From Seison nebaliae (taxonomy: Eukaryota), in contig JALJEE010001175.1 in the NCBI GenBank assembly GCA_023231475.1, positions 1 to 64,000 on the forward strand: DNA of 64,000 nt, given 5' to 3'. Below, piece by piece: positions 1-64,000 of this stretch (the stretch's first letter is position 1; every line of letters begins with the position of its first letter). The notes beneath the pieces are model-generated. The model was not told the origin of the DNA. It ran no database searches and saw only the letters and a program-made list of their open reading frames with translations. Made by a program: the position numbers and the translations under genes.

Positions 1-895
1 TTATCTATAAATATTTGGTGAAATCTATGAACTATAAGAATAGATGGAAACAATGCTTCATCTATTTTTATTGTTAGTGGTTCATCGATATTTGGAGTTT
101 AGGAAGAACATTCTACAGGAAGAAATTAGAAATTTAGGAAAGACATGTATAAACCAACAATAATAATGTAACGAATAATAGCTATAATTTACATCGTTCG
201 GATTTGATCTAAATAAAGAAATAAAATTAAACACAACCTAATTTACTTACAAATAAAATATTAATAAAATATTACAGGATAATAAGGTTTTATTACGCTA
301 TGAGAACAGTTTAAATATTATTTGTTCTCGGTCTTCACGAAGGAAACCGTCACATTACATTTTGCCAACATGCATGGGGTGAGTAAAAATGAGCAAGGGA
401 TGAGTAAAAATGTATGGAGCTACAAACTCCATAATTCCCTGCCAAATTTATTTATTTACATTCCGAAATAATTACCAGCAATCGTATAAGTTTCGATAAA
501 CTGTTTTATTTAGCTAACAGCTAACAATAAATTTCCATATCTATAAGTATGAAACATACTATTATGGTGATACTATTATATTATCTTGTTAGATTGTATG
601 TTAGTTCACTTTAGGCAAAGTTCTGGAAATTAAGTAATTAATGTTCAAAACAATTCGACTCTAAAAGCAAAATATTTCTAATAAGTCTGACTTAGAGTCT
701 AAGGTGGCTTTCGAAAACAAAATGGTTTCTCAATTTCAATTATATGATTAACTGATGAACTAAGAAAGTTCAGAATGATTAGATTAGTAATTGTAAGGCA
801 GCCTTGTTTTTCATCTATAATATAGATATGTCTATATACATGAGACGAACATGATAATTTCCCTTTATAACTGTAAAATTTTTCTTTAATATTGT

Positions 896-2272
896 TTATC
901 CTCTCTCAATTAAAAATCCTGCTGTCTTTTCGAATCTAAGCATGTTGCTAAAACTTTTGATGTCGTCAATCTTAATTGAAAATTGATCATTCATTAATTT
1001 CCATTGATTATTTTGTTGAATTAAACCGATTGCATGAATTTCACTCGCTTTGTCTCCTTTATAAGCGTTAACCAGATGGTATACTACCATTAGTTTACCA
1101 CGAATATAGTCCAGAGCATTATTCCAAAAATTATAGGCGTCAACTTCTTCATTTTTTATCAAACTTAATATTTCAGTTAAAATAACATCAACAAATGTAA
1201 GATTTTTTTCAGATGGTTGCTTTTGTTGTAAGCTTATCATATTGAACATAAATATGTGTTCAGCCTCAAGCGTAATGGATATTCCTGTTAAAATGTATTC
1301 AATATTTTCCCCACCGAGGGGTAACTCCACAGTAAAATTCTCGTTACTAAATAGTTGTGGAACAGTGTGATGTTTACGGACTAGAATTATAGGAAAGTCT
1401 TTCTCTACTATATCCCGACTAGAATTGGACAAGTGATAAGATTCGATTAAGCTTGTAACCATAGTGTTTATTGTTATCGGATGAAGACTGAATTGCGCTG
1501 AATCGGAAATGCTCATCAGTAAAACATCTGGGTATTTCGTTAGAAGGGACAAATCTTCTCTCAAATTATTCATAACTACATGTCCAACTATATTATGATA
1601 ATTTTTAAAAAATGGTTTAACATTATCGAATTGGTTTCCCGGAAGATTCCCAATTTTGAATTCTATGCTTAACATATTAATTTCCAAGTAATAGAATAAA
1701 TTATAATTCCCAGTTTGTCTTACCTTAATTTGATTAGGGTCTAAATCGAATACATCAGGTAGAATTGCGTGCCATCGTAATGCATCCCTTACAGAGCATT
1801 CTTTATTCATTCGGATTAATCGTTCAAACTTTTCTGCCGATTGTTCATTTGGTTTAGTTTGCAAATCTTGGTTATAGTAATATGTTTTAAATAAATGATA
1901 ATCTCCACAAACACCATAATCTGACGCGTATGGAAGATTATTGGCTACCATTTGTATTCCTGTACGTATAATATCACCCACGGTCTCTTTACTAGTATCT
2001 ATTCGTTCAGGTATCGATTTATGAACACATCTGTATATATTTTTCATAAAACTACAAAGATCTAAAGCTTTACATTTTTGTTTTTCTTCTATATGTTTCA
2101 TTAATATCGTACTAGAAGTAATCATGGAAATTATAACATTCGTTAAGCATACGCCAATAAGATTACTGTTATATATTCCAACCAATGCTTTATCTGACGC
2201 TTCAAACAAGTCATTCAAGTTATCCCATTTCTCTTCAAATGGAGCGAAAGGAAAACTTTCATTCAAATTCAT
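896..2272 (-). CDS. Divergent USP/peptidase C19-like cysteine protease, family member 1 (intronless)
   Basis: Cys-box-like GIYNSNLIGVCLTN and His-box-like HAIGLIQQNNQWKLMND; full-length similarity to three paralogs in the window. Confidence 0.7.
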   Translation of the reverse strand: MNLNESFPFAPFEEKWDNLNDLFEASDKALVGIYNSNLIGVCLTNVIISMITSSTILMKHIEEKQKCKALDLCSFMKNIYRCVHKSIPERIDTSKETVGDIIRTGIQMVANNLPYASDYGVCGDYHLFKTYYYNQDLQTKPNEQSAEKFERLIRMNKECSVRDALRWHAILPDVFDLDPNQIKVRQTGNYNLFYYLEINMLSIEFKIGNLPGNQFDNVKPFFKNYHNIVGHVVMNNLREDLSLLTKYPDVLLMSISDSAQFSLHPITINTMVTSLIESYHLSNSSRDIVEKDFPIILVRKHHTVPQLFSNENFTVELPLGGENIEYILTGISITLEAEHIFMFNMISLQQKQPSEKNLTFVDVILTEILSLIKNEEVDAYNFWNNALDYIRGKLMVVYHLVNAYKGDKASEIHAIGLIQQNNQWKLMNDQFSIKIDDIKSFSNMLRFEKTAGFLIERG

Positions 2273-2406
2273 GTTTTAACAAGACATGGAAATCAAACCA
2301 AAATTAAATTGAAACTAACTCAATATCCAGAATAAATTTTAGTAAGATCTTTTAATTAAGCCACCAAAAATTTCTATTATAAAATATGTATATTTCGTGT
2401 ATATTT

Positions 2407-3374
2407 GGGTGAATTCGTCGCCCGTTTATAAAAATATTTTTATACACTAATCGATTAGAACCCATGTACAAGCCCACATGTGGACATGATCACTATAGAA
2501 GGGAAGGAATATATTAGTTAAAATCTTATCGAAAAATTTTGATTTGGAACTTTTTTTCAGGTACTTTTGAATGTAGTCATGAATGCAATGATTGCATTAC
2601 AAAAGGAAGTTAATACCATGGAAAAGAAGCAAAAAATGGCTAATAACAAAATTTATTATTAGACTTATTAATAATTCTTATCGGATATTTTCTATTAATA
2701 ATAATATCAATTATTGTTCTCAATTATAGAAGCAGAAGAATGCTTCTTTGTTAGATGATGAAGTTGTCACTAATTCAATAAATGGAAAGTCACGACTAGT
2801 GGGAAGTGATTTTACAAGATACATTTTATTAATTAACATAAATTCCATTAACTTTTTAAGATACTTCGATTGGTTCAAAAAAAAACGATGTTTAAATAAA
2901 ACATTTAAGAAAAGAAAATTAATTTTAGAAGAAAAATCCTTGTATGATGGTTCGTTTAGTAATTCACCTAAAAGCCATTTAGGTGATATGTTCAATAGCT
3001 TTGGTTAAAATATTTCACGTTTATTAAGTAAATATGTATTCTTTATGCATAATTAATATGTATATTAATCCCTACCTTTCGTGAGACGTCTGTTTCAATC
3101 GTTGTGACGTTGAGAACGTGCATAGACCACTACACGCCCCAATATAATTTCCGTATCGAATGCAGGGTACATTATTTCGCATAAATGCGTGGAATGTGCG
3201 TAGACCACTACGTTTCACACGCTCCAATTCATAAATTGGTGACGAATTCACCGATTAACAAAAAATATGCAAAATTTAACGTTAAATTTTTTCCTGGGTG
3301 ACGAAATCACCGAAATACTCTAAACATTTTATTTATTTACTTTATTTGGATGAAAAAGGATGACGAAACCACCG
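2407..3374. repeat. GGTGACGAA(T/A)TCACCG-type motifs in inverted arrangement; probable MITE subterminal repeats
   Basis: Copies near 3238, 3296 and 3361, with a reverse-complement copy at 2407 (gggtgaattcgtcgccc). Confidence 0.4.
3083..3225. repeat. Dispersed double-hairpin repeat, copy 1 (degenerate)
   Basis: Aligns by eye with 32164-32310 and 34443-34548. Confidence 0.8.
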
Positions 3375-3522
3375 ATTTTCACCTCATCGTTTCGATTTCT
3401 CAAGCATCGATATTTCTAGCCAAATTCCTTTATATAAGATTTTTTTCAGTTTATTCGAACTTAGTTAGTTTCTGTTTTTTGTTTGTTAATATTTCATTTA
3501 AGAACAAAGGCTTCATTTCAAG

Positions 3523-4935
3523 ATGGATTTGGACCCTGATTTTTCTACATTTCTTTTTTTTGCTAAATGGGACACATTAAATGGGTTATTTGAGAAATCG
3601 GATAAAACAGTAATTGGAGTGTATAATAGCGATGAACTGGGTATTTGTATGACCAATGTTATAATTGGAATGATTACATCTAGCACAATATTAATGAAGA
3701 AAATAGAAGAAAAACAAACATGCAAATCATTTAATCTTTGTTATTTTATGGAAAATATATATCGATGTCTTCTCAAACCCAGACCCGGCTTTATTAATAA
3801 TAGGAATGGAACGGCGGGTAACGTTCTTTGTACAGGACTATTAACTGTTGCTAAAAATGTTGCATATAAATCGAATTTCGGTGTTGTTGGAGATTATCTT
3901 CTAGCGAAAACATGTGTGACTAATAAAAATATCAAGGCATTTAAAACTAGAAAGAAAGAAAGTGTTATATCGAAATGTGAACGGTTAATTAGAAGCAGTA
4001 AAGTGAATGCTAACAGAGAAATAACTAGATGGCATGTAATATTAAATGACTTATTTGAATTAAAGGAAAAATCATTAAAAAACCATTATTATAAATTAAG
4101 TTATTATCCAGAAATTAACATGATGAATATTGAATTCAAAATTACTGCTCTTCCAAGATATGAATTCGATACACCTCGACCATTTTTACCCGATTATCAA
4201 CAAATAGTAGGAAAAGAAATAACGGCTGAATTGAAACGCGGAACATCATTCTTACATTATGATCCCGATGTCATTTTTATGAGTCTTAGCGAATCTTTAA
4301 TATATGAGATTCATCCCGTTACTTTAGAATATATGGCAACAAGTTTAATTGACTCGTTTTACAAGAAAGGATGCTGTAAACGATTTGTATTAGGAAACTT
4401 CCCTGTAGTCGTGAAACGGCAATATTATACTGTTCCAAGTTTAAAGAATAATGAAAATCTTATAATAGAACTACCTTTCCACAAAAAGAATGCATTTTAT
4501 CAAATCAAAGCAATATCTATAGCTCTGGATGATGAAGATTTAGTAATGTTTAACAACTTAAAAGATACGCCTGGATTTGTTGTTAAAACTAACAGTCGGT
4601 GTACCGACATCTTCTTCTCGAAAGTAATGGAAGATGTTAGAACTTCAGATCGAAAAGTATTCAATTATTTACGAAAGAATAGCCACTATGTTCTGGACGC
4701 ACTTAGAGTAATCTGTGAATGGTTAGATGCATCTGCTTTATCTCAATTAGGTAATGCTTCAACATTAGTTCATACATTCTCCTTAATTCAACGGATGAAT
4801 CAATGGATCTTGTTTAACGATCAATATTCTTTGAAAATCGACGATATTGAACAATTAACCGATGTATTAAAGTTAGAGAAAGCTACTGGTTACCTAATGG
4901 AGAGGGAAATAGTTAATAGACGGAATACTATTTAG
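3523..4935 (+). CDS. Divergent USP/C19-like protease, member 2 (intronless)
   Basis: GVYNSDELGICMTN ... HTFSLIQRMNQWILFND. Confidence 0.7.
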   Translation: MDLDPDFSTFLFFAKWDTLNGLFEKSDKTVIGVYNSDELGICMTNVIIGMITSSTILMKKIEEKQTCKSFNLCYFMENIYRCLLKPRPGFINNRNGTAGNVLCTGLLTVAKNVAYKSNFGVVGDYLLAKTCVTNKNIKAFKTRKKESVISKCERLIRSSKVNANREITRWHVILNDLFELKEKSLKNHYYKLSYYPEINMMNIEFKITALPRYEFDTPRPFLPDYQQIVGKEITAELKRGTSFLHYDPDVIFMSLSESLIYEIHPVTLEYMATSLIDSFYKKGCCKRFVLGNFPVVVKRQYYTVPSLKNNENLIIELPFHKKNAFYQIKAISIALDDEDLVMFNNLKDTPGFVVKTNSRCTDIFFSKVMEDVRTSDRKVFNYLRKNSHYVLDALRVICEWLDASALSQLGNASTLVHTFSLIQRMNQWILFNDQYSLKIDDIEQLTDVLKLEKATGYLMEREIVNRRNTI

Positions 4936-6779
4936 ACCCCATAAATTCCAATTGGATATTAATTACAAATTGAAAGAAGTTTCCGTTACAATTAATTATT
5001 AAAACAATTTTAATGAAGATTTTAAATTAATTTTCTCTCAATTTGTAAAGAAATATTAAACTTCTAACGTTCATTTTAATGATGTTTATTCATCCTATTG
5101 TAAATGTCTAAAGACAGATTTACTGGAATCTGGGACAATGTGGGAATCTCAGACAAAACGACAAACATAAATCTAAAGTTGAAAATGGCAATTTTTTATA
5201 ATATTATTATTTATTAGTCACAAATAGGAAGGTAAATTCCTTAACTAATAAGTTATTTAAAAAATCTCGTTTAAGAAAATGCATAGACCAGAATAGTCAT
5301 TCTGATCAGGCATATTTCTGGCCTGGGATGGATGAGGAAAAATATTTGATCACTCTAAATAATGAACTAGTCCGCTTCTATGGAGATTTTCAATAATTTT
5401 TTATACATCTTATAATGAGAACAAATTGAATTTTTTTTAGTGAAATAAGCTTAGTCAATCAGCATCATAACCAAAAATTTTTTAAAATGGCTGCAACTTT
5501 TTTCTTATTTAAAATTTGATAAAAATGAATGGATATTATGAAAGTATGTATTTTTTTAAACCTATTGTACTATTTTAAAAGAAATCTACAGATTGGGAAA
5601 ATGATTTAGGCTTACGACGAAGTGTCTCATTTAGCCCCAATGTTTCATTTTGCCCCACAAGACGGTATAGGATGTGGAGATTGTACCGAATAAGATTAAT
5701 ATTTGTAGAATTAAAGCGATAAAAAGAAGTACCCAACAGGGGAGAGAGAAACTACAAAATTAATGGAAGGTGGAGAGAAGCGAAGGGTCTGAATCCCTGA
5801 AACGAACTCAGGAACAAGAAAACGGGGAGAAATGGAAGCCAAGTTCAAACCGTGAAACGGAACAGACAAACGAAGATGAAATTGAACTAAGATTCCTTTC
5901 TCGCGAATGCAACCACCAAGGAAGATTAAAAATAGAACGAAAATGACTCATTGAATTAATCGAATTAAACGAGACAAAAACATGTGAGAAAAGTGGACAG
6001 TAACGTAGGAAAAAGGGGAATGGGCGAATTTAAAAGGAGAGGCTATAATAGTTTTTTGGAGAAATTACCTGTTGAGAAGATACTTACCTTACTCGTTCCA
6101 ATCGCCATTATTTCCTGCATTTTTGAACAGTAGAGATGAAAATTTGACAAGGGAAAATTGAAAATTGTTAAATTTTAAAACTAGATTTAATTTTATTCTA
6201 GAAAGTAAGAAATAATGTAAGTACAATGATAATGAAATATACTTGAAACCCAAATTAACATAATAAATTTTTTTCTCTCAATGTTCCTCCTCATTACTGC
6301 AGGTATAAGAAATAAATTTCATCAGAGGTAAATTGTTCTTAAATCAAACTTTGAAAAATATCTATTATTCAATATTGGAATACCATCATGATGGCTCTTC
6401 GGTTGCACTGGTAGCGCTAACATCAGAAGCTTCTGTGTTTGCCGAAATTTCACTTACGTCCGAAGCATTACTTGCAGCCGATTCATCAGTGGTTTTTTCT
6501 TCCTTTTTCTTATCCATTTAGCAAATAGTGATGTTGGAAAGAAAACAAATAAAATCCAAATGAAAAATTAAAACTCCGAATAACTAAGTTAATATGCTCA
6601 AAAACTAGCCTATTATACGTTTTTCGATTTCTGATTTAACTTTCATAATTTTATTTAAAAGTTTATTGACTTTATTATAATTTAATTCTTCTTCAACCAT
6701 AGTTCAATAAGAAGTATCTCTGCCCATTCAAATAAAAATATACAAATATAAGCAGTAGGAATAAAAAATACATAACAGA

Positions 6780-7073
6780 ATGATAAAATTTTCACTCCGT
6801 GATAAATTTAACAATTCTGACTCACTCTCTATTCATCCTTCCGACATCCATCACACCCATTCCGTCTTCACATACACTGTCAGATACTACGGGTTATCTC
6901 CAAACATTTCTCTAACCAATTTTAAAAATTTTATCTCAACATACGATTCCACCTCAACTCTACCTATCAACCGCGATTCCCTCGATCAAATACGCCTTTT
7001 TATTGACACAGAGGATGACAGCAATTTTTTTCTCTTTTTTCATGTTAATCCCGACGGGAATTTTAATCCATAA
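6780..7073 (+). other. Small ORF or remnant homologous to 14564-14899; probably transposon-borne
   Basis: SVFTYTVRYYGLS...DSL matches SVFSHTVRYYGLS...DSL. Confidence 0.5.
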
Positions 7074-7727
7074 ATAAATAAAATTGTACATTTATTAGAT
7101 AAAGTTTTAACTCGTTGTGAATGAAATATACTATGAAATTTATATCGTTCATTTGGTACGCGAGTTGCCCATGTATTAACCCATAAGGGAACGTGCTTTA
7201 AGCACTAATTGACCTTTTTTAAATAAATTTTTTTTAAAAACTTAAAATTTTGTGGGATTTTATTCCTGATCAGGATTCCGCTTTACATACATTTTGATAG
7301 GATTTAAAATTTTGTGGAGTAGTATATTTTCGGTTGGATTTGGGACCAATCGACTCCAAATAATGTGTGGAATCGATTCTAACTCTTACTTTAGTCAGAT
7401 TCGTTCATTTTACTATCTTCGAATCATACTCCTTCATGTCTCTCAAAATGTATAGGAGAATCGAGTCTTATTATACTCAAATCACGAATCACTTGCACAG
7501 CCCCAATTTGAATCATTCTTTAAACAGTGATTATTAAAGCATTGTAATTACACTACAATTGCAAGATTGACAAATAGTATATAATATACTTTATGGAAAA
7601 GTCGATTATTAACTTTTTGTGTTTCATTTTTTGTTTGTTCGTTCTAAGAACCAGGTAGATCTTTTTTCTAGTTCTGCTTTGGGCAATACGTTGAAAATTT
7701 AGTGTTAGCTAGCAGTATTAGTTCAGC

Positions 7728-9110
7728 ATGGATTTAGATCCGAATTTCCATAGTTTATTCTATAAAGAGAAATGGGATTTATTAAATGGATTATTTGAAA
7801 AATCAGATCAAACTATAATCGGAATTTACAACGACCCTTTTATTGGAGTATGTTTGACCAATATCATACTTTCCATGATTACTTCCAGTCCCACATTGAT
7901 GAAACATGTAGCAGAGAAGCAAAAATGTAAACCTTTCGATCTTTGTAACTATATGAAACATATGTATGACTGTCTCAGGACACCTGTGCCAGGTCCGATG
8001 GGTAAATTAAATGATACTATAGGAGATGTGTTACGTACTAGCATCTTGACATTGGCTAAAAATGTGCCATATGCTTCTAAATTTGGTTTGACTGGAGACT
8101 ATTTACTAGTAAAAGCATGTGCTAATTCGAAAAATTTACGAATGATTACTTACGAACGGTTTAAGCCAAAATGTGAACGATTATTGAAGAATGCAAAAGT
8201 AAATGATGGAAGAGATCGGGTAAGGTGGGATTTAATATTGGACGATATGTTCGATGTGAGTCCGTCAACAATTCGTTATCATGGACAAACGTTCGTTTAC
8301 ACATTTCGTCCAAATATTGAAATGTTAAACTTGGAATTTGCGATTTACCCTTTTCCTAAAAACCAGTTTTATACACCGAAACCGTTCATTCCTAATTATG
8401 AAAAATATCTCTTTCCGGCCACAATGAAAGTTTTAGAAGGTAATTTAGCGAAACTTGCCAAACGTCCCACTGTGGTTCAAATGAGTGTAACTGAATCTGG
8501 CGTATTTGAAGTCCATCCAAAAATCATTGAAGATCTTGGAAATGCTGCAATAAACGCATTTCATGCATCTTGTTGTTGTTGGTATAATATTCGCAATTTC
8601 CCAGTTGTTCTTCGACGCCAACATCATACGATACCACAGTTGAAGAATAATGAGGTGCTCAGAGTAGCGTTGCCATTTGGTGAAGAAAAGGTAATTTATG
8701 AAGTGAAAGCAATCTCTATCGCGTTAGATGAAGAATTTGTGATGATGTTCGATCAGTTAATACCATATAAATTTATGCCTCATCAGAAAAATCCTGAATG
8801 TGTTAATGCTTATCTACCTCAAATTATGGATTTCATAATGAAACAATCCACTCGAGTTTACAATTATTTGAAAAAGAAGAAGTATTTCATCCGAGAGAAA
8901 CTAGAAGTAATTTGTGAGTGGGTACAATCATATGCTCTCCATCGTTTCCAGATGCAACCTAAGGGTATTCATGTCGTGGCCTTAATTCAACATCATCATC
9001 AATGGCTTTTGATGAATGACGATTATTCAGTCAAAGTGGATGATATCGGAACTTTTACGGAATTATTAAAGTTGGAAAAATTTAAAGGTGTGTTAATGGA
9101 AAAGGAATAA
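7728..9110 (+). CDS. Divergent USP/C19-like protease, member 3 (intronless)
   Basis: GIYNDPFIGVCLTN ... HVVALIQHHHQWLLMND. Confidence 0.7.
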   Translation: MDLDPNFHSLFYKEKWDLLNGLFEKSDQTIIGIYNDPFIGVCLTNIILSMITSSPTLMKHVAEKQKCKPFDLCNYMKHMYDCLRTPVPGPMGKLNDTIGDVLRTSILTLAKNVPYASKFGLTGDYLLVKACANSKNLRMITYERFKPKCERLLKNAKVNDGRDRVRWDLILDDMFDVSPSTIRYHGQTFVYTFRPNIEMLNLEFAIYPFPKNQFYTPKPFIPNYEKYLFPATMKVLEGNLAKLAKRPTVVQMSVTESGVFEVHPKIIEDLGNAAINAFHASCCCWYNIRNFPVVLRRQHHTIPQLKNNEVLRVALPFGEEKVIYEVKAISIALDEEFVMMFDQLIPYKFMPHQKNPECVNAYLPQIMDFIMKQSTRVYNYLKKKKYFIREKLEVICEWVQSYALHRFQMQPKGIHVVALIQHHHQWLLMNDDYSVKVDDIGTFTELLKLEKFKGVLMEKE

Positions 9111-9181
9111 ATTCGGAAATGTAGGAAAATATTACATGTCTTGTCGTTTTTTTGTTCAAAAATTAATTTCATAATTTAATT

Positions 9182-9639
9182 TCAAGTAAAAATAAATATT
9201 AATGTTATTATTATTAGTATAACCAATCCGCCAATGACGTACCATTGACGACGATCTGTTTTAGTAAATTGAATACACAAAAATTTTTTTTAGGAGAAAT
9301 ATATTGACCTGAACTGATTCTTGTCAATTTTGATAATTTCCTTAAATTCGTTTCCAATTTCGTTTCAGTTTCGCCCATGTCATTACTGAAACTTTGGAGA
9401 TTTCTAGTGAATGCATTAGAAGAAGAATGGAACTTTTGAAGAATAATTAGAACTCAGCTTGATCGTCCAATTCATTTCCGATTAATTCGGATTTATTCTT
9501 TAGACTTGCAACCGTCGTTCCAAGTTGTTCCAATTGTAAGTCTTGTTCATGGACAAGATTCTTTTGAGTTCAAATTAAAAACATAATGGGAATAAATAAA
9601 TCTCACCTCTTGTTTAGCCAACAGACGATATTCTCCCAT
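9182..9639 (-). CDS. STX6: Syntaxin-6-like Qc-SNARE, 102 aa, 4 exons; absent from the ORF track
   Basis: Removing introns 9561-9606, 9404-9453 and 9256-9308 gives MGEYRLLAKQENLVHEQDLQLEQLGTTVASLKNKSELIGNELDDQAENL...SSDRRQWYVIGGLVILIIITLIFIFT*, a SNARE motif plus C-terminal TM. Confidence 0.75.
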
Positions 9640-9823
9640 TATTCTACCAAATTAAATTATTCATAAAAACTTAAAAATAGAACGGAAATTATTGAATTTA
9701 AAAGGCTACTCTTTCAAGTTAATCCAATTTACACAACAATTAGAAATTCATTGTTTTACCATGTTTCACGAGTTGACAATAAAATAATGAGTAAAAGATT
9801 TGTAATCGATAAAGAAGATCAGA

Positions 9824-10429
9824 ATGACGATAACGATAGATGAAAATAGATTAGAGAAAGAATTCAATCAAATTGATTCGATGAATGTGGAGGATCAAGA
9901 TGATCGACCACCACCAAAAGTCTGTTTATTGTGTACGAAAGAATTTCCGAAACCGGAGCAAAGTATTATCCATTTTGCACAATCAAAACATCGACAGAAA
10001 GTTTTCAAAGTTATGAGACATAGTCAGTTGTCCGTTCATCATGATGCTGCCATGAAAGAATTAGAGGAAGCGATGAGGAAGAAAGAAGAGGAAGATGAAA
10101 GAGAACGAGAAATGATAGAAAAAGGCGAAGTCGATGAGATAGTGGAAGAGAAGGAAACGGAAGAAATAATTTTAAGTGATGAAGAACAAAGAATCAAATC
10201 TGAGATTCATGATTATCGTGTCAATTATATGTTCTGGTGTTCCATATGTAATCAAGGTGTCAATAGTGAAAGAATGTTGGTGACACACAAACAATCACCA
10301 AAGCATAAAACTGCTGAAACGGTTTATAACAAATATGCTGATCTTATAAAGAAGCCATATGGAGAAATGAGTGAGGAAGACAGGAAAAAATTATTCTATG
10401 AGAAATATATACCTCCTAAAGAAGATTAA
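9824..10429 (+). CDS. Protein with two U1/matrin-type C2H2 zinc fingers and an acidic linker
   Basis: CLLC...HFAQSKH and CSIC...HKQSPKH. Confidence 0.75.
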   Translation: MTITIDENRLEKEFNQIDSMNVEDQDDRPPPKVCLLCTKEFPKPEQSIIHFAQSKHRQKVFKVMRHSQLSVHHDAAMKELEEAMRKKEEEDEREREMIEKGEVDEIVEEKETEEIILSDEEQRIKSEIHDYRVNYMFWCSICNQGVNSERMLVTHKQSPKHKTAETVYNKYADLIKKPYGEMSEEDRKKLFYEKYIPPKED

Positions 10430-10655
10430 TCTTATTATTCATATTTTTACTTTTCATTTATCAAATTTTCTTATTATTCATTTCTCAACGACAATAAATT
10501 TTCATTGTTAATCCAATATTGTCGTTTTCTCGTTTTATTTAAAATTCTATAAACCTCTTTCGCTCTTAAACTCATTTCAATATATTTGTATATTGTTCAA
10601 AATTAATGAAATGCATTTATAAATGGTGAGTATTTCAAAGATGAGTTGATTTGAA

Positions 10656-11459
10656 TTATCCATTTGGACCGATAACAGGATATTCATATTCATCTTCTTT
10701 GAATGAAGACGGAAATAAGATACTATTTTGGGGTATATCTCTTCCAGCGAATATTGCATTCAGTAGAGCAAATAACAGATAGAATACTCCGTAAACTATC
10801 ATTCCTCCAGCAAATATATATACCGCGTTTTTAATATATTTCTTATTATATTTCACTAGATGATCAAGTTCTGTTCGAACAACTTCAAAATAAGAAATTA
10901 AATAGGAGGAGAAAAAAATAAAACATTTATTCAATCGTTTTGTCCATTTATATAGTAAACGGATTCCCTCAATCACTTCTTTTATTACAACCAATGATGT
11001 TTTGAGAAAATGAATTATAACTAGGTTGAATTGACATATCGTATCTAATCGAAGATTATTCAAATGTTTCACTGAAAAAGAAAAATTTTTCAAAAGAACA
11101 AAATAATGTGATAATAACTTAATTCTATATTGTTTTCCTTGAATGCTTTCTCCTGATCAACATTATCATCATCTTCTTCGTTGTCGTCCTCTTTCTTAAC
11201 CATTTTCCACCTATCTTTTCCTGCATAATGTTTCTCTTTCGTTTTACATTCGGGTAATCGATATCTCTTAACATATCTTCGTTTCCTTCTAACTTTGGCG
11301 AGATCTTGCTTCTTCTCATGACTAGTTCTTTTTCTGTTAAAACATTAAATTTTGTCTTGTTCACAAAACATTTAACTTGCCACCTTTGGCTAGTTTATAA
11401 TAATACATTCGACTCCTAGTACATGGTTTTGTTTTATATTTATCTTTTTGTTTTGCCAT
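10656..11459 (-). CDS. Tail-anchored membrane protein B: basic N-terminus, TM, short tail; multi-exon
   Basis: ATG at 11459 (MAKQKDKYK); two GTT..AG introns restore the frame into ORF 10656-11093; hydrophobic segment then tail ...EDEYEYPVIGPNG*. Confidence 0.55.
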
Positions 11460-11534
11460 TTAAACATGGAAAACGGATCCAATTGAAAAAGCAAAATATT
11501 TTCATCTATCAAAAATTTATTTATTCGAATCAAA

Positions 11535-12530
11535 TTAAATTGGTGGATATTTTCTCGGATAATCATAATCGTCATTATTCAATGTTGGCGGTAATAATAA
11601 TGTGGCCCTTGCCAATAGTTTCTGTTTATAAACTCTTTGGAAAAACCAAATGCATATCAATCCAACAATCAAATAACATAATAAAATTCTCTTTCGTCGA
11701 TTGGAAATGGAAAAGATTCTTCGAAGTATTTCTTTAAAATGTTTTATCATACGTCTCAACCATTCCACTTAATGAAAGATAATTTTGACAATTTATAATA
11801 TTTGTCGATAAAAAACTGTAACGTGTCAGAAATCGATCAATTCCTCCACAACAATCATCTATGAAGTTTAAAGTTGGTCCAATTGAAATGATACTTGAGT
11901 CACTGGATCCAACTTCTTTCTCTTTCTCTTTCTTCTTTTTTTTCTTTTTCGGACATTTGGGACAATGATCATATTTTTGAAATTGTTCACAACGACGCTT
12001 TCCCAATTCTATTACCAAAAAATGTTAATATTAATATCTATTAAATTCATGTACTTTGATGATATTTTAAAAGATGATTATGATATTCAACAACTTCATC
12101 CCGTAATCTATTCAGTTCTCTATTACGACAAATTTGTCGGCACAAATTTTCATTCAACGGTTTTATTCGATGTTTCTGTCGATTTCCTCTTCTCCTCTTC
12201 CATTTATAAACTTTGTATGCTTGCTGATTCTTTTCTCTATTCTCTTCTCGATCAATTTCTTCAAAATTAAGTGTTCCGCAAACTGCTATTCTAATGATAA
12301 ACCTTCGTCATGTCGATGTTTTTTTGTCATTTGAATCGAAAATCGTATTTCACTTCACTTTGGATAATCGGTATAAATAATGAAACATTGGGATAGATTG
12401 AATGAAAATTTCATTGATAATGCAAAACTATTTGGTTTGTGTTGAAACCGAAATGGATTACGAACATAATTATTTAATTCAACTAAATGTTCTTGTTCTA
12501 TACCTAACAACTCACACTTTTCAGTTAATA
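11535..12530 (-). CDS. Tail-anchored membrane protein A, paralog-like to B; 5' end unresolved, may extend to ~13100
   Basis: Spliceable exons with K/R-rich segments, TM ILLCYLIVGLICIWFF and tail ...NDDYDYPRKYPPI*. Confidence 0.5.
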
Positions 12531-13685
12531 ATTACTAAACATAAGTTCATTTGTAAACGTTATCTTTAAATAAGATTCATTTCATTTAGAGACAACAGTT
12601 CATCTTTTTTTAAATTTGAGTAGTTTTCTTTTGAATGTCTTGACAAAATTGTCTTTCATCAAACAAAGTTGGGAATTGCAATTTCATTAATATTTGGCTG
12701 CAACTACAACTATGATGTAAACAAATAAGACTTTTTCAAAAATCTTCTTGAAAAAAATAACTGACAACTTGTGAGATTGTTGTAAAACAAAACGTTACTT
12801 TAATGGAACTTTTGAATGTTCCACTTCGAAATATTCTTCAGAAACTCCATTAATTTTGGCATTACTTTCATTCTATAAATCTATAATACTCTGAAATTTT
12901 TGGTCAAAGCGCTCAAAGATATATTTCATGCACTATTTGATAAAAGTTCCAATTTCTTCCTTTCTCTACAAGATTGAATTCGGGAAATAGGAAGCATAGA
13001 TAAACGAAATATGTCATCCATATTGATAATAGGTCTCTGTCTTCAAGACGCAGCACAAATTTTCTTTCTCCACCATGATCTGAATTAAAAAACGGAGAAA
13101 GCATGAGAATATGTATATAACATATATTTATTCTCCACTACTGTGGAGATAACAATTCATTGTCGTTATACGATAAATGTCGTTATTTTATGTCAAATTA
13201 AACTATTACTTTCTGAGTTAATGAATAAGTTAAATATTTAGAAAGCAAATATTTCATATCCTTGTATGAAAAAAACAATTAATATGTACTTTATTATTAT
13301 TATAACTTGTATCATTCCCTATAACTTACGTTAAACATTTTCGGTCTTAGGTGGCTTTAGGTATCTGATTGGCATCATTGAACTCTGTTTGTCTTTTTCA
13401 CTCAACTAAAAATCAGACTTGCAGAGTTTACAATGATAAAAATATTTTATGATATATTTATGCAAAAAAAATAGAAGATACACAAATAAAGTTTTACTTT
13501 AAAAATGATAAACTATCATCATAGCGATATTCTGTTGTCGTTTCAAATTAATAATTCGATATTTCTAATTTTCAATTAATGAGAGAACATGTTTCGTTGA
13601 CTTTATTATATAAACTTCAAGAATAAAGAAAACATTACGTAGAAAAATAATAATTATCTTAAAATTTTATACAAAGAAATTGAAT

Positions 13686-14165
13686 TTATCCTGAACATCC
13701 ATGACAGCCACATTGCACACACTCAATCACTCGATTATTTTTCATTTTCTCTTTTGGAACTCGACATATGCAATTAGTTCCGAAATTTGTATCTTTTGTT
13801 TGAATACAGCGAAGACAACATAAATTTTCATATCCTAAATGGAAAAAAATTATATGATTAGAGAAGAAATGGGAGGAACCTTGTTTTTTCCATTTTGCAA
13901 TAAGAGCCGCATCACCAATCCTTTCTTTTAAACAATAATCATAAAGTTCTCTGCTGATTACTTTCCTTTTGTAGAACATTTCATAAATGAACCGACTACG
14001 TTGGTGATGGATCTGAAATATCGGCCATAAAGATTCTACTTTTCGCTTACCTTCATGTGATTCAGCTTCAGCTTCCTTCAATTTCGCATTAAGTTCTTCA
14101 ATCATAGGTTCGATTAAATCCCATCCTTCTGGAGGAGGTTTGTTTGAACGTCGTATACGACTCAT
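13686..14165 (-). CDS. BUD31: Splicing factor BUD31/G10; one 45-nt in-frame intron (13835-13879)
   Basis: [54 protein letters not shown]. Confidence 0.97.
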
Positions 14166-14358
14166 TGTCGTTTGTTCGATTCTAATTGATTTATTTCACT
14201 TATAAAATATATTCTTAAACGAATTTATTTTTACTCAACCTATAATAAACGAGATTAAGATTATTCTCGTAAAAATTGTAAGCCGAACTAATTTGAATAA
14301 AATATAAAAATGATAAGTCGAATTTTAATCAATCGTCAAAGATATATAACTGGTAGCC

Positions 14359-14585
14359 GGACAGTTCGACTCCTTTTGAGTTGCTATTCAAAAATGACAG
14401 GTCTACTTGTTTCTTAAAACTTCTTTGGACAGTTCTACTTCTTTTTTTCACTTTGGTGGACACTTCTACTCTTTTTTAAGAAATTAGGGACAGTTCTACT
14501 CCATCGTTTATTGCTTTTAGACAGTTCTACTCCTTTTTTTATAAGACTCCTTTTCCTAAAAATATGGACAGTTATACATCTTTCT
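14359..14585. repeat. Array of ~7 GGACAGTTCTACT(C/T) motifs, period ~30-46 nt; DNA-transposon subterminal repeats
   Basis: Copies near 14359, 14396, 14427, 14458, 14488, 14520 and 14566; adjacent to a MULE remnant. Confidence 0.75.
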
Positions 14586-14930
14586 CTCAAGAAATTCTTT
14601 ACATTGCGCTACCTATTCTCTTCTCTCGTCGAGTCTTTACACTTATTGACAAGATCACTGAATCGAACTTCCATATTACACAAATTCCGAACATAAACAT
14701 CCTAAATAATCGTTCGGTTTTTTCGCATACAGTTCGTTATTACGGGTTATCGCGTGAGATTTCAATTGAAGATTTAAGAGATTTTACTTTTTCCTATGAA
14801 CCCGCAATTTCTATGTCAATCGATATGGATTCTCTCGCTGAATTACACCGATTAATCAATATCGGCGATGATCAAACTTTTTTTTCCACTTTTTTCTAAT
14901 TTATCCCAACGGGAATTTAATTGACAAATA
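14564..14930 (+). other. Small ORF inside the putative MULE-derived element, homologous to 6780-7073; frameshifted near the end
   Basis: Shared TVRYYGLS and DSL motifs; PNGN tail lies in a shifted frame. Confidence 0.5.
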
Positions 14931-15099
14931 ATAATAATAAACTAATCACATTCGTGGAATATTAGAGCCAGTTGTAAGTAACTTCATAATCTCGTATAAT
15001 TTTTTTGTTAACAGAATGAAAGACATTTATTTTTTTTAAACGAAATAAAAAAAACTCATCAGTCTGCATATATTTGTGAAACACAGTGGAAAAAGATGG

Positions 15100-15511
15100 A
15101 AAAATTCCTTCCGTCGAAAATTTTTAACGTCGATATCAAACTTTCATAGTTCTTAATATCGGTAGTTTTTCTCTTTTCAAAAATAAATGGTACAGGAGCT
15201 TTTCATATTTGAAGCATTTAATTAACGCATTTTCAAAAATACTTCTCTGATATAAAAGTGTCCGATTACTTTAAATTCCTACTGTATAAATACTTCAGAA
15301 GGATTTAGTACTTTTAAGATCGTTATTTTTTCTCTCGAAAAAATTGTAAATTGTTTGTTCGAGGAAAATTATTAATCGTGCGGTTGAAATTATTCCACAA
15401 TTTAGGGGGGAATCTTGCATTTTTCGAAATATAATTATCCTCAAAGTACTCATATATTACTTTTGTTTCTTTTGGTATTTGACTTTTTAAATAAGAAAAA
15501 ACAATGTTCAA
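15100..15511 (-). mobile_element. MULE (Mutator-like) transposase C-terminal remnant
   Basis: YFEDNYI...RFPPKLWN...PRTNN motif typical of animal MULE transposases. Confidence 0.7.
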
Positions 15512-15783
15512 TGAACGATAAATGCATCAATGCACGGCACAATGCATCTTAAGGATTCTAACTAAACTGTTTATGAGGCAAAAACAATGATTTATTTAGC
15601 TAAAACGATCGATCCTAATTATTTTGATGTTTCTTTAACAAAATTCGAATTTAAAATCTAAAACGTTAAAATGTGATTATTTGGAATTATTATTTTCAGT
15701 TCGATAATTAAACACTTAACTAATAATAAACTAAATGATGATTTAAATATAATATATTTATGGAGTGTTGGAATGATGAAAAA

Positions 15784-17586
15784 TTATCTTCCCTCTCGGT
15801 CAATAGTTGGACGTGTATTCACCATGTCCATAATTAATTTGTCTCGAGCGTATTCTTCTTTATCTAATTTAACCAATAAGTTCCTTTGGACATCTCTTCC
15901 ATGTTGTGCTTGACGATCGAACATATTATTAATCGCATTCTTATTCGTATCACACACTATAACGATCCTTGTGAGACTGCTTTTTTCTCCGTTGCATTCC
16001 ACATTCATCATTTCCGATGGAACGAAAAGTATGGGACGTGACGGTTGTCTTCCATTAATGCCAAAACCGGTTGGCGTTCTTTTTGAGTGGTAGAACATGA
16101 TGCCTTTACCAGAAGATAATACACGAAAAGTAGGTGATAACTGAACAGCTAATGCTTCATATGAACCACCGTTATTCATATGATCAGCAATACTCTCATC
16201 CATCGCAATCATATATCGATGATTTTCACTACTTTCCAAAACGATGAGAAATGACGAAGTGTAATTTAAGAGACGTTTCTGTAATTGTGTGATACTGAAT
16301 CCGTGTAGTTCGGTATCGAATAAGACATGAATATGATTAACATTTCGAACAAATGATGATGACGGTTGTTGCAAATGTAAATATGGTGGATAATGATCTA
16401 ATTCACACTCATTTTGATAGAATAAATTTATTGTGGATGAAAATGTTGGTTCATTGACATTCAACTTAATTAGTAAAGGAAAGAAGAATTGCACTTGAAA
16501 TGTCCCATTACATAACCACCACAACAAATATGCGTCGTCTATTCGGAATGATGATTTGGAACATGCACCGAGATCCTTTTTCATCATTCGCGCGTCATCA
16601 CAATCACCAGGACTATCCGTAGAGATGTTGCCACTAGTCGTATTCGTTGTCATTAAACTTGAGGTCATAGCTGCATTTTCATTCGTTTTATTTTGGAAAT
16701 TGAATATCTGAATAAAATATTTTCATTTTATTTTTCTTAGATGGATGAACTTGTGTAATTGGAATCAACTGATTATGTGTATTAGTAATTGCACACAATT
16801 GTACCACATTCAATAAGAATATGTGTAAAGATAAGAACATGGCAGGGAAATATTGCATGACCCATTCATTTAGTATCGTCATACTCCCTTTCAACATTTG
16901 ATAATTATCTTCTTTTTTGTTCTTCATAAACACATTCTAATTAACATTATTATAATAAAACCAATAATAAAATTAAGACAAAAATAAAACCAAATGATCT
17001 ACTATTCCATAAAGCAATTGACATTTACCTTCTAATACGTCCAACGTTCTCTTTTGTAATTTGTGATTTTTTTTCAGACGAAAACTTAAATCTTCATTCA
17101 AATAGAACACCAAGCAACAAAGTTTCACCAATTTCTTAGTATCTATAAGGAATTTACAAGGTCATGTTATAGAAAAGTTCAAAATATTTTAGAAACCGAA
17201 AAAATCAGCATTGCCTAACATATTTCCATAAAAATTGATAATTGAACTTTCATTAGCTGGTAAGTTGATGACGGTTTCTAAAACATTCGCATGAAGTAAA
17301 TCATTTAACAATTGATGATAATTCTCCAACATATTTTCCTTTCCAAATAAATCTGATAACAATTTATTGACATAATTCTAAAATTATCGGGAAATTAAAT
17401 AGACAGTTTGAAAATTAATGAGAAATGAACCATCACATGAATAGCCTTCACCAAATTTATTGATTCGAGATTATTAAATCTCTGGATGGCTTGAACACAA
17501 TTTTTGAGAATCAAATAATCATGTCTCTTTTCGGCAGAAATATCTGACACTCTGTTATTATTCACTTTCCCATTCTCATTTCCCAT
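15784..17586 (-). CDS. TLDc-domain protein with likely N-myristoylation; at least 5 exons
   Basis: MGNENGK start; four GTT..AG introns join the ORFs in frame; LFDTELHGFSITQL...FLIVL resembles the TLDc start. Confidence 0.6.
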
Positions 17587-17973
17587 TTTTCTTTGTTATA
17601 TATGATTTTATAAAAAGTCGATAATTAATAATTGTGAAAAATTGAATATTCCAAATTATTGATATTTTACCCAAATTTCTTCAACTTTTTTGCGCTAACT
17701 TAATTTTTCATTTTGTGGAATTAATTTTATTAATAATAAAATTATTCATTAGAACGATTAAAAATAAGATTTGAATTTGTTATTAAAATGACTAGATTTG
17801 TTGAATAATGAGCAGGAATTAATTTTTTAAATTTATTTACACAGCTAAAATTATAAACGAATATGATGTTCGAGAATAATTCATTAATTATTAACAGAAA
17901 TAACTAAATAATTTAACCGTTTTATCAGTTTCGTTGACGACGCAGAAAATTAGAAAGATAATTTTAAAGCAAA

Positions 17974-20417
17974 ATGGCAGATAATCAGAAAGCTCAAGAA
18001 GAGGAAGCGAATGAAATTATTGAGAATTATAGGAATAAAATAGATTTGAAAAATGCTGGTGATGTTCTCTATACGATTGAAGGTTCAGTTTTCGATAAAT
18101 TGTGTTAACTTCATAATCTTTTCTTTTTAGCTGTTGATTTGCCAACTGAATTCCAAGATGAAAGTTTCGATTATGAAGAAGTTCCTATCGATGATCATTA
18201 TGCTTATGGTTTCTAGAGAATTTTCATTCATTTCCATTATGTTCAATTGTAGAGGGAGAAGAGACATTGGAAGATATTATAAGAAATATTAAAGATAGTG
18301 AGAAGGCCAAACAAGGACCGAGTGACATTCCACCTGCTGAAATTATTGAACATGTCGAATTAGCTGATGATTTTGTGAGAAATTTCTTATTAAAAATGAA
18401 ATTATATAAAACTCTCGATTGCTTTCAAAACGAAGTATATGATGAAATACAAATCAACCCATCTTCCTTATTAGCCCGTCAAGAAATGTCTACTGATGAT
18501 ATAGAATTGACAACTAATGTACCTGGATGCGGGAAGCCGTTTATCGTTCCTACTGCTTTACTCGAATGCGATAGATTAGAAAATGAGAATAATTTTCTTA
18601 AAACTGAAATTGTGAAATATACGAAAATTGCCGAGTTATTCAATTTCATTAAATTCTAATGAAATTATCTGAATTTCTTCTTTTTGAAAGCGAATTGAAA
18701 GAAAAATTTATTTCATTGAAACGAGAACGAGATTTCCATCGTTTGAATCATCGTCGTGTTGCTCAAGAGAAGAATTTTTTGGTGACTAAAATCAAGAAAT
18801 TTAAAGATCAATTCGAACAATATAAACCGTTAATGGAAGATATGAAAGTACGATGCACGAAAGCACTCGTCGAACGACATACGATGGAGATACAACGAGA
18901 TAAAGCAGTGACGGAACTTCTAAGTTATAAGGCAGCACATGGCGATAGAGAAGCAGCAGATGTGTGGAAACTTGCCGATCCCACAAAAACTCAAGAAAGA
19001 TTAAAAGATTTTCAAGAATTGGAACGAATTCTCTCAAAGAAAGATACAGAAAAACTTCAATATGAATTTGTTCATCCATTAGTTAAATAATTTTTGATCT
19101 ACTCGACAATCTCATTCTTACTGTTTTTATACAAACAGGATAGTAGTTGGGGAAAAGATCGAGGATTTAATCCATTATTGAATCTATCTAAAATTCCCAG
19201 AGATCTATCTCATCTTAAGGTGAATCATGAATTACGTATTCATGAAGGTGCAGTAACTTGGTTAATTTGAAGTTTTAATTAATCTTTAAATTAATCATCT
19301 TCCAGTGTGCGATATCATCCAACGGAAAATTTAGTCGTTTCCTGTAGTGATGATCAGACGTGGAAGATAACAAAATGGTCAGAAGAAAATACTTTAACTT
19401 CAGGTATAGATGAAGCTGGATGGTTATCTTCGATTGACATAAATATGAAGTTCGTACAATTTCAATATCTCAATAAACTTTTCTGATTTAAAAGAGGAGA
19501 TCGAATTGTTACAGGTTCTGGTTCGAGTCATACCAGAATATGGAATGCTAATACCGGAAAACGATTACATACATTTGCTGGTCATATCGGTCAAGGTTCG
19601 AGGAGATGAATATTATATTTTTTGAAATAATTATATTTTTAGTTTGGGAGGTGAATTTTCATTCATGTGGAAATTTCTTCGCCAGTGCATCATCTGATAG
19701 TAAGATTCGGGTATTCGATCTAAACAGGTTCTACTCGTTTTTGATTGTTGTGATTCTTCAGAAAATTTCAGTCAACGTTGTCGAACTATCTTACGTCATC
19801 ATAATGATTCGGTCAATTCAGTACAATTTCTCTATTTTTCACATTTAATTGTATCTGGATCATCTGATAAAGTTGTCGCTCTGTGGGATGGTAGAACGGT
19901 TAATTAATAAAGATAATATTTCTTCATTTGAATTATTTTCATTTAATTCAGGCACATGTAGAACAGATGTTTATTGGACATAAAGCTTCAATCAATTCAA
20001 CAAGATTTTCTCTAAGAGTTTCACTTTCTTGTTTTCTCGTACAAAATGAAATTTTTGTTTAGGGTGACTCAATTATTTCATGTGACGCAAGTGGCACTGC
20101 CTTATTATGGGACTTACGTACACTACGTCCAAGACAGCGTTATACACATAATGATTGTATTAATTGTGTAGAATTTAATACATCCGGTTTTCTTTTATCC
20201 ATTTTATTTCATTGTTTATTTCATCAACTAATTTCTAGCTCCAGAATTGGTATTTGGTTTAAAAGATGGTCATGTCGAATTTGTGGATGTGGAACAGAAA
20301 CGTGAACCATTAAGGAGAAGTATTCATGATGGAGGAACATTAAGTATCAGTGTCAACCACAGAAGTACTGGTATGGTCACTTCGGGAAATAATCAATGTA
20401 TAGCCGTTTGGCAATAA
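17974..20417 (+). CDS. SPAG16: SPAG16/PF20 axonemal central-pair WD40 protein; 12 exons
   Basis: DDFVRNFLLKMKLYKTLDCFQNE, LKRERDFHRLNHRRVAQEKN and C-terminal WD40 repeats; 11 introns of 44-57 nt splice in frame. Confidence 0.9.
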
Positions 20418-21581
20418 TTTAAATGAAGAAATCAATTTTCAAAATACTTTTAATAAAAACTTTTAAACAACAAATGTTTCTGAAAATGTTTTAGTACAAT
20501 ATTCTCGTACAATCGGTACACCATATCGATAGGTGACATAAATGACAGACATTACGATTAATAATCCAAACGAACCTGATAGTCTATAATTAGGAACAAA
20601 AGAATTAAAATAATAATCTTACAGTCGATAACATTATTAAGAAAATTTCTCTGTCTTCGGGACAAGCAATTCTGGCTCTTTTCAATGTCTCTGAATATAT
20701 CGGATAGAAAGCGCATGGCCAAAAAAGCCGATACGGTTTTGGTGTGGCTGCTGTTTTACTCGACATTTAAATTCGTAGTGAAAGAATAAATGTTGAATAA
20801 AAAAATTTAAACTGAAATATGGATTTTTCAAATATCTAATTCTTAATAATTTTATTTTCCTTATTACACCAAAACTCTTTCGATATATATGTATCGATAT
20901 TGTTAGATAAAGATACAGAAATATAATTCTTTATTTAGTTAAATATTATATATCTGGAATATTTCATGAATATTTCAGTGAATAAATTTAACTACCTTAA
21001 ATTATTTAATCGAAAATAAGAGATTAATAATGGAAGAAAATATTAAGTAAAATTCCAATATTTTCTTTGAATAAATCAGTAAAAGAATACTTTTAAAGTG
21101 AAGGAAATATGGTGGTAGAGAATTTTGAAGTGGATAAATAATTCATCACATTGAGGTGTTTGAATGATTGATATCTTTGATCTTTGTCATCAGTAAGAGA
21201 AAGTTAACAGAAACAAAATTATCCTGTAAAGTAGTTGATAGATCCACCTACGCTAATCAAACAATGATATTCAATTTCTTAAATCCTCTTAATCATCAAC
21301 TTTGTCAGACAGTTTGGAGTGAACAGATGAAACAACGAAAATTATTCTTTCTAATTTTTTGAGTTAATTCACGAAGCCTTGACCCTTAATAGTATATGAA
21401 TCCATCATTTGCCTTATAGGCAAAAACATATAAATTTAGATAAGAATTAATGACTCAACCATTAAACTTATCATTAGTATCATAAACTGATTTTTCTGTG
21501 TTTGAAAAGTAGCTCTTCAAATTAACTATCGACTCGTTTAATTGAAAAGAAAGTCTTGAAATTTAATTAATGGAATAAGAA

Positions 21582-23995
21582 ATGATTCCATTACTCAAGA
21601 ACCATCTACCGCACTATTCATTATTGGTTAGAAGTGTAATTCTTTTTTCTCCAAATCCTTTACCGTGTTGTCAGATAATTCACATATTGTTAAATGTAGT
21701 TATCTTCTGCATTATTTTCTATCAATATTTCCAATTTGACAAATATTTCTACTTGAGAGAAATTACAGGAGTTTCATTTACATTATATTCCTTTCTTATA
21801 ATTAATTTATTATCATTTTAGTGGACTATAGCTTTGTCAAGAGCGGCTGCTGGTTGTATCAATTTCAATTGTTTCTTGATTCTTCTACCCATCTGTCGAA
21901 CGATCAATTCAATCTTAAGAAATTTTTTCCTCGTTCTATTTATTAATTAGCTCAATATTTCATTTGAAATTTTTCCTTTTAGAAACGGATAAACATCTTT
22001 TGTCGAATGATTGATAATTCCATCGACTACCATATTATTCTTGCCTATACTCTTATCTTTTGGTCAAGTTAGGTAGCTTTTTTAGAAAACGAATAAATTA
22101 GAAAATGTTATTAGTCCTACACATTCTGGGACATATATTCAATTTAGAACATTTAATAGTTGCTTGGAATTATCAAGAGCAACAGAAATGGAATAACGGT
22201 TCTATGACGGAAAGTGATCGACCTTTAATTCGTTTCTTAATGGGATTAACCAATGACAATAGTGTTGATCCATTTCAAAAGAGACACGTCGGTATCTCAT
22301 CGTATGTTCTCTATACTTGTGCACCTGGATGGACTGGTATTGGAATGGTAATCATTTTGACAATTATGTTCTTTTCAGCTCAATCTTTCGTTCGGTTAAA
22401 CATTTTTTGATTTATTCGAAACTGTATTTATTTTTCTTAGAAAAATATTCTTCAAAACTTTCTTTCGATTACATTATTTATTTCTTCCATTTCTCATATT
22501 ACTTTGTTTTCATGGAATTGGGTTGGATTTTAATTGAATTACTGAAAAAATTATTTAATTTATTTTAATGATAATTTATGATCTGAAGAGAATTAGTGAG
22601 ATATCAAACAAATGTGAAAGTTCATGATCCTAACTACTGTTCCTCACGTATCAATGAATGGACAGAAAGTGAAGGTAAATGTCCTCTACCGACGTTTGAA
22701 GGAACGAAACCTGCATCGTATAAATGGATAATATTTCCTCTTATAATATTTTTTATCGAATTATTAATACGTTTTATACGGCTCTGGGAGAAAGTTGACG
22801 TAGTTGAAGTTCTACCAATTTCTCTGTTTTTTTATTAAATGATGATTATTAAAAAAAGACAATGATTCATTCGTCAAATGTAGTGGAATTACGTTTAAGG
22901 AAATATTCATTAATTGATGAATATGGTCACAATATGAAATATGCTGTCGGTTCGTATCATTCTAAAATAATACTTTATTCATTTTCCACTTTTGTTAGGT
23001 CAATATGTTTCTATTCTTATTCCAAATATTTCTAAATTCGAATGGCATCCCTTCACCATCACATCATCTCCTTCAAATGACACTTTCTTTTCTTTACACA
23101 TCAGAGCTGTTGGCGATTGGACGAATGCTTTGAAGGAGATGGTAGAAGAAATGAACACTGTAACAGCAATCTGCACGGTCAACAATATGACTGAAAATGA
23201 AGTTGATAGGAATATTCAACATAAATTATGGGATCGAAATTATAAGATTCGAGTGAATGGTCCATTTGGAGCACCTGCTCAAGATTACTTCCTTTATGAT
23301 GTGGCTATTTTAATAGGTGCCGGTATCGGTGTTACACCTTACGCATCTGTTTTGTCTGATTTACAGTTAAATATTTTATTTCGACGTATCGAATATTTAT
23401 TCAATTTGAAGATTTCAATTATCCAAACGACTAACAAACGAAAATCCGAATAAGAAATGGAGTTTCGATCGTTTGAAGCATATCCATTTTTATTGGCTTT
23501 GTCCACAAATTAAAGATTTCTCATGGTTTTCACAAATATTCGAACAATTGGATAAAAGTCAAATGAAAATGTATTCACCTCAAAAACAAAACGAATCGTT
23601 ATCTGATTCCATTGGAACATTACTTATCAATAATCGAATTCATTTAACGAGACCTCTTAATCCCGACCAAGTTTTAGACAATTCAAATTTTTTATTCCTA
23701 CATTTATTACCTGAACTTATTTCAGATCAAATCAACAATTGACAATTACTCAAATTTTGTTGATAATTTTACGAAACTCCACCTGACTAAAACTTATTTT
23801 GGACGACCCAACTTCTCCCAACTCATTTTACAAATCAATGAACGATATAGAGACAAATATTCACGAATTGGTCTCTTTTGTTGTGGACCACCAACATTGA
23901 GTGCTTCCTTGAAAAAATTATGTAATGAAATGAATCATCTCAATTCCAAACTGTCCATTCACTCCACCTTGTATTACAATGAGGAAAAATTTTAG
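21582..23995 (+). CDS. NADPH oxidase catalytic subunit, NOX2/gp91phox-like with no EF-hands; 11 exons
   Basis: Ferric-reductase TM His residues, [43 protein letters not shown], terminal EEKF*. Confidence 0.92.
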
Positions 23996-24423
23996 TTTTA
24001 ACTACAAATTCGAATATATTCAATTTCAGATATTCATACTTTTTTTTCATCCCACAACAAGACTATAAGACAACAATGACGAACCATTTATAATTTTTGT
24101 AATTAAATTCCTTTTTTGAAAATAAAATGTAATGTACTAACATATTGTAACTGGAATTAGAAAATTCCCCAAATCTCATATGACATATGATAATCATAAA
24201 ACAAACAGAATCATCAATGTCTTATGCATTATTAGGTATTATTATTATGTAGTGATAAAAAAAAAATAAACACACAATTTAATGCGTGCGTTATTGGAAA
24301 TGATTTATAATTTATGTCCTCTTTCTTTTCATCTGGAAGAGATGATTAATTTCATAATCAAAAATGTTATAATAGAATTGTAAGTTTAATCTCATAAGCA
24401 TAAAAGAGTTGCTAAAAAACTTT

Positions 24424-25980
24424 CTAAAAATTGTGAAATAAATTTTTTCCTAACGTTTCGTTAGATTCTTTAAAACAGAAAGGATATTTTGATAAATCTT
24501 TGTGAAGAGGACTTATGTTTAATGGTGATGGAATGGGAAATTTCCGATCTTCCAAATCTTGCCACAAAATATTAGAGAATAACTGTTGTTCTTTAATTTC
24601 CTCATAATCGTTTTTACTTCCTAAACGAAGATGTTGTTTAATCCTTAGTAATTTCTTGATAACAGAATATACATCATTATAACTTTCTTCCCAAGTGTCA
24701 GTAATATCTTTTGCTAACAGAGAACATTTCCTAAAAAATTTACAAGTTGGATATTTGGGAAAATTGCGAACGGCATCTTCATAAATCTGAAACAATTCGA
24801 AATCACCACAAATCATGGAAATTTGTCCATTTTTCAATTTTAATTTAGGTAGTTTTCCGAATGGAACATTTCCAAATGTGTTGGACAATTGATAGAGAAT
24901 GACACCAAATGACCACCAATCAGTAGGATAAGAATATCCTTTCATTAAAAACATTTCTGGTGAATTATGTGTAGGAAGACCGACTAGTGACGATGCAACC
25001 GGAAATTCTGGTTTAACTTTCTTGCACAAATTCAATTCGCATAATTTTATATAACCCGTATTCACATCCATCATAAATGAAGCTAAATTGATATTGCGAT
25101 GAATGATACATATTCGATGGAGATAACCGATTGTCAATGCGATTTGCGCACCGAAAAAGGCAATATTGGCGGGAGATAATGGTAATAAGGATTTGAGTGC
25201 GATATCCATTCGTCCTCCATTGATATATTCGAAAATTTCAAATAAATTATTATTGGTTTGATGAGTAGATTGTAATTCCAATATAAATGAATTCATACTA
25301 ATATTGGAGAATGATTGACGTTCATTACTAATTAAATTCTGCCAATTCTTTAAAATCACTCGATATTTATCGATAATTCGAATAATATGTAATTCCTTCT
25401 CAATCTTACTCGTTTTTGTCGTGTTATTTAAAGTTTTTGGTGCGAAATATTTGATGAATATTTCATCGTATAACATCATCAAATCATCTTTCTCTTGTTG
25501 ATTGTCAGATGATAATTTCTTTTCTACATCCACCTCCAAATTAGTAGTACTTAATCGTCGAACAAATTTCCCCTCTGATCGCGGTGAATAATGACCAACA
25601 AAATACACACTCACTTCGTCTGCACAAATCATTCCAACTAAATGATATTCGTTTAAAATTGAAGGGAAATAGTCTAATTTCTTTGTTAATTTTAATGCAG
25701 ATGATGATGCTTTGGATGACATGACATCGATGAATGTCGCACTTCGACCTATCACAATCTTATTATGATGTACATCTTCGTTCTTTTCTTCGAATCGTTT
25801 CAACATCGATTTCATATCATTCCGTTCCATATTCACATTCGATTTACGTGCACTCTCCACCATAAATATTCGTGGATGATGATTAGATTTGAAAGGCATC
25901 GATTTCGAAAATGAAAGACCGACATTGCTTCTGGTTTTCAAAGAATATTTTTTTGAATAATCCTCATTCATTTTTAGCAA
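24424..25980 (-). CDS. AGC-like kinase-fold protein, probable pseudokinase (intronless)
   Basis: FEYINGG, SPE, DWWSFGV and RLG motifs present; HRD replaced by HRN and DFG by ELN. Confidence 0.75.
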   Translation of the reverse strand: MLKMNEDYSKKYSLKTRSNVGLSFSKSMPFKSNHHPRIFMVESARKSNVNMERNDMKSMLKRFEEKNEDVHHNKIVIGRSATFIDVMSSKASSSALKLTKKLDYFPSILNEYHLVGMICADEVSVYFVGHYSPRSEGKFVRRLSTTNLEVDVEKKLSSDNQQEKDDLMMLYDEIFIKYFAPKTLNNTTKTSKIEKELHIIRIIDKYRVILKNWQNLISNERQSFSNISMNSFILELQSTHQTNNNLFEIFEYINGGRMDIALKSLLPLSPANIAFFGAQIALTIGYLHRICIIHRNINLASFMMDVNTGYIKLCELNLCKKVKPEFPVASSLVGLPTHNSPEMFLMKGYSYPTDWWSFGVILYQLSNTFGNVPFGKLPKLKLKNGQISMICGDFELFQIYEDAVRNFPKYPTCKFFRKCSLLAKDITDTWEESYNDVYSVIKKLLRIKQHLRLGSKNDYEEIKEQQLFSNILWQDLEDRKFPIPSPLNISPLHKDLSKYPFCFKESNETLGKNLFHNF

Positions 25981-26131
25981 GTTATTTTGGTAGAATGCTC
26001 GTTGATAATTATTTATTAGATAAATTTAAAATTATGGAAGAAAAACTTTTTTTTAGAATAAACATAAAAAAGGAAAATTGAAAATGTTTCTTTTATTTTA
26101 GAATTCATTTTTTTTTCTATAAGAAAATAGT

Positions 26132-26476
26132 TTAATATTCATAATAATTATTTTGACGATCAAATGTTCGATCTATGTCAGCCCAGGAAGCTCGACACAT
26201 TGGACATCGACTATTCGTCCCTTCAGTTTTCACCCATTTCTTTATACAATGAAAATGGAAACTGTGATTGCATTTACCTGAAGCAACTGGACAACTCGTT
26301 CCTGGTAAAGTACAATCAGGACAACATGCATCAAAATAGCAACGGCAAATGCCACAAGTATCGTCAGTTGCTATCCATTTCCAAATTGCCACACCTTGAA
26401 TCTTTCCATATTTTATCTTTAATGGTTTCTGGACAATGTTCGTCTCTTTTTTCTTATTATCACCATCAACTTCCAT
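26132..26476 (-). CDS. ANAPC11: APC/C subunit 11 (RING-H2)
   Basis: WKW...DDTCGICR..FDACCPDC.LPG..CP...GKCNHSFHFHCI.KW...CPMCR. Confidence 0.95.
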   Translation of the reverse strand: MEVDGDNKKKETNIVQKPLKIKYGKIQGVAIWKWIATDDTCGICRCYFDACCPDCTLPGTSCPVASGKCNHSFHFHCIKKWVKTEGTNSRCPMCRASWADIDRTFDRQNNYYEY

Positions 26477-27139
26477 TTATTATCAGTCCCTCGTTAATAC
26501 GTTTCTATTCGAACTGTCCTAACATCTTCTTTAAACTTTCCTTCACATTAATTCTCAATATGTTATTTGAGAGAGCTTAAACTTAAATGCATATAATTTA
26601 TTATTATCTCTTCCTCTTCTATGTTTTTGTTTTGCATGATCATGGATTATAATTTATTAGTCAATAACAAATAAGCATTGACTGAAACATAATAGCAATA
26701 GTATTATTAATTTGTAAAGTAAAATTTGTTTTTATAATAAATCTTCCATTATTTCAAACAAATACTGAAGTCGACATCTAACAGAATTAGGAGTCCTTGT
26801 CTAATAAGCAGCTTCAACAATTTTAAATATGAGAGAAATTTTCTTTCCCAACAATAATGACGATGAAAGAACAATGAAGATTAAAAACTAGAATATTTTG
26901 TTTTGTTTAAACAACAGCTTATGAATATTCTAGTCGGTTATTTAATAAAATGAAATCATAGTTGACATTAAATAGCTGATTTATTTTTTTAAGCTTTAAG
27001 CTTAATGAGCGTACGAAGTTGGTAGATAATTCATTGAAATTTTGAATAACCAGTCATTATTCTCCAAGTCAGAGAGATATATTAAATAGATAGATAGACA
27101 ATTTCTTTAGAGATTTGCATAAGAATAAATTTGTGAAGA

Positions 27140-30100
27140 ATGAGTGGTGAATCAGGGAATTTCAATCGTTTGATGCCCAAACGAGATATCAATGGAATGA
27201 ATCAATTGAATTATTTGAGGAAGGAAGTTGTACCTCAACAAATCATGATTATGCAGAGGAGACACAATTTGTTCTTGAGCGATAATGGTTTGAATCAGAA
27301 TGATGATTTGAATAATGCGATGCAACGACAATCACCAATGAGTCTCAACCATCAAAGTACGACGGTGAGACATCAATCATTTAACATTCAACAACCGACA
27401 TCTTATTCGTCACATGTGAATGGGAGAATGTATGATCATGGTTTCATGGGGAATGGACAAGATGCAATCGATGTTTATGAATTATTACCATCATCAGCTG
27501 CTGCTACTTATCGAACGAATCCCACATCAACTGTCCAACAGTCAACAAATCGATCAACGTCAAATCAACAACATGTCAATTTAGTCTCTTCACATATCAC
27601 AACAACTTCTAATCAATTAAATTCCACATATTTTCAATCATCAATGAATGAATCAATTGAAGAGATTCTTTCAACAAATTCATTAAATTCATCTATCACA
27701 TCCATCTCCGCTCCATCAACAACAACAACAACTGTTACTACGAATGTTTTATCAACAATTCTTCCACGAAATCCAACAACGAATGAAACGGAACGAGAAG
27801 CAATTCTTCGACGTCAACGTGTTGAAAATTATATGTTAAGTCGAACTGATCAATCAGTTCATCATCAGGATGATGAATTGATGGAATTGGTGACACATGA
27901 TGAACCTGTCAATGTAGATGGAAATAATGTCCTCAATAATTTGGTAGCTGCAGATGGTGTCGATCAGAGTCAAGACGCATCAGAACGAATATCAGAAGAT
28001 GATGATATTTATGTTGAAGATACTTATGCAGAAGATGATTTATCTTCATCACCTTCAATGGAATTGTTACCGTTAACACCGAATGAACGACAGGAACCGA
28101 TTCCTCCTCCAACTGTCGATGATGCATATGAAGCGGATAATGTAGAATTGGAAGAATCAGATTCGGACGAAGATGATGATCGAGATCATACCATTTTCGA
28201 TGAGATTAGAGAAGATCGTCATTTCCATCGAATGTTGAGAAATGGAGATCATCGAATTAATCGAACTGGTAGTCAAACTCGTCGAACGTGGTTTGATGAA
28301 TCAATGCCAGAACGAACAACAGCTGAAGAGGTGAATGAAGATATTTATCGTATAGCTCCTCGACAATTAAGAAGATCGGAAAGAATTAGAAGACGTGCAC
28401 AAGAAGTAAATGGGATGAATAATGATCAACAATCGAATAGTGATCAAATGGAAGACGAAGATGATGATGATTATCATTCAGTAGATGAACATCCAACTAC
28501 TCCAGTAAGTGAAGTACCAACATCATCCAATACCATTATGATAAGTTCGTCGGAAACACGTCCAATCAATAATGAGGATAATAATAATAATAATAGTGTG
28601 AGAATTTCTGATTATAATACGGCAATGCTTGATGTTCCACTTCCTAATAATACGACATATGCTGATTTGGAAGACACGGTTTTACATCGACAAGGATTAA
28701 GGAGACGTCGAAGAAATAATCGAGAGGAAGAATTCCCATTCACATCTACAACTACACCATCTTCCATATTCTCAACAATCATCGATATATCATCATCACA
28801 TCGTCCACGTCGAACTGGAAGTTATTTGACACCTGTTGATTCAAGAGGAGTAGAACTCATCAATAATCATACAACTGTAACAACAACAACAACTCCCACA
28901 ACGACATCAAGTGGAACATTCGATCCAAGCGATTTACTTCTTTTCGACAGTGAACATTATAATGCGATTCGTACAATTCCTAATGAATTCTTCCGAACAA
29001 TGAATTTCAACACTTTCCGAGCGTTCGGTGGAAGTACAACAAGTCAAACGACTACATCGAATAGAACACAACGAACTTATCGTTATTTGATGGGAGAACC
29101 ATCTTTGTCACCAGAAAGAAACTTAACTCTTTCTGCGTCAGCTTCTTATACGGGAACTCCCGTGCCAACACGTACCTCAAATTTCCCGTCTGCTTTACTT
29201 AATTCAGTATTCAGTTCTGGTAATCGATCGATAAGAACAACGACGACAAATGAAGGATCTGGAGTTCCTCCATCTTCCACGACAGATGTTCAAATTCCAA
29301 CATCAGATGTTGAATTTAAGAACAGTTACAATTATTTGTTAACTCAAACACAAAGATGTGGAAATAAGTCATCAAATGGAAATAGTACATCATCGACTAC
29401 TCCTTCATCTTTGAGAACGTTTTACACTTTCGCTAATGATCAACCTAATAATGGTAGTAATAGATCAGAGAGATCTAATCGGACGCCCAGTTTATTACAA
29501 CGTCGTCAAAGAACAATGAATTCAACATTAACTAATAATACATCATCTCAAGAACGATTAAATAATTCTCGAACATCAACAATGTTACGACATCCTTCTC
29601 TTATTAATGATATTGTTGATCATGAAGATCATCGAACTTCCACAATGATCACTGTAACATCATCATCAGTTATTCCTTCAACTATAACATCAGCATCATC
29701 ACCATCTCCTGTGTCGAATGGAACAAGAACATTATACAATAATTTGGTATCTAATGAATTATCAAATTCATCAAATGATTTAATAGAAAATCAGGGAATA
29801 AATGAAGAATCGACTTCTGTTCAAAATACTACTCGACAACTTCAACATACATTCAATACATCTGGTGATTGTGATGATGCATTAAGTTCAACATTTGCTG
29901 TTGTTTATGGTCATAATCGAACATTGAAATCATTTGAAGCACAACGTCAATTATTTCAACAAACTTCAACTGGATCTGCAATTGCAGCAGCACCTCCAAT
30001 TAACAATAACAACAACAACCATAATTCATTACAACCAAGAAGTGGTGGTGGAATTGTTCATTCATCATATAATTGTCATGATAGAAATTTATTTGAAAGC

Positions 30101-31571
30101 GTCTATCATCAACAACAACAACAACAAAAAATAGATGATCAAGAAAATTTATTATTCTCTCCAATTCATGATTCTCCAATTACTGCTCGTTCACCATTAC
30201 CACAATCAATATTAAAATATCGTAAAAATAATGAAACATTAATTAATTCTAATGATTCGATGTTAAAGACGAAAGCACGTCGTCGATTGTTTTGTCCAAA
30301 GAAAGATGATGAAGATATGGATGATCCTATATCACAAATTTTCTCTTCAGAAAATGATGAGAATCGTAATGAATTGATGACAACAGCTCCGAGAGATTCA
30401 GCCGTTTATTATCTTTCACCGTTAACGGAAAGAAGTCAAGTACTCTTACAAAGTCCTCGAAAACCAACTAACAAAATCGCTACCACACCATTCAAAGTTC
30501 TTGATGCACCAGATTTACAAGATGATTATTATTTGAATTTGGTTGATTGGTCTCCTCAGAACCGTTTGAGTGTTGGTCTTGGTAGTTGTGTATATTTATG
30601 GAATGCCTGTACATCACAAGTAACGAAATTATGTGATATTTCAGCAGCAGCAGGAGATCGTGAACGTGTAACATCAGTTGCATGGAGTGAACGATGTGAA
30701 CGAGTAGCTGTTGGGACGGTGAAAGGATCCATTCAAATTTGGGATGCCATAGCTCAGAAGAAGATCGATTGTTTACATGGACATGCAGGACGTGTTGGTA
30801 GTCTAGCTTGGAATGATGATATGATTGCTTCTGGTTCTCGCGATCGTAATATTCTTATTCGAGATTTACGTGCTCCACCATATCGTTCTGAAATCAAATT
30901 ATCATATCATAAACAAGAAGTTTGTGGATTGAAATGGTCACCAGACAAACAACTTTTAGCGTCAGGAGGTAATGATAATAAAATTCTTGTATGGTCTCCA
31001 ATGGCCACTAATGGCGATCAACCATTGCAAGTTCATGATCAACACATTGCTGCTGTCAAAGCCATTGCTTGGTCACCTCATCAACATGGTTTATTAGCTA
31101 GTGGTGGTGGAACAGCTGATCGTTGTATTCGTTTCTGGAATACTTTAACTGATCAATCCCTTCAATGTATCGACACAGGAAGTCAAGTTCATAATTCTTT
31201 TTCTTCTAATCTTTTATTTTAATTATTCTTCTTACAGGTCTGCAATTTGGCATGGAGTAAACATACAAACGAATTGGTCTCCACTCATGGTTATTCGGAA
31301 TATGCTGTTAACGTTTGGTCTTATCCAACAATGAATCGACTAGCCAAACTTACTGGCCATTCAGCACGTGTTCTCTATCTATCCATTTCACCTGATGGTG
31401 AATCAATTGTAACAGGTGCCGGAGATGAAACATTAAGATTTTGGAATGTCTTTTCCAAATCGCGAGCATCTAAGGTTAAATTTTTATTCATATTTGTTCA
31501 TTAAACTAATTTCCGGTTATTTCTTATAGGAAAAACGAAGTATGCTCAACATCTGTGGAATAATACGATAA
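27140..31571 (+). CDS. FZR1: APC/C co-activator Cdh1/Fizzy-related, ~1441 aa with a very long low-complexity N-terminus; 3 exons
   Basis: PFKVLDAPDLQDDYYLNLVDWS, HKQEVCGLKWS, GGGTADRCIRFWN, GAGDETLRFW, C-terminal IR tail; introns 31187-31237 and 31475-31529. Confidence 0.93.
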
Positions 31572-32117
31572 GAATTTGAAACAATTTTCAAAAGGAATTA
31601 TCTAAAATTTTGATTTGTATTTAATTTAATTAACTCTTCATTCCATTTCTCGTCATTGGATCATTCATTTTTTTCTTTATTTTCTTCCTCAATACTTGTA
31701 CTCTCATTGAACAATATTTACGGAATAACGGAAAATCTTTAGATGGAAATTTCCAAATCTCATCCATTATACACTATATCGATATGTGATTAGAATATTA
31801 TTTGAATCTTTACTTTCTAAAAGTAACATTTTCATTCATTATTTTCAAATTCATTTAGGGAAACTATTATAAAATTATCACTCCCTCAAATTTAAATGGA
31901 GTTTTTCTCTTTATAAATAATTTTGAATAAATATGATGGTTTTAATATATCATATCATTATTGATCATCAAATAAAATATTAAATTTCCTTCAAGTTATA
32001 ATGTTTTTTTTCCATAAAAAAAACAAATGAACAACTTCTAACAAGTTTTTTTTATTATTATTATTATTTTTTTTTTAAAGTGAAATTCTCTTCGGGATAA
32101 TGTGAAATTTTTTTTTT

Positions 32118-32310
32118 GATCGATCACCTCTACGGTCAGCGGTAGGAGATCTCTACGTTGCTTGAGACGTGTGTCCCATCGTTGTGGCGTTGGGAACGTG
32201 CATAAACCACTGTGTTACGCACGTCCCAATATGACTCTATCGAGGTGCAGGGTACGTTATTTCGAAAATACGCGTGGAGCGTGCATAGACCACTGCGGTA
32301 TGCACGCCCT
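32118..32310. repeat. Dispersed double-hairpin repeat, copy 2 (most complete); preceded by a T-run, i.e. an A-run on the - strand
   Basis: Perfect stem GCGTGCATA/TATGCACGC at 32279-32307; homologous to the copies at 3083 and 34443. Confidence 0.85.
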
Positions 32311-32469
32311 GTTAATTATTATTTTTTAATCTTAGAATAAATAATTTATAATACTTAGAGTAATAAATAGTTAGAATTTAGATCAATGTCACTCTAATTT
32401 TTATTTAGAAGAACTTTAAATTCGAAGAGAATTTAATCTAAAAATACTCTGAATATATATTATAATCAA

Positions 32470-33271
32470 TTATGAATCATTTCCTTTGTTTATTAAACCA
32501 GCATATGAGAGATTACGATTACCCCCTGAACCAAATTGGTAAGAAGTAGTTTTGTCCACTATCTTTTTCTTAATGACAACTCCAATTACAACACAAAATA
32601 GTATGACTAAAAAAGAAATGATAAATATTTCCATTATGAGCATTCGGTAAGCTTTCGGAATTTTCTCTTCTTCTTCTACCATTTTCCTTTCCAATTCAGT
32701 GTAATTGCTCATGATAGAATTAATAATTTTAGATAAATAATTTTTTGATAAATTGGTTTCTTTCTTTTCCGGTGAATCATCAGATTCATCGTTGGTCGAA
32801 TTGATTGATAAAGGAACTTTAATACTAATGGGAAATAAAACACAAATTGAATCTTCATCTATCAATCGACAATTTTTCCCATTGAAATAGATATGTCTAT
32901 CGTCATGCTCATTAATAATCATTACCTATTGAAACAAGGTGGTTACCTTAAAGTTATAAATAAATTCTAACTGATTGTATAGTCCAAAATCTTTCAAGTT
33001 TATTCATACAACTGAATTTCATGGAGTCGATATTATTTAGAGGATATTGTATTTGATTCAAATGATAAACAATTGGATGTTCGTTAAAGAGCGATAGAAT
33101 TGGTTCGGTAGGTAAAATAACCCTCTTGATAATGAATACATGGTCTGTATTAATATCAATGAATTTGATCGAGATTGAAGCATTACATCCGATCGATCCA
33201 GCGGTGATAAATAATTTGTAGGTATTGATGGAGGAAATAGCATAAAATAGAACTGAAAAAATTAGCAGCAT
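32470..33271 (-). CDS. Type I membrane protein: signal peptide, possible PLAT-like domain, TM; 2 exons
   Basis: Intron 32926-32971 joins two ORFs in frame; hydrophobic N-terminus and TM IFIISFLVILFCVVIGVVI. Confidence 0.7.
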
Positions 33272-33644
33272 TATTCTAATTCTTCTAAAATTATACCTTT
33301 GTGTTCACTATTTCTTTAAAGTCAGTCACTCTGTAAAATTTAATGATTAATTTACGAATTATCAAACATAATGAAGAATGAACTTATTACTTTTGTTATG
33401 AAAACTGTCGTCCGAAATTCATTATAATTGATAATTGTTTAGATTAACTGTCCTAAACACAGTGTTCAAATTTAAGTATTATTAATTTTTAAACATTTTT
33501 ATTCAACTTTAAATCATAAACTAAGATACATTTGAAAAATATGAATTAAATGGAATTTTAGTCTTTTTTTACTCTAATGATTAAAAAAGGAAGAACTGGA
33601 TATCCAAAAAAGGATTATATTTACTGGGTCTTAAGAAAAATCGA

Positions 33645-33780
33645 ACCATTTGGTAGACGGACGTTTGGTTGACGACTATTTGGCAGACTCAGTATACAGT
33701 TATACTCTTTAGCAAGCTGTCGATCTACAAAATAGTTCCATCTACCAAATTATTCGTGTACCAAATGTCCTAGATTCCTT
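33645..33780. mobile_element. MITE-like inverted-repeat remnant
   Basis: tttggtagac-type motifs on the left; ctaccaaa/gtaccaaatgtcc inverted motifs on the right. Confidence 0.5.
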
Positions 33781-33829
33781 AAGTAAAACTTTCGAAGTTC
33801 AAGGTGTTGACGAATTTTCAACTGAATGA

Positions 33830-34430
33830 AAGATATATTTCTCTCAATGAATACAAATGTAATGTCAACAAATTTCTTAGTTGTCATTTAGACTGTAGGA
33901 AGAAGAGTTCTGCAACCGTTGATTCTATTAGATGCAAGTTCATTAGAACTTTTCATTCTATAAATCATCGCTGTAAATATTTTCCGACTTCTTTTAAAAA
34001 TGAAGTTGTTTTACACGTTCTACTACGATTTATATGGCTTCCAGGCTGCTATTTCGTTTTCAATGAAATCAATAGACGCGTTAGATAGAGTGTAATCAAT
34101 GTATTCGAAATCTTTTAGGATGCAAACGCTCCTTTTCAAGAGCATTTATATTCTCCATTGTCGATCTTCCTCCATTTCGATTTTTGTTGGCTAAGCGATA
34201 TCTCTCTCTTCTGGAGAAGATGGATGCTTCCGAATTTCCTACTTCATCCTTTAACGACTTGCCACTACTTTCATCTTCATTGTCGTTTTTCTGTTCATAT
34301 TACACTCTTCCGAAGCCTAACCGATTGTTTAATGCAAGGGAATTGATAGATCAATTCTCCATCGAGTACTTGGTTCCTGACAATCTCAAAAATCATATAC
34401 CAAGATGCTGTGGACTAATTTCCAACTACC
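33830..34430 (+). mobile_element. Degenerate non-LTR retrotransposon fragment (region downstream of RT)
   Basis: IRCKFIRTFHSINHRCKYF is homologous to IRSKFIRAFYSFHHRCKLF at 48826-49014. Confidence 0.5.
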
Positions 34431-34442
34431 ATAACCACTACC

Positions 34443-34548
34443 AAACCACTGTGTTACGCACGCCCCAATATGACTCTATCGAGCTGCAGGGTACGTTATT
34501 TCGCAATTATGCGTGGAACGTGCGTAGACCACTGCGCTACGCACACAC
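34443..34548. repeat. Dispersed double-hairpin repeat, copy 3 (partial)
   Basis: Nearly identical to ~32205-32307. Confidence 0.85.
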
Positions 34549-34583
34549 GATTATGTGAGAAAAATATAAACAAAAAAATGATC

Positions 34584-34657
34584 TGGCCAATGTGGGGATC
34601 GAACCCACGACATTCGCGTTATTAGCACGACGCTCTAACCAACTGAGCTAATCGGCC
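34584..34657 (-). tRNA. tRNA-Ile (anticodon AAT)
   Basis: GGCCGATTAGCTCAGTTGGTTAGAGCGTCGTGCTAATAACGCGAATGTCGTGGGTTCGATCCCCACATTGGCCA folds as a cloverleaf with A and B boxes; downstream T-run Pol III terminator. Confidence 0.97.
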
Positions 34658-35357
34658 GACGATATAAATTCAATTGAATTATATTTCATTTTACTAGTTA
34701 CACATACAAAGACAGTCGACAAAACTTCTTACACATTAAGACTACCATAAGACTAGTACAAGAGGTTTTTTATATTTAGACGAAATTTTTAGTTTTTGAA
34801 TTAACTTTATTTTTCCAATCTCCATGATTGGTTTGCAGTCAAACGACGGATGCTCACGCCATACTATGTTTTGTTTGTAATTTTGTAATCCCTCTTGCCG
34901 AAATAGAAAATGCTGAAGGTGTCGTTCGGTTGTTTTTCAGATTTTGAGTCACTTCATATTCATGATGACATTGAATTCCTCTCCGAAAATACTGAGTTAA
35001 TATCGCTCAACGACACGAACCTTTTAATTTAAAATAAACTATTATAGAAGTTAATCAGTGTTACTTACGATTGTAGGACGTTATTCCCGACGTTTCTCTT
35101 TCTTAAAGAAGCATGAAAAAGAAGGAAATTATCGCCGATTTTTCTGGAAAATTTTGAAAATAAAAGGAAAGAGAAAGAAAACGAAAAAATCGGAGATAGT
35201 TTCCTTCTATTTACATTTACTTAGGATCGACTTATAATTAAAGTTTATTTTCAATAATCATACGTCGGTAACTTTCAGTGGAAAATTGGAATGATGATAG
35301 GAAAATGTTAGGTTGATATTTTTAATCATAACTTATTTTTTCTTAGTCCGGAAAGGG

Positions 35358-36779
35358 TTAAAGAACATAAATTTCATCTCCATTACCTTCATGGAAGCTT
35401 TTTTCTTTTTCTAAAATGAATCCTGTAACTTTTTCGAATCTTAATATGTAGGTAAATTGTTCAATATCGTCGATCTTTAAAGAAAATTCATCGTTCATTA
35501 AAAGCCATTGTCTTCGCCTTTGAATTATGGCATAGGCATGAGTTTCCATTGCTTCATCCAGTAACTTATTGGAGGCATCACTATCAAGCCATTCACAAAT
35601 TTGTTTAAAGATCGAACGAACATATCGTTGTTCTTGTGGCAAATAATCATATATTTGTGGTTCTTCATTTAGTATTACTTCTACCGTTCTCTCGTAAAGA
35701 ACATCGACACATTCTTGAGAATACATATCACGTACCTCACGTACAGGTAATAATTCGCTTATTTTTAAATTATGTTCCTCCTCGATTGCAACGGATATTC
35801 CAGTTAACTTATAGCTATTTCTTCGTCTATTTCTGATTGCTAGATTTATTCTTAAATCTTCATCGTTCTTTAATTGTGGAATGGTGTAGAACTGTCGTAC
35901 TAGGACTAAAGGCAAATCAGGAGAACCGTCCTCCCATTTAACATTTAACCGATGTATCAAACTTAATATACCAGCCACAGTTTTTGTCGCCTTTGGATGA
36001 AGTTCAAACTTCAACGATTCTTCTAGACTCATTATTAAAACATCAGGTGCATGTGGTTGAATTAGGTTTTGAGTCAAATCTTCAATAATATGGTGACCAA
36101 CTATTCTTTCATAATTTCTTAGAAACCGTCGCGGTTGATTCCATTGAATCCAAGGAAACTTATTAATCGAAAAGTGTAAATTTAGTACACTAATATCAGG
36201 ATAGTAAAGAAAAACATAATGTCCCTGACATACAGTTTGAACATCAACAATTTCAAATAAATCTTTTAACATTTTATCCCATCTAACTACGTCGTTCCCA
36301 TTTTCTTCTTTTATATCAAGAATTAGTCGTTCGCATTTAGAGTTTGGACTTTCATTAATTTCCGATTGCAAATCCAGCTCGTGTTTACTTGCTTTAACCA
36401 AATAATAATCGCCAACAAGTCCATGTTTTGTGTTATATTCTTCATTTCTTTCGAGAGCCACAACTGCTGTGCGAAATACATCACTTACACTTTTATTATA
36501 TTTCTTCATATCTTTCGGGTTCTCCTCTCCGACACTTTGGTACATTTGTTCCATATAATTACACAGTTCAATAGAGTTACATTTCTGTTCCTCCTCTATT
36601 AATCTCATCAAGGTTGGACTAGATGTCATCATACTAACTATTACATTGGTCAAACATATTCCGAGAGAAGGATTGTTGAGTATTCCTCGTATACTTTTAT
36701 CTGATTGATCAAATAAGTTATTTAAAGTGTTCCATTTCTGTTGAAACAAAAGTTCAGGAAATTTTGGATCTAAATTCAT
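35358..36779 (-). CDS. Divergent USP/C19-like protease, member 4 (intronless; likely start MNLDPKF)
   Basis: GILNNPSLGICLTN ... HAYAIIQRRRQWLLMND; start assigned by alignment to the paralogs. Confidence 0.7.
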   Translation of the reverse strand: MNLDPKFPELLFQQKWNTLNNLFDQSDKSIRGILNNPSLGICLTNVIVSMMTSSPTLMRLIEEEQKCNSIELCNYMEQMYQSVGEENPKDMKKYNKSVSDVFRTAVVALERNEEYNTKHGLVGDYYLVKASKHELDLQSEINESPNSKCERLILDIKEENGNDVVRWDKMLKDLFEIVDVQTVCQGHYVFLYYPDISVLNLHFSINKFPWIQWNQPRRFLRNYERIVGHHIIEDLTQNLIQPHAPDVLIMSLEESLKFELHPKATKTVAGILSLIHRLNVKWEDGSPDLPLVLVRQFYTIPQLKNDEDLRINLAIRNRRRNSYKLTGISVAIEEEHNLKISELLPVREVRDMYSQECVDVLYERTVEVILNEEPQIYDYLPQEQRYVRSIFKQICEWLDSDASNKLLDEAMETHAYAIIQRRRQWLLMNDEFSLKIDDIEQFTYILRFEKVTGFILEKEKSFHEGNGDEIYVL

Positions 36780-37231
36780 TTTACTTAAGAAACAAATTGG
36801 TAAAGGATTTAGAATCTTCAAATAAACAGTTACACGATGAAATTTTAAAAAAAATTGAAAATAAAAGTTAAAACAAAAATATTTACTATTTCCATTTTTG
36901 TCGCATCTACATGGAAGAACAAAAAGCACAATGTTATCTAACTTGTAAGTATCATCGTATCACAATGGACGGATTCTACAGTACGTAGGACTTCAGTAAA
37001 TAATCTATAAAAGAAAAATTTTAAATTAAGATTCAATTAATTTGACAAGTTCTGAACAAACAATATTCAGAAATTTCAGTAACGTGTTTTAAAGTATTAA
37101 AAAAACAAAATAGAAACATAATAAAACTGAGCAATTACCAGTTTTAGTTCCTTAATTTCATTTCTAATTTTTTTTAATTTTCATTTCTTTTTCTTTCCTC
37201 CAGTATCGTCCTCCAGTAGACAGTAGTAAAA

Positions 37232-38333
37232 ATGTTTTTAATCCTCGTCGTAAGTTTATTAGTCTTTCGGAATGCGAAGTGTGCCGATAAGGACGATGAA
37301 GATACAATACTATTAAAACGAGAAATTTTCAGTTTCCTTAGAATTTATTTTAGTTTATAATTTAACCAATTCTTAAAATTTAGCAAATACTGATGCGTAT
37401 GAACAACAGGTGCAAGTTAGAAGAGAATATAATGAAAGGTTTGCTGGTTTGACAAGTTTGAACAGGAATGGATTAACTGATCGTGAAGTTCGTGAGAACG
37501 AACATAATTCAGTCGTTCTTCGAGTTGTTCAAATTACACCTCACATTGGAATATTTGATTCTGAATTAATGGCGTCAATTGTTGGAAAATTGTTCTTGGA
37601 CTTCCGAAATGTTTTATATGGAAATATGCACGACTTTAATGGTAGACCTATGTGCACTATAATGATTCAATATCGGTATACCAATATGGTATGTTTCAAC
37701 CCAGTTGAAAAGACGATTCGTGGTTATTCTCTCCATGGTAATGATATTGAACCCTTCGTTAAACAATTAACATTTATTTATTGTTTGCAAATGGTGTATT
37801 TTGAAGAAATGGCAGATACGGACTGCGCATTTACAATGTACCTCGAAAAGGATAATATAGCTATTACCGCCAAAAACGCGAATAATGTAATGAACTCAGT
37901 AGCTATGGATTTTATTAGAACTGCATACTATAGTGCGGTAGATTTAACGGCTGCATTGGACATGAAAGGTTTTACTAGGGAAATGAGTCAATTGTCTACA
38001 AGTTCCGATACAACATTACGAGAGGAGAAAACAGAAATACAGGGAAAAGTTTACGAACCAATTGAAGTTTTTCAATACATGGGACCCGATGGGGTGCCTG
38101 CTATGCTTGACAACGTTAAGGAAAAAGCTCCGACTAGACCAACCCAAACACAAATACCCACTACTACAACAAAGCTCGAAAACGTTCTCTTAACTGCTGG
38201 AACAAAAAGATCATCAACTGGTGTGGATCCTACTCCAAATAAGACCTTTGAAACTTACGTGCCACCCCCACCCGAAGAAACTACCAAAAAAAGTAAAGAA
38301 GAAGGAACTACAACTACTACAACAACTAGCTAA
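37232..38333 (+). CDS. Secreted protein of unknown function with a Thr/Pro-rich tail; 2 exons
   Basis: MFLILVVSLLVFRNAKC signal peptide; intron 37332-37383 joins in frame to ORF 37410-38333. Confidence 0.7.
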
Positions 38334-38896
38334 GCAAATAGTTTGAATAGAAAATTACTAATTCACCTTAACGTACATTCTCCACAGTAGTTAGAAGTAA
38401 AACATTTTTAAAATGTAAAATGTTAAAAAGATTAATTTTTTCTAAAGAATATAATTATGATTGTATATAATTTTCCAATAATATATAGATTAAGAACTGA
38501 ACAATTTTATTATATAATTATAATTTCTCTTTTCTGCTATTCATCTTACAAAAAAAATTATTTAGTAACTTGATTCTATTTAATGAGAAACTCTTAAAAT
38601 AAGAGCAACATCGTTGCCACTAATATAATTCTGCATGTATACATCAAAAATAGTGTTCCATTTAATGGAAGAAACTAAAATGAAATAAATTACTCTAATT
38701 TTCCTAAACTGTTTTCTACTCTCAGAAAAAGGAGAAGTAATTAAGGAAATGGTAAAATGCGCATCATTTTCCCATTAAAACGCATTCATCATCAAACATC
38801 ATCATCTGGAATAGAAATACATTCTATTTTTTCGTGATTTCTACGGAATAAAAAATCTGTAATTAAATACAGTTTTCGTTTGAAGTCTTATCAAAT

Positions 38897-39424
38897 ATGG
38901 GTGTTGAACATTCGTTACCTGAATCTTCATGTAACCATTTCGATTCGGAAGAAATTTCGAAAATAATCGACAAATTTAAAAAGATTGATAAGGATCGTAG
39001 TGGAACTTTGTCGACCGAAGAATTTCATTCAATTCCATCTTTAAACGAAAATCCATTACTTCAGCGAGTTATCGACACATTCGATCTCGATAAAGATGGC
39101 GAGATTGATTTTAAGGAATTTATAGAAGGCGTTTCGGTTTTTAGCATGAAAAACGATAAAATAGAAAAATTGAAATTTGCATTCAAAATTTACGATATAG
39201 ACAATGACGGATATATTGGTAATGGTGAGTTATTTCAAGTTTTGAAAACGATGGTAGGAAACAATTTGGAAGAAGAACAATTGCAACAAATTGTAGACAA
39301 AACGATTTGGTATGCCGATACGGATAAAGATGGAAAAATTTCTTTTAATGAATTTAAATCGATCGTCGATGATTCGCTCCAAGATGATTTACACGAGTCA
39401 ATGAAAATAAATATCATAAAATAA
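38897..39424 (+). CDS. PPP3R1: Calcineurin B regulatory subunit (intronless)
   Basis: MG start, four EF-hands, [35 protein letters not shown]. Confidence 0.93.
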
Positions 39425-39650
39425 AAAATACTTTCAAAAAATAATTGGTTCAAATAATAGAAAATCAAAAGAATTATTTGAACATGAATTTGTATAACTT
39501 TTGTTTGATTTTCATAATAAAATGAATCGTTCTTTTAAAAAATGAATGTTTTAAAATATAGAATACAAGTTAAAGTTGTCGGTTGCAGTTTTTAATTTTC
39601 TTTCTATTCGGTTTCCTTAATTTTCTGTTTCTAATTTTCAACTTTTCACT

Positions 39651-40271
39651 ATGACGAAATGTACATTAATATTCTTATTCTTTCTCAATATTTTTATTTT
39701 CAAAAATGTGGAAGGATTGGGCGAATATCCGTTTATGGGTATATTTTAATTTGCAAAAATTTAAACTGATGAATCTATTTTAGATCGAGAACGTACTGAC
39801 AGATATAATTATTATCGGGACATCGATGACACTTTTCAAATTGCTACGAAAGGTATATTTCCATTGTATAAAAGCACCGAAGTACTAAATTGTGCGATAA
39901 GTACACACCTTATGACGGATGACCCTCTTGTCATTGCAAAAATTACGGGTTATGGAATTCTCAATCATTTCGTAATAAAACCATTACAATCAAAAAACGC
40001 AGGCCAGTTTAATAATTTCTGCTTTCGATCCTCGCTTAGTACGATGCAAGTGGGTGGTTGTGTCCGTACGAACAAACAAGGCAAAGCTGAAGTTTTTATT
40101 GTCTATCGAGGTTGGTTAGACATTAAACCTTATGCCACCCATTTGGTTTCCATTATCAACAATATCAATTTCAATGTAATGAATAAGGAAAATATCATTA
40201 CTTTCCGTATCCATAAATCAAAAAATGTTGTGGAATTTGAGAAATCTTTCTTATACCTAGTTGATGCTTGA
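39651..40271 (+). CDS. Secreted protein of unknown function; 2 exons
   Basis: MTKCTLIFLFFLNIFIFKNVEG signal peptide; intron 39739-39783 (GTA donor) restores the frame. Confidence 0.6.
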
Positions 40272-40440
40272 ATCCCTACTATCAAGAGATAAAGTTGTGA
40301 TAAAAGACGAGCTTCGATTTCATACAGACAAACTCTAACTTTCTTTGTAAAACCACATAGAATTTAGCATCATTGTTACTATAGTAAATATCTAAACTTT
40401 TTTCCATGTTTAAATAAACTGTTCAAACTGAGTCGTTTCA

Positions 40441-41405
40441 ATGGTTGACTTCAATGAATATATTTCTGATTTTAAGAAAGTTGTCGATAAGAAAGATACG
40501 TTATATACGATCGAATCAAAAAATTGTGAATTAGATCCTGTTCATTTTATAAAATTCTTCTGTTTCCTCAAATTCATCTTTCTCTTACATCTTCTTGTTA
40601 GTCCCACCATATAGTCAGATGTTATTTAGTAGTTCAAGTGACTGATGGCTTAAAAGAATTGATCGGTTAAATGATTTCTTAATGTAAATTATTATTAATT
40701 TTCTTAGATAAATTAGGCAATTATTGTAAATCAATGGTGAATGAAAATGAAGATCCAGACTTAAATGCAATTCCTGGAATCATAAATTCTTATGCAACCA
40801 TATTCACTTATGTTACGGAAGTTAATATTAGTTGGATAGGATTCTAATAATTACACCTTCTTCCAATTCTTAATTAACTAGTGTGCTATGCATCACTTAA
40901 CAAACCAATTGAACATAATCAACGAACATGAAACATTAAACAATTGTCGAATAGTCTGTGTGAATTATAAGGTTGAGAATATTCCTTTAATGAAAATAAT
41001 TGTTTGTTATCGCTTTTTTGTTAATAGATTCAATATAGATTATTAGAAGGTTGGTATGTTGAGTCGAAAGAAGATACGGAAACGATTGGAAATGATGAAG
41101 CTGAAATCGAAGGAATCGATATCATAAAAAAGTATTTGGATTCTCTCGCATCGACATTGACACTTCGAAAGAAAGTGGATAAGAAATCAGTTACACGAGT
41201 AGTACCTCTCACTTTACTCAAACAATTATTAACATTACCCGAATTATTCACAATTGATGAACATTTCGAAATTAATGAATTACCTTCTACCAATTTTATT
41301 GAAAGCGGTTTATTTTTTTATCTTTCTTCCAATACATTTTTTTTATTTGTGAATGAAACAGAACTGTTATGGCCGAAATCGTTGAACGATTATTCGTACA
41401 CTTAA
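40441..41405 (+). CDS. TEX47-like (BLUF-like fold) protein; 6 exons
   Basis: Five GTT..AG introns give one ORF; IPGIINSY..E, RIV...IQYRLLEGW and ESELLWP resemble the TEX47 family from memory. Confidence 0.55.
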
Positions 41406-41694
41406 TTCTTGCCGACAACAAAGAAATGTGACATTTCATCTAAATTTCTCAATAAATTATCATTCTTTGAACTCAATTATTTTTCTTATGTTATCCTTCT
41501 CTTAATTGAATGACTACCATACTTAGTCACTTTTTTCTTGTCACATTTTATTGATTACTTAATTAATTAGCTAATCGTCATACTCAATAAACAAGTTAAA
41601 CATCTGTTACTATCGAACGATAATCTAGTATAAATTAGAATGAAATTCAATATAAATCTTATATCATTCTATTCTCCTCTTCTAGTAGCACACA

Positions 41695-42210
41695 ATGAAC
41701 TCTTTAAAGAAATATTCTTCGTTTGGTGAAATAACTGCAAAATCGCATGATGAGAGAATTTTGAAGAATTTAAGTGTGAAAATGCAATATGTTATCGAAT
41801 GGATGGAGAATGATGATTTCGTGAAATACATCGAAGAACATGGAAAGAAGAAGTCGAACGAGGAGGAAACGAAAGAATTCAGCTCAACCGATGAAACAAA
41901 TGAACAGATCGAAAAAGATGATATTATTGATAATTCAGGTCTATCACAAACTGAGCAACAAGACCATCAATTGGTAGACTCAATATTTGATTATGGAAAA
42001 TCAATGATGAAGGATTACAATAACGAGTTGGAAGCCACAAAACAGAAGGAAATAAATTTTGCACCGAAAGATGGAAAACAAATCTTACATCCATCAGTCA
42101 TGTTTAACTCATATCCATATTTTTCACCAGTGGTACCTGTATGTTATGTTTCTCCCTATTATCCATTCAACACCAACAACAATATCCATTTCAGTCCTAA
42201 CTTTAATTAA
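41695..42210 (+). CDS. Hypothetical acidic protein with a Pro/Tyr-rich tail
   Basis: 171-aa ATG ORF with coding-like composition; no recognisable domain. Confidence 0.5.
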   Translation: MNSLKKYSSFGEITAKSHDERILKNLSVKMQYVIEWMENDDFVKYIEEHGKKKSNEEETKEFSSTDETNEQIEKDDIIDNSGLSQTEQQDHQLVDSIFDYGKSMMKDYNNELEATKQKEINFAPKDGKQILHPSVMFNSYPYFSPVVPVCYVSPYYPFNTNNNIHFSPNFN

Positions 42211-42716
42211 TTCTTTAAAATTTGCTTTCCATTTCATTCTCATCAAATAAAATTTTTCAATTTAATCTTTTTTCATTGATTCAATTAATTCTTTTTCAAT
42301 AAGTTCATTAAAATTTTTTAAATTTTAAAAACGCCTCTATAATCTAATCTCTATATATAATCTCTATAATATCTTTATAAGAATGGTGAGAATCACAGTT
42401 GAATCTAAATTGATATGAGTTTAATTGAAAATTTATTGTTGAAATCGAAGTGGGAAATATTGGGGAATGATTTGGATAGATTATTTCACGTTAAGTAGTT
42501 TAGTTAAAGATTATAGTATGAGAGCAGGTAAATATTAAAAAATATATTTTATTAATAACTAAATAAAGTTAAAAATGTAAATAAATAGAAATACTTGATA
42601 AATTTGACGATAATAACATTAGTTTTCGAGAGAAATAAATTCATAATTATTTTTTTTGACGATTAACCAGGAAATTTAAACTTTATCGGTATCGATTAGT
42701 TATCATTTCGGGTTTA

Positions 42717-43659
42717 CTAACTGAGAATTGTATTTATGTAAAAGTTGTTGGGACGTGGTTTCATTGGAGACTTGCCCGATTTGTTTCCATTAGATTTTAC
42801 CATCTTATTCTCAGATATGGCATTGTTATGCATCATATTGTAGCACATCATCGTAAGTAGGGCGAGAAGGTTGGATTTGTTATTCATTGGATTGGATGGA
42901 GATTGCAACGGACTAATATTACTTTTCATAATTTCCTGTTTAATATCTTCATTCTTCAACTGGTGTTGTGTTTCTGTATGACGTCGTAAGTCAACTTTAC
43001 GTTGGAAGGATTTCGAACATAATTGACATGCGAACGGTTTGTAACCAGTGTGTTTTCGCGTATGAGTAATAAGATTTGATGATTGTGAAAAGGCCTTTCC
43101 ACATACTAAACATTTATGAGGCTTCTCACCTGTTTTTTTAGAATGAAGGATAAAAATAAGTTACACTGCTGAAATAGATGAAACCTGTATGGATATAAGT
43201 ATGTTTCTTCATATCACTTTTCTGGTGAAATCGTTTGGTGCAATAAGGACACGCATACGGTCTAGTATCACTATGAATAAGTAGATGTGTAGTCAATGTT
43301 GAGGAACGTTTAAAGCATTTGCCACATTGTGGACAAGGAAATCCACGTTCACCAGATGTTCCGTTACATGTTTCGATAGTAGCCGAACTCTGAGAAGAAG
43401 ATGGTGAGGCTCGGTTTTCGTTCTTGACAACGATCGAATTAGTCAAATCACAATTATTTTGCATATCATTCATGTTGGAAGTTGTTGAAGAATTTAATAA
43501 TGAAATGTTGGATGATGAGTTTGAAGAACAATTATTAATCATCAATTCTTCGTTATCCGTTGAAGAGATCGTTAGTGGGAAATCGTTATGAACGAATTTT
43601 CTTTTTTTTAAATCTTCTATAACGGAAACGATATCGAACAAACGTCTTTTTGTAGACAT
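42717..43659 (-). CDS. GFI1: Gfi1/Senseless/PAG-3 family C2H2 transcription factor with 4 fingers; 2 exons
   Basis: [60 protein letters not shown]; intron 43130-43184. Confidence 0.92.
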
Positions 43660-43704
43660 TATTTTCTTCAACGGTAAGTGACGATGACAATAATAAAAAC
43701 ACGC

Positions 43705-44541
43705 GCAGGTGGAGTCGTCTATGTTGAAATTGTTAAGATATTTATCAATTCTTCTTTGGCGGTTATGTCTTGTCACGCAGTGAGAATGTTTAACGATTCA
43801 AATTAATTAGTTGTAACGGTACGGAACCAAAACCGACACAAAGAAATGTTGAACAATAAGATTCTGTCGGTGAGAAGAGAATTTATCAATAATTATTGTG
43901 AAGCAGCTGACAATAAGAGAATGATAAAAAGAAAAATAATGATGAGGCGCCGGGTGATGATGAGAAAAAATAGAACAGGAATTCTAGTTTCCGTCAGGAA
44001 CAAAACAAAGTGGTAGTCAAGAAATTTGTTTAGCATGTTCCAAACAAAAAAGAACAATATAGATAGTTTAGAGATGTGATCAGGAACAAAATAAAAACAT
44101 TTTGCCAATTGTACGAAAAAATCATTTAGTGAAAAAAGTAAAGTTTATTTTTGGGAAGTTTCTGCACGAGAACTTTTCTTCGATTTAATTGAAAATGATT
44201 GACAAAAAATATTGGAAAAAGTAATTAGGAGAAAGGAGATTGAAGTGAGTGATAGGGCAGAGGTATAAAGAAGAATAACAATCCGAAGTACTTAACATTA
44301 AAGTTATTTGTATTGAAATAAGCAATTAGGACAAATGAAACTAAAAAGAATTTCGAAGTCGAATTTCTTCCCCAGATCAATTTTTCTAACTTGCATAAAT
44401 ATGAGTCTCTAAAACATTTCGGGTAACATCTTGTCAATTATTTATAAATTATTGATTTAAACAATGAAACAGTTAATGAAGCGAATAAAGTTACCTTATC
44501 AGAAATGGTTGGTGTTAATACGTGTTGATTGTGTGCAGCTG
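43705..44541. promoter_or_regulatory. Cluster of three GCAGSTG proneural-type E-boxes upstream of Gfi1/senseless
   Basis: CAGGTG 43706-43711, CAGCTG 43904-43909 and CAGCTG 44536-44541, each preceded by G. Confidence 0.45.
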
Positions 44542-47500
44542 CAAGAGAATTAATCGACTTGCATATTAGACGCATTTCCCTTAAGCAATTGAATGAATGA
44601 GATATGATGAACATTTATTTTGTTTATCGATTAATTGAATCACTCTTTCTCCAACACTCTTCCTTTCTCCTTCTATTTCGGTAAGTTTTCTTATCGCTTC
44701 GACTCCAATTCTTATTTTACCTACTGCATCTTTCTAACCAATCCAGTCACTACCTTTCCTTCTTTCTTCCTTCTCCTTAGAGAAATGAAAAATTCAATTT
44801 CAATGTGTAAATTATGACGTATCGGCTAGAAAACGAATCGAAAGTCATTTGGGAAGAGACAGAAATTGGACGACTGATTTAAGATCAGAATTATTCTTAA
44901 TTTCCGATGACCATGTAATCGATTATGGATACTCTCAATTTAAAGAATTAATCTTCTAACATTGATATGATTGGAGAAGAGCATTTCTTCAATGAGAAGA
45001 AACTAATCTCCTCAAGATTTAACAAGATTTACATTCCATCTAAAAAACTGAATAAGAAATAAGATCATCAGAAAAGATGTAGCTAACGAAAAGAATAACA
45101 TTTTGATTTGAAGAATTTTCTAATGTTTATTTTTTTCCGAATGGAAGTAAGAATCTGTCTGTGTATCTCATGAATTTCTCGCACCATATTGTAATGAACA
45201 TAAGTAAGTCTTCAATGAATCAAACTTCATTACAGTCATAGAAGTAGGTCCAATTGAAAAATGATTGGTATGGTTAAGGTATATCATTTAGAGAAGTTGC
45301 TTAATAACTGATAGATGACTTCTGAAGATGATTAACATTCTATATCACTCATTTTACCAACTTCTCAACCACTTCATCATCATACCATCAATGTAATTTT
45401 ACTTTACTTAAACACAGAAAGAAGAAATGGAATCATTACTCACTCCGTGAAGTGGAGTCGTAAAAATTGTTTCGTTTTCTTTTCCACAACACGGTAGTCG
45501 TTATCATCATACAGTTCACTATGGATAGAAGTAGGAATTTTTCCTAAAATGAATTAGAAATATTTCATCCTTCTTTTTTACATTCTTCTTTATTTTGTCT
45601 TTTTATGGAGGTAACAGACTTTATTCGAATGATAATGAGAAAGAATCTTATTTGTTTATTTCGGAAATATTAATCTGCAGTAGAATAACTTGAAATTTTG
45701 ATTCGTCAATGAGATGATGATGGTGAGAATCTAAGAGAAGGAAAGTGTGAACGAATTTGATTAGATGGAAAGTTTGGAATAACAGACTTAAAATGAAAAC
45801 AATTCGATGCCGATGATGATTCAATTCCCTGAAGCTATTTACTCTCACGCATATAATGTTCATTGAGCACGATAGCTAGCATCTATTTGTCTAATGACAA
45901 TTATGATGATCTTGATGATTTGGAAAATTAGAATAAATTAAAATAAATTTTTTTGATGCATTCTTTTAATTATTTTTAACCTGTCTTCCTCTTCTGTCTC
46001 CTTCTCATATGAAGAATTTCATAGTTTTATTTGAGAAAGTAATAGTGTTCTTTAACTAATCGATATCTCCTTATACTAACACTATTTCGTTATCTGTCTA
46101 ACTAGATATTTAATTATTATCTATTCATCAAATTCATCCCTTTCGAATAACCTTTTCCTCCTTACCGTTCTGGATGGGGTTTTTCGAAGATCACGAAATA
46201 AGAAAGTGTAAATGAGTCGAAGGAGAGAGCGTATACGAACTATTGTAATTCAGTTAACTTCTCCATTTAAATTTCTTTGAGACATATCTTGTGTTTGACG
46301 TGAGCAATGGTGAGTGTAGATAGATACATAATTTAATTTTAGCAGACATGCAATAAAAGATTCGGATGGCGCAAATAAATGACTTAAGAAAAATTATTAG
46401 TATCTTCGACCTTAATCTCAATTTAGGTCGAATAGCATTCTTGCTGAATGATTTCTACTCGAAAAATTAATTATTGTTTTGACTCCAAACTATTTGTCGA
46501 TATTAATCCATCAAAATCCCTCGGAAAGAACGCCTTCGAATGGGCAAGTGTCACAAGTCGGAAGGGAGTTATGAACGACTTAACGATTCGAATAGAATTC
46601 AAATTTGACGTCGTTAAACATTGGAGAAATGCGCTAAACTTCCATTCAACTGAGAAGAAAGAAAGAAAGAATTGCTGCGGATTTGATCTTGTTTAGCGGC
46701 TATCGAATTTTAACGACTCGATTTAATTTCTTCAATTGGATCGGAGTGAATTCGATCGGTCGAATAATAATAATGATAGAAATAAAATTCGGCCATTCTT
46801 CCGTTCGTTGATTGAATACGGAGTTCACTCATATTCTCCATCATTTACACCGCTATCCACCAATCATAAAAAACGAATCGCTTCATCATCTCTCATCGTT
46901 CTCGTTGCTACCGTCATAAAAATATTACTACTGTATATCCAAACACCATTAAATAACGAACGAGCATTATAAAGAGGAGATTCGGAAATCTGTCATGATT
47001 GCCGTCTTCCTGTGTGAATTGAATAGAAAGAAAAACCAAAAGAACCAATTCTTTTCAATCAAATTCAAAGAAAAAGATTAATGACATTTTTATGATATAA
47101 TGCTCTTTCTTTTCGTTGTTCATGCATCGTTCTTTAATCATATCATTCAATTCCATTATTATACATAATTCAACTACAAACCTCTCCCCCTTCTCCTTTT
47201 GATCTCGAACGATTAAATTCCATTGTTCATCTACCTCTCAATTCTAAATCATTTTTTCATAAAATTTATCATTTATCATCAAGGAGTATGTACATGTCAA
47301 ACGGTTAGGTAATTATGTTAGGGATACATATAATAAAGTACATATACTACTATTACTTACAATTTATTTTGTCAGAATTTATTTTCGTAATACATCAATA
47401 AATTGTTTAATTCTCTTACCATATTAGTTCCATCTGTACTGTTAAATTTATTTACTATTATAGCGTGTTCTAAATTTATATGTCGTCCTGATGCAATTCT

Positions 47501-48779
47501 GACAATGAAGATCTTCTTTCTGCTAAGAATATCCCATAAAAGAATTCTAGGAGTCCTAGACTAGGACTTTTTTTAGAACTAAAAATTTGAGTGGTGAATT
47601 TTTAAATTACATTTCATCTCCGAGGAACCAAAATCTAAATCAGTGAAACAATAGATTCACCTAAAATTTTTCAAATTTTATGTTAGGCAATTTGATGCCA
47701 ATTTGTCATAACGATGCGTTAAAATTAATTCCTAACATAATTTGGTAAAGGAAAACCTAATTGGATTAATAAATTTAACTTATCCTTAACATATAATTAT
47801 AATCATATAACATATCAAATAAAGTTAAAATTGCTCACTGATTTATGTCGTGGATTAATGGTTATTTGATTATGAAGGTTATACGTATATTATACGTGTA
47901 TGTCATATATAACGAGAATACATGTTTCTGCGAATATTTTACGTCCAATTTATATGATTTCGTCAATCTTGATTGTTATTTATATCTGTCATTATTGCCC
48001 CATAAATGAATAGTCACCCAAAAAATGATAACTACTTTACTAATTTTTGAGTTCTATTATTAATGGAAGAATGGTATTTTTATTTTAATCATTTTATTTT
48101 TAATAATTTTAATCAAAAATCAGAATAAAAAAGTGTTGCAGTGATGAAGTTATGCAAAATAGCTTTCGATTTTTCATATGTTTTTCTATATTTTCATCCT
48201 AATATTTAAGTTTTAATGGAATTTAATTGAAAACAGTAATGAACTGCAAAGGTAGATTCAGATCGAAGTCAAGTCTCAAAAATTTCGATATATATCCTAC
48301 TGGGTTATATAGTGCAACAGGATTGATTGATCAATATTCCATTGCATATTTTGTTCTCACAATCTCAACTCAATCTACCGTGAACTTTTTTTTAAGAACC
48401 ATTATTATTCAATTTTTTATTATCATTTATCAACTGCCTTACATCGATTTACACTTATAATGCAGAAAAACTATATATTTATACAGCTGTATTCACAAAT
48501 AATCTGATAAAATACAATTTTTTTTACAATTCTTCTTTCACAGTTATAACACGTTGTAATATCGAAGTCTCCGAATGCCACGCCGATAAATCTGAATCTT
48601 CAATATTATGACAAATTTCTGGAGAAATTAGTCTTACAAGAGCTACAATGCCAAAACTACAATTTTTTATATACTGACGGCAATCGAAATTAAAATTTCA
48701 GCATTATTATTCTCCGTCAGAAAGACGAAAAATCATATTCATTTTGCTTAACGTTCTCATTAAGTCGTAATTGACCATA

Positions 48780-49130
48780 AATCGTTTTACTCACATCAGT
48801 TGTTTAACATTTAATAAATGACAATCTATTCTCTTTTGAAAGGTCGACGTTGAAGACATGAGATAGATGCTTGAATTCCATAAAAATCCGTGCAGAATGT
48901 ACGAAATAGCTGGATTTTCAGTTCGATTGAAAATAGTTTACATCGATGGTGAAAGGAATAAAATGCTCGGATAAATTTCGATCTAATTTTATCGATGGAC
49001 GATGAAGATTTCAAACGATTATCGATTCTACATCCGAGGAAAATGAGATCATTATAAACTATTTCTCGAAGTTCAGAATAGCGAGGTAAAATCGTTCGAT
49101 TAGTTATGATTTTGCACTTCCTGTTGTTAC
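48780..49130 (-). mobile_element. Degenerate non-LTR retrotransposon fragment
   Basis: KIQLFRTFCTDFYG resembles the post-RT region of LINEs; homologous to 33830-34090. Confidence 0.55.
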
Positions 49131-49905
49131 ATTCAATTATTCAATTATTTAATAAAAAAGAATAAAATCTTTTATTGTTATTTTATATGCGAATAATTTT
49201 CATTACAATGATTTAATTTGGCACTCATTAATTGATTAACATTACAATGTATAAGAGAAACCCTTCTTCGGTTCTTCGATCGAATGGATCGGCAGACGGG
49301 ATGTTACGATTTACTGAGACATAAAAGTTGAAAGATCTAATCGTTCTTGTTCTTTCCTTGTCCCTATCTATTGGCCATCGAACATTGGATGTAATAAATT
49401 ATAATAAATCTTAATAAATTCGACTTCCTGTCCGATTTTAATAACTTATCGCACAATTTACATATCATACGTTCTTCAGTTTTTTATATACAATGATTCC
49501 TTATTTTACATGTTTTCTAAGTTTTCCATATTTTTCACTTATCATTTATATGTAAGCTTCATTTTTAATCTAATTATGAAATATACTACCCTACTTGAAA
49601 GGAATATGTGGGCAATCGTGAGCAAGAAACCATCAAGAATACTCATTTACTCACGCTTGCCCACTCCTGCTAAAGACATTACCTAAGGTTAACTAACAAC
49701 TAACTAACTTGTAAGTTAATAGTTAAGATAAGGTTAATGACATAACATTATAGTTTGATCATAGGACAATTAATTAAGTGAAAATATTTTTAGAATATGT
49801 GGAAAGAATTTTAAAAAATGATTTAAAATGCGAAAGGAAAGCCTGAATGATTGTCTTGTGAATTTGAGAGAATTTTTTGATAAATTGTTATAGTTAATAC
49901 AAGGA

Positions 49906-52407
49906 ATGAGAATGTTAAGATATTTTTCAAAAACATTTAAACGTTATCAATCGACGATCCGATATTTAAGAAGAAAAAAATCGGAAGATTTGGAGTGGAG
50001 AAGTAATGAATTGGCGCGATTGAGTAATTCATCTCTTCTTTTTAAATCGAAAAAATCGAGTGGTCTCATCACTTGTGTGTTGAAGACGCGGAAACAAAAT
50101 GAGAAATTTTCAAATTCCTTTTTGCCATTAACATTGGATTTTTTATTGAGAGATGCAGCACTAAGAAAAATTCCAAATAATAATTCGAAACGTGAAATGT
50201 TTATGAAAAATGAAGATATTCTTATTAGTCGATTATTAGATCGGTCGATTCGACCATTATTTTATGAACGAGCTACCAAAGAATTATCAGCCTTACAGAT
50301 ACGATGTGATATATTGTCTTGTGATGATGGCGATGAAATTTTCATAGATACATTGAATTCTTTATCTTTTCATCTTCATCGAGAAATGAATCATTTGTGG
50401 AATGGACCAGTTGGGGCAACGAATCTTTATCTTTATCCGAATTTAAGTGAAAATGAAAAATATAAATATTCTTGGAAGAAGTTAAATGAGAGACATGTCA
50501 TGGAATTGACAGTTGCTTCATTAACAAACGGGAAAATTTTAATGATCAACACTAAAATAAAAGAAGCGATTTCTGATGAGGATTTCCTTAAATATCTTGA
50601 AATCGCAAAAGATGAAGCGAAATGTGTTGCACAATTAATTGTTAATGAATGTGAGGAAAAAGGTTATGGGATTAAGGAAAAAGTGAAAATTGATGAGAAT
50701 TCTCAAAAATTAATGAAAGAATTTTGTGAAAAAGATGTTGAACAGATTCTACTTGATTCAACTCTCAATAAACAATCACGAGATGATAATTTAAAAATAG
50801 TGAAAAGTGAAATAGTAGAAAAAATTAATTGTATCAAAGAGGAAAGTTTGGAATCATCAGAACTATCAGAATATGATGATTTATTCAAATTGACTGATAA
50901 TGAATTAGATGAAATCTTCCAAAATATTATCAAACTCAAATTGAGAGAATTGACACTTGAAAAAAATCAACGTTGTGATGGTCGTTCAGTTACGGATGTT
51001 CGACCAATAAATTGTCAAGTCGATATCATTCCTAATGTTCATGGATCGGCATTATTTCAAAGAGGTCAAACGCAAGTACTTGCCACAGTAGCAATGGATT
51101 CATTTCCTACAAATGTTGTCACAGATGAAATTGGAGAAAAGAAGAATGAAGATTTCTTTCTCCATTATGAATTTCCTTCTTATTCGACAAATGAGATAAA
51201 TCGTTTTTCTGTCGGTCGACCAAATCGTCGAGAAATCGGTCACGGAACTCTCGCTGAGAATGGTGTCCGACCAATGTTCATTTCAAAATTCATATCATTA
51301 TCATCTTCAACATCTCCCAATAAATCGATTCCATCACTTCCATCTGAAAATTGTGCAGAATCGACAAATTATCGTTTTATTGATACTGAATCAATTTTGA
51401 TCGATGAACCAAAATTAGAAGATGAAAATTCTCAGAAACTTCCCGTAACGACGAGAGTATTTTGTCAAGTTCTCGAATCAAACGGTTCCAGTTCAATGGC
51501 ATCTGTATGTGCTGCATCAATGGCATTGTTGAGTTCTGGTAATCGACTTATTGAACAAGTAGCTGGAATAGCTATGGGATTATTTTATGAGAATGATGAT
51601 AACTATCGAATTTTAACTGATCAAATGGTTTCTTCTTCTTCTTTTCGTTTCTGTCTAATTTTATAATTTGATCATTTCAGGGGATGGAAGATTATTTCGG
51701 AGATATGGATTGTAAAATTATTGGGACAGAAAATTCTATAACTAACATTCAATTCGACACTAAACTATCTGGAGTTCCATTCTCAATTATCAAAGAAACG
51801 ATAATTCAATCGAAAAGTCTTTTTTCTTTTCAATAAAACTTTCATCAATTTTCATTCAGATGGACGTAGTTCGATTTTAGAAAAAATGAAAAATACAATA
51901 AATTCTTCTACTAAATCGTCTGTTCAGCCCATTTCAAAATTTTTATATATTCCCACACATCTCAGATCGAAATTTCTGGGAATAGGTGCGTATAATTTAG
52001 AGAAATTGAAAAAAATTGTGAAAATAAATTCTATCGACGACAATTATTGGTTCTTATTCGCTGATAATCAATTGCAAATGGATAAATGTGAAGATTTGGT
52101 GAAAGATATTTTGAAAAAAGAATTCAATGAATCAATTCTTCAATTCAACACAATTTATCGGGGGAAAATTGAAGAAATTCGTGAGAATGGTTTTATGGTG
52201 TCACTCTTTCCACAAATGCCACCAACCTTCTTGCCCAATTCTCAAATTGATCAGAGAAAAGTGAAACATGCATCTTATTTCGGTTTGAAAGTTGGAGATG
52301 AGATCGATGTCAAATACTTCGGACGTGATCCAGTTAATGGTCAGATGAGATTATCGCGAAAAATCCTCCAACAAATTGGAGGCAGATCAAATAATTTATT
52401 TAAGTAG
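49906..52407 (+). CDS. PNPT1: Mitochondrial polynucleotide phosphorylase; 3 exons
   Basis: SRLLDRSIRPLF, RCDGR, HGSALFQRGQTQV, RREIGHG, ESNGSSSMAS, EDYFGDMD, KH/S1 domains; basic transit-like N-terminus; introns 51628-51680 and 51817-51859. Confidence 0.93.
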
Positions 52408-52520
52408 TTTCAACTTCAAATTGCATTTCTTTCATTATTTTATCCGTTCAACAATCCAATCTCAATTTTCTTGTATAGAATTCTTTCTTTTTCTTATATT
52501 TTTTTTTTGAATTATTGAAA

Positions 52521-54110
52521 ATGACAAATATTTCAGAATTCGATGATCTCGATGTTGAATTGAAGAAACAATTAGACGAGAAAACTTATAAAATCTACGA
52601 ATCTATCAATTATGGTACATCATTTAAGTTTCATTAATTCTCCATAATTCTCATTCATATACTTATTATATGATTCATAATTTTAAAGGGAACAAACGAT
52701 TAATAAAGAGATTGAAGAGAAATGTAAAAATTTAGGAGTTGAAGTTAAATCGTTTGACTGTGATAGTTCTAGTGTGGAACAGTTGCGGAAAGAGAGAAGA
52801 GTAAAAATTGCAGCTATTCAATTCAATTATCCTTCATCAACTTCCGAATCGATAAAAATTCAAGTTTTAATTCTCATAAATTATCCTTGTTCCATTGTGT
52901 CTTTCTATTAAAATATTTCAGAAAGAAAAAGTTTATCAAAGAGCAAAAGAAATTTTGGAAGTTGCTCATCAATTGGAAGTTAATTTGGTTTGTTTACAGG
53001 AAACATGGAGTTAATATATTTGAGTAAATATCAATTTATTTCATGACGAATAGCTATGCCATTTGCCTTTTGTACTAGAGAAAAGGAACCTTGGTGTGAA
53101 TTCGCTGAAAGTGCCGAAACGGGAGAAACTACTCGATTTTTAACAAAAGTTCTTAAATTTTTTATCATGCTTTTTAATTAAAAATTTTATCTGTCTAGTT
53201 AGCTAAAGAATATCATATGGTCATCATCTCACCCATTCTTGAACGAGATACTACTCTTTTAGATACTATATGGAATACAGCTGGTTTCAAATAATCGATA
53301 TACTCTTATTATAAATTCCTCTTAGTTGTCATTGATTGGAATGGATTCGTTGGAAAGAGTCGTAAAAACCATATTCCTCGCGTAGGCGATTTTAATGAAG
53401 TTAAATTTTTTCATTTTTAATATAAATTCAATTAGAATTGCAGTCCACTTATTATATGGAAAGTACGTTAGGTCATCCAGTCTTTCAAACAGCTTATGGT
53501 TAACCAGAAATAAGAAAAGAAATTTGAAATTAACATGTTCGTTTTTGAAGGAAAGATAGGAATAAATATATGTTATGGGAGACATCATCCATTGAATTGG
53601 ATGACTTATGCAATGAATGGAGCAGAAATCATCTTCAATCCCAGTGCTACTGTTGGTTCGTTGAGGTTTCGTTTCTCTTCAAATATATTTATTCACTAAT
53701 AATGTTTAGCGAGCCTTTATGGAGTATAGAAGCAAGAAATGCAGCAATAGCAAACAGTGTTTATACAGTGGCTATTAATCGAGTGGGGACAGTTTGAAGA
53801 AATTTTAAAATGCTTATAATTATTGAGTTTATGTTTTAAGGAAACGTTTCCCAATGCATTCACATCAGGTAATGGAAAAGAAGCTCATAAAGATTTTGGA
53901 CATTTTTACGGATCTTCTTATATTGCTGGTCCGGATGGATCGAGAACGAAATCATTATCGAGAATTAGAGATGGAATTGTCGTGAGTACTATCGACTTGA
54001 ATTTGTGTCGACAAGTTCGAGATAAATGGACATTTCCCATGACTGGTCGTCATGAGATGTATGGAGAAATTTTAACAAATTTTACTAATCCATCAAAATC
54101 TACAAAATAA
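52521..54110 (+). CDS. UPB1: Beta-ureidopropionase; 10 exons
   Basis: [72 protein letters not shown]; nitrilase E-K-C triad intact. Confidence 0.95.
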
Positions 54111-54575
54111 TTTTGTATTTGAACAAACTCTTTATTTTAGGTGTTTTAGTATTCTCAGATAATTTAGGATAGAAATTTCAATGCAATTAAATATTTATCA
54201 TAATATTAAGTTTCTCTTCTTTATTGAATAAAAATTGAAAAAAAAATTGTATCAACATTAACATTTTCATAATTCACATTTTATATTTATTTATCAATCA
54301 ATAATGGTAGTATGAGTATTGGATATTGTTTCTTGGAAAATTTATATATAAAAATAATTCTTTCTTTTTTTATTATTAATCGAAGGTCATTCAATTCTGT
54401 GGAGGATTGAGAAAGATGATATTTTCATTTACTTTCAAAGTTACCTTAGTTACATTATCGTAGAACAAACAGTATAAGAAATAATTTCTTGCAATTTCTT
54501 TTTTTTCTGATTTCTATTATTCCAGTTAGAGAAAGTTTTCTTTTAAAAGGAATTTTAAAATATTTAGTTGGTGGC

Positions 54576-56104
54576 ATGTCGAAAGAGAATGGATATAAAG
54601 TTGATATCAGAATTGAAATAAGAACCGCCGAAGAGAAGGAAAGTAACACCACAGCTAAACCATTCATTATTTTGGAAGACGACGATAATCATATAATTTT
54701 ACCACGTACTGATCTCCCAGTGAAAGACAAAGCGTTTGCAGTGAATTCGGCTGACGAATTCGATTTTAAGACGGAAAGTTCTGATTGGAAAGTTCTATAT
54801 TTTTTTTATTAAACAAATGTTTAATGATTATTATCAGTTAAAAAAATTGACGTTGGGACATAATAATAAAGGAAGATCACCAGATTGGAAAGTTGATTAT
54901 GTTAAAGTGTGGTATGATGAGAAAGATCCTGTTCTCTTTGAATTCGATTGTTGGATAGGTTCAAAGAAAGGTGATAGTTTGATGGTGACAAAAGATGCTA
55001 AGATAGAAGAGAAAGCGGAAAAGAAAGTCATCGGTTAGATCATTGGAAACCTAAATTCTTCTCAATATTCTTCCATGTTAGAGGAGAACAAATGTCGAAT
55101 CAAAGTTGTAATGGACGCCATAGCAACGGAGAAGATTCAAACACCGACAATGATATTGGACATCGAAGGTACGAACGGGAAAATTCAATCTCATCCTCTT
55201 CAATTAGAATGTTCTGATAAATTATTTTCAAAATCAGAAGAAGAGACATTTGTGATATATCCGTCGCCATGTGGTCGATGGAGTAAAGTGACATTACGTT
55301 ACGATTATAAAGCGATTGTAGGTGGATGGAGTGTAGATTATATTGAAATTGAACGACCACACGAGGACGTACAAAAGTTTAATAACAATTTTTCTCAATT
55401 GCGATATTAACATTATCCCACTACACTTTCTCTATTATGTTACGGGAAAATGAAATTTAAAGAATGCCAAATCGACATAAATATTTATCGTACCAAGCTC
55501 CGAATTATGATTTCTGCCACTTCAAATATTCGACATGCTTCGAGCTTCAGCTAGTAAAAAAAATGAAATCGAATGAAGCTGAACTAAATCGATTAAAGAA
55601 AGAGATGAAAGCAGAAAAGAAAAAGATAAAGAAACCTTATCGGTTAACATCTCTTTTATTTTCTATGGAAAATTTTCGTGATTTTCTTTCCAACAGAAAA
55701 GAATTTACTCCTCAAATCGCCTCAATATCGTCTCCTTATCTAACGACTGCAATGTCTGAAAATTTAATAATGAAAGTTTCATTTTATTGTTAAACTTCAT
55801 TTGAATATTAACTTTTGAATAGGAGGATGATATTCGAGGATATCGAAAACGACATACGACATTGAAAATGTTGGATCCAAAAGATGCTCTAATGTCGGAA
55901 ATTGATCCGGATTATGGTGTTTATTCGGATTTACCTGAATATAAACGGATTTTAGAAAAAAAAGAAAGACAAAAGGTAAAACAAGTTAGAAACATTCAGT
56001 TTGTCTAGAGAATATTAAACATTACTCTAAAGGAAAAATTAAAGAAACAGACAGAAACTACAACGATCGATAACAATAATAATAAAGAAATAATAAAATC
56101 TTGA
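54576..56104 (+). CDS. Protein with two PLAT/LH2 domains and a charged C-terminus; multi-exon, junction near 55377-55462 uncertain
   Basis: LKKLTLGHNNKGRSPDWKVDYVKV..FEFDCW and a second VTLRYD..GWSVDYIEI repeat. Confidence 0.65.
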
Positions 56105-56499
56105 TTGATTGTTTCATGAAAAATTTATCGGGAAAATTTTAATTTTTTAATAAAAACTAATAATTTTTATAGAAAAACATGTTATTCTTTTTCTTCTCAT
56201 ATCAAAATCCAAGTGTTAATATTGGTGATTTTTAGACATCAATGTCTACTTTTAAAATTGTCAAATTATTTCGGTTGAAAATATTCTTGTGAAATTAGTT
56301 AATGAACCTGGAAATTGTACATAAAAATAAAATAAAATTAAGTAAGAAAATCGTAAGGAATCCGAAAGAAAGGGGAAGAGCATTATTTTTCCAATTTTTT
56401 ACCAATTTCCATAAATTTCCATTTGATTTTAAATGAAAGAAGAATTCTGAGAGTCGGCGAAAGAAATTAGAATTATTTAAATGTTTTCACCTTTTTTGC

Positions 56500-58090
56500 C
56501 TACACTTCCACATTATCCTACGGAATTAAATCATTTCTATATTATTTGTTTAGATCGATCAGAAATGGAGATTGTTGGGAATGCATCTTCGATAAATCAA
56601 TATTCCGCTTCTTTCGCATACGTCATTAAGTAGTTCCATATCCTCCATCTCCACACTTAAAGACTATAGAAAGGGTAATGGAAGACCATGTTGGGAGAAA
56701 GTGTGCTAAGCGACAGATTGAATTCAAATGAAAATTTGTTTTTTCCTTTCCGTTATAATCAGATATCCGTTTTAGTTCGTTCTAAATCCCGAGTTCCATT
56801 GAATATTGTCGTAAGAAAATATTTTATTTTAACTGAAATAAAAGTTTAATTTCATTCTCTCACTACAAATAACCTTACGCAATAATTTAACATTGAATAA
56901 TCCTCCAATTTATTCATATCATATTCATTAAGTCTATCGATGGCATGCGTATGTGATGTCATGGAGCAATCATATTTTATCATCATGACACCTTATAGTA
57001 TTGTGGGATGTGATGTACACAACTGATATGATAATGTTACCAATAGAAAAGTAGATGACACTGATGATAGGAAAGTCGATGGGAACCACATCTGTTGGCA
57101 GTGTATAATTGATTTATTACAGTGGTACAGTAAGAAATGTGAGTAGAAATTTATTGATGAGTAAACGTAACATCATAACATTTGTCATAATATCGAGAAT
57201 TGTTGAACGACATTGAATTTAAATGAATAGTTTTGAGGTATAACCATTCGAAATCTACCAACATCAATTTCAGAATGAAAATTTCTAAAAATTTACAGTG
57301 GAAATTTTTTTCGCTTTAAAATATTTTCCTTTTCCACTTTGACCCTCGTGAAGTGGATGGACGAAGACACATCATTTCGAAAGTAGATTTATCACTTGAT
57401 TTTGTTTTTAAGGAATGCCTGTCCTAACAAGTAAGCGACGTAACTGTTCCATATGTTCCTTGTAACTTTTAATTAGACCTCACATATAATAATTATGAAT
57501 AATTCTCCACTATGTCCATCAAACACATAGAGGAGAACTGATGATATTCGATTAGTTGTGACGACTAAATTTTCTATTTGCGATATTTTTATGGATAGAC
57601 AGCACTAGTTGAATAGTTGAATAATGGAATTTGTCAAAGAAATGTAAAAACATAATTACCTAGGCGGATTTCTGTAGTTACAGAAAGAGGAATAAGCAAA
57701 TTGGAGAAAAAATTCAATAAGACTAATAGTTTTCGACAGGTCCATATATTTGAAGTGGAACTACTTAGGCTTGAATGGTGCCCTTAATTATTTTGTTATT
57801 AGAATCATGGGAACGTTGATGGAGAAAAAATGAGAAAACAAGTTTGGCCTCAATTGAATTATTTCATTTAAATCCTGGAAATACATCAATATTCTGATAT
57901 TATAAGCATCATCCTCTTTCCATTTTTGTTCTTCATAAAAATATTTTTGATGTTTATTGAGATTTATCGATTTTCTTTTATTGTTTATTATATATTTCTG
58001 TATAATTATTAATCGTACGATTTTCCCCAATAATCTCCAAATGATGTTGATGGTATCAATATGTTATTGTGAGTCTTCGATTTCCTTCCA
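56500..58090 (-). other. Possible lineage-specific multi-exon gene; structure only partly resolvable
   Basis: Several short exons can be joined by 44-59 nt GT..AG introns, but there is no clear start, stop or homology. Confidence 0.25.
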
Positions 58091-58487
58091 ATTCACAATT
58101 TTAAGGTTTTCATTCTTTACTTTCAGATTGAAACTAATCCTTCAATCCTTCTCCTCATCATTTAGGAATGGGATTACCTGACATTCACTATAGTAAAATT
58201 TCAATTAAAAAATATGCTTTGCATTCTCCCAAATCTCTTTTTGTTTTTATAAGTTTTAGTAAAAATAATGACGATTAGTATGAGATAGAAAAGAATTAAT
58301 AAATCTTCCAAGTTAAATAAAGAAATATTTTTGTCGTTTTAATATAATTAGTTTAAATTTTTCGTTCGATTTCACAATAGATGTGTCTAACAGTTTGAGG
58401 AAGGAATCAGTTAAAATAAAGAAAATTAAGTTGAACGATTAAACTAATTGTACGAGATGATGTTGGTGAGCGATTGAGAAAAGATAA

Positions 58488-60628
58488 ATGGAACAATTTG
58501 AACATCGCCATTCGACCAATAACAAAACTCTAATGGATATAAAGAAGACATATAATTTATCAAAAAATAGACATGACGATCATTCATCACCATTGACTGT
58601 GACACGTATTATGTCAAAAAAGGAGTCAATGATTCGTAACAATCCTAATATGTATAATAAGGAGAACTGCCGACACTTACGTATCACATCTAATGGAAAT
58701 AATGGGAAAGTAACGAAATTTGATGAATTATCATCACCTGGGAAGCATGAGAAATTAATGAGAATAGATAATGGGAATGATAATCGTAAGAAAAGTCAAA
58801 TTAAACATCGAATTCCCAAACGCCTAACAACATTCAATTTACCGTTAACACAAAACTTTCATAATCTCTCAACAAAATCCCACATAATGGATGAGAATGA
58901 ACCAAAAACATTGAATTCAATAACAAATAGTGTCGATACGTTGACGGATGTGAGGAGACTTCGTAACAATGAGAAGAGTTTCTTAAATCTCCCAAACGAC
59001 GCACTGGCAAATGGAGATATTAGTCGTAAGAAATCAGTTCAATTTCCGATGATAAGAAAAAGTAATGAAAATACATCATTAAGTAACCATCATTCCCGTC
59101 AAAATGATAGTAGATTGAAGCGTGTACAACATTCGTCTCTATTTCCTAAAGGTTAAATTCATTACTTCAAAACATAAAAATTATTCTTTTCTGAACAAAC
59201 AGACGTGTTGAATAAATATTCGAATGAATTGACTCCATTCGAAAAAATCGAAATATTCTCCTATAAAGATATTTTTTATTTTGGAAATAATGCAAAAAAA
59301 CTATCGTCCCATTCAAATGAAATTAATCATCAATTGAAGAAATTTTTATCTTATTTCAAATCTTCAGAGAATGAAGCATTGGATCGGATTGATAAGAAGC
59401 TTTTCGTTGCAATCACAGCAAACATTTACAATGATGAACATGGTAACTACAAGAAAATGTTGAATGATCATATTTCCTACCGATATGAAATCATCGATAC
59501 TTTGGGTAAAGGAAGCTTTGGTCAAGTTTTATTGTGCCAAGATCATAAAACTGGACATCATGTCGCCATAAAACTTATACGTAATAAGAAGAAGTTTTTC
59601 TCCAAATTATTTTTAGGAATTTCACATTTTGTAAATTAAAAAAAAATAGATTTCGCGATCAAGGAGCGATAGAAGTAAAGATTTTAAAACATTTGAAAAA
59701 AATTGATTTAAAATCAAAAGAACGATCAATTAATTGTGTACATATTCAAGATTATTTTTATTTCCGTAATCATTTATGTATTTCATTCGAAGTTCTTGGG
59801 TTCGTTTCATTTGGTTAACAATAAAGACGTAATTTCAATTTCTAGAAAGAATCTATATGAAGTGTTGAAAAGTATTCGATATAAAGGATTTCCATTAAAA
59901 AATATTCGGATAATCGCAAAACAAATACTTCAATGCTTATCTGTTCTAGAAGAAGAAAAAATTATACATTGTGATTTGAAACCTGTTAACATTTTCCTTT
60001 AATTCGTCACACATTTCAAGTTAAATAGGAAAATATCTTGATCGTTGGGAAGAATATTGAACAAGTTAAAGTTATTGATTTTGGTAGTGGTTGTTATGAA
60101 TCCCAACAAAGTTCTATTTTACAATTTCTAATTTAAAGAAGTTTTTGTAGTTTATACTTATATCCAAAGTCGTTTTTATCGAGCACCTGAAATTGTTCTG
60201 GGATTACGATATACTTGCTCGATTGACATGTGGAGTTTTGGATGTATTTTATGTGAACTTCTTAATGGTTCGCCAATATTCCCCGGTGAAAACGAAGCAG
60301 AACTTTTAGCAATGATTATGGAATGTCAAGGTATTCCTCCACAATCCTTACTTGACAAAGGTAAAAGAAGTAGCTTATTTTTCGATGTAGATCTATCACC
60401 ACGGAAACTCGTCAATTCGAAAGGAGTGAAAAGAATACCAGATTCTAAACGTTTAAGTAAATTGTTGAAAACGAAAAATAGAGATTTCATTGATTTCGTG
60501 GACTGCTGTTTACAGTTAGCCATTTTTCTTTTTCAAACGTTAATACATTGGCATTTTCTAGATGGGAAAGGACAAACAGAATTAAGGCCTCTGAAGCATT
60601 TAATCATCCGTGGTTATTAGATATCTAA
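58488..60628 (+). CDS. Class II DYRK kinase (DYRK2/3/4-like); 7 exons
   Basis: [44 protein letters not shown]; six GTT introns splice in frame. Confidence 0.93.
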
Positions 60629-60839
60629 TAATGCTCATATAATATGATTCTTTAATTATTTATTTCAAATTATTTGATTCTATAAAATATGTTGTTAATA
60701 CATTCTTATTGATCGTTGTCTGACTTCGCAAACTATGACCATATTCTATTACTTATATACCATTATATTCTTATTTATTTATTTAAAGAATGAGGAAATC
60801 ATAAAGAAGGAAAAAAAATATAAAATAAATCCGTAAATT

Positions 60840-61350
60840 CGCATACAGGGATAGTTCAAACGCCACTCTCGAGAAGAATCCTTAGAGCGCTAGACTGATT
60901 TGTTTCCATCATGGTCTTCGCAGAATTTAAGGTGGGTACCTGTTCATCACGTAACCGAGACACTGATCAGAACGAGAAGATGAACTCACGAAATTCAGTA
61001 GAGAGAAGTAAGTGGTTTATCGAATGAGTTGTCGTGGAGAAGTAGCAAATACGAGAATGTCGTCAGCGTATGCGAGTGCTACGGGAATTCGCATGTCGTT
61101 AATGTTGTTGTTGTAAAGTTCATTCAATTGGAGAATGACCCAGTCAAGAGTGAGGCCGAAAAGCCAAGGTCCCAGGATGGAACCTTGTGTGACGTCATTG
61201 TTGGCCAGGAAAGGAGTTCCCAGATTATGATCGAATGATACCGACACGGTGGAAAAGAAACATAATTGACGGAGAAAACGCAAAACCATATTCGGTGTGT
61301 TCCTAACTACGGTGGAGGAGAAAGCCGGTATCACATCAATACGAAAGCTT
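60840..61350 (-). mobile_element. Non-LTR retrotransposon reverse transcriptase fragment (degenerate)
   Basis: VTQGSILGPWLF and AYADD motifs. Confidence 0.85.
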
Positions 61351-61679
61351 TCTATGCATCGAGAAAGAACGCTTATGATACGGAAAATTGAAATTGTTAG
61401 ATATAATTATTATATAGAAGTATAATAATAATAAATAATTAAATATAATTTTATAATTAATATAATTGTTAAATTGATAGGGGAATAATATGATACTTAT
61501 CCTAACGAGCATATAACATTATTTGATTGCAAAAATAAGAACTATATGTTTACTACGGTTAATAGAAGTTCCAAAGAAAAATCAATAGTATTATCAATAT
61601 GACATGATTTTATTAGAGAAAGGTTAATGTAATATTATGTTAATTTAATTTAATAAATCATTCTTACTGTTAAATTTAG

Positions 61680-62255
61680 TTAACAGAAACTGGGAACGTC
61701 AAAAACGGATGGATCATCTACTCCAGTTTTGAAATCGGAGAAGATGAAGGTTGAATCGAACTTCATGCCCTTGGTCATTCCTTCAGCACCTTCGAACACT
61801 GGAACACAACTATCGGTTATTCCGACTGTGTATTCTCCTCTTGCACCTTCAAATTCGAAACTTCCGTGCCAGATGTTGACGGAAATGCCTTCGTCTCCAC
61901 CAAGGTTCGAGGTTGCAACTAAGGTTGCATCGTCAGGAACACAACGACGATTTGGTGATTCTGGAACACCTTTCTTACAATATTGTAATTTCTCATTGAA
62001 AGTATATGTCGTATTGGTGTTGTAGTCAACATTGACAAAGAATCCTTCGGCTTTTCCGTGAAGTTCGATCACATTAACATTCTTATCGGCATCTCCATAT
62101 AATTGCATAAATCCTTTTCGTGGTGGCAATGGTTTTTTTCCTTTGATGGCGAACGTTTTCTCATACATCGACATGGTAAATTGTCCAGACATGCAACACC
62201 GTTCATCTGCAAAGGCTACTGCCAAAAAAAGACTGATCAATAAAATAAGTTTCAT
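61680..62255 (-). CDS. Ependymin-related secreted protein (intronless; likely start MKLILL)
   Basis: Signal peptide, CC..F, DYN..Y..C.K, CVPDDA, CVPVFE, FSDFKTGVDDPSVFDVPSFC*. Confidence 0.88.
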   Translation of the reverse strand: MKLILLISLFLAVAFADERCCMSGQFTMSMYEKTFAIKGKKPLPPRKGFMQLYGDADKNVNVIELHGKAEGFFVNVDYNTNTTYTFNEKLQYCKKGVPESPNRRCVPDDATLVATSNLGGDEGISVNIWHGSFEFEGARGEYTVGITDSCVPVFEGAEGMTKGMKFDSTFIFSDFKTGVDDPSVFDVPSFC

Positions 62256-64000
62256 ATTTTGTTCGGAAATTGGTATATTAAATTCATTTGTAGAACTTCG
62301 TCCTTTTATAGAATTCAATATACATATAATCTGTCAAATGATCTGTCAATATTTGAATATCATTGAAACGCGACTTCCATCGATAACGTGTTAACTTAAC
62401 AAGTTAACATCGATAACACAAAATAAAATGAAATTCTCAATATATCATTTTTTCGCAATATTTGATGTTATTGATTTAGCCAAAAATCGAAGTTAGCATT
62501 GAAATCTTTAATATCGAGCTGTAATTAATATTTTCTGGGATCAGTTCCGAAATAGTGAAAATTATTTTACTTTCATCGAAAAATCGATAGAAGTTAATAA
62601 GGAACATAAAGATAAAACCACTTTCCCAAAATGTAAATGAAGTTTAAAATTTTATTATAGAAGTAGACGAACAAATACATGAAAAAATTGAAATATCTAA
62701 TAATTTGACATTTTGGTACTGAAGTATGAGCAGTAATGTAAGTATGTTACTGTTGAATATCTGGTAGTATCTAGGAAACAATAAACTTAAGTAAGGGTAG
62801 AAAAATCTGTTGTAAATCGATGTTGTATATCTAGGTATTGTTGAAGCAGTGATAAATCCAGTAGATCAGATATCAATATGACTAATGAATAAAATTAATA
62901 AAACTAAAGTGTTTGATTGTTGTGATCTGAAGATGTTCCTTTTCAAGAGTATTTATGTTCTCTATTGTCGATCTTTCTCCATTTCCGATTTAATTGGCTA
63001 GGCGGTATCTTTCTCTATTAGAGAAGATTGTTGCTTGGAATTTACCGACTCCATATCTAAAAACATAAGTTTTTTTATGATTTTTGCGATTTTTCTATTA
63101 TTTTTGGCTTATGTTAGTTTTACATACAAAAATGGTATACGTATATCACCATTATTCAATTGATTTATAATTTATGAGTTTTGCACCAATTCAGAGACTT
63201 TTGCCATTTGCCTATCAAAATCCTATTAATCAGCATAATTTTTCATATATCCTAATTATTTTAACTTTTAATCTCGTTTCTTGTAATTCGGAAACTTTCC
63301 TTGTGAGATAATTCCAAAAACTGAACAGCGTGATAATATTAGAAGATATCATAACTCACGAGGATAATGGTAGAACATTCTGTTTCAACCGGTGTTGAGT
63401 TCAATGAATCCAAACTGGAAGATTCAAAGAAATATCTAAACTTTTCAACTTAAATTCGAAATTATTCATATGAATAATGAAAACAAAATATCAGGGAATA
63501 AAAAAAATTTGCTCGTTTTTTATCAGTTTTCTTCAAATTCGTTTCTGATCTACATTTGACTACTCTTTATTCGTGCTTGTGAAAAATTTTCCAGGTAATC
63601 CACATAACCACACACCTGTCATGGACCGATGGTTTTCCCAAGGTTTTCCCGCACTTTTTAAAGTATGGTCAGTGTTAGTATGGTCCGAATGAATAATGTT
63701 GGTTGTCCGAATATTATCGCAAAGATAGATAATATGAATCTTTTATTGTTTCTGAAATTTGTTGATTGCATCCTATTCCATATCAGAGATCGTACCTATT
63801 TTCAGTTTTAGGAATAGTTTTTCTCAAAATAGAAATATGTTGGGTGTTAATGATTATTAATATTTTTTAAATTTTCCAGTTTCTAAATATTATGATGGAA
63901 ATCCTTTAGTTGTAACAACAAAGTTGTTTTAAAATAGTTAGATGATATATTCTTTTTTGAATAACCAAAAGTGAATAATGGACTAAATTTAGTTCTAACT

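What the first reader, a model, noticed from the sequence alone, without database searches (positions are those of the whole stretch)
9182..60628. Rewired splice code: almost all mini-introns have GTT donors with no GTRAG consensus
Seen: I hand-spliced 14 genes, most anchored by conserved protein motifs, and obtained 57 introns of 43-67 nt. Of these, 53 start GTT. SPAG16 is 11/11 (gttcag, gtttct, gttatt, gttaaa, gttaat, gttcgt, gttcga, gttcta, gttaat, gtttca, gttttc); NOX is 10/10, UPB1 9/9, DYRK 6/6, TEX47-like 5/5 and TLDc 4/4. The exceptions are two GTC, one GTG and one GTA. Positions +4 to +6 look unconstrained, +5G is mostly absent, and the last exon base can be A, C or T. Established: animal U2-type donors are GT(A/G)AGT, read by the U1 5' end (ACUUAC) and the U6 ACAGAGA box. 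Inference: this lineage recognises 5' splice sites differently, through altered U1/U6 snRNA or U1C/LUC7/PRP8 specificity, or through length-driven intron definition. AT-richness alone would favour GTA as much as GTT.
Basis: partly seen in the sequence, partly recalled or inferred. Interest (0 to 1): 0.9.

Follow-up and report, generated by a model that had tools for sequence, protein, structure and literature searches.

The report
Rotifer relative rewrote its splice donors
In this DNA from the small marine animal Seison nebaliae, 58 of 61 short introns inferred from gene structure start with GTT, usually right after an A or G, instead of the usual animal GTA/GTG signal, so its splicing machinery likely reads intron starts by a changed rule.

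Summary
The window is Seison nebaliae (seisonid rotifer): its NOX exon matches an NCBI Seison protein at 100%. Of 61 curated introns (40-67 nt, 14 genes), 58 start GTT, 2 GTC, 1 GTG; only 1 fits GTRAG. A donor-neutral spliced alignment to non-Seison homologues gives GTT at 22 of 22 firmly placed introns. A self-training gene model seeded with GTRAGT still converges on GTT. Within intron-length distance of true acceptors, GTA is available 16 times and never used, so AT-richness or length alone does not explain it. New here: the last exon base is a purine in 57 of 61 (rule R|GTT), and +4 to +6 are weakly, not un-, constrained. No RNA junction or Seison snRNA could be obtained, so the mechanism is inferred: most likely a U1 5' end changed to pair +3U, as reported for Entamoeba, with U5 reading the exon purine and short length supplying the rest. 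My literature searches found no report for Seison or another animal. This scan noted GTT donors before in several protists (unchecked notes).

The parts
9182..9639 (-). Short SNARE-like gene (syntaxin-6-like, name recalled; no Pfam hit on its short exons); introns 9606-9561 (GAG|GTGAGA, the one canonical-looking donor), 9453-9404 (GTT), 9308-9256 (GTC)
   Evidence: hand model; Pfam blank
13686..14165 (-). BUD31; intron 13879-13835 (45 nt, GTT)
   Evidence: exons match PF01125 positions 1-96 and 98-145, junction forced
15784..17586 (-). TLDc-domain gene; 4 introns with donors at 17430, 17196, 16990, 16750, all GTT
   Evidence: GHMM; PF07534
17974..20417 (+). SPAG16-like WD40 gene; 11 introns, all GTT (donors 18083, 18209, 18635, 19082, 19261, 19450, 19596, 19728, 19899, 20018, 20187)
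   Evidence: (model identical to P0391)
21582..23995 (+). NADPH oxidase; 10 introns, all GTT (donors 21627, 21771, 21933, 22068, 22395, 22522, 22809, 22950, 23366, 23671)
27140..31571 (+). FZR1/CDC20-like; introns 31187-31237 and 31475-31529, both GTT
   Evidence: PF24807 98-223 then 224-292 across the first intron
37232..38333 (+). Unnamed gene; intron 37332-37383 (GTT)
   Evidence: GHMM only
39706..40271 (+). Unnamed gene; intron 39731-39783 (GTT)
   Evidence: GHMM only
40441..41405 (+).
   Evidence: GHMM
42717..43659 (-). GFI1-like zinc-finger gene (name recalled); intron 43184-43130 (GTT) inside the HT-GEKP linker
49906..52407 (+). PNPase (PNPT1-like); introns 51628-51680 (GTT) and 51817-51859 (GTC)
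   Evidence: PF01138
52521..54110 (+). Beta-ureidopropionase (UPB1); 9 introns, all GTT (52628, 52864, 53010, 53149, 53284, 53400, 53499, 53666, 53792)
   Evidence: margins 9.0-31.7 bits; banning GTT costs 217 bits
54576..56104 (+). PLAT-like gene (name recalled); 5 introns counted, all GTT (54792, 55034, 55643, 55776, 55985); an 86-nt call at 55377 was dropped as uncertain
   Evidence: GHMM only
58488..60628 (+). DYRK-family kinase; 6 introns, all GTT (59152, 59594, 59800, 59985, 60111, 60515)
   Evidence: model identical to P0241

Best explanation
Seison nebaliae's short GT-AG introns start with a purine followed by GTT instead of GTRAG, and its major spliceosome likely reads this signal with a U1 snRNA whose 5' end has changed to pair with the U at +3. 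Shown from sequence: the R|GTT rule, the near loss of GTRAG and of a strong +5G, lengths of 40-67 nt, T-rich YAG acceptors, and no sign of a transposon origin. Inferred: (1) an A in U1 opposite +3, as in Entamoeba, fixes +3U; (2) the exon purine at -1 is read by uridines of U5 loop 1 (A by Watson-Crick, G by wobble pairing); (3) pairing of +4 to +6 with the U6 ACAGA box has become weak; (4) the narrow length window supplies the information that the shortened donor lacks (about 6.7 bits left). The change appears to have been made on old introns in place rather than by new insertions. Confidence that the R|GTT rule is real and genome-wide: about 0.9; the figure below is for the whole mechanism.
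For: Organism: P0121 100% and P0391 99% identical, both named Seison nebaliae. Donor-neutral profile alignment without Seison proteins: 30 of 33 introns GTT, 22 of 22 with margin >=9 bits; the three others (GTC, GCA, GTA) have margins 1.1, 1.1, 5.2 bits and are not in the annotation; stable over four parameter sets, 23 of 27 to 30 of 31 GTT; banning all GTT donors costs 72-217 bits per gene, banning GTA+GTG costs 0-5. Self-training GHMM: 64 of 68 GTT from a neutral start, 55 of 57 from a GTRAGT-seeded start. Unsupervised pair counts: GTT is 1.2-1.3-fold over expectation 40-64 nt before T-rich YAG (modest). Discrimination: GTA 0 of 16 used. -1 purine 57 of 61. Precedent: Entamoeba, the one +3U lineage in that study, has a U1 changed from ACUUAC to ACAAAC (bioRxiv 10.1101/2022.06.08.495308, passages). 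U5 loop 1 versus U6 classes and the weak +3/G44 contact: PMC11732430 (passages).
Against: No Seison U1, U5 or U6 was seen. No RNA junction was seen. With standard U1 pairing, -1 faces C9 and should favour G over A, yet A (27) equals G (30); and +5G is no commoner at true donors than at unused GTT sites (0.19 vs 0.18), so U1 pairing beyond +3 is not evident in any register. Most lineages with atypical donors keep a standard U1 (yeasts, Giardia, Thecamonas, Micromonas; Saccharomycotina section heading and U6 result in PMC10581693), although those are +4 changes. One canonical-looking donor is used (GAG|GTGAGA at 9606), so GTR can still be spliced. All counts come from one 64-kb window; 16 of the 61 introns rest on a model trained on the same window, which also produced at least one false GTT intron (APC11, 26287).
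Confidence: 0.42

Rival explanations
1. U1 is weak, bypassed or lost, and +3U is selected later, at transfer to U5/U6/PRP8: +3 faces U6 G44 (U by wobble, C by Watson-Crick pairing) or a changed ACAGA box, while U5 loop 1 holds the exon purine.
For: Two of three exceptions are GTC, which G44 would pair; no U1 signature at +4 to +8; +3 faces G44 and C. merolae splices without U1 (PMC11732430); Entamoeba GUUUGU is noted to pair better with U6 ACAGA; C. elegans mett-10 mutants move to sites such as AA//GUUGU (PMC11347140).
Against: With G44 alone C should be at least as good as T, yet T:C is 58:2 against about 4:1 in intron interiors; ACAGA was invariant in 240 fungal species with shifted donors.
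Confidence: 0.25
2. Standard U1 reads these donors one base out of step (+1-shifted or +2/+3 bulge register), a rare human mode made the rule with help from U1C/LUC7.
For: In that register +3U pairs A7 and -1 faces U10, which pairs both A and G: 0.93 of true donors versus 0.39 of decoys; GTTA is followed by A or G in 19 of 20 donors against 54 of 128 for TTA in intron interiors. Registers described in PMC4856993 and PMC9311317 (passages).
Against: The register's G-C pair at +6 is missing: +6G 4 of 61, none of 15 after GTTAA, 0.07 versus 0.15 in decoys; 37 of 61 donors have a pyrimidine at +4; intronic GTT decoys also show GTTA[A/G] in 12 of 15.
Confidence: 0.2
3. No change in recognition: donors have decayed to bare GT, length defines the intron, and T at +3 reflects T-rich intron composition.
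For: Introns are 49% T and 44 of 76 internal GTN are GTT; lengths are narrow.
Against: 58 of 61 versus 49% T: p=6e-15; GTA 0 of 16 used; positions +4 to +6 are less T-rich than the interior, so +3 is a spike, not a tract.
Confidence: 0.04
4. The introns are a burst of transposon-derived introners that carry GTT ends.
For: Uniform ends and lengths.
Against: Longest shared substring among 61 introns is 13 nt, versus 13-15 in shuffles; terminal inverted repeats of 6 nt at most; several positions match human introns as I recall them (UPB1 codons 35 and 291 in the numbering of 8pt4_A; not confirmed in any paper I could read).
Confidence: 0.03
5. Artefact of hand splicing, annotation training or of this window.
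For: No RNA evidence; one window.
Against: Searches are independent of the annotation and of a GTT prior; 14 unrelated genes on both strands agree.
Confidence: 0.04

Closest known systems
Entamoeba atypical donor GUUUGU(U) with co-evolved U1 (Roy and Bowser, bioRxiv 10.1101/2022.06.08.495308; passages read)
   Same: Near-fixed U at +3 of GT-AG introns across a genome.
   Different: Entamoeba is an intron-poor amoeba with a long strict donor (+4U, +5G, +6U; 88-90% GUUUGU). Seison is an intron-rich animal (up to 11 introns per gene here), GTTTGT occurs 0 of 61, +5G 12 of 61, and the extra information sits at exon -1.
Human +1-shifted and bulge +2/+3 U1 registers (Roca and Krainer 2009, not held, seen only as cited in PMC4856993 and PMC9311317)
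   Same: Pyrimidine at +3, A at -1, purines at +4/+5 in a subset (23 of 61).
   Different: Rare in humans (54 sites in the +2/+3 class of Table 3) and anchored by +6G, which Seison lacks.
AG//GUNNN (U5-loop-1) class of 5' splice sites (PMC11732430, PMC11347140; passages)
   Same: Information on the exon side, weak U6-side match.
   Different: That class leaves +3 free and coexists with a GURAG class (44% in C. elegans); Seison fixes +3U, has AG at -2/-1 in only 11 of 61 and GURAG in 1 of 61.
GTT-donor protists noted by this scan (e1-7132971, e1-9778931, e1-9738631; unchecked notes)
   Same: GTT donors, in one case without +5G.
   Different: Protists, partly with 19-32 nt introns or AAG acceptors; Seison is a metazoan with mostly YAG acceptors (51 of 61).

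Membership tests
U2-type (major) spliceosomal introns | GT...AG ends whose removal restores the reading frame | tested here: met
   61 of 61; frames match homologues and database proteins
U2-type (major) spliceosomal introns | T-rich 3' end with YAG | tested here: met
   -3 is T 33, C 18, A 10, G 0; interior 49% T
U2-type (major) spliceosomal introns | GTRAG-type donor consensus complementary to standard U1 | tested here: not met
   1 of 61; mean about 5 of 11 U1 pairs, no excess at +5 over decoys
U2-type (major) spliceosomal introns | Branch-point motif | tested here: inconclusive
   seven motifs at or near shuffled counts; C. elegans also lacks one
U2-type (major) spliceosomal introns | Removal from RNA | not testable with these tools
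   no RNA holder listed; held part of the published transcript table gave no match
Entamoeba-type transformed donor | +3U nearly fixed | tested here: met
   58 of 61
Entamoeba-type transformed donor | +4U, +5G, +6U fixed | tested here: not met
   GTTTGT 0 of 61
Entamoeba-type transformed donor | Compensatory U1 5' end | not testable with these tools
   no genome; no snRNA in window
+1-shifted U1 register donors | +3 pyrimidine and -1 pairing with U10 | tested here: met
   54 of 58 GTT donors have a -1 purine
+1-shifted U1 register donors | +6G (and +7U) pairing with U1 C4/A3 | tested here: not met
   +6G 4 of 61, below decoys
U12-type (minor) introns | Long invariant minor-class donor with A at +3 (recalled) | tested here: not met
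   +3A 0 of 61
Introner elements | Sequence-similar intron families or terminal inverted repeats | tested here: not met

The most novel reading that the evidence does not exclude
Seison is an animal that rewrote the 5' splice code of its whole, intron-rich genome in place, on ancestral introns, by changing an snRNA pairing element (U1 5' end or U6 ACAGA box) that is otherwise fixed in animals, and largely gave up U6 pairing at +4 to +6.
Probability: 0.5. Interest if true: 0.9.

Novelty: new variant of a known kind. Interest (0 to 1): 0.75.

Why it matters
Transformed donor signals are described mainly in intron-poor microbes, and one open question is whether signals and machinery can co-evolve only after most introns are lost. 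An intron-rich animal with a near-fixed +3U and almost no GTRAG would be a counter-example. It makes three questions testable with existing public genome and transcriptome data: which molecule reads +3, whether U6 pairing at +4 to +6 is dispensable, and when in Syndermata the switch happened. In practice, splice-site models trained on other animals would under-score Seison introns.

Tried and rejected
RNA evidence: the run search listed no RNA holder. X1 and X2 laid evenly through introns with no spliced joints, so they behave as DNA; X6 and X7 laid nothing. This is no evidence on expression. The published transcript-to-genome table (PMC8351084 supplement 2) is held cut (19,906 rows); 30 exon/gap-length patterns from my gene models found only chance matches in other genes, so the uncut file may still hold these genes. 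Second lineage: low-depth diverged contigs in X2/X3 cover parts of UPB1; one spans exon 53054-53148 and aligns on to intron +8 with diverged sequence beyond both ends, but the +3 base is not listed, so it is only a hint of shared intron positions. Sister-taxon control: the one metagenome scan with a UPB1 alignment kept 80 of 524 loci, whose matches span about 1.0-1.2 kb for 340-384 residues, i.e. without introns, so it gave no donors. Human UPB1 junctions: five papers searched (searches cover six) gave only c.917 and c.1072, which Seison lacks; the matches at codons 35 and 291 are recalled. Roca and Krainer 2009 is not held. Rows dropped before counting: APC11 26287 (removes the RING core), two antisense models (31065-, 43189+; 7 introns), two unanchored models (12330-, 11459-; 6 introns), PLAT 55377; rows added: 5 NOX introns from P0121 and 3 SNARE introns by hand. 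Branch-point motifs: none above shuffles. Duplex energies with standard and two hypothetical U1 ends all separate donors from decoys and do not choose between models. +4G is rare (2 of 61) but not rarer than intron interior (p=0.2), so it is not part of the rule.
Full report
Source. The window is 28-36% GC. A NOX exon matches P0121 at 100% and a SPAG16 exon matches P0391 at 99%; NCBI names both as Seison nebaliae proteins. Seison is a seisonid rotifer (Syndermata) with a genome of about 46 Mb and compact genes (PMC8351084, passages). No whole genome is held and the window has no snRNA, only one tRNA.

Are the introns real and placed correctly? Four tests. (1) Exact mapping of database proteins to the DNA with no splice rule gave 10 NOX and 6 DYRK gaps; each has one GT-AG placement, and all 16 start GTT. 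(2) A spliced profile aligner that scores every GT alike, using 90 UPB1, 49 NOX, 70 DYRK and 1 SPAG16 homologues from other organisms, placed 33 introns: 30 GTT, 1 GTC, 1 GCA, 1 GTA. All 22 whose donor beats the next parse by 9 bits or more are GTT; the three others have margins of 1.1-5.2 bits. Four parameter sets gave 30 of 33, 29 of 32, 30 of 31 and 23 of 27 GTT; banning every GTT cost 72-217 bits per gene, banning GTA and GTG cost 0-5. (3) A self-training gene model reached 64 of 68 GTT from a neutral start and 55 of 57 from a start seeded with GTRAGT; the neutral model reproduced P0391 and P0241 exactly. (4) Pfam positions run on across the BUD31 and FZR1 introns without gap.

Curated set. 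After dropping 15 GHMM introns judged false or unanchored and adding 8 (listed under Tried and rejected), 61 introns in 14 genes remain: 36 backed by homologues or database proteins (36 GTT), 9 by conserved motifs (6 GTT, 2 GTC, 1 GTG) and 16 by the model alone (16 GTT). Lengths are 40-67 nt, median 50. I did not recover a GTA intron.

More than chance. Still, 58 of 61 gives p=3e-19 against 41% and 6e-15 against the 49% T of intron interiors. Of GT sites 39-70 nt upstream of true acceptors, GTT is used 58 of 83 times, GTC 2 of 13, GTG 1 of 13, GTA 0 of 16 (Fisher p=1e-10). Length plus GT identifies the donor uniquely in 23 of 61, plus +3T in 44 of 61.

Anatomy of the signal. Position -1 is A 27, G 30, C 2, T 2; at unused GTT sites it is a purine in 95 of 243. 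+3 carries 1.2 bits, -1 0.8 bits, +4 to +8 0.15 or less each; the total is about 6.7 bits. Against intron interior there is a weak excess of +4C, +5G and +6A, and GTTA is followed by a purine in 19 of 20 donors. Acceptors are T-rich and end TAG 33, CAG 18, AAG 10. No branch motif rises above shuffles, and the introns share no sequence or terminal repeats.

How it most likely works. The ends, acceptors and reading frames mark these as major-class introns (shown). Which molecule fixes +3U is inferred. With the standard U1 end (sequence from PMC9311317), +3U is a mismatch and +5G is no commoner than at decoys. In Entamoeba, the one +3U lineage in the study I read, U1 changed to complement the donor, whereas lineages with +4 changes kept standard U1 (also PMC10581693). 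I therefore put a changed U1 first (0.42), with U5 loop 1 accounting for the -1 purine (PMC11732430). Selection at U6 G44/PRP8 with weak or absent U1 (0.25) fits the GTC exceptions. A +1-shifted standard U1 (0.2) fits -1 A/G and GTTA[A/G] but lacks +6G. Composition, introners and artefact are each below 0.05. Against a strict new code: one canonical-looking donor, GAG|GTGAGA at 9606, is used in my hand model of the SNARE gene.

In place, not by insertion. Read against the human chain 8pt4_A, Seison UPB1 junctions fall at codon 35 (phase 2) and after codon 291 (phase 0), where I recall human introns 1 and 7; the papers I read confirm only that human exon 7 includes c.851-853 and that intron 8 precedes c.917. 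This step is recalled, not shown.

RNA. None of the listed runs is on record as RNA. The first part of the published transcript table shows 36 distinct gaps of 42-92 nt, 30 of them 42-62 nt, so short introns are spliced in this species; 32 of the 36 are written as deletions rather than introns (my count), which, as I recall GMAP's rule, happens when its splice-site model scores the ends low. This is a weak genome-wide hint. The file is held cut and my genes were not found in it; supplement 1 of that paper was not read.

What is in print. Searches: Seison nebaliae/genome/intron, splice site/consensus/Acanthocephala/Seison/intron (4 papers), donor/GTT/U1/U6, rotifer/Adineta/splice site/donor, Seison plus spliceosom (0 papers), bdelloid/GTT/splice site. 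None reports this donor. PMC8351084 has no statement on splice signals in the passages found; the Pomphorhynchus genome paper has no occurrence of 'intron'. Subscription journals are mostly outside the library, and I have no donor data for bdelloids, monogononts or acanthocephalans, so the trait may be wider than Seison. This scan's notes list GTT donors in several protists and none with all the words for an animal; nothing is on file for this genome.

Verdict. Real and well above chance; a new variant of transformed 5' splice signals, closest to Entamoeba but in an intron-rich animal and with a different shape (R|GTT, little beyond). Mechanism untested. Interest 0.75.

Noticed in passing
window 896-2275 (-), 3502-4935 (+), 7722-9110 (+), 35358-36959 (-): Four intronless paralogous ORFs of about 460-480 aa share N- and C-terminal motifs; family not identified.
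   Followed up: no
window 27140-31186 (+): FZR1/CDC20-like gene has an N-terminal low-complexity stretch of about 1,100 aa in one long exon ahead of the WD40 domain.
   Followed up: no
window 38897-39424 (+), 26132-26476 (-), 24424-25971 (-), 61680-62333 (-): EF-hand (calcineurin-B-like, recalled), APC11, a protein kinase and an ependymin-like gene appear intronless in their coding parts among intron-rich neighbours.
   Followed up: partly
window 14312-15639: High-copy repeat: contig depth 300-800 against 15-30 around it; a related coding-like fragment lies at 6765-7073.
   Followed up: no
window 33783-34558, 48826-49140, 61017-61406: Short ORFs that look like reverse-transcriptase or retroelement remnants (resemblance recalled, not scanned).
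   Followed up: no
window 34584-34657 (-): One tRNA gene.
   Followed up: no
window 32971-32926 (-): A further likely 46-nt GTT intron in an unnamed membrane-protein gene, with an unused canonical-looking GTA site inside it; not counted.
   Followed up: partly
window 53051-53156, 53834-54077, 26175-26293: Low-depth (2-4x versus about 28x) contigs about 83-91% identical in exons point to a second diverged lineage in runs X2 and X3.
   Followed up: partly
L013-L079: Intronless UPB1 relatives 57-66% identical to animal UPB1 lie on metagenome contigs up to 238 kb, possibly prokaryotic.
   Followed up: no
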